This document shows, in pieces, positions 1 to 64,000 of a DNA stretch of 64,000 nt. The stretch spans positions 1 to 64,000 of the forward strand of contig QPGO01000255.1 of assembly GCA_008632985.1 (NCBI GenBank), given 5' to 3'. The stretch comes from Psammoneis japonica (lineage: Eukaryota). The notes beneath the pieces are model-generated. The model had not been told where the DNA came from, searched no databases, and saw nothing but the letters and a program-made list of their open reading frames with translations. The position numbers and the translations under genes were made by a program. How positions within the stretch are numbered: the first letter of the stretch is position 1; each line of letters opens with the position of its first letter.

Positions 1-284
1 TCACAATCAGCAATGTTTGCTTCCATATAGAGACTTGTAGCATCGAAGGTTGGTATTCGATTATCAGTAGATCCTAAACAAACTCGACCGAACTCTCCAT
101 GGCTTCAACGGTGCGATTGTGTCCAAACATTCCTTCGAAAATACCCCATCATGAAGTCGATGTGGACGAGCACTACGCCGGATGAAAGAGACAGCAAAGA
201 TATGCCGGTTTTGGCGGTAAGAGACGTCAAAGTTTAGGTTGGGCATCGCGCCCATCGGACTGATTCATTCAATCTTTTTCATTG

Positions 285-770
285 CGACCGTATCGGGCCC
301 AAGTGGATCAGGAGAAGACGCAGCTATTGAGAACTCTTTCTGTGTTTGAGGTATGGCGGGACGCGTGATACAATTACAACCAAATCTCGCAGAACGGCGC
401 TATTTCACCTCAAGTACAAAGTTACGGAAGCCGACGAATGAAGAATGAGAGAGATAACACTCTTAGTCTCGACCAACATTGCCTCCAGTGGAGCTTAGAT
501 CCAAGCGCCTTGGATCCACCTTGGTCTACTTTATCGGGAGGGGAGCACAACGTGCCTCACTTGCAATTGCAGCACTATCGTTGAAACCAATAGTGCTGCT
601 CTTGGATGAATCCATGGGCGCACTCGACAAGGAAACTTCATTATTAGTAGAAAGGGCCCTCATTCATTCTGGTATTCCTACCATTCTCGTGCGTGTATTC
701 CTAGCATTCTCGTGACGCACTCCGACGAACAATTCGAACGATTTTGCAACCATAGTATCCGTATCGTCTT
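285..770 (+). pseudogene. Frameshifted ABC-transporter ATP-binding domain (STAR1/PstB-like)
   Basis: Walker A GPSGSG/KTQLLR at ~295-335 (1-nt insertion). ABC signature LSGGE/AQRASLAIA at ~530-570 (1-nt deletion). Walker B VLLLDE, and an H-loop 'THSDEQ' at ~715. Confidence 0.7.
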
Positions 771-1920
771 GAGTTTAGGAGGGTACAACCGTGTAGGTTT
801 AGTAACTGCTTTGACCAGCAACCGTTGGGTGCCTCGAGACATTATTGGATACGCATCATGGTGTAGATACAAAACTGAACGCCGAGTTCAACAAGACAGT
901 CATACCATCGTAGTAAAACAACCAGTGACACGCTAACTACAGTTCGTTCATGAGCGAGTAATATCTTTGATAGAGAGAGTGAGTACGAAAGCATACAAGA
1001 AAGCCACCGCTTACAAAATCACAACAGTAAGTGTGTCTGGACCCCAGGGGACTTTTGAAACGTGGTGAAACTTACGGAGTAGTGTCAATTCAGAAATGTG
1101 AAGAGGCACCGTACCCTCCAAGCGGTCGTTACCAATGTAATGTTGCTCTTCGTAGGAAAATATTGTAGAGCCGAGAGATAGCAAGACCCCGAGTGCGAAC
1201 GAAAAGACTCTTGGACGTTCATAACTTGTACAGCATACGGTAGAACCGTTACGTACCGATAGGTTCGTCATATTATAATCTCTCGGGGAACGCAACCTAC
1301 AATGGAAAAATAGCGGCGAGGTCCAAAGTATTAACTTGTTTGAACTCGGCATACCGCACTCCTCCCCATTCACATTCATGAATCCCCTGTGCAGAGCGCT
1401 TTTGACGATGGAGAAAACATGAACGGTTTGGTTACAACGATTCCGTCTGAATTTGGCAATCGTTTGAAAATGTCCAATTGGCGCTGTCGTCTGCTGGTGT
1501 AATGTGCAAGGGACGATGACTCGCAGGCGGGAGCTGGGCAAGATGACAAAGTTGCACACTCTCAACTTGTCATCCAACTGCTTTTCTGGATTCATCCATC
1601 CCAACAGAACTTGGCAATCATTTGAATCTTGACACGTTTATGGAAGCACGCAGCAAGTGGCGGTGATGTTATTCAGTATGGTAGGGGCTTCAAAACGGCC
1701 GCTACGACAAACGACAAAGAAAAAACAAAGAAGGTCTGACGATGCTCTCCTTTGTCGTGTAGCATTCGGGAACGAGCGCTTACGTTATTGCAACGCGTAG
1801 CATGGACTCATTATGATGAAAGCAAAATAGGAAGCACAGCGTCTTCGTAGACGGCCACGTTGTTGTTCCCCATTGTGACGATAGTAGCCCTTCTTGTTGA
1901 CACCGTAGTTTTTTTTGAAG

Positions 1921-2330
1921 CTACTGATGAATCATTAAAAAATGCTTTAGAGATCGTGACAAGGACATGGCACCAACCGATGTGATTTGATTGTATGAAA
2001 GGATCAGGACCCGCAACATAACATTCGGCGTTTGAAGGACTTGCGCTAAGTGACTGATATCCTCGTCAGTAACTTCATTTCGAGACAAGACCAGTCTAGC
2101 CAGCCGTGTATGAGGCAAAGGCGTTCGCCTAAGACACGTACTCCTCCGCCACCAGTTGTATTTCGACGAAGGTTCAAATCGCAAAGGGCAGTGTTGCCTT
2201 TGAGCGATCGTGCCAACCCCCCAACGCTCGAAGCATCAATGTACGTATTGTCCAAGTTCAGTTTTGATATGCGTTCATCGTTCTTCTCCAATCGATCACA
2301 ATACGCGAACAAAAGAAGGCTCATGGGATG
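1921..2330 (-). pseudogene. RNI-like/NLRC3-like leucine-rich repeat fragment, frameshifted
   Basis: ORFs 2046..2393 and 1921..2184 give consecutive LRR units: KLNLDNTYI, LKGNTALCDLNLRRN, RLVLSRNEVTDEDISHLAQVL, VLILSYNQITSVGAMSLSRSL. Confidence 0.7.
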
Positions 2331-3639
2331 TACTGTATATGTTTTAGCGACTGAGAGTAAGTGCTGCGGCGTCACCAGTTGAAAAATCGTCACTTTCTGC
2401 GTTCATCGTTTTCTGCAACTGAAACCGATACTGATGCTTTGAGTCTCTGCAAACCAAACCTACCAGTGATAACTCTAGAGCCCTTCATGAGCCTTTCTAA
2501 GCAGCTGGAAGGATTGCAATTGGAACTCCGTTGTGTCACAAACGCAAGACGTGATGCCCATGCCGACAGCAAAAAACGCAGCTATGGGTGAGTCGAATAA
2601 GTCGATTGCACTCAAACTTTCAAAACGGCATGTTGCACTTATGATGTGTCTCGACATTCAGAACATGGCAAACATCGTTGGGTCGACGTATCTTTCATGG
2701 GGGATCTTTTTCTACCGTTGTGTTATAAAGAGGTTGATACATTGGTTTGGTTTCCGGGGGCTTCGGTTGCGACACACGGCATGATAAACAAACTGTTGCG
2801 TGCCTCGACTCCTCGTGACTCAACACTCAACTGCGCGGGACGTTTAACACGTAACACTTGAATGGTCGACAACGCTGCGGCGGCAAGTTCTTTCTGTTTT
2901 TCTCATTTTATATCGTTTTCTTACTCACTAAAGATCATTGTTGCGTTTTGTTACAGCTTGAAAGGTGGATGGATCGTCTCCTGCGGTCGATCATGGTGTC
3001 TGTTGTGTTGGCATGTTTTTCAAGTCGTTGGTGCCAAAGCGCATCCGTTTAGGAGCTTTGTGCTTCATCCCACTCTACATCCTTTGGTGAAGATGAGGCG
3101 GTGGCTCAAGCAGTCGAGGTCTCTTGCGCGTAGCGTGAGTCCCTGGTTTCGGCGTTTGATTTTCTTTGTTGTTCGCACTTCGGCACACGTCCTCTAACAC
3201 GGCAAGGGAAATGAACGGACGTTTTGGACCGGTGGTTCTTAATTCTTGCTATCGGTTCCTGCTCATATTCTCGTGTATTTGCTTCTGGCGGGCTTTTTCA
3301 CTGTTCAAACGATTGTGGACGTGCTGAACGTAGGGGAGTTGGGCGGCGCGAGCTGCTGTCACGGTCGCTCCTTTTATCATCGCTTGCGGAATGGAAAGGC
3401 TAATTTCGACCGCTTTGAGCTTGCTAACGATTTATTTCAACTTCCGCAGTGACACTTTCTTCCCACCATTCAACGTGATCTGGACACATTTCAACACGTT
3501 TTGCTAGTGTTGCATGTCCGAAGCGACAGCAGAACTGTCGAGAAGACCGTACAGCGGCATTTTCTTCAGCATCCTTGAGCAATGAAGCAGCAGATAATGT
3601 ATATAGATGACTCATGGTTTGTCACTGTTCTTTATAGTG

Positions 3640-5590
3640 TTTGTTGACCCGTCGCGTTGGACAGGCAGAGCAACACCCAACTCAGGATTTGTCACTCCAT
3701 GACTCAGATGATCCAGAATCTGCAACTTCAGAGACTCCAGAGGGAGCAGAGCTTGATGAGCTCAGCAATGACAGTGACGATGAATTGCCCTTGTTGATCA
3801 TCATGACTCACATGAAGATCTAGATGTTGGTTTTGATGAAGCAGAGCCTGTGCCACCAGCTCCAAATGCTGCTGCTGCTCCCACTCGGACTTGCAATGAC
3901 CACACTGTCAAGAAACCAGATTGCATCTTCATTGAGTCCATGAAGGCCAAAATCTGCACCCCACCCAACAAGTCACACTGGCTGCACATGAAAATTCCAA
4001 ATGCTTTGTCAGGTCAGAGACATTGAACAAGCAGTTTTTGATGACACTGCATTGGGAAAGCATCACAAATGCCCTCAGATCAAAAGACTTGCGTGCTGTG
4101 ATCAAAATCTTTGACAAAAATGCTGGTCAAGAATGTGGGCGATGCACTCAAAGAAATCCAACTTGGGAAGAAGGAACAAGTGAGCCTGATTGCACAGCCC
4201 ATCTCCACCAGGCTTGTGACATCAAAGTTGACTCCCTTGCCACCAAGATTGGATGAATGTGCTCCCACCCACTTGGGCCTTTGCCCTGATTGATTCATCC
4301 AAAAATGTGATGCCAATTTTTTGTCTGTGGAGACAAGGAGCAGCTGGAAGTCATTGATCATCTGATGCTTCAGCTCTGGTTGTAAATCAGACAGCAGCCC
4401 AGCTTGTGGTCATGCTGTCTCAAATTTTGGAGATCTCTGCCAAGCAAGTCAATCATGTCACTGCTTTTGCACATGCTCCCATCAGCACGGATCCCAAATG
4501 GGGTGCCATGATGCCCAAAGAGTGGGGGTGCACTGGCGCATGTGTGCAAGGATGCTCCAAGCCTGACAAAGCACTGAAGCTCAAGAAGACCATTTGCAAT
4601 CTCAAACAAGGACCGTGCAATTTTTTTCCTGCAGCTGAAATCAAAGCTTGAAGCTGGGCTTCAATCGCAAAAGGACGTGGGCTCATGCCTCTTTGTGTCT
4701 GACAAGGTCAGAGTGCATCAACAAGGAGGTCAAAAAGTTCAAAATCAGTGGTGGTGTGTCCTTCAAAAACTCAGATTCTGCTGCATTTTCTTTTGGGCAT
4801 CCATGTCAATTGTGATGCCAACAATGGCTCAACCAAGCTGACCCAGTGTGGCCTGGTGGCCAAGTGCGCCATTGATGCTCTCAATGCAGGTGATCTCCAA
4901 AGGCCCAACACCTGCACCAGCGGCTCTGTTGGTCTGCGTTGGTCAAGGATGCTGATGAGACCCACAGAATGGAGCCCCCAGTTGTGCCAGTGTGGCTGGC
5001 ATGCTCCAGTGGTGCCTCTGAGGCCGCCCCAGGCCCCCAACGTTGTCACCTGTGCAGCTGCTGGCCCAGCAGCCAGGTTTGTTTTTGGCCCAAGCTGCTC
5101 ACATGAGCTGGCCCTCATGAGGATCAGCAAACTCATCAGGGGCTCACTTGAGGAAGAAGGTTCAGCCCCCAAGCCATCTGGGGTCTTCAGCGCCAATGTT
5201 TTTGTCAGTGCTGCTCAGAGTTTGCCGGGGCTGTGCCCTCACGAAGACAAGCAAGACCAGGCTTGTGTCAAGAGTCAATCAGGACTTGTGGCCTGCATTT
5301 CAAACTGTCCTGTCATTGAGTCTGGCAAGCTTGCACTCAAGATTGCTCTCTCCACCATGGAGGCAGAGTGCCGCCCCCTCCCCAGTTGTGCCAAAGCCGC
5401 CCTTTCCCTCCCTTTCTCTGCACCACGCAAGCCACTTCTCAAGTGCTGGAGCTGGTCTGGGAGCTGTCGAGACCACCAAGACTGCCTTGAGAGAGGGCAA
5501 TGCTGGAGCTTTAATTTTGGCCAATGTGGAACCTGGACAAATTGCACCAAGGTTGTCCCAGCTCTGCTCTGTGGTTGGCAGCTTCTTAGT
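3640..5590 (+). mobile_element. Degenerate Ty1/Copia (CoDi-like) pol: RT and RNase H remnants
   Basis: KQVNHVTAFAHAPI (consensus ~KQVDYTAAFVHAPI), LKLKKTICNLKQGPCNFF (~LKLKKSLYGLKQAPRNFF), KIALSTMEAEC (~EIALSTMEAEY) and EGNAGALILANVEPG (~EDNAGAL). Multiple stops and frameshifts. Confidence 0.85.
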
Positions 5591-5629
5591 TCAAGAGGCA
5601 GTGTCATTGCAGTGCGAGCTCATGCGTGC

Positions 5630-6990
5630 TCATGCACACAAAAATTTCGCGCTTGCACCAAATTGTTTTCCCATGGGAAAGTTGTGCTGGAATGCTTGCA
5701 GACAGGAACGGTCAGAAAGAAGATCAAGCAGTCTACGTGGTGCTGAGTGCATTGAAAGCAAACTGTTGGGTTGTTGTTGTTTGTTTGTCATCCCATTGTT
5801 TGCCAAGCAACCAGCCCTCTGGAGGCAGCAAGACAACCAAGCAAACACACCATCATGGACGACGGCAAGCACAAGCACACGACCAGACTGGGGCGTCGCG
5901 CTTGGACTCCTCTGCTCTGGGATGTCTGTCTCACTCAGACTCTGCTCTGGGATGTCTTGCTTGGACTGGACAATGACTCACCCACACTGCTTTCTCACTC
6001 CATCTGATGACAGGATGTCAACCTGTTGGATGGATTGCTCTGAAAACACAGGAGGAAGTCGTCACTGATGCCATTCAGTTTGTGGAAGAAATCATCACCA
6101 CCAATGATTGCTCAGACAAAGAACTTGCAGAGTTCTTTTCAGAGTGTTCTCAGCACCATCATGGCTGCAACAAATGCCAGCAAGCATTCTGTTGAGCACA
6201 CATGGCATCCAAACANAACAATTTGAACTTGCACAGGACATCCAAATGTGGTGTGAAAGCCACCCTGAATTCATGTCGTGGCACCAGGTGTGTCAAGGAT
6301 CCTACACGGCGAACCAAGAGCTTCCCAAGTGGGACAATCATGAATCGGTGAAAGCAGATGGAGTGGTCAATCACAAGCCTGCGCCGTCCGTGGAATCATG
6401 GCTGCTCCTTCTCATCAAGCAAAGCCACACCTGGCTGGAGAACAAGAAAGAAGGATGGGAGGAAGGCCTTCCTCATTGTGGTGCACCAATCTCAGACTTT
6501 TTCAACAAGCATTGCATGACAGCTGGTTCCTTTGTCACACGGGAAGTGCGCTCCAGGATTGAGACGGCCCTCAAGAGCGCTCCGGAGCAAGAGGAGCTTG
6601 AATTTTGCGTCCCCATGACACCACTGCCAACAATGACCCCTCATCCCACAGTGCGGCATGTTGCCTGCTGAGTCCCCCGCAGTTGTTCCCATTGCACAAG
6701 ATTTGCGTGGACGAGGTTCAAGACATGAGTCAAGCTAAGATCGGTTTGCCATTTTTGGTGAGCACAAATCACCCTGATTTTCTTTTTCTGGCTGGTGACC
6801 CTGCTCAGGCTGTGGCCCAGGGTGTTGACTTTTGTTTCAAGGTGGTCCGTTCTGTCATTCACATGATTTTTGAAGGCAGGGAGAAGATTGAGCATTGGCA
6901 AAAACTCTGCCACAACTTTTGCAGCCATGAGGGGATGTCCTGAAAGTGGCCAATTCTGCACTGGGCTGTCTTCTCAAGGCTTTCCCACAG
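5630..6990 (+). pseudogene. Degenerate fragment of a TRANK1/LBA1-like UvrD-family helicase gene
   Basis: ORF 6605..6943 reads ICVDEVQDMSQAKIGL...LFLAGDPAQAVAQGVDFCF...LCHNFCSHEG, matching UvrD motifs II/III/IV (YVDEVQD, GDxAQ, NYRS). Confidence 0.7.
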
Positions 6991-7782
6991 CAGCATTGAA
7001 GCTGGAGCATGATGCGGGACTTGTTCAGGGTGAGCTTTAAGTGTGCATCAAACTGTTGCCTTTTGCCATTCTTGAAAGCAAGCATCACTTGTCCATCTGT
7101 TGGCTTGTTTTTCCTTGTTTTGTTTGAAAGGACTCCAGCCAGGACTGCTGACCAGTGACCACAAGGAGCTGCCGAGCTTCTTTGCATTGCAGACACCAAA
7201 AAAAAGCAAAAAGAATGCTCTTCAAACCCTTGGACCACTTCAAACAGTGTTGAATGTTGGCATCTGCTTGAGCCGCCCAGCAAGCTGTTGGCACCTGCTC
7301 AAGCCACCTGGCAAGCTGTTGGCATCTGTTTGAGCCACCTTGCATGATGCAGCGTGCACTTGAGCCGTCTTGTTTGAAATGGCATGAACTTGAGCTGCAC
7401 CACATGATGTGACATTTTCCTGTGGAAACATGGACAAAAAATCAAAGGAAAACAAGAAGTTGAGAAAACTAAAAAATGCATTGAATCAACAGATTAAATC
7501 AAATGCTTTGGAGTGATGGGATCATCTTGCTGAGAATGTGAGAGAATGAAGAAACAAATTTCGGCTCCAGAGAATGTTTTCATTTGTTTTCATCATGAGC
7601 CAGTTTTTGGGTTGACAACAGCAGGTCCAATGGCATCAACACAAAATTGACAATGCTCATTTTCAGCCATGATGACCATTGTTGCAGGTGCTTTGTGTTG
7701 GTGATGTTTGTGGTGGTGGGAGAAACTGGAAACTGGCTGTTTCCATCCACACACATGCTGCTCACTGCAATGCTGTGCAATC

Positions 7783-7870
7783 ACCTGTGCTCCTGATGTG
7801 AGCACTGGTGCTAACTGTGATGCTGTGCAAGTGCCTGTGCTCCTGATGTGAGCACCGGTGCTGCACTGTG
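7783..7870. repeat. Two near-identical ~50-bp tandem copies (CCTGTGCTCCTGATGTGAGCACYGGTGCT)
   Basis: Direct reading of the sequence. Confidence 0.75.
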
Positions 7871-8559
7871 CCCCAACTGGGCTCTGTTTGTTTTGTGCTT
7901 TGCAGTGTGAATTTGAAATTTTTGACATTTTGGCCTTTTTCTGTTGTTTTCGCTTGACGTTTTGGCAAGCGTCCCGCAGTGCTGCAGCGTGCACATGTGT
8001 TTTCAAAATCACAACAATCAAAGCCAGACATCTCTGCAAAACACTGTTTTTAAAATCACAGACTCAAGTGGTGGATTGACAGCATGTGGAGGATGGCATG
8101 GAAGATGCACTTGGTGGCGGAGCACAAGGTGATTCAAGTCATTTGAAGCACAATGTGGTGATTCGATTGCAGCAACAAAGCCTTGCTCCTGCCCAAGAAC
8201 TCACATGGGTGTTGCACCACCACTTCACATGCACGTCAAAAAAAGACTGCAGTTGGACATCATTCTCTGGAGGAGTGTCACTTCAGCATTGCAGCAACGG
8301 CAATCATTTGCAGCATTTTGGTCACTGCAAGTGTGGCAAAAGAAGACAGTGCTGTCTTTTTAACAGAAATGCCAGACAGATCTAGATTGCAACAAGATGA
8401 TTGTGTGTGCAGAGTTCTTGCCGGTCAAACAGTCATGGCATTGCAGCACAAGGACAAAATGCATTGGAGCTGATCACACAGTTGCACAAAGACAGAAACA
8501 ACAGAGGCTTCCTGAAGGACTGGCAACATTTTCATGCTTGAAATGGACCTCTGCTTTCC

Positions 8560-9330
8560 CCAGTCATCACACCAAATGTGTCTGCAGACACTTGTCCAAG
8601 ATGCCACATGGTGCCCTGCATGTGCGCACTGAGGAACCCTGCTGTTTGGACCTTCCCAAGCCTGTGTGCAACTGGGCTCAAACCATGAGTGGTGGTGATG
8701 CAGAGGAACTCCTCAACCAAGACACACCCAAGCCACTTGGCAAGTTTGTTGCCATGACTCATCATGTTGATGCAAACTTGTTCCATTGCATGCTTGCCAG
8801 TGGGTGTTTCATTGTGGGCATCATTCATTTCCTCAACAAGTTTCTGGCTGGCCAACTGGTTGTTCTCCAAGAATTGAGCCACAGCCAAGACTGCAACACA
8901 TGGATCTGAGTTTGTTGCTGCCAGGACCTGTGTTGAACAGATCATTGATCTGCGCATCACTTTGCGTCACCTCAGTGTCCTGATCCATGACACCTGTCAC
9001 ATGTTCGGGGATGACAAGTCAGTTGTGGACAGTGCTGCCATCCTGCACTCCAAGCTGCACAAGCAACACACACCACCCTCTTGTTCCTTTGCATGCGCAA
9101 AGCCATTGCCTCCAGCTTCCTTGAGCTTCATTTCATTGAAGGCTCGCACAACCCAGCTGATGTCCTCAGCAAGCAGTGGGGTTGCCCCCAGATCTGGAGC
9201 CTCCTCTGCCCCCCCCCCCCCCCTCATGTTTTGGAACTTTGATCCAAGGCCTTTGTCCAATGTCCAATCTGATGTCAAATCTGTCACTGCAGACTCTTCA
9301 AGCAAGAAACTGGGGAGTGACAGGATTTGA
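8560..9330 (+). mobile_element. Second Copia family: RT C-terminus/RNase H, polypurine tract and start of the 3' LTR
   Basis: HLSKMPHGALHVRTEEP, PKPLGKFVAMTHHVDANLFH, ATHGSEFVAARTCVEQIIDLRITLRHL and HMFGDDKSVVDS..HSKLHKQH. Followed by GGGGAG (9312-9317) and TG at 9318. Confidence 0.85.
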
Positions 9331-10094
9331 CCAAGACTTCAGCTTGTTGCACATGATTCTGTGTGCTCTTGGTTCCATGCGTGGTGTGCAATGCAGTTTG
9401 CTTTGAAGCCACTCAGCTCACAAGAACAACAACAGCAGTGCTGACATCATGCCACACATCTTTCAGCTCCTGCAGTGGTCTTTGCATGGAGACTCATCTG
9501 CCATTTAGACTGCCGCAAGGACCATTGTTTTCTTCCATCCATTTCCTCCTCAATTGCTGTCAAACTGTTTTGAGCGAGTCAAAAAGATTGGCCCCAACCA
9601 ATCAAAAAAGTTGGTTTCTGGCTCTGCAGGAAATGGGGGATTGTGCAGTGGCAAAAAATGGACAGAAATCCTGCAGCTGGGAAAGCCAAGTGTGCTGCTG
9701 TTGGGGACAATGTGACCTGGGGCACAGTGCTGCAAGATCAACCTTGCAATGCCCAACAACAGCTCTTGAAGTCTTGCCCTGGGCCCATGAGAGCTGTGTC
9801 CTCAGCTTGCAGCCATCAGCTTGGCCAGCGCCACAATGGCACACTTTTGGAATGAAATGACTTGGAAATTAAAGTTTGTTGTTGCTTCATTTTGTCAACA
9901 AGCACAAAATTGTTCTGGAGCACTTGTTGAGAACACAGGATTCTTGTTGTCAAGCACAGATCAGCTCTGAACAAGAACAACAAAATTTTCCAGACAATGA
10001 AGACATTGGGGGACAGAGCAACCAACCAAGCAAACTCTGGAGTGAGGCAAAAGAAAACAGGGATGGCAATGCTGGTTTGCAGCTGCCACAACTT

Positions 10095-10230
10095 TGCAAA
10101 GTTGACAAAGTCACAAATGACAACAAAGTTGACAATGTTGCCAAAATTGCCAAACTTGACAAAGTCGCCCAAATCAGCACAGTTGCCAAAGTCAGCAAAC
10201 TTGACAAAATTGCCAAACTTGACAAAGTTG
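10095..10230. repeat. Degenerate 9-bp tandem repeat (AAAGTTGAC/AAAATTGCC)
   Basis: About 15 imperfect units, translating as KVD/KIA/KLD triplets in ORF 9876..10598. Confidence 0.75.
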
Positions 10231-10319
10231 TGCCTGCAAAAGTTTTTCTCTCTTCTGCACATGAGACAAAGTGCTTGATGATTCACACTTGGGCAAATGT
10301 TGGCTCAAATGTTGACACA

Positions 10320-10530
10320 AAAATGTCTGCAATTGCTTCATTCTTGTCAACACACACAAAACCAATCCCCCATTCCTTGTTGGCACAAGGAATGCATGCA
10401 TTGCAGATCCAAACATGGGTGGAGCATTTTGACTGTGCCCAGTTTTGCATTGTTGGTTTGGATGAAATGTCCAGCGATCCCTCCACAGCACTTTGGAACG
10501 GGTCTTGGATCATTTGGACAATCCTCCTCG
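10320..10530 (+). pseudogene. Sulfotransferase-domain C-terminal fragment, degenerate
   Basis: AQGMHALQIQTWVEHFD.AQFCIVGLDEM...ERVLDHLD resembles the xGxYxxQLxxWxxxF...xxRVxxFL segment of heparan-sulfate-type sulfotransferases. Confidence 0.5.
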
Positions 10531-11279
10531 TGTTGTTGACACTCCCCCAACTTTGGCCCAAACAATCAATGGGACTGTGGTTTGGATGCCATTGTTGACC
10601 AGGACACACTGGCTCTTTTGGCCTGGTTTTGTGAGTGGCGCAATGAGATTCTCCAATTTTTGTCGAGCTTGTTGCAAATGTTTTGTGCCTTTAGAATGGC
10701 GATTGTCACCCCAGCGTTGTGCAACTCTGTGCAGGAGGATCACAACAGCCAAATCAGTTGCTTTGTCATTGGCTCTCCACTGAAGCCAACTTCCACAACT
10801 CTGCTGGAGACACACCCTCAAGAACAATGAGGAGCAGCTTTTGTTTGTTGGTTTTTGAAAGCGGCACTTCTGGCAAGTTACTTCGAAGTAGAAGAGATTG
10901 TGAGTTGAAAAAACGCTGTGTTATGATGTGCCGCATGCAAAGTAGAAGCATTCTGTCACACACACCAATTAGAGTGTTTTGTGTTAGAGACGACTCAACG
11001 GAAATGAATCGCCGGAATCACTGAATAATGCACATTTCCCACGACCCCAAATGTCGAACATACGAAGTGTACACACAGCAATTACACAGAACTCATGTCA
11101 CAGTCTCTCCAGTCTTGAACATTGCATGCTTTTCGGTTCGACAGCGGTTTTGCCAAACGTTGACAAAAACATGAACCATGACGGCAAACCTGTCCCCTGC
11201 GTCTCTGACTCTCTTAGAGCATCGCTGAAACAAGCTCACTTTCTTTGATTCGCATTGAACGACACCTTTGAAAGCTTTT

Positions 11280-12480
11280 ACGATGACCATGACAAGCATG
11301 GTTGCGCACTCTGATGCTGCTTGCCACAAACAAGACCCGGACGCCCATCCCGAGGTCAACCTTGCCGAAGAGCAAGGCTTTGTCTCGCTTGGACGAGACA
11401 AAAAGGAGGTGAGTTGACTGCGCATTGTGTTTCAGTCGTGCAGTTTGCTGCAATCGCTTTCGTGACTTGCTCTCTCTCTGTCGCTCTCTCTTCTGTTGTG
11501 CTGTCGCTGCATCTGGTTTCTTCTCATTGTCTCACCATTTCGGTTTCATTTGATCTACAACGACTGCAGGCTCTCGAGTCATGTCTCACTTGTTTCAACA
11601 ACGAGTGGACTCTCGATGAACGCTTTGACGGGCTCTGTGGGCTGGAGATTCTTGAAATCGAGGCCATGGAGAAAGGTCAAGCCGCACCTCTGAATCTCCA
11701 AGAGAAAGAGGAGGGAGCACGCCCCGTCTCCTGGGGTGGCGACGAGCAGAAAGTTCTCGAGCACTCTCCTGTGAAAAATGTGAGTTGATCATTCAGCGCA
11801 TTGCCTTTGAGTCTCACGGCTTTGCTGTGATTAGATTGTCCTCATCTCACTGTCGCTTCCATCGAATTGCCTTTCCGCAGGTTCTCGCATCATGCATCCC
11901 AGGTGATGGGCCCTTTGCGCCAGAGATTCTTGAATGCGAGAACAACGAGACTGCTCAAGCGCATGCTCCAAAGAAAATGAAGCGACCCAGTTTTGATGAC
12001 AGCTGGGGAGAGCCAGAAGTGCTCGAGCATTCTCCTCTCAAAAATGCAAGTCATTCATTCGACATGTTGTTTGCCAGCATGCCATGTGTTTGGGGACTTG
12101 TTGTCTCATCGTCGTTCGAATTTATGTGTGTTTTCCTGCAGGTCCTCGTGTCATGCGTCCCTGCTTTGGCCGCTGAATTTTCTGCACTCAACCGGCGCAG
12201 TGCGACTGTGCCAGAACGCGAGGACAAAGAGACGGCTGAAGCAGACACGCCGATTCTTCAGAAGGAGGAAAAGCGATCCAGTTTTGATGGCTGGGGAGAG
12301 CCAGAAGTGCTCGAGCATTCTCCTCTCAAAAATGCAAGTCATTCATTCGGCATGTCATCTACAGCATGAAAGTTTCAGATTTTTTGCTGAGTTTGGGGAA
12401 TTGTTGTCTCATTGTCATTTCAATCCATGTGTTTTCCCCTGCAGGTCCTCCCGATCTTGCCTTGGGCAGTGGCTCCCAAA
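11280..12480 (+). pseudogene. Multi-exon gene remnant with three repeated exon-intron modules (WGExxVLEHSPxKN)
   Basis: The motif ends at ~11780, ~12045 and ~12335. Each copy is followed by a donor-like G(T/C)RAGT..ATTCA and later a pyrimidine-rich ..CAG acceptor. Confidence 0.55.
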
Positions 12481-12662
12481 AGGGCACGAGTGAGTGACGA
12501 GGCATCCTTGCCAAGATGGTTGTCGTTCCCTTTCTTGAAAAAGGTCAGATCCAGCAGTTGCTTGTTTGCAGGATGCTCGTCCAGGTTGTCATTCTTGAGA
12601 GCACAGACACTGGTGCCCAATGCACATTTCTCAAATGCCAAACAGATGTTGCTGGTCTTGAG

Positions 12663-12926
12663 TGCACGCATCTGATGGTCTGATGTGAGCACCTTGTGGA
12701 ATGAAATGCACTCCACTGAGCTCTTGCCAGCCTCTGCCATGACTTGGCAAAACAACTGTGCAGATTCATGGGGAGTGGATCTGCCCCTTTGCGAATGATG
12801 CACGCATCTGATGGTGTCTGATGTGAGCACCTTGTGGAATGAAATGCACTCCACTGAGCTCTTGCCAGCCTCTGCCATGACTTGGCAAAACAACTGCAGA
12901 TTCATGGGGAGTGGATCTGCCCCTTA
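12663..12926. repeat. Tandem duplication of a ~130-bp unit
   Basis: GCACGCATCTGATGG...GGATCTGCCCCTT occurs at ~12663-12789 and ~12799-12926. Confidence 0.85.
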
Positions 12927-14551
12927 GCAAATGGCACCGCTGTGAACTTGATGGTTTGTGCGCCCCTTCAAGAGGCAATTGCCTTGGCAGAACAATCCAA
13001 AGCAGGTCCAATCTCTGCATTTCCAATGGATGCAACAGTGACGCTGAGCAATTCACCAGATTGCACCACTCTCCATGGGCACAGGAGCTGCTTTGAAAGG
13101 GGCCATGCCAGTTTTGATAATTCTTTTGCCAGTCTTCTCCACTTGCTGGGTGGCATTGGCATTGATGGCCATTGTTTGTTTGTCCAGCTTGCTGTCCAAA
13201 AGGGTGGCCATTCGATCTTCCGCCGACTGCTTGGCTTTTCATGCCGCATTTGATGCCTCCAACTGTGCTTGCAACTCAAGCATTTTTTCATTGTTCCTTC
13301 TTTGCCTTGTCAGCAGCAATCTTGGCTTTTGATGTTGCATTTGATGCCTCCAGCTGTGCTCACAACTCTGCAATCTCTTGTTGTTGTTGTCCCAGCTTTG
13401 CATTTTGCTCCTTCATTTTTTGATCTTTTTCATTTTGATCCAAGCACAGGTCATCAACAAGATCTTTTGTAAAACTGGTTTTGTCTTTGATCACACTGAC
13501 TTGGATTTGTCATGCAGCTGCATCATCAGCTGCTGCCATGACCTTGCTTTCTTCCATGTGAGCCCAATGATCTGCAGACACAAAAAAGGACCATGCATCA
13601 TGCTGGGGGGTGGCGGTCCACGATGGCCACCTTCGAGCTCCCCTTTGACATCATCTTTGAAAGTTCTGATGGGCACAAGAGTGTTGATGGTAGGAGGTGT
13701 CACAGCAGACATGGGTGGTGGCTTGCTGCTGTCATTGGCACTGGCAATGTTGCTGCTGTGCACGGAAGCTGCGGGTGCTTGCAGGGCATGGTCGATCTTC
13801 CATTGCATGTGTCTGGACCGTGTGGAAGCAAAGAGCTCACAGATGGGCTTTGGGCAAGGGACATTGCACAATTCTGAAAGACCATCCTTGATCTCTTGGA
13901 CAGACCATTCCGTCTTTTGGGGGTTCTTGTGCATGACAGCTGAAATGGCTTGGTGCGTGTCGCGAGGCTCCAACTCAAACTTGCCCGATGGCTTGCGAAT
14001 GAAATTTGATCCATCAAAGCTGAAATGATTCTTCTTGACTGATCACAACTCTAACCAATCACTGTTGCATCCTTTGGTCTGAAAGTAGATGGTGTTTTGC
14101 TCGACAGATCGAGATCCAGCTTTGGCCAAACAGAAGCGCCAGGCGTCGTGCATTCGCTGATCTCTCACAACTTGCTGCAATCAACGCATCGACGGTGCGC
14201 ATGACACATTGCGTGCTGCCAACAGTGGTGACGTCCCTGTCGGGTGCCAGTTCTGCACGACAAACGCGGCGATCGGAATCCTTCGTCATGGTGGATTTGT
14301 TGTTGCTCGTTGTGTTTTTTTTTGCCGTTTGGAGATTTTGCTTGCGCCCCGCGTGTTTGACACTCGAGATTCAAAATTAAAAATAGTCTTGTACGATACT
14401 ATATGTTGTTGATTATTTCTAACGGTCAGAATAACGAGAATACGTTATCATTTCCTAACGTGACGAAGATAAATATAGAGAAAGATTTCCCCCGCATGGG
14501 TCTCAACAAAATGGAAAAAGAGGCATTATACGTTGTCAAAAACACAGCACC

Positions 14552-17500
14552 ATGTTGCGTCCACGGCATTTGCTCGCGTCGCTGGTGCTGCTCAGCATCG
14601 TCGCAGCTAGCAAGAGCGCCGAGGTGAACCATGGAGACAGACTTGTCGAGTGGCTCCGTTCCAAGGACGGCTTTGTGAGCGATAAGATCGAGATTCGAAG
14701 CGCTGCAGATCCCAACGATCCGACATCTCGAAACGGTATTTTTGCCAATGCCGACTTGGAGGAGGACGAGCTCATCATATCCGTCCCTCCCGAGTGCCTC
14801 ATTCGTTCTACTCCACCCAAGAAGGACGGTCCTCTGGCTGTGGGGGACCGAGTCGAAGGAAACTACAGAGACGAAGGCGAATGGTATCCTGGCGAGTTGA
14901 CTGCGGTTCACAGCGACGGAACCTTTGACATTCATTACGATGACGGCGACAAAGAGGCAAACGTCAAGCCGAATCTCATTCGAGATATTCGACCTGGAGA
15001 ATACGGGTCCATGGATTGTCTTACGGTCCGCAACCTGATCAAGGAAATGCGTTTGGCCGATGAGTCGCAGTTTGCACCATATGTGAACTATCTACTCGAG
15101 CAGGAACGAGGACAGTTGCCGAGTGCGTGGTCTGAACCTGCAAAGAGTCTATATTCTGAAATTTTACAAGACGGTAAAGGGCAAGTTCTCCCGCCTAGTC
15201 ATGCGGTTGACTGGATCTCCGAGACCTGGCGAAAGGTATGCAACGGCAGTAAAGACCCGTTTGAAGAAAACGCCGCGTTGCTCGTGGTGCAGCGTGGATG
15301 GGACGATATCCTTATCCCTCTCTACGACATGATGAATCATCGCAACGGATGATGGCTCAATACCAAGAGTAACTCAGTACAAGAAGTCTACGATGGAGCC
15401 GATGTAGAGGTCCGTGCGTCTCGAAAAGTACAAGCGGGAGAAGAGTTGTGCACCACCTACAACTTCTGTGAAGACTGCGGCGCAAGGCTCGAAACTTATG
15501 GCACTCCGGAGATACTCCGCGACTATGGCTTTGTTGAGCAATATCCACAGCGCTGGATTTTTCACAACCAGCGGCTTGCGTTTGATCTTGACGAGAACGA
15601 TGCTGGCGAAGTGGTGCTTTGGTGGCTCCAGGAACCGAATGAAAGGGGAATCCAATTTCTTCGACAACAGTTACAGCGACTTCAGCAGATGGATGAAACT
15701 CAGCTGTCATTAAAGCCTCACTCAATACCGGCAAATGAATGGGCACTCATCAACAAATTTCATCAAGCCATCACGAATGCAATGGGCATGCCATCAGGGA
15801 CGTGAACGGGGAAGACGACGCCTGTGCCAGCGGACAAGGCGAATGCGCCGTTTCTCTTGCTAGATATGACGATCTAGATTGGCAGGCAGACGATTTAGAA
15901 TACTCCATGTACACATGTGACACGGACGAGAGTATGGGGTTCCGCGGGTATGACTCTATCGAGACAATCCATTCACCCTACCAAAAGATACATTTCATCA
16001 AAGACCCGAAGAACAACGACGTATGTTTCGATTTGGACGGTACGTAATCACTTTTTTTTCGAAATCCCTCTTCAATTATATTCGGCAAAGACTGTTCTTT
16101 TTTTGCTTCTAATTGATTCATTCAACTCAAACTTTTTCTGACTCTTTAGACATTGTCCAAATTTGCGGAAGCTATCGCCCGCACTATCACGAAATGGTGG
16201 TTCACTACGCCGCACGTTTTCTCAAGGACATTAGGCGGGTAGTTTGGGTTGGTGGTGGTGATTCAATGCTTTTGCACGAAATCATCAAGTACCCGAACCT
16301 TGAAAAAGTCATTGGCTTAGAGCTCGACCAAAAGGTAACAAGGCACAGCTTCAAGCATTTCGGGACACAACCCCATTGGGACAATAACAAGGTCGAGTGG
16401 TGGTATGGGGACGCGACCAAGAGCCTTCTCATGCTCCCAGAAGACTATTTTGGCTCGTTTGATATGGTTCTCGTTGATCTGTCCGAGACTGTTAGTACGT
16501 ATCGAAGCGTGTCGAGTGCCTATTTCTGTCGGACCTTGTATCAAAATTCACATTCCGACTCTTTCTCTAGTGTCATTCTTGGTTACGGCAGAATTGGATG
16601 TCATGGAAGCCCTTTCACTTCTTTTGAAACCGGAAGGCATCTTTGTAAAGAATGAGCTGTACTTGGAGAAGCTGAGCAAAATATTTGACTACACTATTCA
16701 AATTCACTACTATGACACTCCTGTTATTTGCTCTCAAGCACTGATAATGGGAAGCAACAAGGTCGATTTTCTTCAACGAAATCTTACGGACCACGGAATA
16801 GAGAACCTCTACTTGCCACCGCTTGACTTGAGCAAGGATAGGTACGAGATCTTCCACGACTACAGAAGGAATCACACGAGTGTTCAAAAGCATTGCAAAG
16901 ATGTGTTGGACCCGGAGCGAGAACCGGAGGTACAAGACAAGAGCCCAGGTATTCTCATGATTCTCGAGGCTGAGAATGTCGCTGGAAAGCTTTCTCCACC
17001 GAAGGAATTGAAACATTCAGTTGAGCAGGCCCTCAAGAATGCCGGTCTTTCTGTGAAAACATCTGTATTATCGGAAGAGAAGGGTGGCATTATCTTTACT
17101 ATCCTTAAAGAAGGCTACGTGGTCGCTCGTATGTGGCCGGAGCATAAGTATTGTGCGTTTGATGTCCACTTGTGGAGTCGCTTCAGCCTCCACGACAACG
17201 TGAAGAAGGCTCTACTGGATGCCGTTCAAAGTTCTTCTTCATCTTCTTTTCGTATCGTTGCGGGAGGCATGTTTAACGTAGACTCATGGCAAGGGGACGT
17301 GAAGAGCCGTGGGCCGCGTATTACTCAATTGTGTGACCGTCCACCCGCTGTCGCACGAGATGCTGAGTTTGATCAGAAGCAAATCGATGTAGTGCTGGAT
17401 GAAACCTTGGCCCTTACCCAAGACAGTAGTTGCCTCGTTTCGATTTTATGTGGACCGGAGAAGAACGGCTGCAGCAGCTTGGATGTACTTCAGAAGAGTA

Positions 17501-18513
17501 GCAACGTCGGCGATGTGTTGGCGCTGTGGACATGTTCCGGCTTGGACAGCAATGAGTATGCCGAAGGAGTATCGAAGCAGATGTTTGAGTGCGAAAAGGA
17601 GCTTCTTGCTGCAATGAGGGGAGCAGTCGCTGAGAAAGACCAGCAAATTCGCTCAATCGTTGTAGACACCGGCGCACCTCGTGCTTCTACTCAGATCCTG
17701 CATAGAATCTTTAGCAGCAACTTCAACCGGCACGAACTGCTGACCCCGGACGTGTTGATTGTTGCACCAATGGTTAACATGGACGAAGATTGGCGAAGAC
17801 ACTTTTTGGAGCGTTTCCGGAAAGATATTATTGAATTTGAGCCTGTGTTTAGGAGCGAAGTCAAGTTCAACACATCAGACAGCAGTCTCGAGCTAGGCCT
17901 CACCTCATCGGGCGACACTCATTTCTTTCGACATTTGGTCGAATTGACGGAGAGAATCGAAAAGCTGACAGGTCTCGTATCAGAACCCCGCATTGTAGCC
18001 GGCGGCTTTTGGACATACCAAGACGACTTTGTGCCGTCTCAATTCTTTTTGCCTGGTCACTACGATCAAAGTGGACCGCTTGAACAGTTCACGAAACAGC
18101 AGCCATTGGGCCATCAAACCATCTTTCAACTGGAGGACCAGGGAGACGTTCCCAAAATACGTTGCAGCCAAGTCAAAGAGAATTTGAGTAGAGCGCTCGA
18201 AGGAGTGGCATCCGAAGGTACTGCTCGTGTGAAAGTTGATGAGTTCTCGGACGAGGGGGACGGGTGTGTTCTTCTTTCCATGTGGTCAGGAGGTTGTGCC
18301 ATTGTAACCTGGGATGGGAATATCCACATTGACATAAACCTTTTCACCTACTCGGAAAGTGTGGATGTTGCCAATAACTTTGCGGATGCCTTCAAGGCAG
18401 AGAACCCATCGTTGAAGGTCGTTCTGAGAGATGAACAACCGAGAGGGTTTGGTCGTGTTGTCAACTTTCTAAAAGATATTGAGCCACGGGCTGATCCTCA
18501 CTGGGCCACTTAA
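14552..18513 (+). CDS. Putative long-chain polyamine biosynthesis fusion: signal peptide + SET methyltransferase (with Tudor-like insert) + spermidine/spermine-synthase-like aminopropyltransferase + AdoMetDC-like domains
   Basis: Hydrophobic N-terminus. SET motifs SRNGIFA, PLYDMMNHRNG and GEELCTTY..C..C..YG. Tudor-like VGDRVEGNY..GEWYPG..FDIHYDDGD. Aminopropyltransferase VVWVGGGDSMLLHEIIKYP..IGLELD, YGDA and VLVDLSE. AdoMetDC-like EGYVVARMWPEHKYCAFDVHLW. Introns 16040-16149 and 16495-16570 restore the frame. There is an in-frame TGA at 15350 and a 1-nt frameshift at ~15786. Confidence 0.85.
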
Positions 18514-18919
18514 AAGATGACGAGTCAGGTAAGCCAGGTCCGTATCTACTGCCGCTGCAGGCTACAATCTGTAGGAGTAAGATACTGTACTACTCCTCTG
18601 GCTTTAGGGAAGAAAAAAGCGCCTTATTCCTAGGACGTTGGTACCCGTGCTCCATGCTCCCTAACATTGAAAACGGAAACTCTAGAGTGCAGTACTGTAG
18701 AGAGTGCCCGGCAAATTATGAAAGGGCAGTCCATCCGTCCATGGCTTTCTTCTATAGTCGGACGAGAGCGCATGTGTAAGCTTTCGAAGAACCCGAGAAA
18801 CTCTTTGAAGAGCGACTTGGTGAGATATCGAGTCGGAACTGCCATGTCGAGGTAGTCTTGGAGGCGATGCTTCAAATACGTGAATCGATTCTGAACAAAG
18901 ATCCAGTGTGGTATCGACT

Positions 18920-19257
18920 TTGCAGAGAATGCAGGTAGCGAAGGAGCCGTGGTTCTAGCCAAGATTCAAGTTCTTACGGAAGAAAAGGGAGTAAGTTGTC
19001 TTTGTATCAGGCGGCCCTAGTTCTTGCAGCTTGGTTGGGGATGGGATGCTGCTACCCTGGAATACTGCGACTTTATGGAGAGAGGTATCATTGACCCAGT
19101 CAAGGTGACTATTAACGCCAATGAAAACTCGGCAAGTGTGGCTGGATTGGTTCTCACAACCGAATGCCTGGTGACGGAAATTCCGATTGAGATGAGCGAA
19201 GAGGATACGCAGAGGAAGTTTGATCAGAACGCCATGGGGAGCAGGCATGGGTCATGA
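18920..19257 (+). pseudogene. C-terminal fragment of chaperonin Cpn60/GroEL with one intron
   Basis: AENAGSEGAVVLAKI [GTAAG..CAG intron] [45 protein letters not shown]. No upstream part of the gene is present. Confidence 0.8.
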
Positions 19258-21109
19258 TATTCCAGTTGCGTAGTTAGGAACTCAATCTGACTCGTTTACT
19301 TCCTGGTGTGACTCGTTTACTTCCTGGCGACTGTTTACATATGTCTCTCACAACGTGGCATTTTTTCTTGTTGTAGACTACTAAATAGCTAAAGCCTTTA
19401 CTGGTATATGGTATTGTTGCAGCCTCTCTCTATGGTAGAATGGGGATTATTCTTGCAAGTATGTTAAACCGTTTGAAATCCTTGCAGCTAGAAGATGCAT
19501 TTGAATCCGTCTATTGTCCGAAGTGCAAAAAGGGATAGTAGCATTGCTCGCCAGTCAAGTTGCAGTGTGAGGGATTGTTTCAGGGCTATTTAGGTCGACC
19601 CAAAGCGCGTTGATAGCTCAAACGAGGGAGGCAGTACTTCGCTACGTCCACCGCATCGCCTCCTTCGTTATAGCTTCTTTCACCTGCGCAGCAAATGGTA
19701 CAGCCCTGGACGCAGCTCTCTGCAATTTCGGAAAACGATCTGTTTTGCTATGTAAGGAGCCACGAGAAGAAGGGCGAATACGGTGAATGGGCTTGGGGCG
19801 GCGGCCGTGATCATGAGAGTGCTTAGTGAAATTGATTTAAGTGACTGCTGTGTCTTGGAGAACGCACTCGGGCCGTCTGCTTGCAACGCAGAACCGCTTT
19901 CACAGAAATTCTCGATTATCTACGTACTTTCAAACAAAAGTAACTACCAAGGCTCAGGGAGTCGCGTCATTTGTAGGTGTGTCGCGGATGGGATGTTTCT
20001 CGGGGAACACGTCAACCGGCAAGGGCCAGAGTCGCGCCTGTTGCTTAAGAACGCAACCCACAGCGTGGATTACGCGAAGATCGGAGGTAGATGTGCATTC
20101 AGTATCACCTATCAATCCAGTGAAACGAATGACAGATACTTGAAGGAGCTCGAGGAAAACCATTTTCGATCCGACTCAACGCTTTATCTTCTCGCAAACG
20201 ACATGGGATGACGACATTAATGGGAGCCATGAGAACGCCACTGTCCTGACAACATCGCTAGCAACCGTAGATGCGACTGTAAATAATATGTAGATTCCCC
20301 TTGCTGTATTTCTCTTTTTACATACATCTACCAAGATAGAATAGAAATCAAAATCTGAAAAAGAGTGTGAGTTATAAAGTATAACTCAGCGAGAGGGTCG
20401 CAATCGCAAACGAAACAAGCAGATCTTCAAACGCTGTGGGACGTGGAGAATATAGCTGATATAACGGGCCGGCGACCCATAGGAGTATTAAACCTACGGG
20501 GGATCAGATATGAGATGCTCAATGAGCAACTCAAGCGGTCTGAACCACCTTACAACCTTCACGAAAAAGGCTGCCCTTCGGGGTATCAAGCACACCGTCT
20601 TGGTCCACGACGTCTACAGGCATTCAGCGTGCATTCAAAGAAAGAAAGCAGAGGCTGGCCCTCCTCTGATGGAGCTAATACATCGCAGTGTACTAGAAAG
20701 TGCACTGGCTGGCTCTCACTACTGCCGTATTGGACGTTTACAAGTATTCAGCGCACACGCAAGAAGCGAGTTTGCTGGCAATCGTGGTGTATCTCCGTCG
20801 GAACCACGGACTACTTTGACAGGCAATCGTCATTTCGCCTCGAACCGACTTCCAAAGATATACGCAATCAAACGCACAGAGGAAAACCGTCAAGGACCCA
20901 AGCCTTCAGGTCTACATGGTAATCGTGTGCGGACGACATTCAATGACTTAACTCCAGCAGATCTAATTCGCAACGAGAACGAGACGATCGACTCACCTTT
21001 AGCAGAGTTATGATGCAACCATGACAATAAAGACAACGATGTGTTTCAAAAGGTCGAATGGCGATTTTTGTGTGGTTCGTGCAACAATGAGCAAAGTGAT
21101 TCGGATTTC

Positions 21110-21630
21110 GCTTGTCCCAGGCTTGCCGTTTCAAAATTTTTGAAAATGTGGCGGGAAAAACAACGGGTTTTTCACTATCACATTTTGTGTACTTCGTGAT
21201 ACCCCGATGCTGGCGGCTGACGTCGGCCAAGCACGAGCTCCGAACTCCAAGATTTCCTTCCCTCCGCCAAAACACACACCACACCGCAGGTTTCGATCGC
21301 CAACAACATCACAGCAACAATATATAACAACGAACAGCGTTGTTTCCAAGAGCAGAAGAAGCAATACGGTATATTTGAACCGCAAGAAAACACACTGTGC
21401 ACCAGCAAAGGGATAACTTGAGTGCTCTGATACTACAGTACCGGTATTCAAAAGTGTCAGCATGACTATGCCCTGTGTTTCGTTGACCTGACGTCTCGAC
21501 TCGAGTCGACTCCGCTTGTTCTCGTGGTGGCTGTGGCATCCTTTTGTGGACCCGAAAGCAAGTCTCTCCTTGCGGCTTTACCCTTGCTCGAAAAAGACTA
21601 CGACGGGGGTTCTACCTGCTGTGATCCTGC
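21110..21630 (+). repeat. Diverged direct repeat, copy A
   Basis: Shares ordered blocks with 25600-26040: AATTTTTGAAAATGTGGCGGGA, GAGCTCCGAACTCCAAGATTTC, GTCTCGACTCGAGT and TTTACCCTTGCTCGAAAAAGACTACGAC. Confidence 0.85.
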
Positions 21631-22899
21631 CCTCTTATGCCGATGCCAGGTTGCGATATGATGGCGGCCAAGAATTCGAGTGCAAGGCCCACGGCTCAAT
21701 GTTTGTCGTCTCTGTTCTTCAACCGACTGGGGAATAAGGCATCAATGATGCGATTCTTACTGAAGTGGTAGAAGCAAAGAAAACAAAGAAAAGAAAATGA
21801 GCGACGACAAACGTTGCGGCGGAGCGAGAATCGATTGCGGTATGTTGGTGGTGCGCGTTATGCATCCGGCAATGAGATATCTCACTGAGCTTGCCGCGAA
21901 TCATGCGTTGCTGAGAGAGAGAGAGCGTGTGTGTTGGTTTGATATTGCTGAATATCTGGTACGCCCTTGTCGAATCACTCGTACGATGTGTCTACCGACA
22001 GAGCAAGGCAATGTGCGGCGTGAGTTTGGTTCTAGCGGTATGTTTGTTTGAACTGTGGATGGAGCCGCGAAAAATATGCTCTATGTTTGTTGATTCAGAG
22101 CTCTTGTTACACAGAGACTTGATGAGTTGAGTCCATCTCCTATGTTTTTGTGTACGCCTGATAGCAATAACAAGGCTCACAGTAGCCATGGCCCCTCTGG
22201 AATACCGCTCTTCACGTATTGTTTTTGTTTTTTTGCGTTGTTGTTGCTGCTATTGAATTTTTACTTTCCACTGCTACTGCTGAGTTCAATCCATCAAACT
22301 TATGCACATAACTTGCACGCACTTGTTTCCAGTGTTGGAATGCCAAATGTGCCGAAACCCACCTGAGTGGCGATCCGTTCTGAGTCGGTGGTGGAATGGC
22401 TTGGCTGCGACAACGGAATGAGTCTAGTTGCCGACTCAGGACACATCTCACATGCAACGTGGTTGGATTTGCTTTTTGACATAAAAGAGGCTGCGGCGAT
22501 GGTGGCAAACAATTTGTTGGAAAAATCATCTTGTGGCTCCGCGTTTGGTCCCAGAAATGCACACTCAAGGCATTTGTCTTGCAGGTCATCAGCGCAGCAC
22601 AATGAACGGTGGATCACAACTCCACCAATGTTTCTTGTTGGCACAGTTGGAGAAATGAGTTGCTCATCCATTGGATTTGTGAGGATTCAACAGTTGGGAC
22701 TGCAGCTTCTCCCATTCCTCTTGTCAGCTTGGTGGCAAAGGCAACCTTTTATGCTTGTGGAGGCTTGGGCAATTCCTTGTGGTGTGCTTGGCTTTGCCAC
22801 AAGCACTGCAGTCTTTCTTCCTTTGTTTGGCTGGTTGGAGACAGGTTGCATCGTCAGAAGATCTCATGAATGCCAATTGGCTGCTTCCTCTGGGAGAGC

Positions 22900-25300
22900 T
22901 GCAGCTGCCGGCACTCCGAGGGAGTTCATGCTTGGAACACAGGCGCTTCCGTCAAGACGCATCTCGCCCAGCTTGCAAAATGCCAGGGATTGGTGCAGCT
23001 TCTGGGTTGTCAAGAACTTTGGTGTTCCCAGCTGCATCATCAAAGACAGCACGCATGCTCAACCCTCATTGTGCTCTGGCCACAACAGCATCCAACAAAG
23101 AAGAAAAAGCCGCCATCTTCTCTTGGTTGCCTTGCAGAAGCCTCGCAATGTTGGAGGCTTGAGTGTTCAGATCCTGGTGCGTGAGGTGCACTGGCATGTC
23201 TTCTTTGTCCAACCTGTGTTCTCTTGAATGAACCAAGTCATTGTTTTCAAAGTCAACCTTGTCATCATTGGCGTGTGCCGTGCCGCTGCAATTCTTGACT
23301 GTTGTCCATGTCATTGACACTCGGCAGTGCATTCTCACCAACTTTCTCAATTCCACCAATCTTCTCAATGTCCAACAATGTGCAAGCATGATCTGGCATG
23401 CCTGCAAAGCATGTGTGTTTTGACAGCCAGTGTTTGATCCATTTGGATGGATCAACCTTGCCATCTGCACATTGTTCATGATGGCATTGATGACAGAAGG
23501 CCAAGCGAGTGCTGCACGGGCATCGCTTTCCAGGTTCAATCACCATCAGCTCTTTGCATGTTTCATCCTTGCTGCAAGGCCAAACATGCTTTGTTCCATC
23601 TTCAGCTGTTCTGACTTGGAGCTTTCGACTCTTGGCAATGGAAGGAAGAAATGGATTTGTGCAAGCCCGTGCAGAGAAGCTTCTCTTTGCAAGCTCATCA
23701 TCTCCCACAAGCAGACCTTGTTGATTGGATTTGTGCCTTGAGGGATGGACCTGAAGTTGATCTTTTTGCTTTCAAAGTTTGCAGGTGAGAATGTCTTGGT
23801 GTTTTGGCAAGTGCTGGATGTGCTTGGCAATTGACCAACTGCCCTCCCAAGCCAAGATTGGTGACAATGCTCAAATGATTTTGCTTGGCTGGTGTGGAAC
23901 CATCAAGATTCAAGTTTCCTTCCTGTTCCCTGAGATGGCATCCAGCATGGTGCTCTGAATTGTCACAAACACTTGGCAGCACTTGCAGCTTCACTGCATC
24001 TGCCTGCGCCATTGTTTTTGCAAAATTAAAAGCTGTGCCCCACTTGTTCTTGGTTTTGGACTCTGTCACAGTTCTGAGACAGTTCTGGATTTGCAGGCAG
24101 TGCACTCATCCAAAAGCTTTTTTTGATGAGAACACTTTGTCAAGAGTGTGATGGTGGTCACCCTTGAGAAGCATGCTGTGGTCGCCTTTGTTGTTCTTGC
24201 ATTCCAGCTCCAGCAAACCAACAAAACCTTGAGCAATGTGTTGGTGGGCAAACACCATTTGGATGCAATTGATGCTCCAACGCGGCTCCATGTCCGCCGC
24301 CAACAGAAGCATCCATCAGTGGTGCTTGTGGGCTTCTTCTGTGCAAATGCACTCTGTCACACACTGAACCTTCATTTCACAATCCTTCACACAAGGTCCA
24401 ATGTGTGGCCATCCTTGATTGTTGTGCTGTCATTTCTGACCATCCAGAAAAAGAATGTCCCCACAATGCAGCAAGTCCTGTTGCATTTCTGCCACAATCC
24501 AGCAAAGTGCTTTGGTTGTCCTGTGTCATCACATTTCAAATGGAAGTCAAACGCAAAGAGCTCTTTCTTTGGATCTTGCAAACACTGCAGTGCGCCCCAG
24601 GTCAACCTGCTGTTTCACATGATCTTCTGCAATGTTCATCTGAGATTTAGCCTCACCAAAGAGCTGTTCAAAACAATCAATTCATCTGACACAACAGGCA
24701 CATTTGACGTGAGGCACTTCACATCTTGAGGTGACACCTCGTCATTTTCATCATTGTGCAGTGTCCAGCTGGCAACCTGGCTTTGGAAGTTGGGCATGAA
24801 TTTAGCATCAGCATCCACATGCAAAGGCAGGTGCTTCAGCAGTTTGTGACAAAGGTCTTCTTCTGCCTTCATGCACAGGTGGTCTTGAAGACCACCAACT
24901 GCACTCTCTGAAGTCCATCCAAGCTTCACAGCTCTCACAAGTTGAGCATGACTTGCAAACACTTGACCCTCAACAAAAAGCTTCTTGGCTGCCTTTTGCT
25001 TGAATGCGTCCTTGCAGCATTTGTTGGATTGCTCACAGCAAATCTCATTGTTGGAAGGAGCCTGTGCTTGCATCTCTTCCTCAAAACTGGTGGCGACCCA
25101 GTTCACGGAGATTGCAGAGACTTGCTTTGCTTCTTGATTTCATCTTCTGCCATGTTTTGTGCCCCACATTGATCAAGCCAATCGGGTGGATGCAGCATGG
25201 GAGAAATGTCCATGTTGTTTCCTGCTTTCTTGCTGTGCTGCAACAGCACAGTGGGGCAACTTGGACACTTGCGCATCTTTGTCAGCTTGGGTGTGGACAG
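22900..25300 (-). mobile_element. Degenerate MULE (Mutator-like) transposase with SWIM zinc finger
   Basis: FDFHLKCDDTG, CVKDCEMKVQC..ECIC.EE, ADMEPRW...FAHQ, LKGDHHH (~LRGDYYH), NLNLDGSTPAKQNH (~GSVPAEQNH) and SWIM-like RCPCSTRLAFCHQCHHE. Many stops. Confidence 0.75.
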
Positions 25301-25599
25301 CACACTCTTGGGTGCATGTGGCATGGCCTCTTTGGTGTGTCAGTGTCTTGTCATCATGACACAAACAACAGTGTGGATGCACTCGACAGTGTTGTCATTG
25401 TGTCTTGTCGCAAGATTTTGTGGCGCACTCGCACCAGTCTTCATCAGCTGACAAAGGGGGGAGGGGGGGGACATCTGTGGTTGGAACAAGTGATGTGTGG
25501 CAGTTCCCATGTGACAGCAACAATGACGTCGAACATTTCATGAAAAAGGCGTGGTGAGCATTTGGTGAGCAACTCCATGGTGAGCAATTAGCAGCTCTC

Positions 25600-26040
25600 C
25601 TGGGCTTGCAGTTTTTCTAAATTTTTGAAAATGTGGCGGGACCAATGGGTTTTTCACTGTCACACTGTTTTGTGTTCGTTGCGAACCCCAATGACGTCGG
25701 CCAAATTCATCACAGATATCTAAGATCACAGCATGCGAGCTCCGAACTCCAAGATTTCTTTCCCCCTCCGCAAAAAACCAAGGCAACACTATGTCGTCGC
25801 TTCCAAGAGCAGCACATTATTTGAACCACCAGCAAACACAGTGTACACCAACAATGAGATAACTCGAGTGCTGATTCTGCAGTGTTCAAAAGTGACAGCA
25901 TGACTGTGCGACGACGAAACCACCCTCGTTGACCTAACGTCTCGACTCGAGTTGGACCCGAAAGCCAGCCTCTCCTTTTACGGGTTTACCCTTGCTCGAA
26001 AAAGACTACGACAGTGGTTCTACTTGCTCTGGTCCTGTCC
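25600..26040 (+). repeat. Diverged direct repeat, copy B
   Basis: See copy A at 21110-21630. Confidence 0.85.
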
Positions 26041-28599
26041 CAGTCGAACTCCCAAATTGTGATTTTACATGCCGAGTGGCAAGTTAGTGGCATCCAACGA
26101 ACAAAACCAAAGAACCGAGCACTTCAACGCGTGGTCTCCAACACACTTCGTACTGTGTCTATAATAACACTTCATCCGGCACCGGCACTTGACCATGGGT
26201 GAGCCGAATGCTTGTGCCTCTCGACGGATGCGGTCCCTTGCAGTCGGTGCTGCATCCCCTGATAGCAGAACAGATGACTTTTCTCGTTGGAATTATCTGG
26301 CACGCTTCAGGAACGCTCGTTTGATGGAGCAGCCCTGTGCTGCGGCTGTAAGTGGCTGTTTTCAACGGATGGGTGGTGTCAAGCTCACGCCCAGAGCCTC
26401 CAGTGGACGTCTAGTTCGATCCACATCACTTCCTGCCAATCTGACTTCCATCATAATAAAACAGTATCATGCCGTCCGCAACAAGATTTCTCTGATGAGA
26501 CTTCCTGGCAAACGCCTAGAAGTGGAATCTTGTGATTTTACACAAACGATGCTATGCTGAACAAGCTCTTCCTGTCCGGGCGTCACCATGATGGCGCACA
26601 CTTAACAGGAATGGACAGCACTGCCAATTCATTCCTACGTAACATGAGCACAACAAGCCGCACGCAGCTCTCATACTGGACACAAAAGAATGGTTTGTCT
26701 TAAAACTGTTATGGCTTCTCTGTGGCATTTGATCCATTTTCAAAGCAAATCTTCTTTCGAGCGAGCGACCGAGTTAGAGCCGTTTTCATTGGCTGAAGAT
26801 CTGACTGTATTTTCAATGTCAATAAAGGATCCCCAGCACGGTTCACCTACAAGTATTGGCTAGACGGAGAAGGTGCTTTCCATGGGCTTAAAAGTTTTTT
26901 GGAGTTGACGTTATGGTCGACAATTGTGGAACAATACCAAGAACCGCTCATACAATCAGTATTCTCTTCCACGGGGGGATGCACATGTAAGACAGTTTCT
27001 TTGTGAACTGCGCGAAAATACGAGGGGGCTTCTAAGTGGGCCGCTAGAGTGAAACATTGCCGACGACAGAACTTGGCCATTTTATGATCTGGTAATCTGA
27101 TTGCGGCAAGGACGACACAACATTTACCGTATGGTAATGGAATCTATAATGTAATGGGCTGTCGTGCATGGTCTGTCCATCTTGATTCACCGTTCAGGAA
27201 ACTTGTGAAGCTTGTCTAACGTTACTGCTCGTGGACGCTCATGCGGGCTTGAAGCGCTTTAGCTAAAAGTTGGCCCTTGAAACGTTCATCTATGAATATA
27301 AGGTACTGGCATCAAGAGCATGTGGTGGCTGAGCTTCAACTGCTTTCTTGTCCCTCGAGATTGACCCATGAGGTCGTCCTGAGACATCTCTACTAGACAG
27401 ACTGTGCGCATGCTCCCTGGGAAGACATTACTAATACCAACATAAAACGACTGCTAGTGTGAGCGTAGCTAGCATTCCATACCAGGTAGGCGATTGCAAC
27501 TACAAACGATTCAAGAACATTAGCTACTGTACAAGCATCCGATGCCGCAGTGGCCACTAGACGTACCTCTTGTGCGCTGTTGTCTTTGTCTTACTGTGGA
27601 AAGATGGAAATGAGTGATCCTTGGAGTGCCAATCTAAATGCGTCATTTTATCTTTTCCGTTTGCCAACAATGTTGTCCCCCGTGAGCAGACGCACAAAAC
27701 CAAATCGACACGTCTCCACTCATTTTTCAACACCTGCCACATCAACAACATCTTCCGTAGTTGGACGACCTTCTGATGTGCTTCCTCATGCTTCTTGCAT
27801 CTGCTGATGTTGGGCTCAAGAAGCCCCATGACAGTCTCCATCACAACAAATCACCTGCATCGTGGAGATCATTGCCAGCGTCAAAAGAAGAGCCACCAAA
27901 ACCAAGGTCATTGTGGATCTGCTGCTCCACTTCTGGTTGCTCCAAGTCAGTGAAGTTCTGCTTAAATGACACCCATGGAGCACTCATCATGAATCATCCC
28001 AAATCCACAAGGTGGGATGTGCAGCCAGGTGTTCCGACATCTGCTGGAAAGGCAATCATTGCATTCTCTCTTGCTTCCCTGCAAAGGGCTCAAGCAAGTC
28101 ACAAACGTCAACATGGTCATCTGCCTCCTGCAAAGACATGTGTGGGCAGTTTGAAAGAGATGGTCCCACTGGGGAGTGCATTCTTGAATGGTTGGGCAAG
28201 CATCCTCAGTCAGAAGGTGTTGGCGCATCAAGAGCTGTTGAGGAAAGGCACGTCAGCACCTCCTCTGAGTTGCCAGAAGTCATCCCAGTTCAGTTGCCCA
28301 TCAATCAGTGACTTGTGCATGTTTGAGAAAGAACCAGGGCCCTTGCAGTGTCTGAAGAAAGTTTCCTTTTTTTGAGTGCATCAAACATTTTAAGAAACAA
28401 CTTGGGTTGGTTCTCACACCCAGCTCTTCAACAGTTGCTTGCATTGCTGTTTTGGAGGAGACAATGGGTTTGTCTTCTCTCAAGGATTGAAACCCAATGG
28501 TTTCCAGCAGTGTTGTGACAGTGTGAGGTGTTGTCCCTCAAGGTGGTGCGGGTCCAAAGTGGGCCAGATTCTGCAAATTGCCAAAGTCACCTCGCCACT

Positions 28600-30600
28600 T
28601 TAACCCTCTCCTGGACCATGAAAACTTGAACATTTCACACAACAAAGTGTCCAGACTGCTTGTTTGCACTCCCCTTGACTTGTTTGTGGAGAGGAATCAC
28701 ATGTTTTCATGTGTTTTTAAAGATGCACACTGAAGCTAATCAGAAAGGTGCCAAAATCATGACACTCAAGTTTCACAGAGTCACACCAAATCAGGCAACA
28801 CCGTGCAGCAATCACCAAGTTGTGCAGCCACATTGCAGCCACACTGCATGTCAATCTTGAGTTTGTCAGGAAATTTGTTGACCCTTCTTGCATCCAGGTT
28901 GGCAGCAGATGCATGGATCACTGCTTGTCCTGTGCTTGTCAATGCAGGTCAACTCTTGACCCCAATCCTTTTGACAAAGCGGTGCTGTGTCATGCTCAAC
29001 AGAGCACCATGTTGTTGTGTTGCACTTGCTGCACTTTTGACACATCCAACAACTTTGTGAATGTGGTTGACCAAAATTGCACCTGATCTGAAGTTGCTTT
29101 TCTGTTGGAAGTCTTGCAGCATTGCCAGCATCATCAGTTGTTTGCTTGAGTGGTTGTCCTGCTGCTGGCATGGATGGTCTGCTTTGAGTGAGATGGTCCC
29201 CCAGTCAGGCCTGTGCTTGAGGCCCTTTACAGAGCACACTAAAGAATTTCCTCACCTTCATCTTTTCCCTGCAAGTGGTTTGATTGTGGTGCCAGCAGAG
29301 TTGATGAAGATCCATCACTGACTCTCCTGCAGTGGTGACACAGAGCTGGAACCAGCAACAGCGAGCTGGCCACAATTGCTCCAAACCAAGAATGTCCTGT
29401 CTTTGCTTGTTGTGTTCATCAACAATTGGGAGGCATTTGTGCTGAAACTCACAGAGTTTTGGGTGCAGAAGATCCTTTGACACCATTTCCCTGCACTCGC
29501 TCTCAAAATTTGACACACGAGGGGTGTCAGATGGAGCCACAATTGCCCACATGTTGACATGAAATGTGCAATGTTTGATTCACTCCACACGCACCCAAGT
29601 GCCATGATCCAATTCACTCTCACACTTTCCATTGCAAGCAAGTGTGACCTGTTTTCCAGAGCCAGATGAGTTGAGGTGTCATGCCATCTTGATTCATCAT
29701 GTGACTGCCTTTGGAAAAAGCTGCGCTGTTCTTTGCAACAAAAGTCGAGTGAACATTGAGCCATTTCCAGACTTCCATGAAACTCACGGCACTGCCGAGC
29801 CATGCATTGCCTCCAACCCAGCTGCGCTCACACCAGCTTGCTCCACTTGACACAGCATTTCAGCCACATGTGGAGGTGTGCTGGAACCATCAGGGAGACT
29901 GGACTGTTCACAGCAGAACTTCTGCCTTTGATGATGTTTGGGCAGCCAAGCAGGGTCATTGTGGCACCAGGATGCCAACAGCGCACTTGGCCCCATTCTG
30001 AAGCATGGCTCCAAGAGTCGTCACAGGCTTGCAGGGCTTTTCATGCAATTTGGAACCCCCACCGCACCCACCTTTGATGTCTTTGGTCTCCAGCCAGACA
30101 TTGACTCGTCCAACAGCAGCAAAAAAGTCATTTTCACACTGCGCGAATGCCAAGAGAAAGGTTCGCAGCAACCAGCCCCACAAGACCACTGGACAAGGCT
30201 CAACAGTGGTGTCTTCTCTCAATGGTGCAGGCACACACCTTCCTCCATTCACTTGCACACCACACAGCCTCCTTTTTGGTGATCAGCAGCACCCTGTGCT
30301 CATGCTGCCTGTGCCTCCTTGGGATTCTGAAACTTGTGTTCTCAGATCTCGTGCGCGTGTGCGCTGCCTTTTCCTGCACAAAATGCCCCCCCCCCTGTGG
30401 TGTTTTCCCAGCAGCCACTGCAGTGTGGGCCAAAACTTCATTGCTCCAACTTGGCATTGCACACCATGCATCCACCCCTTCTCAGCAGGGCTTTCTGTTC
30501 TTGGAGCATCGGGGTGTGACACAGTTTTTGGAGCCCGCCAGACAGACAAGAACGCTCCTGATGTGAAAGCAATGCGCTGATGGCCATTGGCAATGTGGCA
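28600..30600 (-). mobile_element. Degenerate piggyBac-like (DDE_Tnp_1_7) transposon
   Basis: LLDESMSGWRPKTSK, KPCKPVTTLGAMLQNG, VGGNAWLGS (~GDAWFGS), PIVDEHNKQRQDILGLEQLWP.RCCWFQL and a Cys-rich tail. TTAA|CCC end at 28600-28606. The opposite end was not identified. Confidence 0.8.
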
Positions 30601-31146
30601 AAATCACATTTGTAACTCACCATGAAGGCAGGTCTCATGCTCACTTTTTGGCTTTTGCACCAGGACAACATGGCAGTCAGTGTGGAGCGGCGCTGGCAAT
30701 CCACGCGGCGAGTTCTCAGAGGGATCGGCGAGGAGGAGACTTGTGCAGATCAGTCGGCAAGTGGTGAAATTCCAACACTTTCAGAGCCTCTCCCTCTCAG
30801 TCACTAGATCCCTTGCTGACCAGCTCCTTCGCTGTTCGTCCAAACTTTAACAATTTACTTCAGCCGTTCCCTGCCTGTGCGACACGCCATTCGCACGCAT
30901 TCCATTCTGATCCCCCGCCTGTCATTCACACGCGCCTCTACCTTGGAAACCTGCCGGTGCCTCTTCCACTTTCACACACTCTCTCAAGTACCGGTAGGTG
31001 GAGTAGAAAGAGTACGGGCGGGGAACGGGAGTGGCTTCGACCATGCCGCCCGTTGCTGCTGTCCCGTAGTTTAGTTGCCAGATAAAGCCTTTTGTAACAT
31101 TTCCTTTTCAAGCCTTTGTGAAATTTCCTTTTAACTCTTGACGACG

Positions 31147-31785
31147 ATGGGACGAGGAGCACAGAAATCTAAAGGAAAGAAGAAACTAAACAACGGCAAG
31201 AACCCCCATCAACAAGATGGATCGTGGTTGTCAATTGACCCAGCGTGCATTCGTTTTCAGCACTCTCGCATACGACCCTACTTCAGTGGCTGCGGTCGAA
31301 GTGTCAAGGAAACCCTGGAGTCGATTCGAGAAGGAAACCTTTCTCCCTCGGATCTTCCACCTATACAAGTGATTGTTGGACCCAAGGATGAAAGCGGGTT
31401 GCAGTGGTACTTCTCGCTGAATAATCGGCGTTTGTGGGTACTCAAACGTTGCAGAGAGGAAGGTCTTCTGAAGAACAATGTCATTCCTGTTCGCGTTCGT
31501 ACCCCAAAAAGTGAGAGCGAAAGAAATAGATATACTCTGATTAACTGCGCAGTTGAGGCCAGATTCCTTCGAGAAACGGAGCAATCGCGTGATGCACATT
31601 CAGACAGGAAGGACAAGTCGTTGCCGAGAGACCCTAGACAGTATGCGGCACCAAACAAGAATGTCATTGAAAAAAGCTCGCCAGACACGATGCCGTGTGA
31701 AAAGGACCAGGACGACGATGAAACGTCAGATTCTCTCAGCGACGACGTCTGCGCATATACGAATCCGTTCAACATGTTGCTGTAG
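31147..31785 (+). CDS. Hypothetical protein (212 aa) with a ParB/Srx-like core
   Basis: Intact ORF. IRFQHSRI..FSGCG.SV..TL..I...LPPIQV...[13 protein letters not shown] resembles the ParB-like GxRR motif. Confidence 0.75.
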   Translation: MGRGAQKSKGKKKLNNGKNPHQQDGSWLSIDPACIRFQHSRIRPYFSGCGRSVKETLESIREGNLSPSDLPPIQVIVGPKDESGLQWYFSLNNRRLWVLKRCREEGLLKNNVIPVRVRTPKSESERNRYTLINCAVEARFLRETEQSRDAHSDRKDKSLPRDPRQYAAPNKNVIEKSSPDTMPCEKDQDDDETSDSLSDDVCAYTNPFNMLL

Positions 31786-32467
31786 TCTCTTCTAGAGAAG
31801 TCGAAGCACTATAATTTTCTCTCTTAGCATTTACTCTTCCATAAGCTGGTATGTGTGGGCTTGCGTATCTTCAATGCGGTCTTCATCGTGGCCGACAGAT
31901 GATGATGATGTGCTGTTGCTATTGCCGCACCAGCAACAGAAGGGAAAGTGTCCTGAGCAATTACAGCTGCAACCTGACGATGGGATGAACGAGCCAGATG
32001 TCAAGTATTAGAGTCAGTTCAATTAGAGCCAATTTGGAGGTGGCACACCCTCGAGAAGAAGAAGAAAAGCCACCACTATGTCCACGTACGTGCTGAATGC
32101 TTTAACGCCGTTTCGAAGTCTGAGGCTTCTTACCTCCAAAGACCCCCCCAATTCCTTGTCCAATACTCTTGAAGCCAGACACAACGCCGGAACCAATGGT
32201 GAGCGCACCATCCGCGGCGCCAGAAACAACAGACTCTACTCCTTGCCCAACTCCAGCCCCTACGGATGCCACCCCTTCCCCAAGTCCCGAAAGAACCGCT
32301 CTACCGTCACCAGTGGCGACTCCTTTTCCGACACCCTTGGCGATCTGTTGGGCCCCTCCTGTCACTCCGCCGAAGACATGCCCTACACCCTTCCCAGCTC
32401 CTTTGACAACCTTGCCAGCTCCAGCTCCAACTGCAGACACAACAAGTTCAAACGTATGAGGTATTAT

Positions 32468-34664
32468 GGACTATGGAGATTCGGAAAACTTGGTCGCACT
32501 GTCCGTCCGTCACCAGGCATCGGAGGTCAAAATCTGCGGCGATGATGCTCTTTTCGTACCGGTACGAAGAACCGTCATTAAAAGAATAGAAAGAGATTTG
32601 TAAGAGATCACATTCTATTACGTCTACTTTAATATTTAAAGCACTGGTTTAGACATAAAGCTGCACTGAAACCCCCAAGCAATCCACAAGTCAGCGGTCA
32701 TTTCAAGATCCTGCCGCTGGTGGATACCACCACTCATCATGCCACATGCCTTCATGCGTTTCACGGCTTGTTCATTCGCCGACCGATCACTGGCTACAGC
32801 TGCTGAGACAAGAACCGCTTCGCTGGTGAATTTGGGCTCCAACCGCTGCCATTGCTAGCAGCTATACTCAAATACAGGATACAGCCTCCCACTGCCACCA
32901 GTGCTAGTGGGAGCCACATACAGTCTCTAACCGCCGCCAGCGCTAGCAGCTGTGCAGGATACAGCCTCCCACTGCCACCAGCGCCAGCATCATACAGGGA
33001 AACCCACCGCCACCAGATAAAAAGGATAGTAGTGCACAGGCTCCAACCGCCGCCATTGCTAGCAGCTATACAGGATACAGCCTCCCACTGCCACCAGTGC
33101 CAGCATCATACAGGGGTACCAACCGCCACCAGATAAAAAAAGATTGTGGTGCACAGGCTCCAACCGCCGCCAGTGCTAGTGGTTATACAGGATACAGCCT
33201 CCCACTGCCACCAGTGCTGCAGCAGTAGCACACAGGCTCCTACTGCCACCAGTGCTAGCAGCAAAAGGCTCCAACCGCCATAAGGCTCCAACCGCCTCGA
33301 TTGCTACCAGTACACAGGCTCCAACCGCCGCTAGTGCTAGCAAATATACAGGATACAGGCTCACACTGCCACCAGTGCTACAGCAGTAGCACACAGGCTA
33401 CTACTGCCACCAGTTCTAGCAGCAAAAGGCTCCAACTGCCTCAAGTGCCAGTAGTATACATGATCCCACCGCCACCAGTGCTACAGTAGTAGCGATATAT
33501 ACAGGCTCCCACTGCAACCACTGGCCAGTAGCAAAAAAGCTCCAACCACCACCAGTGCCAGCAGCATACAGAAGCATCCACCACCACCACATAATAAGGC
33601 TCCAACCGCCTCGATTGCTACCAGTACACAGGCTCCAACCGCCGCTAGTGCTAGCAAATATACAGGATACAGGCTCACACCGCCACCAGTGCTACAGCAG
33701 CAGCACACAGGCTACTACTGCCACCAATTCTAGCAGCAAAAGGCTCCAACTGCCTCAAGTGCCAGTAGTATACATGATCCCACCGCCACCAGTGCTACAG
33801 TAGTAGCGATATATACAGGCTCCCACTGCAACCACTGGCCAGTAGCAAAAAAGCTCCAACCACCACCAGTGCCAGCAGCATACAGAAGCATCCACCACCA
33901 CCACATAATAAGGCTCCAACCGCCTCGATTGCTACCAGTACACAGGCTCCAACCGCCGCTAGTGCTAGCAAATATACAGGATACAGGCTCACACCGCCAC
34001 CAGTGCTACAGCAGCAGCACACAGGCTACTACTGCCACCAATTCTAGCAGCAAAAGGCTCCAACTGCCTCAAGTGCCAGTAGTATACATGATCCCACCGC
34101 CATCAGTGCTACAGTAGTAGCGATATACAGGCTCCCACTGCCCACTGCAACCACTGGCTAGTGGCAAAAAAGCTCTAACCACCACCAGTGCCAGCATCAT
34201 ACAGGGCTGCCAACCACCACCAGATAAAAAGGACAGTAGTACACAGGCTCCAACCGCCGCCTGTGCAAAAGCAGTAAAAGGCTCCTGCCGCCGCCAGTGC
34301 TACCACATTCAGCCCTGCCATAATAGTCCAGTCCATAAATCATAAATTCATGTTGAAAACAACACCTTCAGAGACGCCACCAATGAGACAGATCTCTTTC
34401 AAACTTTCCAACACACATTGTCACATGTAGAAGCATATACTGTGGTATGGCTACGGGAACGTACTGAAAACGCCGCCGCCGCCGCATCATCATCGTGAAA
34501 GTGCCGTTTGCGTTGGCCTCACGCAAATTTGAATGAGCTGATTGGTGCAACTGCCATTTCAGTATCGCCCCACGTAATATTACGTACGTGGAATCCTACA
34601 CATGTTTGGTAAACGCATGGAAGGACAGGCCGAGTGCGACCATTTTTTCAAATCTCCATAGTCC
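32468..34664. mobile_element. Non-autonomous TIR DNA transposon (2,197 bp), GG...CC termini, AT target-site duplication (ISL2EU/Harbinger-group-like)
   Basis: Left end GGACTATGGAGATTCGGAAAACTTGGTCGCACT. Reverse complement of the right end GGACTATGGAGATTTGAAAAAATGGTCGCACT. Empty site GTATT-AT-TAATCGG at 39986-39999. No transposase motif seen. Confidence 0.85.
32835..34300. repeat. Minisatellite array with a 314-bp higher-order repeat
   Basis: Subunits of about 30-40 bp (AGGCTCCAACCGCC..CAGTGCTAGCAG). Identical ORFs are offset by 314 (33481/33795 and 33555/33869). Confidence 0.9.
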
Positions 34665-36194
34665 ATTAATCGGCAATCACGAAGATCGAGTTGCGTCATA
34701 CGACTTACCGCCTTTAATGTTATTACCGACACCATCTCCAACCCCAGTAACAACACTGTTGACCCCCGCGCCAATTGCTCTAGCTCCCACTCTGTCTGTT
34801 GCATCTTCAACACCTTGTCCCAGAGCCCCTGTCACAGCGCTAAGGCCGTCACCCAACCCTGCTCCTACCTTTTTCAACACATACCCTGCACCAGAACCCG
34901 CAATATTGCCAGTCAAACGCACGTAGTCGCCTTCTTTCCAGTTCTCGTCTCCTTCACGCGATGCGAGATACTTCCAGTCTTGAATGCTCACCGCAGTCAT
35001 CAGCGTGACGAATTTCAGCTAACCGACAAGAAAGAAGTCGCCAAACGTGAGAGACGACATTCATTTTCCCGAACAAATTCACTACGGTATGTTTCTCTTA
35101 CCTTGATTTTTCCAACGTAGTAAGCCTTCAGAATCTCAAAAAGGCGATCGGGAGGCCCCTTGACATTGGTCGCTTCATATCTACCGAAATTCAATTCGGC
35201 TTTGTCGATTTTGAATTTCAATCTTTTGGTAAAATAGTTCATCAGCTTAGCAAACCGCACATCTGTAAGGTCGTCCGGCATGATTAATTTGGTGAGTAAT
35301 CTGCCACCATTACAAATTAGTCAAGTAGAACAATCAATGGAAAGCGCCCTTCGAGATTGGTTGATCAGCGCCGCCCGATATGATAAGGGCACGAGTATTA
35401 CTCGTTTGTGCGTAATAACCTTGACTGAATGGTTCGTGTGAGTGTGCGAGTACGTGTGGATGAGAAAAGAGCGGAGTAGTAACGCCGCCCGATACGATCA
35501 GGGCACGAGTATCACTTGTTTGTTGTTATTGTTTGATTTGTTTGAATATGGGCTAGAATAGCGGCAGCGAGTACCGCGATTGATCTACAAATAAAGAATA
35601 TCTTTGTAAGGTAAAGAAACGACAAAGTTATCTCGTCCAATAGCTGATGACGCTCCACGTATACAGGCTCCATCCTGTCTTTGATTTTCTGCTGCTGCAA
35701 TGTCCAATGTATATGACATAATATCAACCGTGGCGGAAGATCATTGGTGAGTCCAAGTATAGTGAGCTCGGCATAGAGAATAGTGATGACAGTACCGACT
35801 CGGAGCTGGGTACTGACAATGAGTTTGCACCCGACACAGAATACTATGTCATGATAGTGGTCAGGTGCCTTGCTGGTCTTTGTGGATGTAGCATTACGTA
35901 TTAGTATTCCAATTGAATCCAATCGAATCTAGTTCATGTTGTGCATATCCCCGTTCCACGCAAATCCAATCGTATCCAATTGCTCTCGAAGCTTTGCATA
36001 GTCTGGCTCCTGGCTGTCTTTGAGCACTCGGCTCTGGGTTTTCATCCATCCGTGCAATCGCTTGTCCTTCAACATGCAGATGGATCATGTCTTGTTAATT
36101 CGTGAAGCCACAGGAGACGGATGTGGTAGTCGCGGTTCATAATGTGTGACAGGAGGAACTAACCACTGCAGTGGTCAGAAGGGATGTTACTCCC

Positions 36195-36510
36195 TTGAGT
36201 TCCACTACAAGCCAAAACGCTATCGCTACTACTGGCACGCTACTGCTGGTCTGCTGCTACCGGTCCACTACAAGCTATCGCCACTGCTGGTACGCTGCTG
36301 CTGGTCTGCTGCCACCGGTCCACTGCAAGCTATCGCTGTTGCTGGTACGCCACTGCTGGTCTGCTGCTACCGGTCCACTACAAGCTATCGCTACTGCTGG
36401 TACGATACTGCTGGTCTGCTGCTACCGGTCCACTACAAGCCAAAACGTTCTGGTGCGACGCTGTTGCTACTGCTGGTGCGCTACTGGTACACCACTGGTA
36501 CACTACTACC
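36195..36510. repeat. Tandem repeat of ~55-bp units (CTGCTGGTCTGCTGCTACCGGTCCACTACAAGCTATCGC...)
   Basis: Four to five imperfect copies. Confidence 0.85.
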
Positions 36511-36539
36511 GTTGAAATGTTGAACTACTAACTAAACCC

Positions 36540-36635
36540 CTGCAATGATACCCCATGAACCGACAATGACACCCCATGAACCCGACAATGATACCCCATG
36601 AACCCGACAATGATACCCCATGAACCCCAATGAAC
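36540..36635. repeat. 22-23-bp tandem repeat (CGACAATGATACCCCATGAACC), about 4 copies
   Basis: Direct reading of the sequence. Confidence 0.9.
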
Positions 36636-36645
36636 CGACCCCTCC

Positions 36646-37756
36646 TCAACTGAGGCGACGACGCTTCTGCGCTGATTCCAACGCTTCTTTCGCATCAGAG
36701 TAACGACGCTTGAGAGCGCGCATTTCTGCGTCGTCGTCCTCTTGCACCTCATCGATCCTGGTGAGATCCTCCCCTTGATTGTTTGCTGCCAGAAAGCCTT
36801 GGATATGCTGGCTGGCATCCCTCACTGTCTCCTTCGAAGTGAAAGCTAGGTACACCTTGAGGGCATGAACGAGATCTTCCCTGGTGATGCCGTCGATGTT
36901 GAAAACCATCTTTCCGTCGAAGAACTCCCTCATGTACGCGCTGCGATCCCAGCCGAGCCTCTGCAGGTACCGGTGCTTCCCCTTCGCATCTTCGAAACTG
37001 AGAGCGTCACAGTCTTCTACCCGGAGGAGACCAGACGACTTCCTGGCTTGCATGGGGTCGGCATCCTCCAGAGGCTTGGGGTGGACCATCAAAAATTCGT
37101 ACGTGTTGTACTTTGTTGTGGCCTCCTCCAAGTCAGTTACTGCAGCAAAGTGGACTGAACGAGCGCATCAAGGCAGCAGGCAGCAGACGAGACGTTAGTG
37201 CATCAAGAAATTCACGCCATCAAAAATACATTGCTCCCATCATTGCAAACTTACGGGCTTTGGATTCTTCAGCCTCCGCCTTAAACTGCTCAATCTCGGT
37301 GGCCACCTGTTGCCCCTTCATATCCAACAGCTTCTTTTCTTGTTCCTTTTTTGAGACGTGCTCTTCACACTGCTTCACGGCTTCTTTCATGGTTTGTGCC
37401 GTCTCAATCTTGGTACTAATGTCCGGGAGCACCTGCCTCATCTTCAGTTTGCAAGCGGCTGGCACCGCTTTGCTGGGCTTCGACGAGCCATTGACGACAT
37501 TGTGGAAAACAATCTCTTCGACGTCACCTGGGTTGAGCAGTAGGAACTTTTCAACCACCGTGAAATCGCTCCGGCTGAGACGCGTGTCTTCTTTCTTTCT
37601 GGCAAGGGCGAGGGCTTCATCTGTGGAAGGACCCGGCTTGTGCTCACGGCCCATGGATGAAGCAGAGAGCTCCGAAACGTTTGAACCCCCCGAGGTGTTT
37701 TGGCGCAAGGGAGGCGGGGCCAGGGTGCTGTTTGTTTGATTGTTGAAGCTGCTCAT
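36646..37756 (-). CDS. Hypothetical two-exon protein (~330 aa) with coiled-coil segments
   Basis: ATG at 37756 (MSSFNNQ). A GTAAG...CAG intron at 37254-37140 joins ORF 37220..37972 in frame to ORF 36646..37131 (KA-L-TDLEEATT). Basic C-terminus KRRRLS. Confidence 0.7.
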
Positions 37757-38062
37757 GGTGCTCGGCAAATGTGAGAAAGTGAGAAGTGCGGCTCCTCTTT
37801 TTGGAGTGCCCGCAATTTTTTGCAGTCTGTAGAACTTGTACCAAGTTGTACTGTGGACGAATAATTTTGTCTGGATTGGTGCAGTGCAAGAAAGTTGTAG
37901 AACTTGTACCAAAGTGTACACACTGTGGACGAATAATTTTGTGTAGGATTGGTACAGGATATGAAAGTTCAAGTTGAACGAGTGGCAGCGGGGTCATGCA
38001 CATGGCGTGGACAATCCGGCCGTTTTTTCTAATCATTCGTGTCTGAGGATTGAGATTTAAAA

Positions 38063-38365
38063 TACGTCACTCGATGTTTCGGCCACGTCACTCGATGTTT
38101 CGGCCACGTCACTCGATGTTTCGGCCACGTCACTCGATGTTTCGGCCACGTCACTCGATGTTTCGGACACATCACTCGATGTTTCGGACACGTCACTCGA
38201 TGTTTTGGACCTTATGTATTGAGTTCCTCAACGTCACTCGGGTTCGCATCCGTTATGTATTGAGTTCCGGACACATCACTCCATGTTTTGGACTTTATGT
38301 ATTGAGTTCTTCAACGTCACTTGGGTTCGAATACGTTATGTTTTAAGTTCTTCAACGTCACTGAA
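38063..38365. repeat. 21-bp tandem repeat (ACGTCACTCGATGTTTCGGCC), about 7 copies, then degenerating
   Basis: Translates as (RHSMFRP)n in ORF 38050..38346. Confidence 0.95.
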
Positions 38366-38479
38366 GATTTTTGAGACTTGAAGCTGCGAGCTGCGAGGTA
38401 TGAGTTGCGGCAATTTTGGCGAGCTCGTTGTTGCATAACACAAAAGCACGCCACCGTCGGGGATACTACCATACTGTAT

Positions 38480-38822
38480 TAGTCTCTGCAACCTGAGTGA
38501 GATTATCAACATAGCATCTACCCTCCTTGTTTCGCTTTATGGCAAGCTTTGAGTTTGCTTGGGAGTCCAATCTTTCTGAAGATGATCAATTAGCTTTTCG
38601 TTGTAGATCTCCAAGAAACTCGCCTTCATTTTGTACTCGAACTTGTCACTTTCGATGGATATGGCTTGTGACAACTGGATGATACCCCTCTGTGAACCCT
38701 CACCCGCCCCTTGCATTGTTTTGGTTTTTCCGAACCTGTTTGTCCATATGCAAAAAGACATACGTTGTATCCGTCAAGTGCACTCTGCACAAAATCCGAG
38801 ACTTCTTCGTAAACACCTTCTG
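38480..38822 (-). pseudogene. Kinesin-14 (KIFC1/Kar3-like) motor-domain fragment
   Basis: [35 protein letters not shown]...RGII...ASFLEIYNEKLID. Frameshifted and truncated at the duplication boundary. Confidence 0.85.
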
Positions 38823-40597
38823 GAAGTGTCAAGGAAACCCTGGAGTCGATTCGAGAAGGAAACCTTTCTCCCTCGGATCTTCCACCTATACAAGTGATTG
38901 TTGGACCCAAGGATGAAAGCGGGTTGCAGTGGTACTTCTCGCTGAATAATCGGCGTTTGTGGGTACTCAAACGTTGCAGAGAGGAAGGTCTTCTGAAGAA
39001 CAATGTCATTCCTGTTCGCGTTCGTACCCCAAAAAGTGAGAGCGAAAGAAATAGATATACTCTGATTAACTGCGCAGTTGAGGCCAGATTCCTTCGAGAA
39101 ACGGAGCAATCGCGTGATGCACATTCAGACAGGAAGGACAAGTCGTTGCCGAGAGACCCTAGACAGTATGCGGCACCAAACAAGAATGTCATTGAAAAAA
39201 GCTCGCCAGACACGATGCCGTGTGAAAAGGACCAGGACGACGATGAAACGTCAGATTCTCTCAGCGACGACGTCTGCGCATATACGAATCCGTTCAACAT
39301 GTTGCTGTAGTCTCTTCTAGAGAAGTCGAAGCACTATAATTTTCTCTCTTAGCATTTACTCTTCCATAAGCTGGTATGTGTGGGCTTGCGTATCTTCAAT
39401 GCGGTCTTCATCGTGGCCGACAGATGATGATGATGTGCTGTTGCTATTGCCGCACCAGCAACAGAAGGGAAAGTGTCCTGAGCAATTACAGCTGCAACCT
39501 GACGATGGGATGAACGAGCCAGATGTCAAGTATTAGAGTCAGTTCAATTAGAGCCAATTTGGAGGTGGCACACCCTCGAGAAGAAGAAGAAAAGCCACCA
39601 CTATGTCCACGTACGTGCTGAATGCTTTAACGCCGTTTCGAAGTCTGAGGCTTCTTACCTCCAAAGACCCCCCCAATTCCTTGTCCAATACTCTTGAAGC
39701 CAGACACAACGCCGGAACCAATGGTGAGCGCACCATCCGCGGCGCCAGAAACAACAGACTCTACTCCTTGCCCCACTCCAGCCCCTACGGATGCCACCCC
39801 TTCCCCAAGTCCCGAAAGAACCGCTCTACCGTCACCAGTGGCGACTCCTTTTCCGACACCCTTGGCGATCTGTTGGGCCCCTCCTGTCACTCCGCCGAAG
39901 ACATGCCCTACACCCTTCCCATCTCCTTTGACAACCTTGCCAGCTCCAGCTCCAACTGCATACACAACAAGTTCAAACGTATGAGGTATTATTAATCGGC
40001 TAATCACGAAGATCGAGTTGCGTCATACGACTTACCGCCTTTAATGGTATTACCGACACCATCTCCAACCCCAGTAACAACACTGTTGACCCCCGCGCCA
40101 ATTGCTCTAGCTCCCACTCTGTCTGTTGCATCTTCAACACCTTGTCCCAGAGCCCCTGTCACAGCGCTAAGGCCGTCACCCAACCCTGCTCCTACCTTTT
40201 TCAACACATACCCTGCACCAGAACCCGCAATATTGCCAGTCAAACGCACGTAGTCGCCTTCTTTCCAGTTCTCGTCTCCTTCACGCGATGCGAGATACTT
40301 CCAGTCTTGAATGCTCACCGCAGTCATCAGCGTGACGAATTTCAGCTAACCGACAAGAAAGAAGTCGCCAAACGTGAGAGACGACATTCATTTTCCCGAA
40401 CAAATTCACTACGGTATGTTTTCTTACCTTGATTTTTCCAACGTAGTAAGCCTTCAGAATCTCAAAAAGGCGATCGGGAGGCCCCTTGACATTGGTCGCT
40501 TCATATCTACCGAAATTCAATTCGGCTTTGTCGATTTTGAATTTCAATCTTTTGGTAAAATAGTTCATCAGCTTAGCAAACCGCACATCTGTAAGGT
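38823..40597. repeat. Segmental duplication copy B (1,775 bp), including a 5'-truncated copy of the 31147 gene (38823-39310)
   Basis: Near-identical to copy A without the TIR insertion. Confidence 0.95.
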
Positions 40598-43500
40598 GCT
40601 TGTACCTGGAAGCTTGAGGTTGGCGCTTGAAGCTCAGCAGCATCTTGAACGGCGACACGGTAACCGAGTGAATGTCATAAAGCTTGTCACTGTCAGGTGG
40701 TGTATAACGTCCGGCGTCATCAATGTTTTCGGCCATGTAAGTTTCGGGTGTAGCGTCGACAACCGATACGGAATATCCTTGTTGTTGATCATCCCATTGC
40801 AACCTCAGGTCGACACCGGCGAGCTCAGCCGTAGACACTAAGATTCGATTTATCACGTCAAGAAGCTTCCATACAAATTCTTCACTTGTTTCAACGACAA
40901 TTCTTTCGGATTTCCCATTGGCATACGCAAGTTTCAAATCCACCATATCTACGCTCACTAAATCAGCCTGAAGGGGTCCACGACACCGAATGCATAAGTC
41001 AAAGAAGCTGCTTGATGACCTGCAATCAAAGACCACTGGGTATGCAGCGTTCGGAGAGCTGTCTTTCACGACGACATTGTGAACTATAACTGACAACTGA
41101 GACCGCTCGGGTGAGATAAGCGCGCTTTGAACGAGCGTTCGTTTGGAGGCAGTAACTTCGTCCTTGAAGACGCGTTGGAAATCAACCGTGAATCGGTGTA
41201 ACATGATAACAGCGACAGCCTGATGAGTGTCTTCTAGAGTTCATCCTGACTCTCATTGCGTCTTCTCCGAGCCTCCATCCAGGTTTCGGTACTACCGTCG
41301 GGTGAGGTAAGGCCAGCAACACCAAACGGCGAGCTGGTGGGTTGCGGCTTTATCTCATTGTAAATTTGATCTAAAGTTGTCTCCATAATCGGCTTTTCCT
41401 CTGCCACCGACTTACTTTCATTTAGGGTAACCTCCAATTCTGACCACCGGACACGCAACCGAAAGAATCGTTCGAGAAAAATCCACCGGAAGATGACCGA
41501 GCGTCAAATGTGGGCGCTGTTTGGCCATATTTTATCTTCCCAAGTTTCACCGCAAGCCGTGAATCTTCCGCTCCAATCACTGTCTGTACCGCCAAACTGC
41601 CGACGGGGGAGCCATCTGCTGCCTTCACTACACACATCTTTAGTCCGAGCGTATCACAAGGGAAGGGTACTGTACTCACTCCCAAATCAATGAAGTCCAT
41701 TGAGAGAACCAGTCCAACTTCTTCAATTTTCCGCATCGGTGCCATTTTGCCCGGCTCAAGAATCATTTGAACACCTTGGAATTGGCGAATGAGGACCCGA
41801 TCACGCTTGCTTCCGTTGAAGACGATGAACTCTGGGACCACGTGGACTTCGACTGATAGGAATTGACTAATCTCCTATATGCAAAGAATCCAGAGGGCGA
41901 TTCATCCTCCCATCTAATCATCGTTGACTCAATACCGCCTTCACAAATGGACACATCCTCCACACGGAAAGGCTGACTTCGCCTAACTCCGTCTTCTCCG
42001 TCCATGGTCAAGTGAAGTAGACGGAGGCTGACTGTTGAATCTGGAAGAAGCGATATGCGACGCCGCTGACTCGGGGAGGAAAACGCACTGAATGGGGTGG
42101 AAATCCGATCCGCTGAGGATCTCCTTCGCGCTGACGCTTCAACCGAAGTAAGGCTTCTCCGCAATTTAGAATCTCCGCCAGCATTCAGCTGCTCAAACAG
42201 CACATCGCCTGTATGGTCAACCGCATAGTTGCACACGGTGACGACAAACTTAGAAGTACCGGTAGTTTGGCTCGCATTATATGCCAATTCCTGGCCAGAA
42301 GCTGAAAGCTGATTTCTGGTAGGAGGATGATCTGTACCATCTGAAACAATGCTGCCCTGTTTCTCGAGTTGTGCCTCAGACAAAGGTTCGCTGTTCTCTT
42401 CAGCAATAAAGAACACGATACCTCCTACTGAAGGACGCCCCAGGGGATCCTCAGTAATTCCACGAAGGAATGGGAAGGTACATCGCAATGGCTCCAACAA
42501 TCTGAATTCAGGCACGAGAGGAAGGTCTACCCAGCCTCCTTGATTCCAGCCAGTCGTCCCGCCACCGATCGGCAGATCGGCGAATTTGAAAGTGAATGCG
42601 ATTGACGGCCCCGGAGTGTGAATTTCGAGGATTTCCCGAGGTGATAGTTTGTGGTTTATCTCCCCGTGAATTTCGTCGACGGTGGTGTCCGGGTTCCCCT
42701 GCTCGTTTCTCATTTGTTTCCGCGAGGTGCTGAATGTATGAGGCATTGGAGTACGACAGCAGATGCTGACAGGCATCTTGTTCTCGAGAAACGCTCTTGG
42801 CTCAACAACTAAATCGACAAATGGATGACTTCTGTCTACCATTCGGAGTTTAGCGCACACTCTCACCACAAAGGGATCAGAATCGTAACCAACGATACCG
42901 CTGGCGCCTTCGCATAATGATCTGTCGCGAGGCTGGCCCCGGCACGTAACTTCGAATCGTTGCAATGCGCCGTCTCCAACACGCCTTAAGCTTTCATGCA
43001 AAAACGAAAGGTCGATTCTTCCGCATAACTCCGTTTTTTCCATCTTCCCCAACAAGATGCGGAACAATCAGTAGTGACGAAGGAGAACTAGTGTCCTCTG
43101 TTAGCGACCCGCCACCGCTATTTCCAACTAAATCAACTGGAATCCCGAAGCTACGGCTGGCTTCCGAATCACGAGCGTCACTCACGCCAAAAGAGGATGG
43201 CCGACGCCTCGTACTATGCCGGCCTCCGTGCTCGCATTCGCACAAGCCGATATCGTGAGTTCGCCATCCTTTAAGACGGCTAGATGGATTGGTGTCGAGC
43301 AGTTGTTTCGTATGTCTACCATACTGCTGATATGCAGAACCTGGTTCGACAAGGAATGCAAAACATGAACCTTGTGAGATCGGGAGAAACAAAAATCGAT
43401 CCGGAGCAAGCTAGAGTCCACTTGAAACCTACCGTAGTTTTGCCTTCCTTCACAACCTGAATCGTGACAAAACGCCCGTATCCTAGTGAGTGAGCGTGCC

Positions 43501-46500
43501 TGGGCTGTTTTATCTCCTCGTCGATGTTTTCTATTTCTATTCTTCTGTCACCCAGCATCAAAACAAGACCCTTTAGCTGGGAAACATCCTGCCCGTAGCG
43601 CCGAAGTCCGCCACAACCTTGACGGCGAGGAGGTTCAAATCGAAAGTACTGTACCGTTCCACTGGGGCAAGAGCGTTCGACGCCCCGCTCCCCCTTCAAA
43701 GATAAAATTGCATCAATCCCGGAATGGTTCTCAATTGCGTACGGTAGGTTGGTAATCAAAGAGCGAGTCGAACTCAACACTTTCTCTCTTGCTTTTGCCG
43801 AGATCTTTTCCGCGGTACCATCAGCGGAAGCCAAAGAATAGACCGACCACATGCGATTTGCAGCGCCAATACCGACAAGGAATTGCTCTGAGAACGACAC
43901 GTGGCACGGGAAAGATTCGATGTCCACCGTAGTGGACATTCTTTGAGAGTTAAATCTCCGACTGACTCCTCGGGCGCTGTTCATTGTGATTTCCCAAGGT
44001 TTCACCAAAAGCTGTTGCCACATATTCGTGGAAGCATCAAAATAATCCGCCAGAACAGAGGTATTGACATGACAATCAAAGGTAACTTGGTCTGTGGATC
44101 CAGCCTGAGGAACAACGCCGCTCCTGACCTGAGCACCGGCCACGAAGTTCCTAGCTGTTGTTCTGAACAGGGCTTCATCCATACCTTGTAGATCATTGAT
44201 GAACGTTATCGTTGTTTCTGGCATTGTCACCTTTACGTCCAAGCTAAGCGAAGCAGTACTCTCTTGGGAAGCTGGCGATGTCACCGAAGACAACGCCGCC
44301 TCAGACGGCTGACTATGCAACACCTTCCCGTCGCTCGAAACTTCGATACCACTATTAGATTCAAGTTGTAGCGCCAGTCCTTCAATTCGTGATGCCTCTT
44401 GCTCGCTGATGTGGACAACTTGCTCATCTTTGGCTTCCGATCCGAGAGATTGTGAAAACCCGGAACTAATGGCTTTCACGAGAGCTGCGTTCTGCATTGA
44501 AAACACCATATATATCGGCGATAAGGTGACCAGTTTGATGTCAACGTCTGTAGAATTCCTTGCTCTTGACTTCATCGCGACTACCATAGTCACCTCTGCG
44601 GGTTCTACAATTTGCAACGGACTCTCTAGAAACCTTCCATGTGCACTGTATATCTCCATCCCTTCGCCATGCATTTCTATATCCGTGCTGAGAAGTCTGC
44701 CGCCATCGGTTTCAGACACACGAGACAGCTTGGCGTTCCATGCTCCTTGAAGCACGATCGCCTCCATCACCTGCCCAGTAGACCCTGCAGTTGACAGAAC
44801 CATCGATGCTCTTCTCACTGCATTGGAGGAGTATCCAGCATCAACCAGAACGACGCTGCAACTTCCGGTGGATATCGAAATAGAAGACGTTGAAACATCT
44901 TCTCTGGATGGAACAAAGGACGTTTCCACAGCCTCCCCATGCTCGTTGAAATGAACCTCAATTTCTTTCTCGTCGTACAAAGAGTTTTCCGAACCTGTGA
45001 GCTTGCCCTCTTCCGTGAGACTGCCACTGCTTTCAAGTGATACGAAGCCCAGCACGTCAGCAATTGCATCCGGAATGAACACAAAGCGCGGTGACCCAAT
45101 GCGCAAATCGAGTTCGCTTGATTTGTTCCCTTTCTTTACGTATGCAAGTCGAAATACGTCATTTTCAACGTCACATTCGCGATTGTCCACCTGGGATATA
45201 AGGGATCGGAATTCCCTATCAACCGCCTTCAATCTTCGATCTTCGCAAACGAGGTTGAGCAATTTCATGTCTACGAGCTTTGTTTCTTCGTCCGGTATCA
45301 TCTTCAATGAAATGGACGTCTTCACGGCAGCTAATCGTACAATGCGGGCGTCGACATCATCGCCACAAAGCTTGAGCGACATGACGTCCACCAAGAAATC
45401 GATATAGATACGCCTCTGGTTATCTACTACCACAACGCCAGCATGAGAAATGCCCTGCGTGAGACCACTTTCCTGCGCGCAAGGTGCGACGTCTACTTCT
45501 GTTGATGCACTAGATGCTCCAATTTTAATAGGGTGTTCCTCATTTTCACCGACGAGCCTTGTGCGGTCGCCACCACCGCGCAGAAATGAATCACTTTGGC
45601 CAATATTCAAATCAAGCGTATTCATCATCTGTTCATACTGAGCCTTCGACATCAGAAATGAAGCTTGGGATATTCTTATACGCAAACGCATAGTCTGTTG
45701 TTCGACTGTCCCTTCGCCAATTGGTGGCACTTCCACGTCGATAGCCATTGCGATCGGCGTTTCTACCATCGACCTTCCAGCGTCATCTTGCAGCGACACC
45801 TCTGAAAGCGCGAGACTTGCTGTTGAAACAGCACCCGGGCCAGGAGGAGAATGGTACTGTACGTTGAGGTCTCCAGCGTGGAGGGTAAGGTGTTCTGAAG
45901 AGTAAGCGGCTTGCGGTATAATAAGGTCGGCGCCGACGGCTCTTATGGCAAAAATCTTCCCGCCACTAACAGAACTGGCAATTTCAATGGCGGCATCTTT
46001 AGCCGATGAAGCAGCCTTAGCAAAAAGCGCGCCCAAAATGCCCTCCGTAACATATTCAACCAGCGTCAAGACCTGCGAATGTATATAGACCAGTCTCATG
46101 GGTGATAGATTAATCTTCGCGCAAGCGTCGCAGGTATCGACACCCTCATCCTGAAGTGATAATGATTGGATTGCTTGACGGCCCATGCTGTATTGAACAG
46201 AGAGCAAACTAGTTGACTGGTGCGGCGCAAGTCCAAGAAGAGTTTTGTACGATTGCAGCGTTTTCCCATTGGTGGGTGCTTCTATTCGAACATCCCCAAG
46301 TTCAAGCGAGGCCTTCGTATTGCTATGCTCGACGTTCTCTGAAGAATGAAAACTCACTTTTGTGTCAGACATTGTCATCTCAAAAAGCGGTAGATCGTCT
46401 ATGGCAGAATTCAAGGATATCTCGAGGTGCCTCATCTCGGCCTTCAAAACAAAGAGCCGAGCTTTCGTCTGCGAGAGCGAAAATTCATCAGACTCGAAGC

Positions 46501-49500
46501 TTTTCATGAGAGATTCTCGTCGAGGCGAAGTTATTGGCGACTCAATCACAGACAGCCGCGGCGACACCTCGGGTAGCGACAACCGTTTCTGTGGAAGAGA
46601 GAATTTTGACCGTACCGCTGTCACTGCCTGGATTGCTTTTGGATTCCATTGAACATATGAACTCGAAAATGTCGCATCGATAAAATTAACTGCCACGGTT
46701 TCATTCTCTTTCCGAAATTGTGCTGCCAGTGGATCAGACAGCTCGATTGAATTGGAAAAGCTTCTTCCGGACATTTTAAAAGTAATGTCGGCAAGTTCTG
46801 TAGAGCCAGAGAAACTGTCATCAAAGGCACCAAGCTTCTCTAATTCTGCAAAAACATTGTACTCGTCGTTTTCCGCAAATGACGCTGCTGGTTTTGGGAG
46901 GTTTGAATGAGCCAGCAGTCGCTGCTCCCGTGGAAAGTCACTCGATAAACGGTCCAAAATCCAAAACCATCCCATTTTCAGGCGACAAGAAGCACCTCCG
47001 TCGCCCGTCAAAGACGCAGACGATGACACAGAAACCAGGTGTGCCTCTAAACCGTCCCCGTCATCAGTGACGGCACAGATTGATAGCCGGTGCAAAGCGA
47101 TAGAGAAGTGCAGAACAGTAAGGTCATCGAGACCGCCCTCGATTCCTGTGGGTGTTTCACTTATGGTTGTTGCTTTCAAAGTGCCTTGAAACCCAGCTGA
47201 CGACCTTTTCAAGAGAGAGCTCGTCACTGACGTTGAACTCGCATCACGGCCTCCGTCACGTTCGACCTCATCGAGAATGGATATACCGCCCGCATCCACA
47301 ACAGTTTCAACACTTTTCTTTGCACCCATATCTTCTAGAACATCTCGCCAAGTACTGAGAACAGATACCGTACTTTTTACTTGAGCTGGAGATATCCGGA
47401 GCGAAACCGTAGGTAGAACGCCAAACGTACAGATGCGGGGGCGCTCGTCATTGAGAGCGGTTTCTACCCCCATTTTGAGGTTGAGTGAGAGTGGCTCGAT
47501 CACAGCCTCAGTCTGCTCTTCTTTAAGCAACTTGACTTCTGTCATAGAGTCATCCCAGTTCAACTGACCCGTTTTCCCTGTTACAAACATAAGATTAGAC
47601 ACCACAAGTTCGCCATAATCCACGAGAGGATCCGGTTTCATAGTGCTTCGCTTCGGTTGACTTGAAAACCAGTCCAATACACTTTGCGGTGGCTCAATCT
47701 TGCCGTATTTCAAACTGAAGTGACCCAAATCAAAGACAAGCACATCGGTAGTCGGATCAACACAACTCTCTGGAAGAATAATGATGGGGCCGTAGACATC
47801 AAAATCAATTATCCAGGTAGTCTTTGTCTTCGTTTTACTTTTCCAGGCATCTGCCAATGCAGTAGATAGCTGGTCCGACACTGCGGCACTGGCTGCTCTC
47901 GCGGCTGCGGCGGTTTCGTCAACAATGTCCACCGCCCCAGCCTCCATGGAATGCGCCCCGGCGTCATAAAAAAGATCAACCGAACCACTCAAAGACTTTT
48001 CTAAGAGTGGGTTCTGCCGGAAGTGTTGCGACGCGGAAACTGATGCGGTATTGGAAAGCGAGAAGAAGGCTTTTACATCCTTCAAAAGTACCGATGAGGC
48101 CACCATCTGAAAAGCTGCCATGCGCAGAATCAATTGCTGGTCACCGGTCTTCGACTTTTCCAAGCGAACGTTGAATGCATCAGTGGTTGAAGCCCCCTCC
48201 TCTTGTGACGAGTACCGCAAGCTGCGTATGACAGTAGGGAACAGGCTCTTCAGGGTAGTCTTGTCGTGAACCATGAGGCTTGAGAGACAAAGATCAAAGA
48301 CGAAGGATCCGTTCGCAGCTGCATCAAATGTGGTTGTCACCGCGCCCATATCCAATGCCGCCAAAGGTCTCATCCCATGTGTTATCAAATCGATTTTGAA
48401 GGCACCCAGAGTAAACTTGATATCGTAAAGCTTTGAATTTGTTGAGACTTCCGATTCAGAGGTTTGCTCGAGACTAATTGCTTCGAGCTCTTTCATTTCT
48501 TCTACTGTCAAGGATATTGGAGGATCTTCCTCGTCCGGTGACGCATCTTCGCCCTTTGAAGCCCCGAAAAAGGACGGCAGATACGACTTTTTGGCGCCCT
48601 GATCTGAAACCTTTTTCGTCAATTCGTGTTTTTCCTTTTCTCGTTCGACTTGTGCATCAGCAATGTTCCGCCATGTCATTATGCCTTCAACAGAGATAGC
48701 ACGATCTTGTTCTGTGGTTATCACGGTCTCCACTTCTTCTATCGACAAAGGCTTCAACCAAGGGCAAGTCTCATGATGAGCATGGCGCTTGTAAAGGGGT
48801 ATATACTTCTTGCGTTTTTGAAAAGCTGTGTGAAACTCGACCCAAGAGCGCCTACCATTGAGCCTGCCAATGCAGCGTACCGCATATCTCCACCATTCTT
48901 TGGCTGTTTCCTCGCTAACCCTATTTAAGGGACGGTACTGTGGAAAAAGAGGTATGGCGAAGTTCTGAGCAGGCCTGATGGCCGCCGCAATCTTGTTGCC
49001 CAACTCCAGCTGATTCCGCGACAGCAATATTGAGAGCTGTGAGAGCTCCGAAGACAGCAAGTATTTTGGAAAATCGATACATTCGAGTTGATCCGACTGT
49101 CGAAGTTTTGCCTCAAAGGATAGCGGAGATAAGACATACGAATGCTGCACCGAGTCAGAACCATCCGATTGTCGCCCTTCCGGGACAGACATGGGGATTG
49201 CAAAATTGGAGGTTTCATCATCGAGATATACTCCAAGACCTTGAATACGAAGCGCTTTGTAAAGGAAGGATTTGTCGACATTCTTGGTAGCTGTCGTGCG
49301 GTCTACAAAACTTCTGTTTTCATCCTTGTCGGTGGTGACGAGAGAAAGTGAAGACAAAACGACGCCAGCCGAGCACCCCGCACCTTTGAGTGACACATGC
49401 ACGTCGTTCACTTCGACCTGAAGATTTTCAATGATTCTTCGAACGAGACGGGACCCAAACGATGTTGGCTTGTTTAAAGAGTCGACATTGGCGTCGTCCC

Positions 49501-49958
49501 CTGCCGCCACGTCAATTTCGGCCAGATTTCGCAGCGCATTGGCCCGCAGTCTTGCGGCGTCGGCTCGCTTTAACGATTGAATTCTAGCGTCTTCTGTCTT
49601 CTTTGCCGTTTTATCCGCACTGCTTTTATCATAAAGGTGGTTTTGCGAAAGTCGATCGCATGGCTCAACAAGGACTTTCAATCCTCTCGCTCGCAGTATG
49701 ACGGGTTTACTGGTTATTCTTGACCACGGTACCACGACCTCAAGGCTGCTGAACTCCCCATCCATTACCCTAAACGGAAGCACCAGGTTGGGTGCTTCGG
49801 CAGCCTGACGATCCAGCTCTGAGTTTACAGCATCTACGTTGAGCTCAAGAGAATGAAGCTGGATGTTTCCTTTCCAAACGGCCACATTGAGAGTCGAGAG
49901 ACTTGACGTATTTTCCGATCGTACTTTCCAGCACGTCTAAAATTGCTTTCTTTGCCAT
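39627..49958 (-). CDS. VPS13: Vacuolar protein sorting 13 family lipid-transfer protein
   Basis: Chorein-N start MAKKAILDVLESTIGKYV...LNVAVWKGNIQLHSLEL, then IIENLQVEVNDVH and WWRYA within a 2189-aa ORF. Gly-rich ATG2/VPS13-type C-terminus. Introns near 43330-43430, 40350-40430 and 39950-40030. Several 1-nt frameshifts, plus an apparent ~8-nt deletion near 49890. Confidence 0.9.
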
Positions 49959-50414
49959 TGTGCTTCCTTAGTGTCTATCTAACCGGTTCACTTGCACATA
50001 AGGAGATGAGATCAGCATGCAACGACTGGTTCTTCGGTGAGCCACAGACACAGAAATACCGGTATGGGTAAGGCCTCATGCGGCATGGCCGGTCAAAAAC
50101 TAACTGCGGTGGTGGGAGGCTTGGGTCGTGTCATGCATGATACCTACAGTGATGAATAAAAGGTATTCAGAAAGTAAATGCAATGATTTTACGAATCTCA
50201 ACAAATAATATAACTGTATTGTATGTCAATAATTCACGGGAAAAACATAGCCGCTCACTTTTTAGCGAAATACTTCTACATAAATTCCAAAAGGGTTGTC
50301 ACTCACAACGCAGACATATCAATAAACACACTTCCGTTGCTCACTGCATTTGTGTGGACTCACTCTCTTCAACAATTAGCCAACGGCAACATATCTCTGT
50401 CGTCTCAGTTCATC

Positions 50415-51088
50415 ATGATGGAGCATTGTCCGACCATTGTTAATCAAACAAATGAATCCATCGTTGTATTTCAAGAACGAGGTGTCCTCTACAACAAGCA
50501 AGTGCTGAGGCCTGGTGAGGCAGTGGATATTTCAAGGCTTCAGACCGGAGGGATTCTTGTACCTTATTATATACATGCTGTCATTGGAGACGAACGAAAT
50601 CTCCCCAATCGGAAACAGTCGGTGAAGAACCTAATTTCCGTGTCGGCGATTCCCGCCGCCTTTGTCTTGGGTGCTTTGGCTACTGCAGCGAGTGCTGGAG
50701 CTCTTACAGGTCCATCTCTGGCTCTCGCACCTTTAGTAAGCGGAATGGTAGTGAATGGAGTAGTGATTGATGCGGCTGCCATTGCGGGGGGCGCAGTCGT
50801 TGCATCCCGTGCAGCAGTGATTACCGAGATGCTCATCAAGAAGCACCCAGAAAAATTCATGACCAAGTCGAAAGCGCTTAGGCCGGGGAAACGTTTCGTT
50901 CGGATAACGGGTGGACTCAATGATGGACCGCAGAGATCGAAAGCATAAAAGAAAAAGAATTCAAGCGCTTGAATATCACATCGTTTAAAACTCCGACAGA
51001 TACAATGAAAGACAAGTTGCACTATTTCATTCCAGGAACAAAAATAAAAGGTGAGGAGGAATCTAGACAACCCGCGAATGAATTGTAA
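50415..51088 (+). CDS. Hypothetical protein with an Ala/Gly-rich hydrophobic segment
   Basis: Coding-like ORF from MMEHCPT. A probable frameshift near 50930 continues as IESIKEKEFKRL to TAA at 51088. Confidence 0.6.
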
Positions 51089-51230
51089 GAGACGTCCAGG
51101 AAAGAGGAACGTAACATTGGAATATGCGTTGAATGTCTTTCACGCACGTCATCCAAAGATTGGAACCAAAGTAAAAGCAATTGATATTTAGCGAACTGTT
51201 GGTTCCATAATTGCAGGTAACAATATGTTC

Positions 51231-52154
51231 TCACGCCTTCGGACGATTGCGTCCAAATCTGTAAGCTGAAGCAACGCCAAGTGCTATCCCAGCAGCGAAC
51301 GTTAGTACCAGCTGACGAATCTTTTGTTGGTTCCATGAAGCTTTATCTACAATCTTTCCGTCCTCCCATGACCTTGGATTCGAAAACAATTCCGAAAAAG
51401 ATTTTGATAGTGATCGAAAAAGCCAACTTTTCCCTGCTACCGTAATGGCCGAATCACGACGCTTGACCAACTTTCTGCTTTTCTCGTTTCGCTGTGCTGC
51501 TTTTGATACCTGTTGCTCAATCCATTGCACAGCTGCTTCCGCTGTTGGTTCAAAATGGAGGATATTTTCAGGATCCGTGTACACTAGCTGGTCTTCGCTC
51601 GCTCGTTGCAGCATGAGTCTAAAGTTCTCATAGTAACCATCGGCATTGACACAAACAATTGGGATGTCCGTCAATCCGATGTTGCGCGAACACGCCATCT
51701 CCCAGAGCTCGTCCCACGTGCCAGGACCACCGGGTAGGACCACTAGAGCATCGGCGCCCTCAACCAACAAGCGCTTTCTCTCCTGGAGGTCGTCTCCTCC
51801 GGCCACGAGGCACTCCCGTGTCGGGCCTTCTTGGTTGCTCATTTCGTTTCTAAACACTTTGTGCGCACCACCATCACGAGTACACCAATCACTGCCATCA
51901 ACTACAAACATTTCATGAATTACCCCCACAATATGGCCGTTCCCTTCGGCAGCCCCGTCGTTCATAGCCGCCATGCATCCGAAAGAACCAGCGCCATTGA
52001 CGCACACGTGTCCACGCTTCGCCAGCGTGTATCCCAACAACCGCGCCTCCGACAAATATTTTTCTGGTGTTTTGCTAGAAGAAGAGCCATAGCAGGTCAC
52101 CCTCAGTGACTTTGGAGCACGCTCCGACACAAAGTCGGATTCGACAGACGTCAT
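51231..52154 (-). CDS. LOG family (Lonely Guy / 'lysine decarboxylase-like') nucleotide phosphoribohydrolase with a C-terminal membrane anchor
   Basis: VTCYGSSS, LGYTLAKRG..VNGAGSFGCM, ERKRLL..ADALVVLPGGPGTWDELWE and PIVCVNADGYY. Hydrophobic tail LVLTFAAGIALGVASAY. Confidence 0.9.
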   Translation of the reverse strand: MTSVESDFVSERAPKSLRVTCYGSSSSKTPEKYLSEARLLGYTLAKRGHVCVNGAGSFGCMAAMNDGAAEGNGHIVGVIHEMFVVDGSDWCTRDGGAHKVFRNEMSNQEGPTRECLVAGGDDLQERKRLLVEGADALVVLPGGPGTWDELWEMACSRNIGLTDIPIVCVNADGYYENFRLMLQRASEDQLVYTDPENILHFEPTAEAAVQWIEQQVSKAAQRNEKSRKLVKRRDSAITVAGKSWLFRSLSKSFSELFSNPRSWEDGKIVDKASWNQQKIRQLVLTFAAGIALGVASAYRFGRNRPKA

Positions 52155-52812
52155 GTTGGTAGGGATTATGAGCGGCGAGATGAGTGTTGCGTTGACACAG
52201 CCAGCATAGAAAGGCCCAGCACAATGGCACTTCAGCATTCTGGATTCTGAATTCCTCCTTTGATCTCCACTTACTCTGTCTATGTAGTTAGTAAAGGACA
52301 ATATGACATTTTTGTATTTAAGAGGCGCAAATAAAAGATAATTATCCAGAAGAAGGCAATCGTGTCAATTCACTTTTAAATGCTTACACATACATCAGTG
52401 TTTGACGAATTCGACATTACCAGGAAAATTACTTATGCCCATCTCTACTTATGGGTCGAAACTCCATGGGCATAAATAGACCGCTGCACGGGGACGTGCC
52501 GTCACATTTTGGACTTGTTCATTCCCTGCAACGGATGGGGCCCAGGCTTGTGAAACATTGTATTTTGTGTTAAATGCACAATTCTTTGGAACCATGCAAT
52601 GCACACAAAAATGATCTTGTGTGAGAAAAACAACTGTGAACATTTGAATGACAATAAAAATGCGTGCAAAATGCAATGTTAAAATGTGCATTTCCCAAAT
52701 GTGTGTCCCGCGCGCTCCGACGCGCGGCGAACTTCTTCAAAAATCACCTTCAACACATGGCAACACAGGTGGAAACGGCGATTGTTTTTAAAAATCCATC
52801 CACTGCACATTG

Positions 52813-53537
52813 ATCTTGCACACGTGTGCGCGGTCATTGGACTGTGCAGGTGTGTGTGCGTGTGTGAGGTGCAAGTGGGGTGTGCGCAGAATTGCTGCTG
52901 AGTGGCTGGCATGCCGTGGATTTTCCGCCGGTGCACAATCTGCGTGGTCTGCATGGAACATAAATTTGTGTTGGTCTCTGAGGCCATTGCATGTCATTGA
53001 TTTTGCCAAGGCCTCTGATGCGTGTGTGTGCCAACTCAAAAGTCTGACAGAACACCCCGAAAGAACTCTGGAATCTGGACAAAAAAATTTCTGTTTGGCG
53101 GTGCGAACAGGGTCGCCCCGAAGCGCTTCTCAAAACATTTCCAGATTCAATGCAGCAAAACATCTGCCATCACCAAAACAGAGTTGTTGTCGGACAAACA
53201 GATCCCGTGGTCTTCGTGCACAAACAACACGACAACGCACAACAACGCCATGGTGAGAAACGCGAACGCCGTCCCCTCATCTGCAAGCTGGGAATGCGAG
53301 ATGCTGTTGAAGTGGTTGGACAACATGCGTGCGCTGCATTCATGGGTCAAGTTGGGTTTCTTCTCGCTGCTTGTTGTTGCATCATTTTACAACGTTTTGG
53401 CCCACGCCATGTTCTTTGCTTTGTTGCTTCTGCTCGCGCGCCACCAACAGCTCTTCCTGCAGGGTGTGGCTGGTTGCACGGCTGCATTGAACCCAAACGT
53501 GCGCGACCAACTGGCCCTGCCCCAGCTGGCTCATGCA
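52813..53537 (+). repeat. Long inverted repeat, copy 1 (TpA-depleted)
   Basis: Reverse complement of 57647-58372, colinear over ~725 bp. Confidence 0.95.
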
Positions 53538-53539
53538 GT

Positions 53540-56500
53540 CATTTTCATCATCCGCGGAAAAATCGCGTGACACCCCCCAAAAATGCAGTGCCCAAAGCAC
53601 AACTTTTGACCACACGTTCGCGCAGAACTCGCCAAGTCGAAAAACCACGAAAACACGTGGGTTTCTACGCAAATCTGGTGCAAAACGAATGGCAAAGCTC
53701 TGCCTCTTCCTCTTCACACACCGGGAAAAACACCTGCACATTTGATCACAAGGTCGTTGCTGCATTCTTCTTTTCGTCATTCAACTGAACTGTTGTTGCC
53801 ATGACATCACAGACCTCCTCATCATCTGCCGGCACTGAGATTGAGCAGCCGGAAACAGTTGAATTTGCAACGGCTGCAGCTCAATGTCCTCAAGGGGAGG
53901 CAATGCCGAGAAAGAAGAATCGCTGGGGTTCAACTGTCAGTGTGGTGCTGCCGTCACCAGATGAGCACGATGTGATGCCAGTTCATCTTGGGGTGGAAGA
54001 GTGGACTCTCATGAAACAGAAACCGCCAAAAGCCAGATCAGGAAAGAAAAAACAGTTCAGTTAACACGACTGCATTGTGGACCGGCCGACCAGCAGCAAC
54101 GGTCACACCAGCTCCTCTCGTTGACCTCGGAGGCTCAATTTGTCCTCATCACATTTTCTTCTCAAAAGCGAAATTGAGAGATTGCTGGAGCTTGAAGAAT
54201 TTGAGTTTTGTGACAGAGAGAAGAAGAAGCAAATTTGCCATCGGGAAAAGGCACTCGATAAATTCGACACACGAGAAACGAAATCCCAACGAGGATCCAT
54301 TGATGCCCCTCCCTCCTGAGCCGGCACGAGATTGGAGCATTGGCGCCGGCATGCCGCTTGATGGATTCAAGGTTGTTTTGAAGCAGAGGCCCCCAGAACC
54401 AGCTCATCCAGCGCCCCTGCTTTCATCAGATGATGAGTCGTCTGTGGATGATGAAGACATGCTGGGTTGTCACAAATCTCTGGAGGATTGGAAGTCAGCA
54501 CCATGGGAAATCGATTGTGCAGTGTTTGACTTGCTCGTGGTTGCAAAGAGCATTGCGAAAGACAATGCCAGTGGTGGGGGGAGCCCTTCTTCAAATGAAA
54601 GGCAGCGCACATCCTCTGCGAGCCATGATGACCCTTTGCCAGATTGGCGCAAGAAACTGAGCGACGTTCGCATTGCTCTCTTGCAACCTGTGGTGAAGAG
54701 CACAAACAATGACTGTCTTCTCTTGGATGGCAAGCCTGCTGTTGTAACCAACTTCTCTGTGTCAATTGGGGAAGACCCTGAGAGCTTCAAATTGGGTCAC
54801 CTGAGACAGAGCGTTCTGAGCCAGGCTGCTTCGCAAGCGAAGCATCGCGGTGGACTTGGAATCAACTCCGCTCTGTTCTGCCAGACCTCAAAGGTTGACA
54901 AGCATGTGACAAGGCTCAATGGCACGGACCAAATGTGGAACTTTCTGGAGAACAAGTGCAGCAGTAAAAAGAGCAACTGCAAGTGCCAATTTCTGTGCAC
55001 ACGTCGTTTGCCATTTGCGATGGTGTCATCTCTCACCACAACATTTTCTCATTGCTGCATTTTGTGATCTGTGGTTTTGAAGATGTGTCTGTGTTCCTTG
55101 CCCTTGGCTCAAAGCACCGTGATGACGTTGACTGCGATGAGGAACAGTCGCAAATTGCCGATCCGTCGAGACATGTGAGGACTCTCACCGGAGTGGCAAC
55201 AACCGAGCTCTGTCTTCACTGGCAAAGACGGCATTCGACCCTGGTGCCAGCAACCGAAGACGTGGAAGGGCAGCTGAGAGCTTGCATTCTGTGAGCAGGG
55301 AGTGGGTTTTCAAACATCTCTGTGCGGATGAGAGCTCACCATGTCATCATGGATTCGCCAATGGAGTGCTTGCTGTGATGACAAGTTGTTTCAATGGCAA
55401 GAGGTTCCCACCGGAAAATCAACTCCCTTGGGAAAAATGGCCGTCAGGATCCAACATCTGTTGGCAATTGACCCATGTTGCTGCTTTTGCTCTGTGATTG
55501 TGGCGCGCACCTGAGCAGTCCATTCAACATGAGGCATCTGCCATTGGACCCACAACTGCAAGAGAGATTCCTTCTGATGGGAGAAATGTGTTCGTCTCAG
55601 ATGAGGATCACGTCCAAGGCAACGGCACCCAAGGTGGCCTCTGCATTGCAAGATGCCTTTTTCAACTCTGATGCATTTGCTTCAAATCAACACAGCGAGG
55701 TGTGTGCACAGCAACTGGAGGAGGATCACGCAAGTGTTTCCATCCCAGATGACCCCACTCATGAAACGGCATCAGCCATGGTGCCTGTGGCACAAGAGAC
55801 TTGTTCCAATGAAGAAACTTCTGCACCAAAACAATGCATTGGCTGGCATGGTTGAAGAATGCATGCAAGCACGAGAGCCCCTCATTGCAGGTGCCAGTGC
55901 TGCTGCTGTTCTTGTCATTGTTCCAAGGCAGTCCACTCAGATGGGAAGTGGTGCACTCAACAATGACGCCATTCAGAAGAGGGCATGTCAACGGTTTTTG
56001 CCAAAGACTTGGATCCGACAAAGCGACTGAGATTCTCGTGTCCAAACGGAGGTTCGGGAGTTTGCAGTCCCCAAAAATGGTCTTGCAGGTCGGTGCAGAA
56101 CCGGGACGCATGGGCTTTGTCGTCGTCCTTGAGTGGCTTCAAGTGATTTGCAAAGAGGAAAAAGGGGTTGGGCTTGACTGCCATGTTGGCATTCCATTTC
56201 GCACAAATTCACCCTGTCATCAACAACGTTGTTCTCTTCTGTCAAACTCGAAACCCCGTTGATGCTGACGCGTTCCAGCCCTGGGTGGGACTCCGTGTGA
56301 CATTTGGCCCGCAGAATTCTGCGTGCGAGCTCCGCAGTGCGAGAATTTAATTGATGGATGCGTTTGTCTTCAACATCAAATGAACGGCCAAGTTTGTGGT
56401 GCAATTGTGCCTCTCACCACTCGACGTTTTTGCAAATGCACCTGCCCTGCGCGATTCTTAAGACATCATAGAATCGCGCTGCAACAAAAAATGTCAAAAG

Positions 56501-57480
56501 TTTTTGGACGGATCGCTCAACAAGTGCACCGCAAAATGACACAAAATGTCAAAAAATCACGTAGAATTTTACGTGCGCGACACACGACGAGATTCAAAAA
56601 AAGGTCCCACCTGGACCTGGAACGCGTCTGCTGCCACACGGCTTCTTCAACTGTCCAACCACAATTTCGACTCTCTCATCATTGATGTTGAATTTTGCAT
56701 TGCAGCACTCTGCCCACAGGCCTGCTGGCATCCATTGACTCTGAACGCTAGAATCCAAAAACAGCCGATGCATGTGTTTTGATGCGAGCGATTTTCTGAC
56801 ATCAGACATGATGGGTTTTTGCACTTCGGCCCTCAGGGAGCTTCGCAAGTGGGTTGGTGAGGTGGGTGCAGGTCGCAGTGCAAAAAGCCATGGATTTTCA
56901 AGAAGCTGTGAGCATCATCGTCGAGAGACCGGGCACGTGACAATTCTTGTGCTTTTTGTTTTCCCGCCAACAAAATGAACTTAAACTTGGTGACGTGTTG
57001 TGCCACTTGCGTGGAAATCTGCTCCAAATTTCAAAAAATCAATTCCAGCCATGCGCATGATCACACCTGATGTCACAGAGCCTAAATTTAGCCTCTTCGA
57101 AAAAATTGGTGGTTGTTGGCCCCGTGCATGATGCAATTTTAGGCCACACGATTTTTTCAGAGGAACAGTGTTCTCGCGATGACACTGTTCCTCGCTCTGG
57201 AAATGTCACACCCCCACATCACACCCCTGGGGTCGACACACGAAACGACCCAGAAATGGCTTTTTTGATGCAACCACAGCGCTTGTGGCTGTGTCCCATC
57301 CACAACAAACCTGTGACATGATCACATGCGAGAGCTTGCTGTGTTTGGGGCGCTCTGCGTGCCGTTCTTGGCTTGTCACGATGCACAGTAATTTTGCTGA
57401 ACCTTCTCTCAATCAATTCGCGGCAGAAACTCATGCAATGAAGTTGCTTGCATGTGAGTCATGCATGAGTTTGATTTTAT
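53540..57480. other. TpA-depleted degenerate coding-like sequence of unrecognised origin (probably repeat-derived)
   Basis: Long ORF remnants that are Tyr-free and Cys/His-rich (e.g. 54075..55067). No family motif recognised. Confidence 0.4.
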
Positions 57481-57646
57481 GATCGATTTGTCTCCTTTAC
57501 ATGGCTTGTTGTAGACTTATGGTTGCGTTCTCGTCGTCATGGTGGCGTCGTTCTCGTCGTGTGGTTTTATTCTGTTTTAATCTAACTTCATCGATGGAGT
57601 TGGTTCAATGCCCTGGTTAAATGATCAACCTTCATCAGTGATAAAA

Positions 57647-58372
57647 TGCATGAGTTAGCCGGGGTAGGGCTAGTTGGTCGCGCACGTTTGGGTTCGATGC
57701 AGCCGTGCAACTAGCCATACCCTGCTGGAAGAGCTGTTGGTGGCGCGCGAGCAGAAGCAACAAAGCAAAGAACACGGCGTGGGTCAAAACGTTGTAAAAT
57801 GACGCAACAACAAGCAGCGAGAAGAAACCCAACTTGACCCATGAATACAGCGCATACATATTGTCCAACCACTTCAATAGTATCTCGTATTCCCAGCTTG
57901 TAGATGAGGGGACGGCGTTCGCGTTTCTCGCCATGGTGTTGTTGTGCGTTATCGTGTTGTTTGCGCGCGAAGACCACGGGATCTATTTATCCGACAATAA
58001 CTCTGTTTTGGTAATAGTAGATGTTTTACTGTATTCAATCTGAAAATATTTTGAGAAGCGCTTCGGGGCGACCCTGTTCGCACCGTTAAATAGAAATTTT
58101 TTTTATCCAGATTCCAGAGTTCTTTCGGGGTGTTCTGTCAGACTTTTGAATTGGTTTATACATATATTAGAGGCCTAGGCAAAATCAATGATATGTAATA
58201 GCCTCAGAGACCAACATAAATTTATGTTCCATGTAGACCACGTAGATTGTGTACCGGCGGAAAATCCACGGCATGTCAATCACTCAGCAGTAATTCTACG
58301 TATATCCTACTTACACCTCACACACGTACACACACCTACACAGTCTAATAACCGCGCACACGTGCGCGAGAT
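57647..58372 (-). repeat. Long inverted repeat, copy 2 (TpA-rich)
   Basis: ORF 57635..57934 aligns with the C-terminus of ORF 53022..53570, with Y/C, Y/H, Y/R and I/M differences. Confidence 0.95.
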
Positions 58373-58547
58373 AAAATCAGTATGTTAAGATATTCGTGTA
58401 TTAGTAAAACTTGGGTATGCATAAAAGTATGATCTGAGTATGGAAAGCACTCGTGGGTATGACTCCGCTACGTCAGCAAAAAGGCTTCGTGACGTCAGGT
58501 ATGATCATAGGTGCCGTATGATCCAGTTTGGACCAGTGTTAACTAAT

Positions 58548-58849
58548 GATTGCTAGGATCGATTGCAATCAGCCTCACTTTGATTGCAATCGCAATTGCA
58601 AACTCGATTGCAATGACCTGATTGTCGGGAAAGAGCCGAGGTCGCAATCACAATCGACTGTTGCAATCGATTGCAATCGAAATTCGAGCTCTTTCATTGG
58701 CTGGAATCAGTGAAATGGCTCGATTTCTTCGCACGGAGTGCGCTCTTGCGCAGAGAGCAATCGACTGATTGCAATCTGATTGCTGCAGAAAACTTTGCAA
58801 TTGGTTGACCCTGGTTTGGACAGGGTCTAGCCAGGGCCCCAAGGGTTAA
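58548..58849. repeat. Cluster of GATTGCAATC palindromes ending in GGG|TTAA (possible transposon terminus)
   Basis: Full palindromes at ~58561, 58582, 58669 and 58767, plus several partial copies. GGGTTAA at 58843-58849. Confidence 0.6.
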
Positions 58850-59319
58850 AATTTGCGCTGTGACTTGATTGTGTGCACAGCATCACACGCCACTCAAAAC
58901 AAACGTGCTTCCGACATTTTTTGAAAATCTGGGGATATCTCCAGCCAGCTGCTGGCTGGAAAACGTCTGCTTGTCAGTGCGTTTACGGGGTTTCACCCGC
59001 ACAATTTACGTGCGTCGAGTCCGTCCAGCGTTCACCAAATCTGGCCACAACCTCAAATGCATTGATTGACAGACTCTGTCAGCGCAAATCCTGCACAAGA
59101 TTCTTCGACCAGCAGCTGGCTGGAGTCATCTGGAGACGTCCCCAAACTCGGATTTTTCTGAGAACAAGTTACGCTGGTGCGGCACGGCACGTCCGTGCCG
59201 AGATCAACAGCGCAGATAGATGCAGACATGGTGCATGAGCAATGACAGCCAACAGACCTTTCAACAGGACAGAAGGCTTGGTGCACCAGGAGACTTGAGC
59301 TTTTGTGGGAGACGCAACA

Positions 59320-62300
59320 ATGTCGCAAGACGACGGCAAGTGGGAGAATGAGGATTCCAGCAGCTCCGAAGGAAGTGGCCATGCAGAAAGTGGCAGCACT
59401 CCGGCTCCACGCAAGGCATTGCGCAGCAGTGCGAAACGAAAGTTTTTCGGTGGCACAACGACACGGCAGTGGCCATCTGCAGCAGTGGTGCAAGAGGTCG
59501 CAAACACAAGAACCGTGACAGGACTGATGGCAGTGCCATGGACTCAGGGAGTGGCAGTGAGAGCATCTCTGGCTTGGCCACAGTTGCAACAGCATCAAGC
59601 CTTTTCAACAAAACCTTTGCCGGTGGTGTCCGACGTGTGACACAGGAGGAAGTGGAGCAAGGCTTGTCCAAGGAACGCCAAGACGAAATCATTGCAAGTC
59701 TCCAGTTGAATCATTTGCCTTTTTGGAATGAACAGTTTCAAAAGGCTATGGATAAACACAAAATCAAGACTGTGGCAGAATTGCTGAATTGGAACTTGCC
59801 CAACGGTGTGCTCCTCGCCTTAGAACCACGCGTACGAACCTGCGTCATGAATCTGCTCGGTTGGAAGGAAAACCCTATAACCACGGCGCGCTTTCTACAG
59901 TTTTGTCAGCGACGAATGCCAGCGTCCAACGACCTGTTGAACAAACAGAGGCTTTCGGAAGGAAAACAGAAGCCGATTCGGCAGGATGGTGATCATGATT
60001 CGGCGTCTGGAACGACGAGCAACGCCACTGAAACCGATGATTCGTTTTCAGGCGCCACCTCAAAGAAACGAAAAAGAGGGTCTCAGGAAAGTGCCACCGA
60101 GACTGCTCCCATGGATTATGATACGGATGATTTGGATGGAGGACGTTTGATGGACAGCATTCCGCACCTGTCAAAGAAAATGTTTGATCCACAGACGGGA
60201 TGCCCGATTCGTCACTTTAGCGTGTTGGATCAAGAAGGTGCGTTAAAGTCTTCGTTCTTTGTCAGCCTAACCGTGTAAGGAAGAGAGCAGATTCTCACGT
60301 ATGCATGCCTTTTGTACTCCTCTCGCACTTGTCAGAAAACATTTTTGATTTCAGGCTGAATGTCAACACATCAACGATTCCTGGAATTGGTCGCGGTGCC
60401 TTCTTGACCTACTTGGGCTGCCGAGTCCTCAAAAAGGAGTGCAGAGAGCGTTCCAATGAGAAAATGAAAGATCGGCATGCCTGCATTCCCGACACTATGC
60501 AGCCCCTCGAGGCAGTCTCCGCTGATGGACATGGGATATCCGTCGAGCTGACTGGTAAAAACCTTCACGGAAACAAGAATTTGCTGCACTGGCCAGTCAC
60601 CACGTTTCCCCTTGCCGCTACGAGGCCATCACGTGATAAGGACTACACGCAAGTTAGAGTGAAACTGACTGGTGAAAAGCTTCACTATGACAGCGACGAC
60701 GAAGAAGAGTACATGACTCATCTTGACTTGATCAACCCTTTTGGATTTCTGAAACTACATGTGGAAGACGATTACGTTCCTTCCAATAGACCTTGCTCCT
60801 CTGATAAATGCGGTATGATTGACTTGGGACGATATGGGCCATGGTTGAAAAGTGATCGAAAAACCAAGACACAGTTTGATATCAAAGCTTTTGTTTTCAG
60901 CCACGAGCCGTCTGATTGGAACTTCGGCGTAGGTGAAAAGCTGCATGGAGAAGAACAGATTATCGACGTTACAAGCGATGCAACGGGCGAGCCACATGCG
61001 TATGCTCAAACGTTTGGTGATATGTTGATGTACGTCAACGAGGTGGGCTATAACAAAGAGCTCCAGCAAAATGTTCAAGCGCTCGAGAAGGACGGAAGAA
61101 CGGTTCATTACTACTTGGATATAGCAACGTCCTTGCAAAAGAACCAAACGGTCGAACTCTTTGTGGACTATTATGATTCATACGAAGCATCTCGGGAACG
61201 CAAGGGGTATGGAAAGAGGAATTTAAACGAAGGTCTTCGCGGCGACGACCACGAAGCGACTCGCTTGAAACGAAATATTCTCGAGCGGCACGATCTTCAG
61301 CATTATTTTGAAAGGTTGACCGTTATGCAATTGTATGAGTTGGTGGAGTTTTTAGAAAAGATACTGCAGCCGGTTGCGAGTGTTACGAACGACTTTGTTC
61401 AACACTTGCAGACTAGAATCCCGAGCCCTCGCTCTATTGTCGCGGTTGAAACGGTCAAGCAGCCGTCTGTGTTACAGTGGTGTGCCCGGCGCCGTCTGCA
61501 TTGGATAAGCATGGAATTGGGAGAACGTGCGTGGAGACTTGAAAAACTGTCAAGGAAGCCAGGTGCAGGTGCTTCCGAATCTTTTCCATATCAAGGTATT
61601 TTCGATGACATGAAGAGACGACTGAAAGAAATGGAGTGGGATCATGTTGACGTTGTTTTGAAGAAACTGAACTGCGACGAAGACGCAGTATACGCGGGCC
61701 TAACCTTTGAGATGTCTGAAGAATGCCTCTTTGAATTATCGAAGAAAGGCTTGTTGGATGCATTTGACGAATCGAGGTGGTGCCCGATTGCGGTGAAACT
61801 CACAAAGAGTCTCTGTGAGCAAGTATACATCCCCAGCACCTCGTCGCAAGAGAGGCGGTTTACAAAGGAAAGACTCCTGGGAACCCTTTTGAGTATTGCT
61901 GGTACAGCTGCCGATTGTGTGCGGCGTGCCTGCCGTTCGAAAAGTCCAGAACTTCTCAGCCAGCTACAGTTTGAGTCCGGCGTTCAGCGTGATCGATACG
62001 TCAATGCGGCGTATGTGCGACAATGTGAGGCAGTGATGGGGCCGGCTGCATTATCTTGTGTGAATTTTCCTCAGTTTCCCATGGGCGTGTTAGCCGCGTT
62101 GGCTCAAGCGTACGATTCCTTGGGGAGGCCGATCGACCGGGGTGTTGATGCCGAATCAACCTCACAAAACGTTCATGTGTCTACTGATGGTGTCTTCATG
62201 GTTGCGCAGAAGAACAACACCACGGCTGCTTCTGGAGAACCGAATCCAAGCCGTGTTCACTTGACTCCTCGACCAATCCCTCGAAAGCTGAAAGATGTTG

Positions 62301-63892
62301 TGAATGGTCTTGCCTCTCCCGACGAAGAATGGTATGTTCTTTGGCAAGTGGTGTTCGTCGCACACAAATTCGCATCCAAGGTTTTTGAACGCGAATTAGG
62401 GTTGGAATCAGTGTATTCTCTAGAGAAGCTATGCCGGGCTACGACTGTAGACATCAATGACGCCGAGCAGGTTGTTGAGACGCAGATGAAGCCTTTTGAC
62501 TATCCAGAATTGCCGCAAATAGTTGTGAGGCGGAGTAAACCCTCGCAAGCAACCAGCAAGAAGGCGTCACAGAAGCCCAACTCGAGCACTGGAGAGGCTA
62601 CGAAAGTAGACACCAAAGGTGCCAAGGAGGTTGTGGAGACGTCGATGAAGCCTTTTGGATATCCAGAATTGCCGCAAATTGTGAGGCGGGGTAAATCCAC
62701 GAAAGCAACCAGCAAGAAGGCGTCACAGAAGCCCGACTCGAGCACTGGAGAGGCTACGAAAGTAGACACCAAAGACGCCAAGGTGGTTGAGGAGATGTCG
62801 ATGAAGCCTTTTGGCCATCCAGAATTGCCGCAAATTGTGAGGCGGAGTAAACCCCCGCAAGCAACCAACAAGAAGGCGCCACAGAAGCCCAACCCGAGCA
62901 CTGGAGAGGCTACAAAAGAAGAGACCAAAGGTGCCAAGGGGGTTTTGGAGACGTCGATGAATCCTTTTGACTATCCAGAATTGCCGCAAATTGTGAGGTG
63001 GAGTAAACCCCCACAAGCAACCAGCAAGAAGGCGTCGCAGAAGCCCAACCCGAGCACTGGAGAGGCTACGAAAGTAGACACCAAAGACGCCAAGGTGGTT
63101 GTGGAGACGTCGATGAAGCCTTTTGGCTATCCAGAATTGCCGCAAATTGTGAGGCGGAGTAAACCCCCGCAAGCAACCAGCAAGAAGGCGTCACAGAAGC
63201 CCGACTCGAGCACTGGAGAGGCTACGAAAGTAGACACCAAAGACGCCAAGGTGGTTGTGGAGACGTCGATGCTGCCTTTTGACTGTTCAGAATCGCCACA
63301 AATTGTGAGGCGGGGTAAATCCTCGAAAGCAAGCAATGAGGAGAAGTCACGGACGCCCAACTCGAGCCCTGGAAAGGCTACAAATAATGTAGACATCAAA
63401 GACGCAAAGGAGGTTGTGGAGACGTCGACGAAGCCTTATCACCATCTAGAATTGCCTCAAATTGTGAGGCGGCGTAAATCCTCGAAGGCAAGCATTAAGA
63501 AGAAGTCGCAGACACCCAATTCAAGCCCTGGAAAGCCTATGCCGAAAGTTGTATTGTTTCATGGAATTGTTTGGAAAGCTCTAGAAAGTGTTGGTTGGAC
63601 GTTGGATCGAGGCAATCGACCGACGGACTTTTGTTACTTTCCACCCGGCGTTGCTCGCGGCGAAGGATTTAGAAAACGTGAGGATTTCTTTGACAGTGTC
63701 AAGCAGGTCATGAACTTTATCGAGACGGATCCTCGATGGAAGGACAAAGAAGAGGTCGTTGTAGGCTTGAAGATGTTCAGGGCATGCTCTAAGCTGCAGG
63801 ATGAGCTCAGGTTCAAGTCGCTTCTCCCCAAAGGTCAAATGACGGTTGAGTGGTTAGTTAGTCAGGTAGAGAACAAAAAGCAATCAGAGTAA
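59320..63892 (+). CDS. Large hypothetical protein with a SET-like domain, internal 52-aa repeats and a C-terminal WxxL..GW..PPG..DFF domain
   Basis: An intron at 60238-60335 joins ORFs 59469..60278 and 60305..63892 in frame. SET-like STIPGIGRGAF, YVNE and VELFVDY. Probable frameshift near 59470. Confidence 0.7.
62445..63540 (+). repeat. Intragenic tandem repeat, 156-bp (52-aa) unit, 7 copies
   Basis: The PF(D/G)YPELPQIVRR motif recurs at 62501, 62660, 62816, 62972, 63128, ~63284 and ~63440. Confidence 0.95.
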
Positions 63893-64000
63893 GTCGCGTT
63901 ATAATCACATTTATGCGGCAGGAGCAGTTTCCAACGCTGCTTGCATCATTTCTACAATGATTGTCTTTGCGTCCTTTCGAACATTTTGCGAGGGGAGCTG

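Follow-up and report, generated by a model that had tools for sequence, protein, structure and literature searches.

The stretch of DNA analysed here (hereafter, the window) comprises 64,000 nucleotides of a Psammoneis japonica contig (QPGO01000255.1), about a third of which is made up of blocks from which the dinucleotide TpA has nearly vanished. In six such blocks, which together span 21.6 kb, we counted 65 TpA against 1375 expected (observed/expected ratio, O/E, 0.05), and against 863 if the blocks were as rich in TA as the remaining sequence; the other 42.4 kb contains 1688 of an expected 2820 (O/E 0.60). A sequence-only reading of this DNA had claimed that TpA is almost absent from discrete blocks and common in their neighbours, and the counts bear this out. 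Sliding windows of 1 kb agreed, with TpA low and TG/CA high inside the blocks it had named (TpA O/E 0.00-0.07, as against 0.45-0.9 in flanking genes; TG and CA O/E 1.6-2.1, as against about 1.0-1.3 elsewhere). Taken over the blocks, the O/E of TpG/CpA reaches 1.70 and AA/TT is not lowered (1.27/1.22). The longest TA-free run measures 1383 bp (P about 1e-24), the edges of the blocks, whose limits were refined from TA-free gaps, are sharp to within about 100-200 bp, and the strongly depleted blocks (TpA O/E 0.02-0.06) are saturated.

Block 1 (3822..10692; neither this nor any other block is assigned a strand) is a composite, in which 15 TA are observed where 452 are expected and the O/E is 0.21 for CpG, 1.85 for TG and 1.74 for CA. 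It is followed by block 2 (11280..14378; TA 10/190, CpG O/E 0.57; no Pfam match), block 3 (22483..25589; TA 4/205, CpG 0.27), on either side of which lie diverged direct repeats that are not depleted (21115-21633 and 25598-26041), and block 4 (27759..30613; TA 7/182, CpG 0.20). Block 5 (52962..57389; TA 16/274), in which depletion sets in near 52500, has a mildly reduced CpG content. Associated with it is an inverted repeat of ~745 bp, with a hypermutated copy at 52813..53560 on the minus strand (2 TA, 41.8 expected) and an unmutated copy at 57629..58372 on the plus strand (51 TA, 55.4 expected), the latter within an island of ~1.07 kb that is normal in TA and has depleted DNA on both sides. 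Block 6 (58829..60117) is weaker and partly depleted (TA 13/72, O/E 0.18; CpG 0.81). Depletion runs on to about 60.1 kb, past the end given in the sequence-only reading.

Within block 1, the plus-strand segment 3996-5552 is classed, from its homologies, as a degraded remnant of a Ty1/copia LTR retrotransposon, covering reverse transcriptase and RNase H. A phmmer search with the ORF at 4703-5743 returned 218 matches (best E 4.2e-22), RVT_2 was present in five of the six top matches scanned, and tblastn with an RVT_2-bearing polyprotein (P0100) matched the remnant with an E value of 1.3e-51; Pfam profiles gave no score to the copia pieces of the window. The remnant carries the motif KLKKTICNLKQ, and the RNase H motif S-T-M-E-A-E-Y reads STMEAEC. 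All eight peptide motifs quoted in the sequence-only reading were found where it implied them, and its assignment of copia stands for block 1, whereas its UvrD element falls below threshold: the putative UvrD/REP-like piece on the plus strand at 6602..6940 (ICVDEVQD) scored 18.2 bits against PF00580 (E 0.0021; cut-off 23), and no PDB relative of it was found. Its MULE and piggyBac elements were not recovered, as no Pfam match to either was obtained among 22 long ORFs, all 182 pieces of at least 70 aa and 150 of the 169 pieces of 45-69 aa. Heavy mutation may hide MULE, piggyBac and UvrD domains. Pfam scans and homology searches found no recognisable homologue in blocks 2-4 and 6, so that with four of the six blocks lacking one, mobile DNA is shown in block 1 alone, block 5 providing a repeat structure.

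The protein alignments also bear on the direction of change. At five columns where Tyr is conserved in 127 normal copia homologues, 12 Tyr-poor homologues have Cys 21 times, His 10 times, Tyr 11 times and other residues five times; the same 12 keep conserved Phe at 29 of 35 positions and Trp at 10 of 12. One protein devoid of Tyr (P0104), compared with five normal relatives, shows Tyr to Cys at 5-6 sites and Tyr to His at 1-3. The loss of Tyr motifs that had been read from the window's own copia copy is borne out in part: conserved-Tyr columns hold Cys in two of four or one of five cases, depending on the comparison, and the others hold Leu, Phe or Trp, which reflects the great age of the copy (about 31% identity to its relatives).

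The most detailed record of the substitutions comes from the inverted repeat. Over the 727 bp compared, the normal copy has 51 TpA, in place of which the depleted copy reads CA (30), TG (15), CG (2), TT (1) and TC (1), with two retained, a loss of 49/51 or about 96%, while adenines in other contexts changed at 1-7%. Conversion to a purine/pyrimidine alphabet raises the identity of the pair from 89.7% to 98.5%. Among the 74 substitutions, 49 are A>G or T>C at TpA, nine are CpG>TpG/CpA and five are transversions; 44 of the 46 TG and 56 of the 57 CA are unchanged. Counted per strand, A>G occurred at 49/101 TpA, 5/114 ApA, 5/75 GpA and 1/102 CpA (11/291 for all contexts other than TpA pooled), and C>T at 9/90 CpG and 0/242 other cytosines. 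Together with the Tyr-poor copia homologues, this pair supports the direction TpA to TpG/CpA, opposite to that of fungal RIP, as had been proposed, and from these alignments the direction is read as loss of TpA.

The base 3′ of the adenine also matters. The changed sites in the pair are 19/26 TAC, 18/34 TAT, 6/19 TAA and 6/22 TAG, and the blocks retain, as a fraction of the level outside them, 0.17 of TAA, 0.08 of TAG, 0.03 of TAC and 0.01 of TAT. Surviving TpA are 7.5-fold enriched in TTAA, and there are no ATAT, ATAC or GTAC survivors. Where T-A-Y occurs on one strand only, the adenine of that strand was changed in 19 of 25 cases; the same test on an independent metagenome pair gave 18 of 21, a figure confounded with the strand bias of that pair. 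Such bias is inconsistent, at 2:1 to 3:1 in two pairs and absent from the saturated copia remnant, where both strands were hit (TG/CA 80/80, 78/75 and 72/71). TpA is the target, it undergoes transitions on both strands, and the process strikes T-A-Y more readily than T-A-R.

A slower process overlies this loss. Transposable elements are reportedly methylated in diatoms, and three blocks resemble methylated transposons undergoing 5mC decay in their CpG O/E of 0.20-0.27 (0.57-0.81 in the others) and their TG/CA excess, as do the copia remnants in their R to Q, C or H changes; such decay, however, cannot remove TpA. In the same repeat pair that lost 49 of 51 TpA sites, nine of 45 CpG sites were changed. 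Block 5 combines a TpA O/E of 0.06 with a CpG O/E of 0.69, and a tandem array at 32820-34320 is its opposite (1.49 and 0.36), so the two losses are separable both ways. CpG to TpG/CpA decay is therefore a slower, separable process overlying TpA loss in most blocks, and we rejected 5mC-driven CpG decay, which co-occurs with the far stronger TpA loss, as its explanation. The excess of Cys and His that had been ascribed to loss of Tyr accordingly has two sources, since the Tyr to Cys/His changes are seen in the homologues and CpG decay of Arg codons also contributes.

Fungal RIP is similar in being a localised, saturating transition hypermutation that wrecks mobile elements, with a dinucleotide scar as its trace. 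However, RIP makes TpA from CpA, whereas here TpA is destroyed, and RIP senses duplication, whereas here duplicated DNA, including the second repeat copy, is unmutated. It was ruled out by the TpA O/E of 0.05, by the C>T count outside CpG and by the unmutated duplicated DNA. TpA loss has spared tandem arrays, a 99% segmental duplication and the second copy of the inverted repeat, and likewise the adjoining genes and several repeats of an ordinary kind. The presence of non-depleted repeats nearby is evidence against RIP-like homology sensing, and the view that the process is aimed at repeats is not supported in that form.

The closest counterpart is the chlorarachniophyte Bigelowiella natans, in which Mettrop et al. 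describe TpA-specific hypermutation of integrated viral DNA (bioRxiv 10.64898/2026.01.13.699255). De novo mutation in living lines about 1000-fold over background is a mark of this type. According to the accessible part of that preprint, two viral inserts gained 231 de novo mutations in mutation-accumulation lines, of which 230 were A to G or T to C, all at TpA, and depleted genes were enriched for RT and DDE domains (bioRxiv 10.64898/2026.01.13.699255), an enrichment that may be likened to the copia RT remnant here. As far as that text goes, the two systems share the TpA target, the TpG and CpA products, the confinement to discrete regions (of invading DNA there, and probably here) and the long-term trace, which consists of clustered 1-kb windows depleted in TpA and enriched in CpA+TpG: by the preprint's cluster definition, 18 of our 64 1-kb windows pass and fall into three clusters (4001-11000, which corresponds to block 1, 22001-26000 and 28001-31000). 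They differ in that the host is a rhizarian there and a diatom stramenopile here, in keeping with the hits of one gene, that depletion here reaches an O/E of 0.02-0.06 against a Rho of 0.45 in an active NCLDV insert of B. natans, and that mutation was watched there in real time but is known here from traces. Depleted blocks occupy a third of our window as against 124 clusters in the whole B. natans genome, an unfair comparison given that the window was picked for this feature, and the accessible text of the preprint mentions neither CpG decay nor a 3′-neighbour preference. The signature is thus already in print, although the sequence-only reading knew of no description; it had missed both this preprint and the CpG decay. 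So far, the one earlier report of a TpA-erasing signature is this 2026 preprint on an unrelated alga, and what is new here is the diatom lineage, the preference for T-A-Y over T-A-R, the saturation, the untouched repeats nearby and the environmental contigs described below.

Our preferred reading, to which we assign a probability of roughly 0.8, is that old mobile or foreign DNA in discrete stretches of this diatom genome would have been hypermutated to saturation at the DNA level, the adenine of 5′-TpA-3′ on either strand being turned to guanine to give TpG or CpA. The process would be the one caught in real time in the B. natans mutation-accumulation lines; it would be enzymatic, would be steered to silenced DNA of invaders by a chromatin mark or an RNA-guided one and not by duplication, and would serve genome defence by ruining Tyr codons and many others. 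The substitution pattern is best read as the work of an A:T to G:C mutator specific for TA, and we infer that its agent is most likely an enzyme resembling TadA/ADAT2 that deaminates adenine in DNA, the resulting inosine being read as G. The tRNA adenosine deaminases TadA and ADAT2-ADAT3 convert A to I, read as G, and DNA adenine base editors derive from TadA (PMC10661471). In the portion of that source available, the context given for TadA/ADAT2 is 5′-ACG and that for ADARs 5′-UAG (PMC10661471), so the preference for a pyrimidine seen here fits TadA/ADAT2 better; in the native anticodon-loop substrate the edited A follows U and precedes a pyrimidine, which likewise matches T-A-Y. Unlike the agent proposed here, the natural enzymes are, in that source, RNA editors, and the link is one of resemblance.

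One alternative is thymine chemistry, in which the T of R-T-A, once modified by TET/JBP-type oxidation or in some other way, mispairs with G and is replaced by C. 5-Substituted uracils do mispair with G, and T followed by A is the preferred site of T modification in some algae. Because TpA is palindromic, every context result can be read equally as R-T*-A, and adenine deamination is indistinguishable from a mutagenic modification of the opposite-strand T; we nevertheless consider thymine chemistry rather unlikely, given that the pyrimidine 3′ of the adenine matches the TadA-type context (PMC10661471) and that, in the accessible literature, adenine deamination is the sole published proposal (bioRxiv 10.64898/2026.01.13.699255). 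That error-prone repair synthesis was recruited to methylated, silenced DNA would accord with the co-occurring CpG decay, and Pol eta makes A to G errors at WA, but such a polymerase is very improbable when ApA is barely hit next to TpA, AA/TT is not lowered, transversions are near-absent and TpA and CpG loss can each occur apart from the other. ADARs and APOBECs, which reportedly edit viruses and retroelements, are comparable as deaminase hypermutators of invading nucleic acids, and ADARs favour a 5′ U. According to the sources seen in part, however, ADARs act on dsRNA and have their hot spot at UAG, and the base altered by APOBECs is C. In the window it is DNA that was altered, on both strands, with TAG a poor target and cytosine outside CpG left intact. 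ADAR-like editing of retroelement transcripts in a U-A context, made permanent when the transcripts were reverse transcribed and integrated, is favoured by a comparison of two metagenome copia copies (L016/L017), in which TG outnumbers CA on the sense strand (30 against 9). Yet CA products are common, and as numerous as TG in the window's copia remnant; depletion extends to composite blocks and to repeats that do not code, with sharp positional edges; and, as far as the preprint's accessible text shows, the viral inserts of B. natans were present in single copy and mutated in place. We hold this route to be still less probable, and ADAR-type hyperediting fixed by retrotransposition was rejected, as both strands are hit and TAG and TAA are the least affected.

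Two further readings question the direction of change and the reality of the blocks, and we find both scarcely credible. A two-sequence alignment alone cannot polarise changes, and the TA-rich repeat copy might have been made from a TA-poor ancestor by RIP-like CpA to TpA change, or the blocks might come from a TpA-avoiding donor genome. The pair is without an outgroup, and its polarity leans on how implausible it is that an ancestor of 727 bp had two TpA, to which reversal would have to add 21.6 kb at O/E 0.05, and on the proteins: copia proteins need Tyr, and normal relatives have Tyr where the Tyr-poor copies have Cys or His. Moreover, the TA-rich copy is ordinary in TpA O/E (0.92) and in both TG and CA. 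The other is that the blocks arose as an artefact of sequencing or assembly, for instance through long reads in which a modified base was miscalled, a concern because the read run is from the same sample as the assembly, possibly the assembly's own data, and its library type is not on record. Within that limit, the read check that had been suggested came out in favour of the blocks: contigs assembled from reads (X1; word depth 58-80) matched them with 0-6 differences per 0.4-2.1 kb, including 0 differences in 1316 bp and, for block 3, two in a 2099-bp contig at depth 80.5. The ORFs are also truly degraded, and the TpA-loss signature recurs in environmental (metagenome) contigs and in unrelated public proteins. 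In block 4, the depth of the read contigs was raised in the bins 28451-28781 and 30437-30767.

The sequence-only reading had held that TpA is nearly absent from discrete blocks of the window, and dinucleotide counts bear this out. In 1-kb sliding windows, the observed/expected (O/E) ratio of TpA is 0.00-0.07 in the named blocks versus 0.45-0.9 in the adjoining genes, and TG and CA O/E in the blocks reach 1.6-2.1. We redrew the block limits from TA-free gaps and obtained six blocks: block 1 at 3822-10692 (15 TpA observed/452 expected; CpG O/E 0.21), block 2 at 11280-14378 (10/190; 0.57), block 3 at 22483-25589 (4/205; 0.27), block 4 at 27759-30613 (7/182; 0.20), block 5 at 52962-57389 (16/274; 0.69), and a weaker block 6 at 58829-60117 (13/72; 0.81). 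Together, these 21,649 bp hold 65 TpA where base composition predicts 1375 (O/E 0.05). TpA O/E is 0.60 in the other 42,351 bp of the window, and a TA density equal to theirs would have put 863 TpA in the blocks. The longest TA-free run is 1383 bp (probability ~1e-24), and the block edges are sharp, falling within 100-200 bp. CpG is likewise depleted in the blocks, a point absent from the sequence-only reading. A single N is found at position 6216, within block 1.

The depleted sequence is also carried by contigs from X1, a public read run from the same sample as the assembly. Of the words sampled from 21500-31400, 91% occur in X1, and contigs from this run, at a word depth of 58-80, match the blocks nearly without difference: there are 2 differences in a 2099 bp contig spanning 22452-24550, none in a 1316 bp contig (27336-28651), and 6 in a 1207 bp contig (24562-25768). 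Because of this match, an error of consensus or base calling, an artefact the earlier reading had itself raised, is excluded for the assembly, with the qualification that the assembly may itself have been built from X1, for which no library type is recorded. Almost half of the aligned read contigs (98/203) are only 90-95% alike to the window, and related copies must therefore exist elsewhere in the genome; the variant letters that such related contigs show inside the blocks (CA to TA, n = 1; TG to TA, n = 1; TG/CA to CG, n = 4) are too few to give polarity.

The changes can be followed in a ~745 bp inverted repeat, one copy of which (52813-53560, minus strand, within block 5) has 2 TA versus 41.8 expected, and the other (57629-58372, plus strand, in a TA-normal island) 51 versus 55.4 expected. 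Over 727 aligned columns, the normal copy has 51 TpA, which read CA (30), TG (15), CG (2), TT (1) and TC (1) in the depleted copy, with 2 unchanged, and the normal copy's TG and CA are kept at 44/46 and 56/57 positions, respectively. The pair differs by 74 substitutions, of which A>G or T>C at TpA accounts for 49 and CpG>TpG/CpA for 9. Recoding the pair into a purine/pyrimidine alphabet raises its identity from 89.7% to 98.5%. The polarity of these changes is not given by two sequences alone; the reverse polarity, in which the depleted state is ancestral, would however demand a TpA-poor ancestor with 2 TpA in 727 bp. Purine/pyrimidine recoding between blocks revealed no further homology, and this is the one polarising pair in the window. 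The ~1.07-kb TA-normal island (57480-58550), which lies between two depleted stretches and includes the unmutated repeat copy, is either a later insertion or else a protected segment; by eye, we saw no target-site duplication at its edges.

Independent evidence on direction came from copia proteins. An ORF at 4703-5743 in block 1 has 218 protein matches (best E 4.2e-22), RVT_2 was found in 5/6 of the top matches that were scanned, and tblastn mapped the copia remnant to 3996-5552 (E 1.3e-51). By homology, block 1 thus bears a degraded Ty1/copia RT-RNase H remnant, in line with the copia claim of the sequence-only reading. Twelve of the 150 public copia homologues listed are Tyr-poor, seven of them (P0104, P0137, P0146, P0178, P0197, P0199, and P0236) without any Tyr. 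At five columns where Tyr is conserved in 127 normal homologues, these 12 proteins have Cys 21 times, His 10 times, Tyr 11 times, and other residues 5 times, while keeping conserved Phe at 29/35 and conserved Trp at 10/12 positions. Likewise, P0104, the source of which is an environmental assembly (ENA), differs from five normal relatives by Y to C at 5-6 sites and by Y to H at 1-3. Since the Tyr-poor homologues read Cys or His at conserved Tyr columns, the direction is, on these protein alignments, loss of TpA, and we consider the matter settled. The Tyr-poor and Tyr-free public proteins themselves have the appearance of genes predicted in hypermutated DNA with few stop codons. The window's own, very diverged copia copy gives a thin polarity signal: its conserved-Tyr columns are C, C, L, F in one alignment and, in another, W, L, F, L, C; the earlier argument from tyrosine motifs was therefore right in kind, but weaker than claimed.

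All eight peptide strings quoted in that argument occur in the window. However, its MULE and piggyBac assignments were not confirmed, as Pfam is nearly blank across the blocks: ten long block ORFs matched no family, all 182 pieces of at least 70 aa gave a single match, to UvrD (6602-6940), and 150/169 pieces of 45-69 aa (those up to the last 19, which begin at 56912) gave chance-level matches only, all under the cut-off with E at least 0.0024. For UvrD, the ICVDEVQD string is present, but the Pfam match is sub-threshold, and a PDB sequence search with this piece returned nothing below E 0.78. No homologue was detectable for blocks 2, 3, 4, or 6, nor for the ORF at 54015-55064 in block 5 among 3453 candidates. 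Long chance ORFs are expected in block DNA, given that it lacks TAA and TAG, and 54015-55064 is probably a spurious ORF of this kind.

The repeat pair also reveals the sequence specificity of the process. Counted per strand, A>G occurred at 49/101 TpA, compared with 5/114 ApA, 5/75 GpA and 1/102 CpA, and C>T at 9/90 CpG and 0/242 sites elsewhere. Within TpA, the base 3' of TA matters: TAC was changed at 19/26 and TAT at 18/34 sites, versus 6/19 for TAA and 6/22 for TAG. The same preference for T-A-Y over T-A-R is seen across the blocks, where the ratio of residual TAN to that in the window's remaining sequence is 0.17 for TAA, 0.08 for TAG, 0.03 for TAC, and 0.01 for TAT. The TpA that survive are enriched 7.5-fold for TTAA and 3.5-fold for CTAA/TTAG, and none lies in ATAT, ATAC/GTAT, or GTAC. 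At repeat-pair sites with T-A-Y on one strand only, it was that strand's adenine that changed in 19/25 cases. The rule also agrees with former Tyr codons reading Cys twice as often as His, because TAY always presents T-A-Y on the sense strand. Both strands are affected. The strand bias is 2:1 in the repeat pair. In the copia remnant, which is saturated, TG and CA are equally frequent, along the blocks the two differ little and inconsistently, and a runs test (z = 0.34) detected no strand-coordinated tracts of TG or CA outcomes.

TpA loss is separable from CpG decay in both directions. Block 5 combines a TpA O/E of 0.06 with a CpG O/E of 0.69, and a tandem array at 32820-34320 shows the converse (CpG 0.36, TpA 1.49). 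Within the 745 bp repeat, 49/51 TpA versus 9/45 CpG sites have changed, and TpA loss is therefore much the faster process. The sequence-only reading also had the mutator aimed at repeats. The depleted blocks include one copy of the 745 bp repeat, but several nearby repeats, with TpA O/E of 0.40-1.49, are spared. Besides the tandem array, these are a 99% segmental duplication (31298-32514 and 38823-40039; TpA O/E 0.55 and 0.60), whose 3 substitutions include no TpA transition, a coding tandem array (62437-63539; 0.54), the direct repeats flanking block 3 (21115-21633 and 25598-26041; 0.54 and 0.40), and the second copy of the 745 bp repeat (57629-58372; 0.92). Since several repeats are not depleted, a duplication sensor of the kind that operates in RIP is argued against, and we favor a process guided either by a mark that silenced invading DNA carries or just by how old the insertion is.

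Several features of these repeats were recorded in passing. The tandem array at 32820-34320 has periods of 116, 161, and 314 bp, and strand skew is strong over 32001-34000 (GC skew -0.245, AT skew +0.209). This ~2.1-kb array interrupts one copy of the segmental duplication, which continues in a second part (34647-35271 = 39972-40597), is ~99% identical overall, and is recent. The direct repeats flanking block 3 are diverged; read contigs join 21544 to 25999, and also ~25947 back to 21506, and the raised read depth there indicates that the repeat is multi-copy in the genome.

The sequence-only reading knew of no description of such a signature, which did not hold: a preprint on the chlorarachniophyte Bigelowiella natans already reports it (Mettrop et al., bioRxiv 10.64898/2026.01.13.699255). 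As given in its main text, 231/302 nuclear mutations in mutation-accumulation lines fell in two integrated viral regions, 230/231 were A to G or T to C, all at TpA and at ~6e-7 per site per generation, RT and DDE domains are enriched among depleted genes, and the candidate enzyme proposed is an ADAT2 homologue (10.64898/2026.01.13.699255). By the preprint's own criteria, 18 of 64 windows pass here, in three clusters. Diatoms, CpG, and trinucleotide context go unmentioned in its main text ("trinucleotide" and "flanking" do not occur), although its supplements may contain context data overlapping with our T-A-Y result. Full-text literature searches, some directed at diatoms or at DNA adenine deamination, found the signature described only in this preprint and gave no description in diatoms, and the terms TpA, hypermut, RIP, dinucleotide, and deamina do not occur in a 2025 diatom transposable element preprint (10.1101/2025.10.24.684338). 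The new elements here are the lineage of the host, how saturated the signature is, its separability from CpG decay, the arguments against a duplication sensor, the preference for T-A-Y, and the environmental traces.

Those traces come from metagenome contigs, in which a scan with a Tyr-free copia homologue gave 33 loci, and one with P0104 none. None of the 33 is saturated over the match itself (lowest TpA O/E 0.17, in L021 and L022), but saturated sub-blocks adjoin copia elements, namely in L020:2400-3788 (last 1.2 kb of L020: TpA 0.06-0.09, TG/CA 1.54-1.60) and L022:1-600 (TpA O/E 0.04). Moreover, L016 and L017, copia copies which are 97% identical and come from two assemblies, differ at 89 sites, of which 39 are TA versus TG/CA, split 33 to 6; two control pairs have 10 such sites in 95 differences (Fisher p = 3e-7). 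T-A-R is present on both strands at only 1/39 of the L016/L017 sites. Given this pair and the saturated sub-blocks, the process has left traces in other environmental eukaryotes.

The data establish the TpA target, its products and context preference, that both strands are involved, that the process does not depend on CpG decay, and that genes and ordinary repeats are spared. The core of the sequence-only reading, TpA loss by a targeted A:T to G:C mutator, is supported by the repeat pair, the copia proteins, and the context counts. Such a mutator is probably an enzyme that deaminates adenine on DNA, the resulting inosine being read as G. Its preference for T-A-Y is similar to the context of TadA/ADAT2, which in the account of PMC10661471 is 5'-ACG with a U before it in the anticodon loop, and is unlike the ADAR hot spot described there, 5'-UAG. 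As TpA is palindromic, a mutagenic modification of T in R-T-A may give the signature instead. Errors of a Pol eta-type repair are disfavored, as ApA barely changed, and so is RNA editing ahead of retrotransposition, given that changes occur on both strands, block edges are positional, and TAG is a disfavored context.

Tentatively, and with a joint probability of only about 0.3, we propose that SAR algae share an old and widespread genome defence, namely T-A-Y-specific DNA adenine-deaminating hypermutation. This defence would be an A:T to G:C mirror image of fungal RIP, would find its targets through a silencing mark instead of through duplication, and would not depend on cytosine methylation. 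It would operate in diatoms and chlorarachniophytes, be visible in environmental assemblies, and have left much of the mobile DNA of diatoms without coding capacity, the enzyme being a natural TadA/ADAT2-related DNA adenine deaminase. So far, the only report of TpA-directed A:T to G:C hypermutation concerns one rhizarian alga (the 2026 preprint), and a saturated scar in a diatom-like genome, together with the environmental traces, points to a broadly distributed eukaryotic genome defence rather than a one-species curiosity. The T-A-Y preference narrows the candidate enzymes. Some diatoms are genetically tractable, which would make the enzyme search practical and possibly yield a natural DNA adenine deaminase useful for base editing. 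As hypermutated elements are missed by Pfam and repeat finders, transposon content is underestimated in such genomes, and TA-free DNA without TAA/TAG stops sends long spurious ORFs into protein databases.

The window also contains ordinary eukaryotic genes, including VPS13, a kinesin piece, a LOG-family protein, and a bacterial-type AdoMet decarboxylase ORF (16339-18513, plus strand, 724 aa). The latter has 98 relatives (best identity 41-47%), and all 9 with a named organism are from diatoms (Epithemia, Entomoneis, Corethron, Cylindrotheca, Seminavis, and Thalassiosira). From this one gene, we regard the host as a diatom and not as Bigelowiella. These relatives add an aminopropyltransferase (PF01564) and often SET domains, and the ORF looks like a member of a polyamine-synthesis fusion family. 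Finally, an ORF at 60221-63892 (1223 aa, no Pfam family) contains seven in-frame tandem copies of a 156 bp (52 aa) repeat at 62437-63539.

Follow-up and report, generated by a model that had tools for sequence, protein, structure and literature searches.

The region 4400–9070 of a 64,000-nucleotide stretch of genomic DNA from Psammoneis japonica (GCA_008632985.1, QPGO01000255.1:1-64000; hereafter the window) has lost nearly all of its TpA dinucleotides, and conserved tyrosine columns of its decayed reading frames are occupied by cysteine or histidine. Did these changes arise on RNA, on cDNA or on the chromosome, on one strand or on both, and in which direction? An earlier note on this DNA had placed the lesion on chromosomal double-stranded DNA at the palindromic TpA, and had set the test beforehand: a sense-strand count of TA>TG versus TA>CA against consensus, together with a search for strand-coordinated clusters. 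In our view, the locus is likely to hold dead mobile DNA of a diatom that was hit in the chromosome by a transition hypermutation aimed at TpA.

Local loss of TpA and its separation from CpG loss

The TpA loss at 4400–9070 is confirmed by dinucleotide counts: we find 12 TA [observed/expected ratio (o/e) 0.04], where 297 would be expected from base composition and 172 from the rate in normal parts of the window, i.e. the neighbouring genes that served as control (TA o/e 0.579) [Poisson P(<=12) = 3e-57]. CG is scarce as well (70; o/e 0.24), while TG (537; 1.81) and CA (514; 1.79) are both over-represented about 1.8-fold.

This hypermutation is local. TA o/e falls below 0.15 in 38 of the 128 500-bp bins of the window, and these bins form four blocks of 3–11 kb each (Table 1), which together cover about one third of the window and have edges sharper than ~200 bp. 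At the left edge of block 1, for instance, TA is dense up to position 3635 and then occurs just at 3821 and 4383; in its right part, within 13500–14300, it is found only at 13691, 14052 and 14086. The GC content of the blocks (0.44–0.58) is not lowered, and the normal, intron-poor diatom genes between them are spared, with TA o/e values of 0.5–0.7. The identifiable sequence inside the blocks comprises copia remnants, a piece of a helicase and a copy of a dispersed repeat, but whole blocks in which a Pfam search recognizes nothing are TpA-depleted, too. In block 1, ~2.6 kb of the 10.7 kb could be assigned to known sequence types, and the remainder could in principle all derive from retroelements. 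The few TA sites left in the blocks lie mostly within TTA or TAA (57 of 73, compared to 280 of 774 in control regions; Fisher P = 4e-12), a hint of an extended preference against these contexts.

Regarding the genes themselves, VPS13 is encoded in a single 2206-aa ORF, and all matches of a LOG-like gene (51234–52364) that carry an organism name are diatoms, with up to 64% identity.

Table 1. Features of the window discussed in the text (positions counted from its first nucleotide)
Feature	Position	Strand	Remarks
TpA-depleted block 1	3636–14300		10.7 kb, contains 4400–9070; TA o/e 0.00–0.20 per 500 bp
Element 1, degenerate Ty1/copia reverse transcriptase and RNase H remnant	3996–5624	+	tblastn with full-length homologues, ~30% identity
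UvrD-like SF1 helicase, internal fragment of ~110 aa	6608–6937	+	motifs VDEVQD and LAGDPAQ; not recognizable as a retroelement gene
Element 2, C-terminal ~210 aa of a second copia family	8574–9212	+	tblastn; read in frames 3/1/3
TpA-depleted block 2	22483–25588		no Pfam match above chance level
TpA-depleted block 3	27759–30612		no Pfam match above chance level
TpA-depleted block 4	52478–57477		TA o/e 0.00–0.17; CG mostly kept, o/e 0.34–0.95
Copy A of 722-bp repeat, hypermutated	52810–53537	+	inside block 4
Normal-TA island	57478–58554		holds copy B
Copy B of 722-bp repeat, normal TpA	57648–58369	-	8-bp direct repeat GATAAAAT on both flanks
Partly TpA-depleted stretch	58555–60300		TA o/e 0.12–0.30; extends over exon 1 sequence of a gene matched by a spliced-looking X2 contig

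The loss of CpG, absent from the earlier note, overlaps that of TpA and contributes part of the TG/CA excess. CG o/e is 0.07–0.4 across most of the block sequence (in block 1 0.10–0.41, except for 0.71–0.94 at 11001–12500). However, 9 of the 38 TA-poor bins retain a CG o/e of at least 0.6, and copy A of the 722-bp repeat retains 36 of 45 CG; the two losses are therefore separable. The CG>TG/CA component, found in most blocks, probably reflects ordinary methylated-CpG decay in silenced repeats, as its sequence signature suggests; this second process would account for the CG changes, such as the 7 CG>TG and 12 CG>CA in Element 2, but it cannot remove TpA. Consistent with this, the transposons of diatoms carry CpG methylation, for which DNMT5a is required in Phaeodactylum (PMC9998398).

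Tyrosine columns and the direction of change

Elements 1 and 2 are assigned to Ty1/copia by RVT_2 and RNase H homology in copia domain order, and their homologues carry PF07727. The mutated copia copies in the window are no longer recognized by Pfam, and neither LTRs nor an integrase were found for the two elements. In Element 1, the earlier note had recognized lost tyrosines in TICNLKQ (4589–4609) and MEAEC (5357–5371), and indeed their TGC codons at 4595 and 5369 stand where 45 and 39 of 48 copia homologues, respectively, have Tyr. The same is true of ATHGSEF and LRHL in Element 2, whose His codons (CAT at 8899, CAC at 8968) occupy columns with Tyr in 0.96 of 27 full-length homologues, Tyr being the consensus in the former. 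By contrast, the supposed Tyr→His change in QVNH (CAT at 4454) is ambiguous, since this column is mixed among the 48 homologues, with Phe in 20, Tyr in 15, Ile in 5, Val in 4 and Cys in 2. The claim that changes to Cys and to His share one coding strand holds, with both remnants on the plus strand, in the sense that the solid Cys cases lie in Element 1 and the solid His cases in Element 2. Element 2 alone also has both, its eight conserved Tyr columns reading His (5), Cys (2) and Ser (1), and Element 1 keeps Tyr at none of nine such columns.

Of the 52 mismatches in Element 2, 29 fit TA>TG/CA or CG>TG/CA, compared to 4 that are transitions in all other contexts. Codon inference gives TA>TG (7), TA>CA (5), CG>TG (7) and CG>CA (12), with the TA type making up 12 of the 29 explained mismatches. 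At nine TA sites in the consensus of 72 related metagenome copies, Element 2 has CA (5), TG (3) or AG (1), and never TA. Element 1 is too diverged to discriminate: the TA/CG rules account for 15 of its 85 mismatches, and the control transitions for 17 of 85.

As TAY codons alone encode Tyr, and His or Cys stands at conserved Tyr positions of pol, TA is the ancestral state and TG and CA are derived. The 722-bp repeat leads to the same polarity. Its copy B is a young, high-copy insertion: it is missing from one contig of run X1, in which a joint at 57648>58371 skips 722 bp, its summed depth is 3800–4800 compared to ~130–300 in genes, and it carries a ~100-aa ORF with four Tyr. Copy A is an old copy. 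At the 51 TA sites that copy B keeps, copy A has TG (30), CA (14), CG (2), TA (2) or something else (3); 46 are thus converted to TG, CA or CG, and 49 have lost TA. In the equivalent of the ORF, these changes appear as Tyr→Cys, Tyr→His, Tyr→Arg and Ile→Met. The pair differs by 74 substitutions, of which 49 are transitions inside TA, 9 lie inside CG and 14 outside both; the latter include 11 transitions (8 A>G and 3 T>C). Put differently, ~90% of TA sites are converted, while ~3% of other positions differ (14 over an estimated ~540 non-TA, non-CG positions).

A comparison of two copies gives no direction by itself, and one might propose the reverse, namely that RIP-like C>T changes at CpA/TpG made TA-rich copies, or that freedom from TA is an intrinsic or selected trait of foreign DNA. 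This is contradicted by the codon argument, as a functional pol needs its tyrosines. Furthermore, the TA-bearing copy is the young, high-copy one, and normal genes have a TA o/e of 0.5–0.7 rather than 0.03. Another observation against it is a segmental duplication of 1.8 kb (31298–32467 plus 34665–35271 versus 38823–40597; 99.6% identity), none of whose six differences is a TA- or CG-type transition. We consider a reversed polarity practically out of the question. The duplication may be too recent to have been mutated; both it and young copy B are intact and give no sign of present-day activity of the process.

Both strands, and sequence beyond recognizable retroelements

A>G and T>C changes are both present on the given strand at all loci counted, in agreement with the earlier note, which had argued that both strands are hit. 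The sense-strand counts of TA>TG (A>G) versus TA>CA (T>C) are 3 versus 5 (Element 2, 72-copy consensus), 7 versus 5 (Element 2, codons), 6 versus 7 (metagenome contig L029, see below) and 30 versus 14 (copies A and B). TG:CA is 0.48–0.52 in all four blocks and in both sense-oriented retroelement remnants, i.e. about 1:1, and runs tests revealed no strand-coordinated clusters, either in the blocks (z -1.4 to +1.9) or between copies A and B (P = 0.54). Taken together, these data reveal no strong sense-strand A>G bias, although the 30:14 excess in the repeat (P = 0.023, uncorrected) implies that strand symmetry is imperfect at some loci.

The contig L029 is an independent replicate of the TpA loss. 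It is a copy of the copia family of Element 2 and nearly TA-free (o/e 0.02), with a 466-aa frame without stop that encodes 1 Tyr, 15 Cys and 22 His. At 19 consensus TA sites, it has CA (7), TG (6), TT (4), TA (1) or CT (1), whereas the pooled reference copies have TA at 1197 of 1368 consensus TA positions. Likewise, 8 of 295 proteins from our transposon and helicase searches in public assemblies are without any Tyr.

The changes are not confined to recognizable retroelements, as the 722-bp repeat, the UvrD-like helicase fragment and whole blocks of 3–11 kb are hit. The helicase fragment has Tyr→Cys at 6704 and Ile→Met at 6935, and 8 of 20 mismatches in its conserved columns fit TA or CG transitions, compared to 4 of 20 that are transitions in all other contexts. 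The earlier note had ascribed the pattern to host-gene fragments and DNA transposons alike: for host genes, this is borne out by the helicase fragment and the block-wide dinucleotide statistics, but no DNA transposon is identifiable in the region.

Since both strands and non-retroelement sequence are changed, we reject an origin by RNA editing of the sense strand with subsequent reverse transcription. ADARs are metazoan enzymes that act on RNA, including repeat-derived double-stranded RNA, and convert A to G, preferentially where U/T precedes it; their products become heritable only via reverse transcription of the sense strand. Sense-strand A>G at TpA is indeed present here, but it would have to be restricted to that strand and to retroelements, and the similar T>C counts, the ~1:1 ratio in both remnants and the altered non-retroelement sequence contradict this, making ADAR-type hyper-editing highly improbable.

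Two-strand changes by themselves are nevertheless compatible with a deaminase that edits both cDNA strands of a retroelement before integration. In such a scenario, a single-strand DNA deaminase would act much as APOBEC3 does, with adenine as its target, and the blocks would be nests of copies that were dead on arrival. The identified pieces of 4400–9070 are mostly copia remnants, L029 consists of transposon sequence only, sharp block edges could equal element ends, and an unmutated young copy adjoins old, mutated sequence, all of which agrees with editing before integration. Yet 97–100% of the TA sites are changed on both strands, beyond known single-round cDNA editing; hypermutation by APOBEC3 in one cDNA round is far from saturating, and Tyr-less copies could not undergo more rounds on their own. 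Moreover, the helicase fragment and the 722-bp repeat with its flanking 8-bp duplication are equally hit, and in Bigelowiella natans it is resident chromosomal DNA that acquires such mutations (Mettrop et al., bioRxiv 10.64898/2026.01.13.699255, 2026). Near-total saturation and block-wide extent argue for action in the chromosome, and we regard pre-integration editing as quite unlikely.

We also considered whether modified DNA of silenced domains was merely misread in sequencing, such that TA and CG were called TG or CA. The window contains a single N and one long C run, which suggest a consensus assembly. The longest X1 contig inside block 4 (53925–54413) shows 22 differences from the window over 488 positions, which may or may not fall at its TG and CA sites; another X1 contig is identical to the window over 52129–52618, spanning the first 140 bp of that block. 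The remnants also have frameshifts, stops and many other kinds of substitution, TA and CG loss are uncoupled in the nine bins mentioned above, copia ORFs devoid of Tyr are present in public assemblies unrelated to this one (L029 being one such contig), and the B. natans signature came from Illumina data. A base-calling artefact thus seems very unlikely to us.

A candidate mechanism and its relation to known systems

In the likely case of hypermutation in the chromosome, each TpA would become TpG or CpA according to the strand hit. The two products occur at about the same frequency, are intermingled from one site to the next and approach saturation. Loss of TpA deletes all Tyr codons, ATA and the stops TAA and TAG, and thereby destroys coding capacity. 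The spared genes, the sharp edges and the intact young insertion inside a block suggest that domains are targeted, probably silenced chromatin, and that the process is slow or episodic. The earlier proposal of a lesion on chromosomal DNA at the palindromic TpA is supported, although a double-stranded substrate is indistinguishable in sequence from a transiently single-stranded one.

In the likeliest chemistry, a polynucleotide deaminase would convert adenine to hypoxanthine where a T precedes it (5'-T-A), by analogy with the proposal for B. natans. TadA and ADAT2/ADAT3 naturally target A34, which follows the invariant U33 and hence lies in a 5'-U-A context, and evolved TadA variants, the laboratory adenine base editors, deaminate A in DNA; we know of no natural eukaryotic enzyme demonstrated to edit chromosomal A with TpA specificity, and an adenine deaminase is a candidate only. 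Alternatively, a modified or damaged thymine (e.g. 5-hydroxymethyluracil-like) could pair with G in situ and yield T>C. Because TpA is palindromic, A>G would then be the same event on the other strand, and thymine-modifying enzymes with dinucleotide preferences occur in other protists. To our knowledge, however, thymine hypermodification has not been found in diatoms, and the sole published proposal for this signature is a candidate adenine deaminase. Thymine chemistry is thus unlikely, if a little less so than editing before integration.

Among known systems, RIP of ascomycete fungi resembles the process described here in that dinucleotide-context transitions at the DNA level kill mobile DNA on both strands and leave blocks of aberrant composition interspersed with normal genes. 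RIP, however, is set off by duplication and converts C to T mainly at CpA, which creates TpA and lowers GC. Here, the direction is opposite: TpA is destroyed and GC rises, we see no C>T at CpA with gain of TpA and loss of GC, and the duplication of 99.6% identity is untouched. Diatom DNMT4 enzymes group with fungal RID (PMC9998398). APOBEC3 shares with our system a deaminase-type hypermutation that kills retroelements. It deaminates cytosine, chiefly in the minus strand, so that the sense strand shows G>A; it does so before integration and at a fraction of target sites, and none of these traits fits the TA changes.

We found no report of TpA>TpG/CpA hypermutation for diatoms; so far it has been reported just for one distant alga, B. 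natans (bioRxiv 10.64898/2026.01.13.699255). In mutation-accumulation lines of this alga, TpA>TpG/CpA changes arise de novo in chromosomally integrated viral DNA and make up 230 of 231 single-nucleotide mutations in two hypermutable regions. The authors of that report name an ADAT2 homologue as candidate enzyme and note the likeness to ADAR (A>G, 5' U/T neighbour preferred). The systems differ in several respects: B. natans belongs to the chlorarachniophytes (Rhizaria), Psammoneis to the diatoms (stramenopiles); in the former, the process was observed while under way, its targets being an integrated giant virus and a virophage with many TpA left (Rho 0.45), whereas here we see saturated transposon graveyards (o/e 0.00–0.1) without signs of activity; and CpG decay and the TTA/TAA bias of residual sites are described only here, the former not being discussed in the Results and Discussion of that report. 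Nevertheless, the likeness is close. In both, TpA>TpG and TpA>CpA alone characterize the process, on both strands and in certain chromosomal domains of mobile or foreign origin (in our A/B pair, 11 A>G or T>C changes lie outside TA); both have long-term TpA depletion with enrichment of CpA and TpG; and in B. natans, TpA-poor predicted 'genes' are enriched in reverse transcriptase and transposase domains. The pattern speaks for a mutator that works at the level of DNA, inactivates mobile elements and may, as in B. natans, act on resident chromosomal sequence, possibly in genome defence.

TpA-depleted blocks and their contents

Between positions 4400 and 9070, where the earlier note had observed a loss of TpA on both strands, TpA occurs just 12 times (observed/expected ratio, o/e, 0.04), CpG 70 times (0.24), TpG 537 times (1.81) and CpA 514 times (1.79); these counts and the homologue columns described below confirm the observation. 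Base composition predicts 297 TpA for this region, and 172 would be present at the o/e of 0.579 that the ordinary regions of the window have; against the latter number, 12 is extremely few (P(≤12) = 3e-57). The region lies within the first of four depleted blocks, which are listed below with the other features of the window. Across the whole window, TpA o/e is below 0.15 in 38 of the 128 bins of 500 bp, and the edges of the blocks are sharp, the TpA density shifting inside ~200 bp. The ordinary genes that separate the blocks have a TpA o/e of 0.5–0.7 and a CpG o/e of ~1.

Features of the window, with approximate boundaries where marked by ~ or 'about'
Feature	Coordinates	Strand	Remarks
TpA-depleted block 1	~3636-14300		10.7 kb; 4400-9070 is its middle
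TpA-depleted block 2	~22483-25588
TpA-depleted block 3	~27759-30612
TpA-depleted block 4	~52478-57477
Element 1	3996-5624	+	Ty1/copia reverse-transcriptase and RNase H part; ~30% identity to nearest relatives
Element 2	8574-9212	+	Second copia family, C-terminal ~210 aa; three frame pieces
UvrD-like helicase	6608-6937	+	Internal fragment, ~110 aa
Copy A of 722-bp repeat	52810-53537		In block 4
Copy B of 722-bp repeat	about 57647-58375		Inverted relative to copy A
SET-domain gene	14459-15349 and 15353-15802		Two ORFs, same frame; between blocks
Spermidine-synthase/AdoMet-decarboxylase fusion gene	16113-18513		One short GT..AG intron near 16490-16580
VPS13 gene			Single ORF, 2206 aa; between blocks
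LOG-type gene			Between blocks
Segmental duplication	31298-35271 and 38823-40597		99.5-99.7% identity; kinesin-like fragment included
Two-exon gene	59352-63892		98-nt GT..AG intron 60238-60335, skipped by one contig of run X2

All matches of the LOG-type gene for which an organism name is given are from diatoms, with identities of up to 64%, and the window is therefore a segment of a diatom chromosome. A protein-atlas comparison yielded weak lineage leads (scores 0.81–0.83). A dinoflagellate origin was also considered and rejected, the spliced-leader motif of that group having 0 matches. Fusions of a spermine/spermidine synthase with an AdoMet decarboxylase, the type encoded here, have been linked to long-chain polyamine synthesis in diatoms. 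The SET-domain gene contains one in-frame TGA at 15350-15352 (protein ...MMNHRNG*WLNTK...), which could mean that the gene is a pseudogene, that the sequence is wrong here, or that the stop is read through or recoded. Tandem repeats of ~2.2 kb (32835-34312) interrupt one copy of the segmental duplication; with a TpA o/e of 1.5 and a CpG o/e of 0.37, their TpA bias is opposite to that of the blocks. A further pair of sequences, 21120-21632 and 25603-26040, is 63% identical. Block 1 also holds a single N at 6217 and a run of ~17 C at 9206-9222, which mark a consensus assembly at sites of low complexity.

A Pfam profile search recognized neither of the two copia remnants in block 1, Elements 1 and 2, and returned chance-level matches only (E 0.02–0.05) for 122 block ORFs of at least 85 aa; apart from these remnants and the helicase fragment, nothing in the four blocks was recognized, and blocks 2, 3 and 4 thus have no annotation. 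Mutated transposons are thus missed by profile searches, so that repeat annotation of such genomes undercounts them. Their kinship is evident from homologues: Element 2, for instance, is ~70% identical over its best 64–73 aa to many full-length polyproteins of 1850–1915 aa. As the stops TAA and TAG are lost along with TpA, long spurious ORFs arise, and the TA-free blocks contain 4.6–5.6 ORFs of at least 90 aa per kb, compared with 2.5–3.4 in control regions.

Tyrosine is encoded solely by TAY codons, and conserved tyrosine columns therefore set the direction of the change: TA was lost, not gained. Element 1 retains tyrosine in none of nine such columns (Cys 2, Leu 2, and one each of Phe, Gly, Pro, Val and Trp), and the eight of Element 2 have become His (5), Cys (2) and Ser (1). 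Most tyrosine replacements that the earlier note had read from single motifs are borne out by this comparison. The cysteines in TICNLKQ (TGC at 4595) and MEAEC (TGC at 5369) stand where 45 and 39 of 48 homologues, respectively, have tyrosine, and the histidines in ATHGSEF (CAT at 8899) and LRHL (CAC at 8968) where 96% of 27 homologues have it. The reading of QVNH as a former tyrosine is uncertain, given that the column holds 20 Phe and 15 Tyr (n=48).

Specificity, strand symmetry and relation to CpG loss

To measure specificity, we counted the mismatches in conserved columns that disappear if TG and CA are turned back into TA, or into CG, with no other change. In Element 2, these reversions explain 29 of 52 mismatches (TA>TG 7, TA>CA 5, CG>TG 7, CG>CA 12), compared with 4 of 52 for transitions in all other contexts combined. 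The corresponding numbers are 8 and 4 of 20 for the helicase fragment, and 15 and 17 of 85 for Element 1, which is diverged from its ~30%-identical homologues and does not exceed its control. A second measure came from 80 loci of Element 2's copia family in metagenome contigs, 72 of which were used to define consensus TA sites, i.e. adjacent columns in which the majority bases, T and A, each reach 60% of copies or more. The nine sites covered by Element 2 read CA (5), TG (3) and AG (1), with no TA left; the pooled reference copies read TA at 1197 of 1368 positions, TG at 34 and CA at 26.

On the whole, the changes favour neither strand. TG:CA is 0.48–0.52 in each block and, in sense orientation, in both copia remnants. 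The comparison that the earlier note had proposed, TA>TG against TA>CA on the sense strand, came out symmetric, with 3 against 5 in Element 2 relative to the consensus, and the strand-coordinated clusters it had considered were absent from the blocks and the copia remnants in runs tests (z −1.4 to +1.9). The symmetric T>C changes exclude RNA editing of the sense strand followed by reverse transcription, an explanation that the earlier note had rightly rejected.

The TpA that survive in the four blocks are concentrated in TTA or TAA (57 of 73; control regions, 280 of 774; P=4e-12), as are both that survive in copy A, the hypermutated copy of the 722-bp repeat. This bias suggests an extended context that disfavours T before TA, but it could also result from TA regenerated later from TG or CA.

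CpG is likewise depleted in most of the block DNA, as expected from the CpG methylation of diatom transposons described in a previous study (PMC9998398). Nevertheless, CpG o/e is at least 0.6 in 9 of the 38 TpA-poor bins, namely 11001-12500 and most of block 4; in copy A, 96% of the TA sites are gone, compared with only 20% of the CG sites. The two losses are thus independent, and that of TpA is the faster.

An old and a young repeat copy, sequencing runs and public data

The 722-bp repeat is present both in hypermutated form (copy A) and with normal TpA (copy B), and the two copies are 89.7% identical. Of the 51 TA in copy B, which is intact, 30 are TG in copy A, 14 CA, 2 CG, 2 TA and 3 other, while 36 of its 45 CG are kept. 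In total, 49 of the 74 substitutions between the copies are transitions inside TA and 9 lie inside CG; a further 11 are A>G or T>C changes outside TA. In copy A, TG and CA outcomes are intermingled (runs P=0.54), and TG is moderately more frequent (30:14; P=0.023, uncorrected). In the equivalent of copy B's ORF of ~100 aa, copy A shows Tyr->Cys, Tyr->His, Tyr->Arg and Ile->Met replacements.

Copy B sits inside a 1.08-kb island of normal TpA in depleted surroundings, is flanked by an 8-bp direct repeat (GATAAAAT), is absent from one contig of sequencing run X1, and reaches a summed contig depth of ~3800–4800, compared with ~130–300 over genes. It is therefore the younger copy: copy B is a recent insertion of a dispersed repeat, and copy A is an old one that was mutated along with its surroundings. 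At 56007-56673, inside block 4, the summed X1 contig depth is 87,831, again compared with ~130–300 over genes, which indicates a repeat with a very high copy number. A 1.8-kb duplication of 99.6% identity shows no TA-type change, and neither it nor the intact copy B gives a sign of current activity of the process.

The contigs of three runs of one sample differ from the window at 1410 variant places. They give partial independent support for the exact block sequence: one X1 contig is identical to the window over the first 140 bp of block 4, and another, inside this block, differs at 22 of 488 positions. At 57435-57456, four TG of the window are TA in all three X1 contigs there; these contigs may be paralogues, and four sites are too few to call a strand-coordinated cluster. 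Run X2 has almost no coverage over 52672-57340 (depth 0–1.3), while the genes are covered. Within the VPS13 gene, at 44001-49936, the window differs from X1 and X2 contigs by many single bases and small indels, which points to a diploid of high heterozygosity or to a sample made up of several strains.

The two-exon gene at 59352-63892 has a TpA-poor first exon (10 TA in 886 bp; one Tyr in ~233 aa), which adjoins depleted DNA, and a second exon of normal TpA, with 159-bp tandem repeats in the part encoding the C-terminus (62437-63549). Hypermutation may have leaked into this transcribed gene, or the exon may have been recruited from mutated DNA.

Among the 80 metagenome loci, one (L029), an independent replicate, has a TpA o/e of 0.02 over 2766 bp, compared with a median of 0.705; since the loci were ranked by similarity to an intact query, 1 of 80 is not a frequency. 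Its pol frame runs for 466 aa without a stop and contains 1 Tyr, 15 Cys and 22 His, with CVDD in place of YVDD and ATHGSKF in place of ATYGSEF. Of 19 consensus TA sites, 7 are CA in L029, 6 TG, 4 TT, 1 TA and 1 CT, and its sense-strand TpA changes are symmetric, as in the window. As this locus is otherwise little decayed, its TpA changes were rapid relative to ordinary decay. In its nearest contig (L062, 73% identity), TpA o/e is 0.07 in positions 1-500 and 0.33–0.69 beyond, possibly a block edge inside one contig.

Eight of the 295 proteins fetched in transposon and helicase searches, of up to 558 aa, are free of tyrosine (median 3.6%), so that such 'proteins' from TA-free DNA are already present in public protein sets. 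Several copia-like public proteins of 108–558 aa (P0125, P0220, P0384, P0289 and others) contain no or nearly no tyrosine, and their Cys, His and Gln contents are elevated; most likely, these ORFs were predicted from transposon remnants without TA, in which TAA and TAG stops no longer occur. A base-calling artefact could in principle generate TA-free sequence, but is unlikely here: many lesions of other kinds are present in the remnants, TA loss is uncoupled from CG loss, and the same signature appears in unrelated assemblies.

Possible mechanism and comparison with B. natans

The earlier note had placed the lesion on chromosomal DNA. This part of its reasoning is supported, although not by the involvement of both strands alone, since both strands would also be hit if a deaminase acted on the two strands of retroelement cDNA. 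Such an enzyme fits poorly with the near-complete saturation of TA sites, with the identical state of adjoining fragments of different elements and of unrecognized sequence, with the inclusion of the helicase fragment and the 722-bp repeat, and with the published case of the rhizarian alga Bigelowiella natans, described in a preprint (bioRxiv 10.64898/2026.01.13.699255). Together, these points support chromosomal DNA as the target.

According to the same preprint (bioRxiv 10.64898/2026.01.13.699255), two integrated viral regions acquired 231 single-nucleotide mutations in mutation-accumulation lines of B. natans, of which 230 were A>G or T>C, all on TpA, at a rate of ~6e-7 per site per generation, 1000-fold over background; 324 predicted genes are TpA-poor, with reverse transcriptase and transposase domains enriched. 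The candidate put forward by its authors is an ADAT2-like adenine deaminase with DNA as its substrate. By analogy, such an enzyme would act on chromosomal DNA at TpA in the window, and adenine deamination, taken over from that proposal, is the most likely chemistry; a lesion of thymine at TpA would produce the same pattern.

Tentatively, and with more doubt than confidence, we suggest that diatoms and chlorarachniophytes might have a common, dedicated and chromatin-targeted genome defence. Its agent would be a natural polynucleotide deaminase, or an equivalent enzyme, that turns the A:T pairs of TpA in resident chromosomal DNA into G:C within a VTAB-like extended context, so that transposons and integrated viruses lose their tyrosine codons and two of the three stop codons. 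Such a defence would mirror fungal RIP, be widespread in SAR protists and show up in environmental contigs. If it exists, the enzyme behind it would be a naturally occurring A-to-G editor that acts on chromosomal DNA. Handles for tracing the enzyme are the strict confinement to TpA, the resistance of TTA/TAA, the strand symmetry and the independence from CpG methylation decay.

If the phenomenon is real, a mutational genome defence exists in a major group of phytoplankton for which none has been described so far, and it runs against both the usual GC-to-AT bias of mutation and fungal RIP. Likewise, the B. natans process would be no one-species curiosity, but a saturating one that hits ordinary transposons and leaves traces in environmental assemblies. 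In the full-text literature outside subscription journals, the B. natans preprint was the sole match for TpA hypermutation, and nothing of the kind came up for diatoms or other stramenopiles. The diatom case is a new instance, in a distant lineage, of a type of system described once, in that preprint. It differs from the B. natans case in that its targets are ordinary transposons, its TA sites are saturated, and CpG decay co-occurs in the same blocks, yet is separable from the loss of TpA.

Follow-up and report, generated by a model that had tools for sequence, protein, structure and literature searches.

The closest described system is that of the chlorarachniophyte Bigelowiella natans, in which integrated viral DNA undergoes TpA-targeted A:T->G:C hypermutation (Mettrop et al., bioRxiv 10.64898/2026.01.13.699255). 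According to the main text of that preprint, two integrated viral regions gained 231 mutations in mutation-accumulation lines, of which 230 were A>G/T>C, all 230 of them at TpA, and the de novo rate was approximately 1,000-fold over background; the genome holds 124 TpA-poor/CpA+TpG-rich clusters, and TpA-poor coding sequences show an enrichment of reverse transcriptase (RT) and DDE domains (bioRxiv 10.64898/2026.01.13.699255). Fungal RIP is also an in-place, dinucleotide-specific transition hypermutation of repeats, and it shares with the locus described here sharp compositional domains and transposon proteins that can no longer be recognised. RIP requires a sexual stage and an enzyme of the RID/DNMT4 type. 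In animals, APOBEC3 and ADAR likewise direct context-specific, deaminase-type hypermutation against mobile elements; their substrates are single-stranded cDNA or RNA, and the marks fall on one strand of a copy before it integrates, whereas the changes reported below affect both strands and several nested elements.

We analysed a 64,000-bp window of the diatom Psammoneis japonica (contig QPGO01000255.1, positions 1 to 64,000). Two-state segmentation of the whole window, alongside counts in 200-bp bins, delimited six sharply bounded TpA-depleted segments, which make up 22,960 of the 64,000 bp and contain 70 TpA against 1,463 expected (observed/expected ratio, o/e, 0.048; Poisson P for the deficit of approximately 1e-285), compared with an o/e of 0.62 in the remaining 41,040 bp. 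No segment of intermediate TpA level was found within the window. The largest segment, at 3636..10878, has 17 TpA versus 477 expected (o/e 0.04) and a CpG o/e of 0.21. The others lie at 11084..14377 (12 versus 204 expected), 22310..25588 (6 versus 215), 27650..30804 (9 versus 200), 52681..57477 (19 versus 297, o/e 0.06; CpG o/e 0.71, CpA+TpG o/e 1.58) and 58555..59746 (7 versus 70). Segment by segment, TpA o/e was 0.03 to 0.10, CpG o/e 0.21 to 0.77 and CpA+TpG o/e 1.52 to 1.81, with similar counts of CA and TG in every one; CpG o/e was 0.42 in depleted segments versus 0.97 elsewhere. The depleted DNA contains a copia RT remnant and multicopy repeats.

The edge of one such segment runs between two copies of a repeat. 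A preliminary description had reported a 725-bp inverted pair at 52813-58372, and repeat search and blastn recovered it with coordinates differing by at most 3 bp: copy 1 at 52810..53538 on the forward strand and copy 2 at 57647..58375 on the reverse strand, inverted, 729 bp long and 89.7% identical (E = 0). The same searches found no third copy of the ~725-bp unit within the 64,000-bp window. Global alignment of the 729 bp gave 68 transitions, 6 transversions and 2 gap columns. In 59 transitions copy 1 carries C/G and copy 2 T/A, and in 9 the reverse holds; a 742-column local alignment gave 60 versus 9 (binomial P = 2e-10). The earlier statement that nearly all differences are one-way transitions is thus borne out, and the TA versus TG/CA strings it quoted are both present in the alignment, as are the peptides SWECEMLL..NMRALHSW (copy 1) and SWEYEILL..NMYALYSW (copy 2). 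CA/TG in copy 1 faces TA in copy 2 at 44 of the 59 majority-direction transitions, and all nine opposite transitions are CG in copy 2 and TG/CA in copy 1. The minor TGA/TGG and TAA/TGG differences also exist, as GA>GG (4), AG>GG (4) and AA>GG (2) from copy 2 to copy 1.

Among the approximately 50 TpA sites of copy 2, 48 are altered in copy 1 (30 TG, 14 CA, 2 CG, 2 other), a change of 96% compared with a divergence of about 2% at other sites (15/729). The two TpA left in copy 1, at 52961 and 53388, stand in the contexts ATAA and TTAC. The TA/AT index is 0.06 in copy 1 and 0.98 in copy 2, where (CA+TG)/(AC+GT) is 1.02. Copy 1 runs on into 3.9 kb of nonrepeat sequence that is equally TA-free. By contrast, TpA, CpG and CpA+TpG are all ordinary in copy 2 and its flanks, which form a TA-bearing island at 57478..58554 that comprises copy 2 and ~170 to 180 bp on each side (TpA o/e 0.91, CpG o/e 1.17, CpA+TpG o/e 1.16). 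The proposal that only one copy was mutated, from TA to TG/CA, agrees with these data: copy 1 lies in a 4.8-kb segment that is wholly TA-free, and the composition of copy 2 is ordinary. The before/after "snapshot" captures one border of a process whose traces cover 36% of the window.

The spectrum of change is narrow. By copy 2 dinucleotide, the change rate was 48/50 for TpA, 9/45 for CpG and 0 to 11% for dinucleotides not overlapping TpA. Changes of A to G occurred at 48/101 A's preceded by T, compared with 5/75 after G, 5/116 after A and 1/103 after C, that is, ~11 changes away from TpA (11/294 after A, C or G together). The TG and CA outcomes are interleaved along copy 1 (runs test, P = 0.54); both strands were hit, and there are no strand runs. 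Across the depleted segments, surviving TpA was enriched in TAA/TTA contexts (53/70 versus 542/1,512 in normal DNA; P = 6e-11). Relative survival was lowest with a 3' C or T (ATAC 0/265, GTAC 0/112, ATAT 1/125) and highest in TTAA (17/58), and a multiplicative model with two strands, once fitted to the four palindromic classes, predicts the remaining six. These data point to a putative context preference of T-A-C/T over T-A-G over T-A-A, although the surviving TAA/TTA sites could alternatively be new mutations instead of refractory sites.

The preliminary description had proposed testing whether the pair were long terminal inverted repeats of one element or an independent reinsertion. Contigs from public sequencing runs were matched to the window at 80% likeness, and joints in them may stem from repeats. 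In these contigs the ~725-bp unit is multicopy. Copy 2 is missing from contigs in which 57648 is followed directly by 58371, or 57647 by 58374, others stop at 58372-58375 with unrelated flanks, and an end-to-start junction of the unit is present (53526->52813). Copy 2 is bordered on both sides by ATAAAAT/TAAAAT of its own. None of the 20 frames of at least 100 codons between 52,682 and 57,982 matched a transposase family. A single transposon with long terminal inverted repeats was rejected, given that copy 2 alone is absent from some contigs and that unit ends occur with differing flanks; copy 1 and copy 2 are best read as independent insertions of the multicopy unit and not as the termini of one element. 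Contigs skipping 57515-58459 or 57648-58371 suggest nested later insertions at the island. A very abundant MITE-like unit of ~366 bp with terminal inverted repeats lies at 56263..56628, nested in the depleted segment 52681..57477 (arms 56250-56291 and 56604-56645; 5 TpA); its summed contig depth is 60,000 to 200,000, and some contigs skip 56262-56629.

We examined the direction of change in protein frames within the depleted DNA. The frame at 4703..5743 on the forward strand is a degraded Ty1/copia-type RT/RNase H that a Pfam search did not match; it was recognised only via homologues, with 39 to 48% identity to three proteins, two of which carry PF07727. It has no Tyr in 347 residues, compared with 9 to 14 in the homologues, and 27 Cys compared with 7 to 8, and the homologues' STMEAEY reads STMEAEC. 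The seven columns that are Tyr in all three homologues read C, W, T, L, C, I and A in the window. A 350-codon open frame at 54015..55064 on the forward strand, a gene remnant inside the segment 52681..57477, also lacks Tyr. It has four homologues at E <= 0.001 (best 7.5e-18; BLASTP 31% over 250 amino acids). Its sole column that is Tyr in 3/3 homologues is His, and of three further columns with Tyr in 2/3, one is Cys and the others are K and L. The tyrosine codons kept by homologues are all lost in the frames of the TA-free segments, in line with the proposed direction, although the residues at Tyr columns are mostly neither His nor Cys (5/7 in the copia frame) and the alignments are only 28 to 36% identical.

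Copies elsewhere bear on the same point. The comparison covered 40 of 776 variant sites, only one of them within copy 1; at that site, 53400, three contigs have the A of copy 2 and not the G of copy 1. At 57435, 57450, 57454 and 57456, TA is common to three paralogous contigs where the window has TG. Other contigs at the sites covered agree with copy 2 or show TA for the window's TG, and CA<->TG doublets between paralogues would also be expected from ancestral CpG. As far as these sites reach, the family comparison suggested in the preliminary description points away from a consensus that matches copy 1. A 530-bp contig differs from copy 2 by 7 letters (98.7% alike), whereas copy 1 differs at ~13%; lying wholly within the ~725-bp unit, it could be an allele of the copy 2 locus. 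The Tyr-less frames, with Cys/His at Tyr columns of their homologues, and the paralogous contigs that keep TA show the TA-free state to be the derived one.

Our preferred reading, to which we assign a probability of about 0.8, is that silenced repeat DNA, copy 1 included, underwent regional TpA->TpG/CpA hypermutation on both strands and that copy 2 was either inserted afterwards or escaped; the two would differ because copy 1 lies in transposon-rich DNA in which nearly every TA has been changed. The targets would be nested repeat blocks made up of a copia-type retrotransposon, low-copy gene remnants and short nonautonomous units. Within them, A after T would be converted to G at the DNA level, read on either strand, until TpA is almost gone, and alongside it CpG would decay more slowly to TpG/CpA, as is typical of methylated DNA, a decay that would account for all nine opposite-direction differences of the pair. 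Inside such a block copy 1 would have lost 48 of ~50 TpA. Copy 2 would be a member of the multicopy unit that inserted on its own, inside another small repeat, and that retains the TpA of its family; its survival within a targeted block is explained by assuming that it arrived after the last episode or was not targeted. The chemistry is most likely adenine deamination in DNA by a putative TadA/ADAT2-like enzyme aimed at silenced chromatin, with episodic activity and a probable preference for T-A-C and T-A-T over T-A-G and T-A-A. A T-A-C preference would parallel the U33-A34-C35 context of tRNA substrates and early base editors.

The pair by itself fits the opposite polarity just as well, a reading that the preliminary description acknowledged. 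The unit may already have been TA-free, and copy 2 and its flanks may later have undergone RIP-like C->T change at CpA, perhaps by a diatom DNMT4. Read in that direction, the pair gives a RIP-like context order (CpA 45/159, CpC 7/78, CpG 5/78, CpT 2/69), the TA-rich state reaches ~170 to 180 bp past the repeat as leakage might, and the island has a TpA o/e above the window's normal 0.62 and a lower GC content (0.44). The indices of copy 2 fall within the range used for calling RIP. DNMT4 is reported to be common in diatoms and to group with fungal RID (PMC9998398). However, such a history leaves 23 kb of unrelated TA-free sequence, including the tyrosine-less copia RT, unexplained, and it meets an island in which CpA+TpG and CpG are ordinary and not depleted. 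It also has to accommodate the three paralogous contigs that share four TA, the three that match copy 2 at 53400 and the contig 98.7% like copy 2. Duplicated sequences exposed to RIP are normally mutated in both copies, and in this linked pair the directional change is confined to one side, a contrast already drawn in the preliminary description. RIP raises TpA by C->T at CpA, whereas the A->G change at TpA seen in this window removes TpA and increases GC, and the RIP footprint of TpA excess and CpA/TpG depletion is absent from the affected segments (TpA o/e 0.05, CpA+TpG 1.5 to 1.8). We consider a RIP-like origin quite unlikely.

Unlikely too, if a little less so, is the same direction of change without a dedicated deaminase, through repair-linked bias in methylated heterochromatin (for example, if T:G mismatches left by 5mC deamination prompted a polymerase-eta-like enzyme to carry out error-prone patch repair at WA motifs) or a 5hmU-type thymine modification at TpA that mispairs with G. 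Polymerase eta prefers WA, and dinoflagellate 5hmU prefers TpA. The sharing of segments by TpA and CpG loss, the nine CpG->TpG/CpA changes of copy 1 and the few A>G changes outside TpA would fit such a bias. Yet TpA loss is saturated whether CpG o/e is 0.21 or 0.77, and it is therefore much faster than, and not proportional to, CpG decay; A after A is hardly touched, unlike a WA spectrum, transversions are only 6/74, and the two-state pattern favours a switch-like process. The CpG decay of methylated diatom transposons does co-occur in the depleted segments, but it is unable to remove TpA, the loss of which is far more complete. ADAR- or ADAT-like A-to-I hyperediting of element transcripts, fixed by reverse transcription so that copies were mutated before insertion, is very unlikely. 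A copia-type retroelement does occupy one depleted segment, and ADAR is known to favour a U before the A that it edits, as noted in the main text of the B. natans preprint (bioRxiv 10.64898/2026.01.13.699255). Against it, both strands are changed inside a single copy and CA approximates TG in all segments, the frame at 54015..55064 has both His and Cys at Tyr columns, one depleted segment covers several unrelated nested units, and the depletion edge at ~57477 falls inside a unit spanned by the paralogous contig 57205-57514. Base-calling or assembly error at modified bases, giving false TG/CA in modified domains, is extremely unlikely. Systematic A>G and C>T miscalls at modified bases do occur in some long-read assemblies, and only 53% of the window's sampled words were present in public runs, but a contig of run X1 (depth 89) departs from the TA-free stretch 55763-55986 at just 2 of 224 letters, paralogous contigs of the TA-free interior are likewise CA/TG-rich, and within one assembly the two copies, separated by 4 kb, disagree at specific sites.

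Regional TpA hypermutation as proposed here resembles the B. natans process, as described in the main text of the preprint, in several respects: TpA goes to both TpG and CpA on both strands, the affected regions are sharply delimited foreign or selfish DNA with a low-TpA, high-CpA+TpG footprint, RT is found among the TpA-poor sequences, and the activity is not present everywhere or always. In the window, too, we found A>G/T>C change in a TpA context and TpA-poor, CpA+TpG-rich domains, with the direction resting on the polarity evidence above. The differences are that the window belongs to a diatom, a stramenopile, and B. natans to Rhizaria; that the window holds a fossil footprint where B. natans offers measured de novo events; that depletion in the window is saturated (o/e 0.03 to 0.10), compared with a Rho of 0.45 in the B. 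natans NCLDV region; that the targets are transposon and repeat nests and not giant-virus or virophage inserts; that CpG depletion accompanies TpA loss here, unlike in B. natans; and that the 3'-neighbour hierarchy of C,T over G over A has no counterpart in the preprint's main text. We found no report in the literature of TpA-erasing hypermutation in a diatom, and TpA-erasing repeat hypermutation has so far been reported once, in the unrelated B. natans.

If the preferred reading is right, it has consequences for annotation. Erasure of every TpA also erases every Tyr, TAA and TAG codon, so that DNA without TAA and TAG stops carries long spurious open frames, and mutated transposons evade profile searches, as the copia RT missed by Pfam illustrates. 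Mutated and unmutated pairs 4 kb apart provide natural before/after material for measuring specificity, and the TA-bearing island marks a locus where new events might be caught experimentally. On a broader proposal we stop slightly short of even odds: diatoms may own an equivalent of RIP that targets adenine, in the form of a TadA/ADAT2-like DNA deaminase that prefers T-A-Y, is guided to silenced, CpG-methylated transposon blocks and acts episodically and, on an evolutionary scale, instantaneously. As a chlorarachniophyte shows the same signature, this might be an ancient genome defence of the whole SAR supergroup, and perhaps a source of natural double-stranded-DNA adenine editors. If true, dinucleotide-specific hypermutation defence would not be peculiar to fungi, a natural enzyme that deaminates adenine of chromosomal DNA in a tight T-A context would exist and be of direct interest for base-editing technology, and an adenine-directed form of this defence would be found in at least two distant algal lineages, including the ecologically dominant diatoms.

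TpA density was segmented across the window with a two-state model, which yielded six depleted segments, at positions 3636-10878, 11084-14377, 22310-25588, 27650-30804, 52681-57477 and 58555-59746. Together these segments total 22,960 bp and contain 70 TpA dinucleotides against 1,463 expected from base composition (observed/expected ratio [o/e], 0.048), compared with an o/e of 0.62 in the other 41,040 bp of the window. There were no intermediate segments, and the boundaries were sharp at a 200-bp scale. CpA+TpG had an o/e of 1.52 to 1.81 in the depleted segments, while CpG was low yet variable (0.21 to 0.77, versus 0.97 elsewhere). The segment at 52681-57477 holds copy 1 of the inverted repeat (52810-53538, forward strand), and the next 3.9 kb after that copy, sequence without a partner in the window, are equally TA free. 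Copy 2 (57647-58375, reverse strand) lies in an island of 1,077 bp (57478-58554) between two depleted segments, which was ordinary in TpA (0.91), CpG (1.17) and CpA+TpG (1.16). A single N occurs at 6216, within the largest depleted segment, and a 269-codon frame (59469-60278, forward strand) begins in segment 58555-59746, continues into normal DNA and ends just upstream of a large open reading frame (ORF) at 60305.

The preliminary description had reported an inverted repeat pair differing mainly by one-way transitions. A repeat search recovered this pair as two contiguous matches (52810-53090 with 58095-58375, and 53081-53537 with 57647-58103), and blastn of the window against itself joined them into one alignment of 729 bp at 89.7% identity but detected no third copy elsewhere in the 64-kb window. 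All of the strings and peptides quoted earlier were present in the two copies. Global alignment revealed 68 transitions, 6 transversions and 2 gap columns; 59 transitions had C/G in copy 1 and T/A in copy 2, versus 9 in the opposite direction, and a 742-column local alignment gave 60 versus 9 (binomial P = 2e-10), so that the one-way character of the differences was borne out. CA or TG in copy 1 faced TA in copy 2 at 44 of the 59 transitions, and all nine opposite transitions were CG in copy 2 and TG or CA in copy 1. Copy 1 contained 2 TpA in 729 bp and copy 2 about 50. Counted from copy 2, 48/50 TpA and 9/45 CpG were changed, with little besides; counted from copy 1, the changes fell on 45/159 CpA, 7/78 CpC, 5/78 CpG and 2/69 CpT. 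Judged from the pair alone, the direction of change would be symmetric.

Four lines of evidence make it very probable that TpA was lost from copy 1, in agreement with the earlier proposal that only one copy had been mutated, from TA to TG or CA. Since 23 kb of unrelated sequence is TA free, whatever befell the pair, a process that removes TpA is needed in any case, and copy 1 sits within one such TA-free domain. Variation was read from the contigs of public sequencing run X1, from which 40 of 776 variant sites were visible. The sole listed variant in copy 1, at 53400, had the state of copy 2 in 3 contigs; 3 contigs also had TA in place of the window's TG at 57435, 57450, 57454 and 57456, which lie just within the edge of the depleted segment. 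A 530-bp contig differed from copy 2 by 7 letters, over a stretch in which copy 1 shows about 13% difference. In dinucleotide makeup, copy 2 was ordinary on all three measures and copy 1 was extreme. The rival, RIP-like explanation places the change in copy 2, as C to T at CpA. It requires that the mutated copy reached ordinary dinucleotide values by coincidence. The diatom DNMT4 enzymes, described as related to fungal RID and of uncharacterised function (PMC9998398), are relevant to this rival alone. Two further candidates for polarising the change were set aside. Adjacent CA/TG doublets between paralogues were dropped as proof of ancestral TA because ancestral CpG yields the same pattern, and the candidate pair 21120-21632 and 25603-26040 was uninformative, since it is 63% identical with many indels and has no directional TA pattern.

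As the fourth line, protein remnants in the depleted DNA indicate that the TA-free state is derived, as TAY codons would be expected to become TGY or CAY under TpA loss. The frame at 4703-5743 was 39 to 48% identical to three proteins, two with the Ty1/copia reverse transcriptase domain PF07727. It has no Tyr in 347 residues (9 to 14 in the homologues) and 27 Cys (7 to 8 in the homologues); of the 7 columns with Tyr in all three homologues, none keeps it (C, W, T, L, C, I and A in the window), and the homologues' STMEAEY reads STMEAEC. Four homologues (best E = 7.5e-18) were matched by the frame at 54015-55064, which lies in the segment of copy 1 and again has no Tyr (0/350). His occupies the only column with Tyr in all three aligned homologues, and three columns with Tyr in two of the three have Cys, Lys and Leu. 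The test is imperfect, as many Tyr columns face other residues and the alignments are 28 to 36% identical.

A Pfam search of 16 long ORFs and 100 stop-to-stop frames from the depleted segments returned no transposon domain at an E value of ≤0.01, and the copia-type reverse transcriptase frame was itself missed, though its homologues of about 40% identity carry PF07727. The sole weak match was to UvrD-helicase (6602-6940, forward strand; E = 0.002, below the curated cutoff), in the largest depleted segment beside the copia-type remnant; it may represent another degraded mobile-element gene. Two overlapping frames, each of more than 300 codons, are open in 4703-6065 because TA-free DNA has TGA stops only. 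In practice, TA-free DNA can mislead gene callers and those annotating repeats.

The nature of the unit of about 725 bp was addressed with three public runs from one sample and one study, available as contigs only; two of them, X2 and X3, span parts of the window, and 3,779 contigs from X1 were placed on 52300-58900 at 80% likeness. The unique left flank was covered by an X1 contig of depth 52 with zero differences. Summed X1 contig depth, which does not equal copy number, was 1,200 to 2,000 over copy 1 and 5,300 to 8,300 over copy 2, and the unit is clearly multicopy. At 80% likeness, contigs joined 57648 to 58371 and 57647 to 58374, that is, lacked copy 2; a further contig omitted 57515-58459; contigs ending at 58372-58375 had at least three unrelated continuations; and one contig joined the end of the unit to its start (53526 to 52813) with 6 extra letters added. 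ATAAAAT or TAAAAT borders copy 2 on either side. These joints, to be read with caution given the relaxed placement, and the borders indicate that the two arms are independent insertions of a discrete unit and that copy 2 is nested inside another small repeat. They speak against the pair being terminal repeats of one transposon, and of the two origins that had been left to check, long terminal repeats or reinsertion, they favour the latter. The end-to-start joint implies tandem or circular copies of the unit. The unit lacks terminal inverted repeats but carries the palindrome CGCGCACACGTGCGCG within a few bases of one end (58350-58371); a rolling-circle class, hinted at by the palindrome and the end-to-start joint, is only a guess. 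An exact 24-mer common to both copies had no match in metagenome_contigs or viral_contigs, and the 115-codon frame of the unit had no protein-level paralogue. Rfam and tRNA scans of 52000-60000 returned nothing, leaving a SINE-type origin without support, and a promoter and terminator scan of the island with bacterial models, which has no bearing on a eukaryote, was at chance level.

The pattern of loss points to a process that acts on both strands, is regional, behaves like a switch and outpaces other decay. Within the pair, 30 TG and 14 CA outcomes were interleaved without runs (P = 0.54), and CA was about as frequent as TG in every depleted segment, which speaks against RNA or a single-stranded intermediate having been edited before it integrated. 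A single depleted segment runs across copy 1, the remnant of a gene, a MITE-like unit and part of a further repeat, and a paralogous contig is continuous through 57205-57514, inside which the depletion edge falls (about 57477). TpA loss was equally complete at CpG o/e values of 0.21 and 0.77; in the pair, 96% of TpA was changed, and outside TpA and CpG about 2% of positions differed (15/729). Surviving TpA was concentrated in TAA/TTA contexts (53/70, versus 542/1512 in normal DNA; P = 6e-11), as were both survivors in copy 1. Relative survival rose in the order ATAC, GTAC, ATAT, ATAG, ATAA, CTAC, CTAG, GTAA, CTAA and TTAA, from 0/265 to 17/58. In a model that treats each site as two independent targets, with risk set by the 3' neighbour of A, parameters from the four palindromic classes predicted the other six reasonably well, and in the pair 13 of 15 TpA followed by C became TG. 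As survivors could be new mutations, the preference by 3' neighbour (high for C and T, less for G and least for A) is proposed with reserve.

The most direct chemistry would be that an enzyme requiring a 5' T deaminates adenine in DNA, leaving hypoxanthine, which is read as G; to this mechanism we give slightly less than even odds. The tRNA deaminases TadA and ADAT2 are known always to target A34, the base that follows the universal U33; in bacteria the TadA target reads U-A-C, and Y-A-C was preferred by early base editors derived from TadA. Such a context would match the hierarchy of 3' neighbours in the window. Given the CpG decay in the depleted segments, targeting presumably would proceed via silent chromatin, and the fact that a nested insertion still bears TA suggests that the activity is episodic or that the insertion arrived recently. 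Two other routes to TpA depletion, thymine modification at TpA and error-prone repair linked to deamination of 5mC, are less likely than adenine deamination because TpA loss has reached saturation whatever the extent of CpG loss, the change is nearly pure transitions, and A after A is spared (5/116). Errors of assembly or base calling are an unlikely source of the pattern, as over 224 letters of TA-free sequence a depth-89 contig from the runs differs at 2.

Several other features of the window were recorded. Genes including those for VPS13, kinesin and a LOG-family protein are eukaryotic, with long uninterrupted frames; among the best 120 matches of the LOG-family protein, those named to organism were nearly all from diatoms, at ≤66% identity, which marks the source as a diatom with no close relative in the protein collection searched. 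The MITE-like unit, of about 366 bp with terminal inverted repeats (56250-56645), had a summed X1 contig depth of 60,000 to 200,000, far above the rest of the examined stretch, and contigs omitting 56262-56629 exist. It contains 5 TpA inside an otherwise TA-free segment and may be a later insertion or partly mutated. Positions 31298-32467 and 34665-35271 are duplicated at 38823-39992 and 39991-40597, respectively (99.5 to 99.7% identity, about 5 to 7.5 kb apart), overlapping a kinesin-like frame. The first copies are separated by degenerate tandem repeats (32835-34312; TpA o/e reaching 1.58), and the arrangement reflects either a very recent segmental duplication with an insertion or a duplication in the assembly. 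The 1,195-codon ORF at 60305-63892 had no Pfam match and contains about seven tandem repeats of about 156 bp (52 residues) at 62437-63549 (79 to 87% identity), with the motif KPFGYPELPQIVRRSKP.

A counterpart has been described in Bigelowiella natans. According to the main text of the preprint, 231 of 302 nuclear mutations in 15 mutation accumulation lines fell in one integrated giant-virus region and one virophage region; 230 of these were A>G or T>C, every one at TpA and on either strand, at about 6e-7 per site per generation and in some lines only (10.64898/2026.01.13.699255). The same text reports 124 genomic clusters of TpA-poor, CpA+TpG-rich windows and enrichment of RT and DDE domains in TpA-poor coding sequences, and its authors propose an ADAT2-like DNA deaminase (10.64898/2026.01.13.699255). 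Recomputed from those numbers, the rate is about 1e-5 per TpA per generation (211 events, 6,169 TpA, 3,132 generations), at which a few hundred thousand generations would suffice to clear a targeted block, which fits the two-state pattern of the window. The main text of the preprint makes no mention of diatoms, stramenopiles or trinucleotide context (10.64898/2026.01.13.699255), and the open-access papers searched contained no account of hypermutation specific to TpA, or of transposon domains free of TpA, in any diatom. The two cases differ in that mutation was measured de novo in B. natans, whereas the diatom window presents a saturated footprint on transposon nests. We estimate a probability of about 0.8 that the direction was TpA loss and that hypermutation was its cause. 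The diatom case adds a mutated and unmutated pair and a visible 3'-neighbour preference, and it is best filed as a member of the TpA-erasing hypermutation newly described in a chlorarachniophyte.
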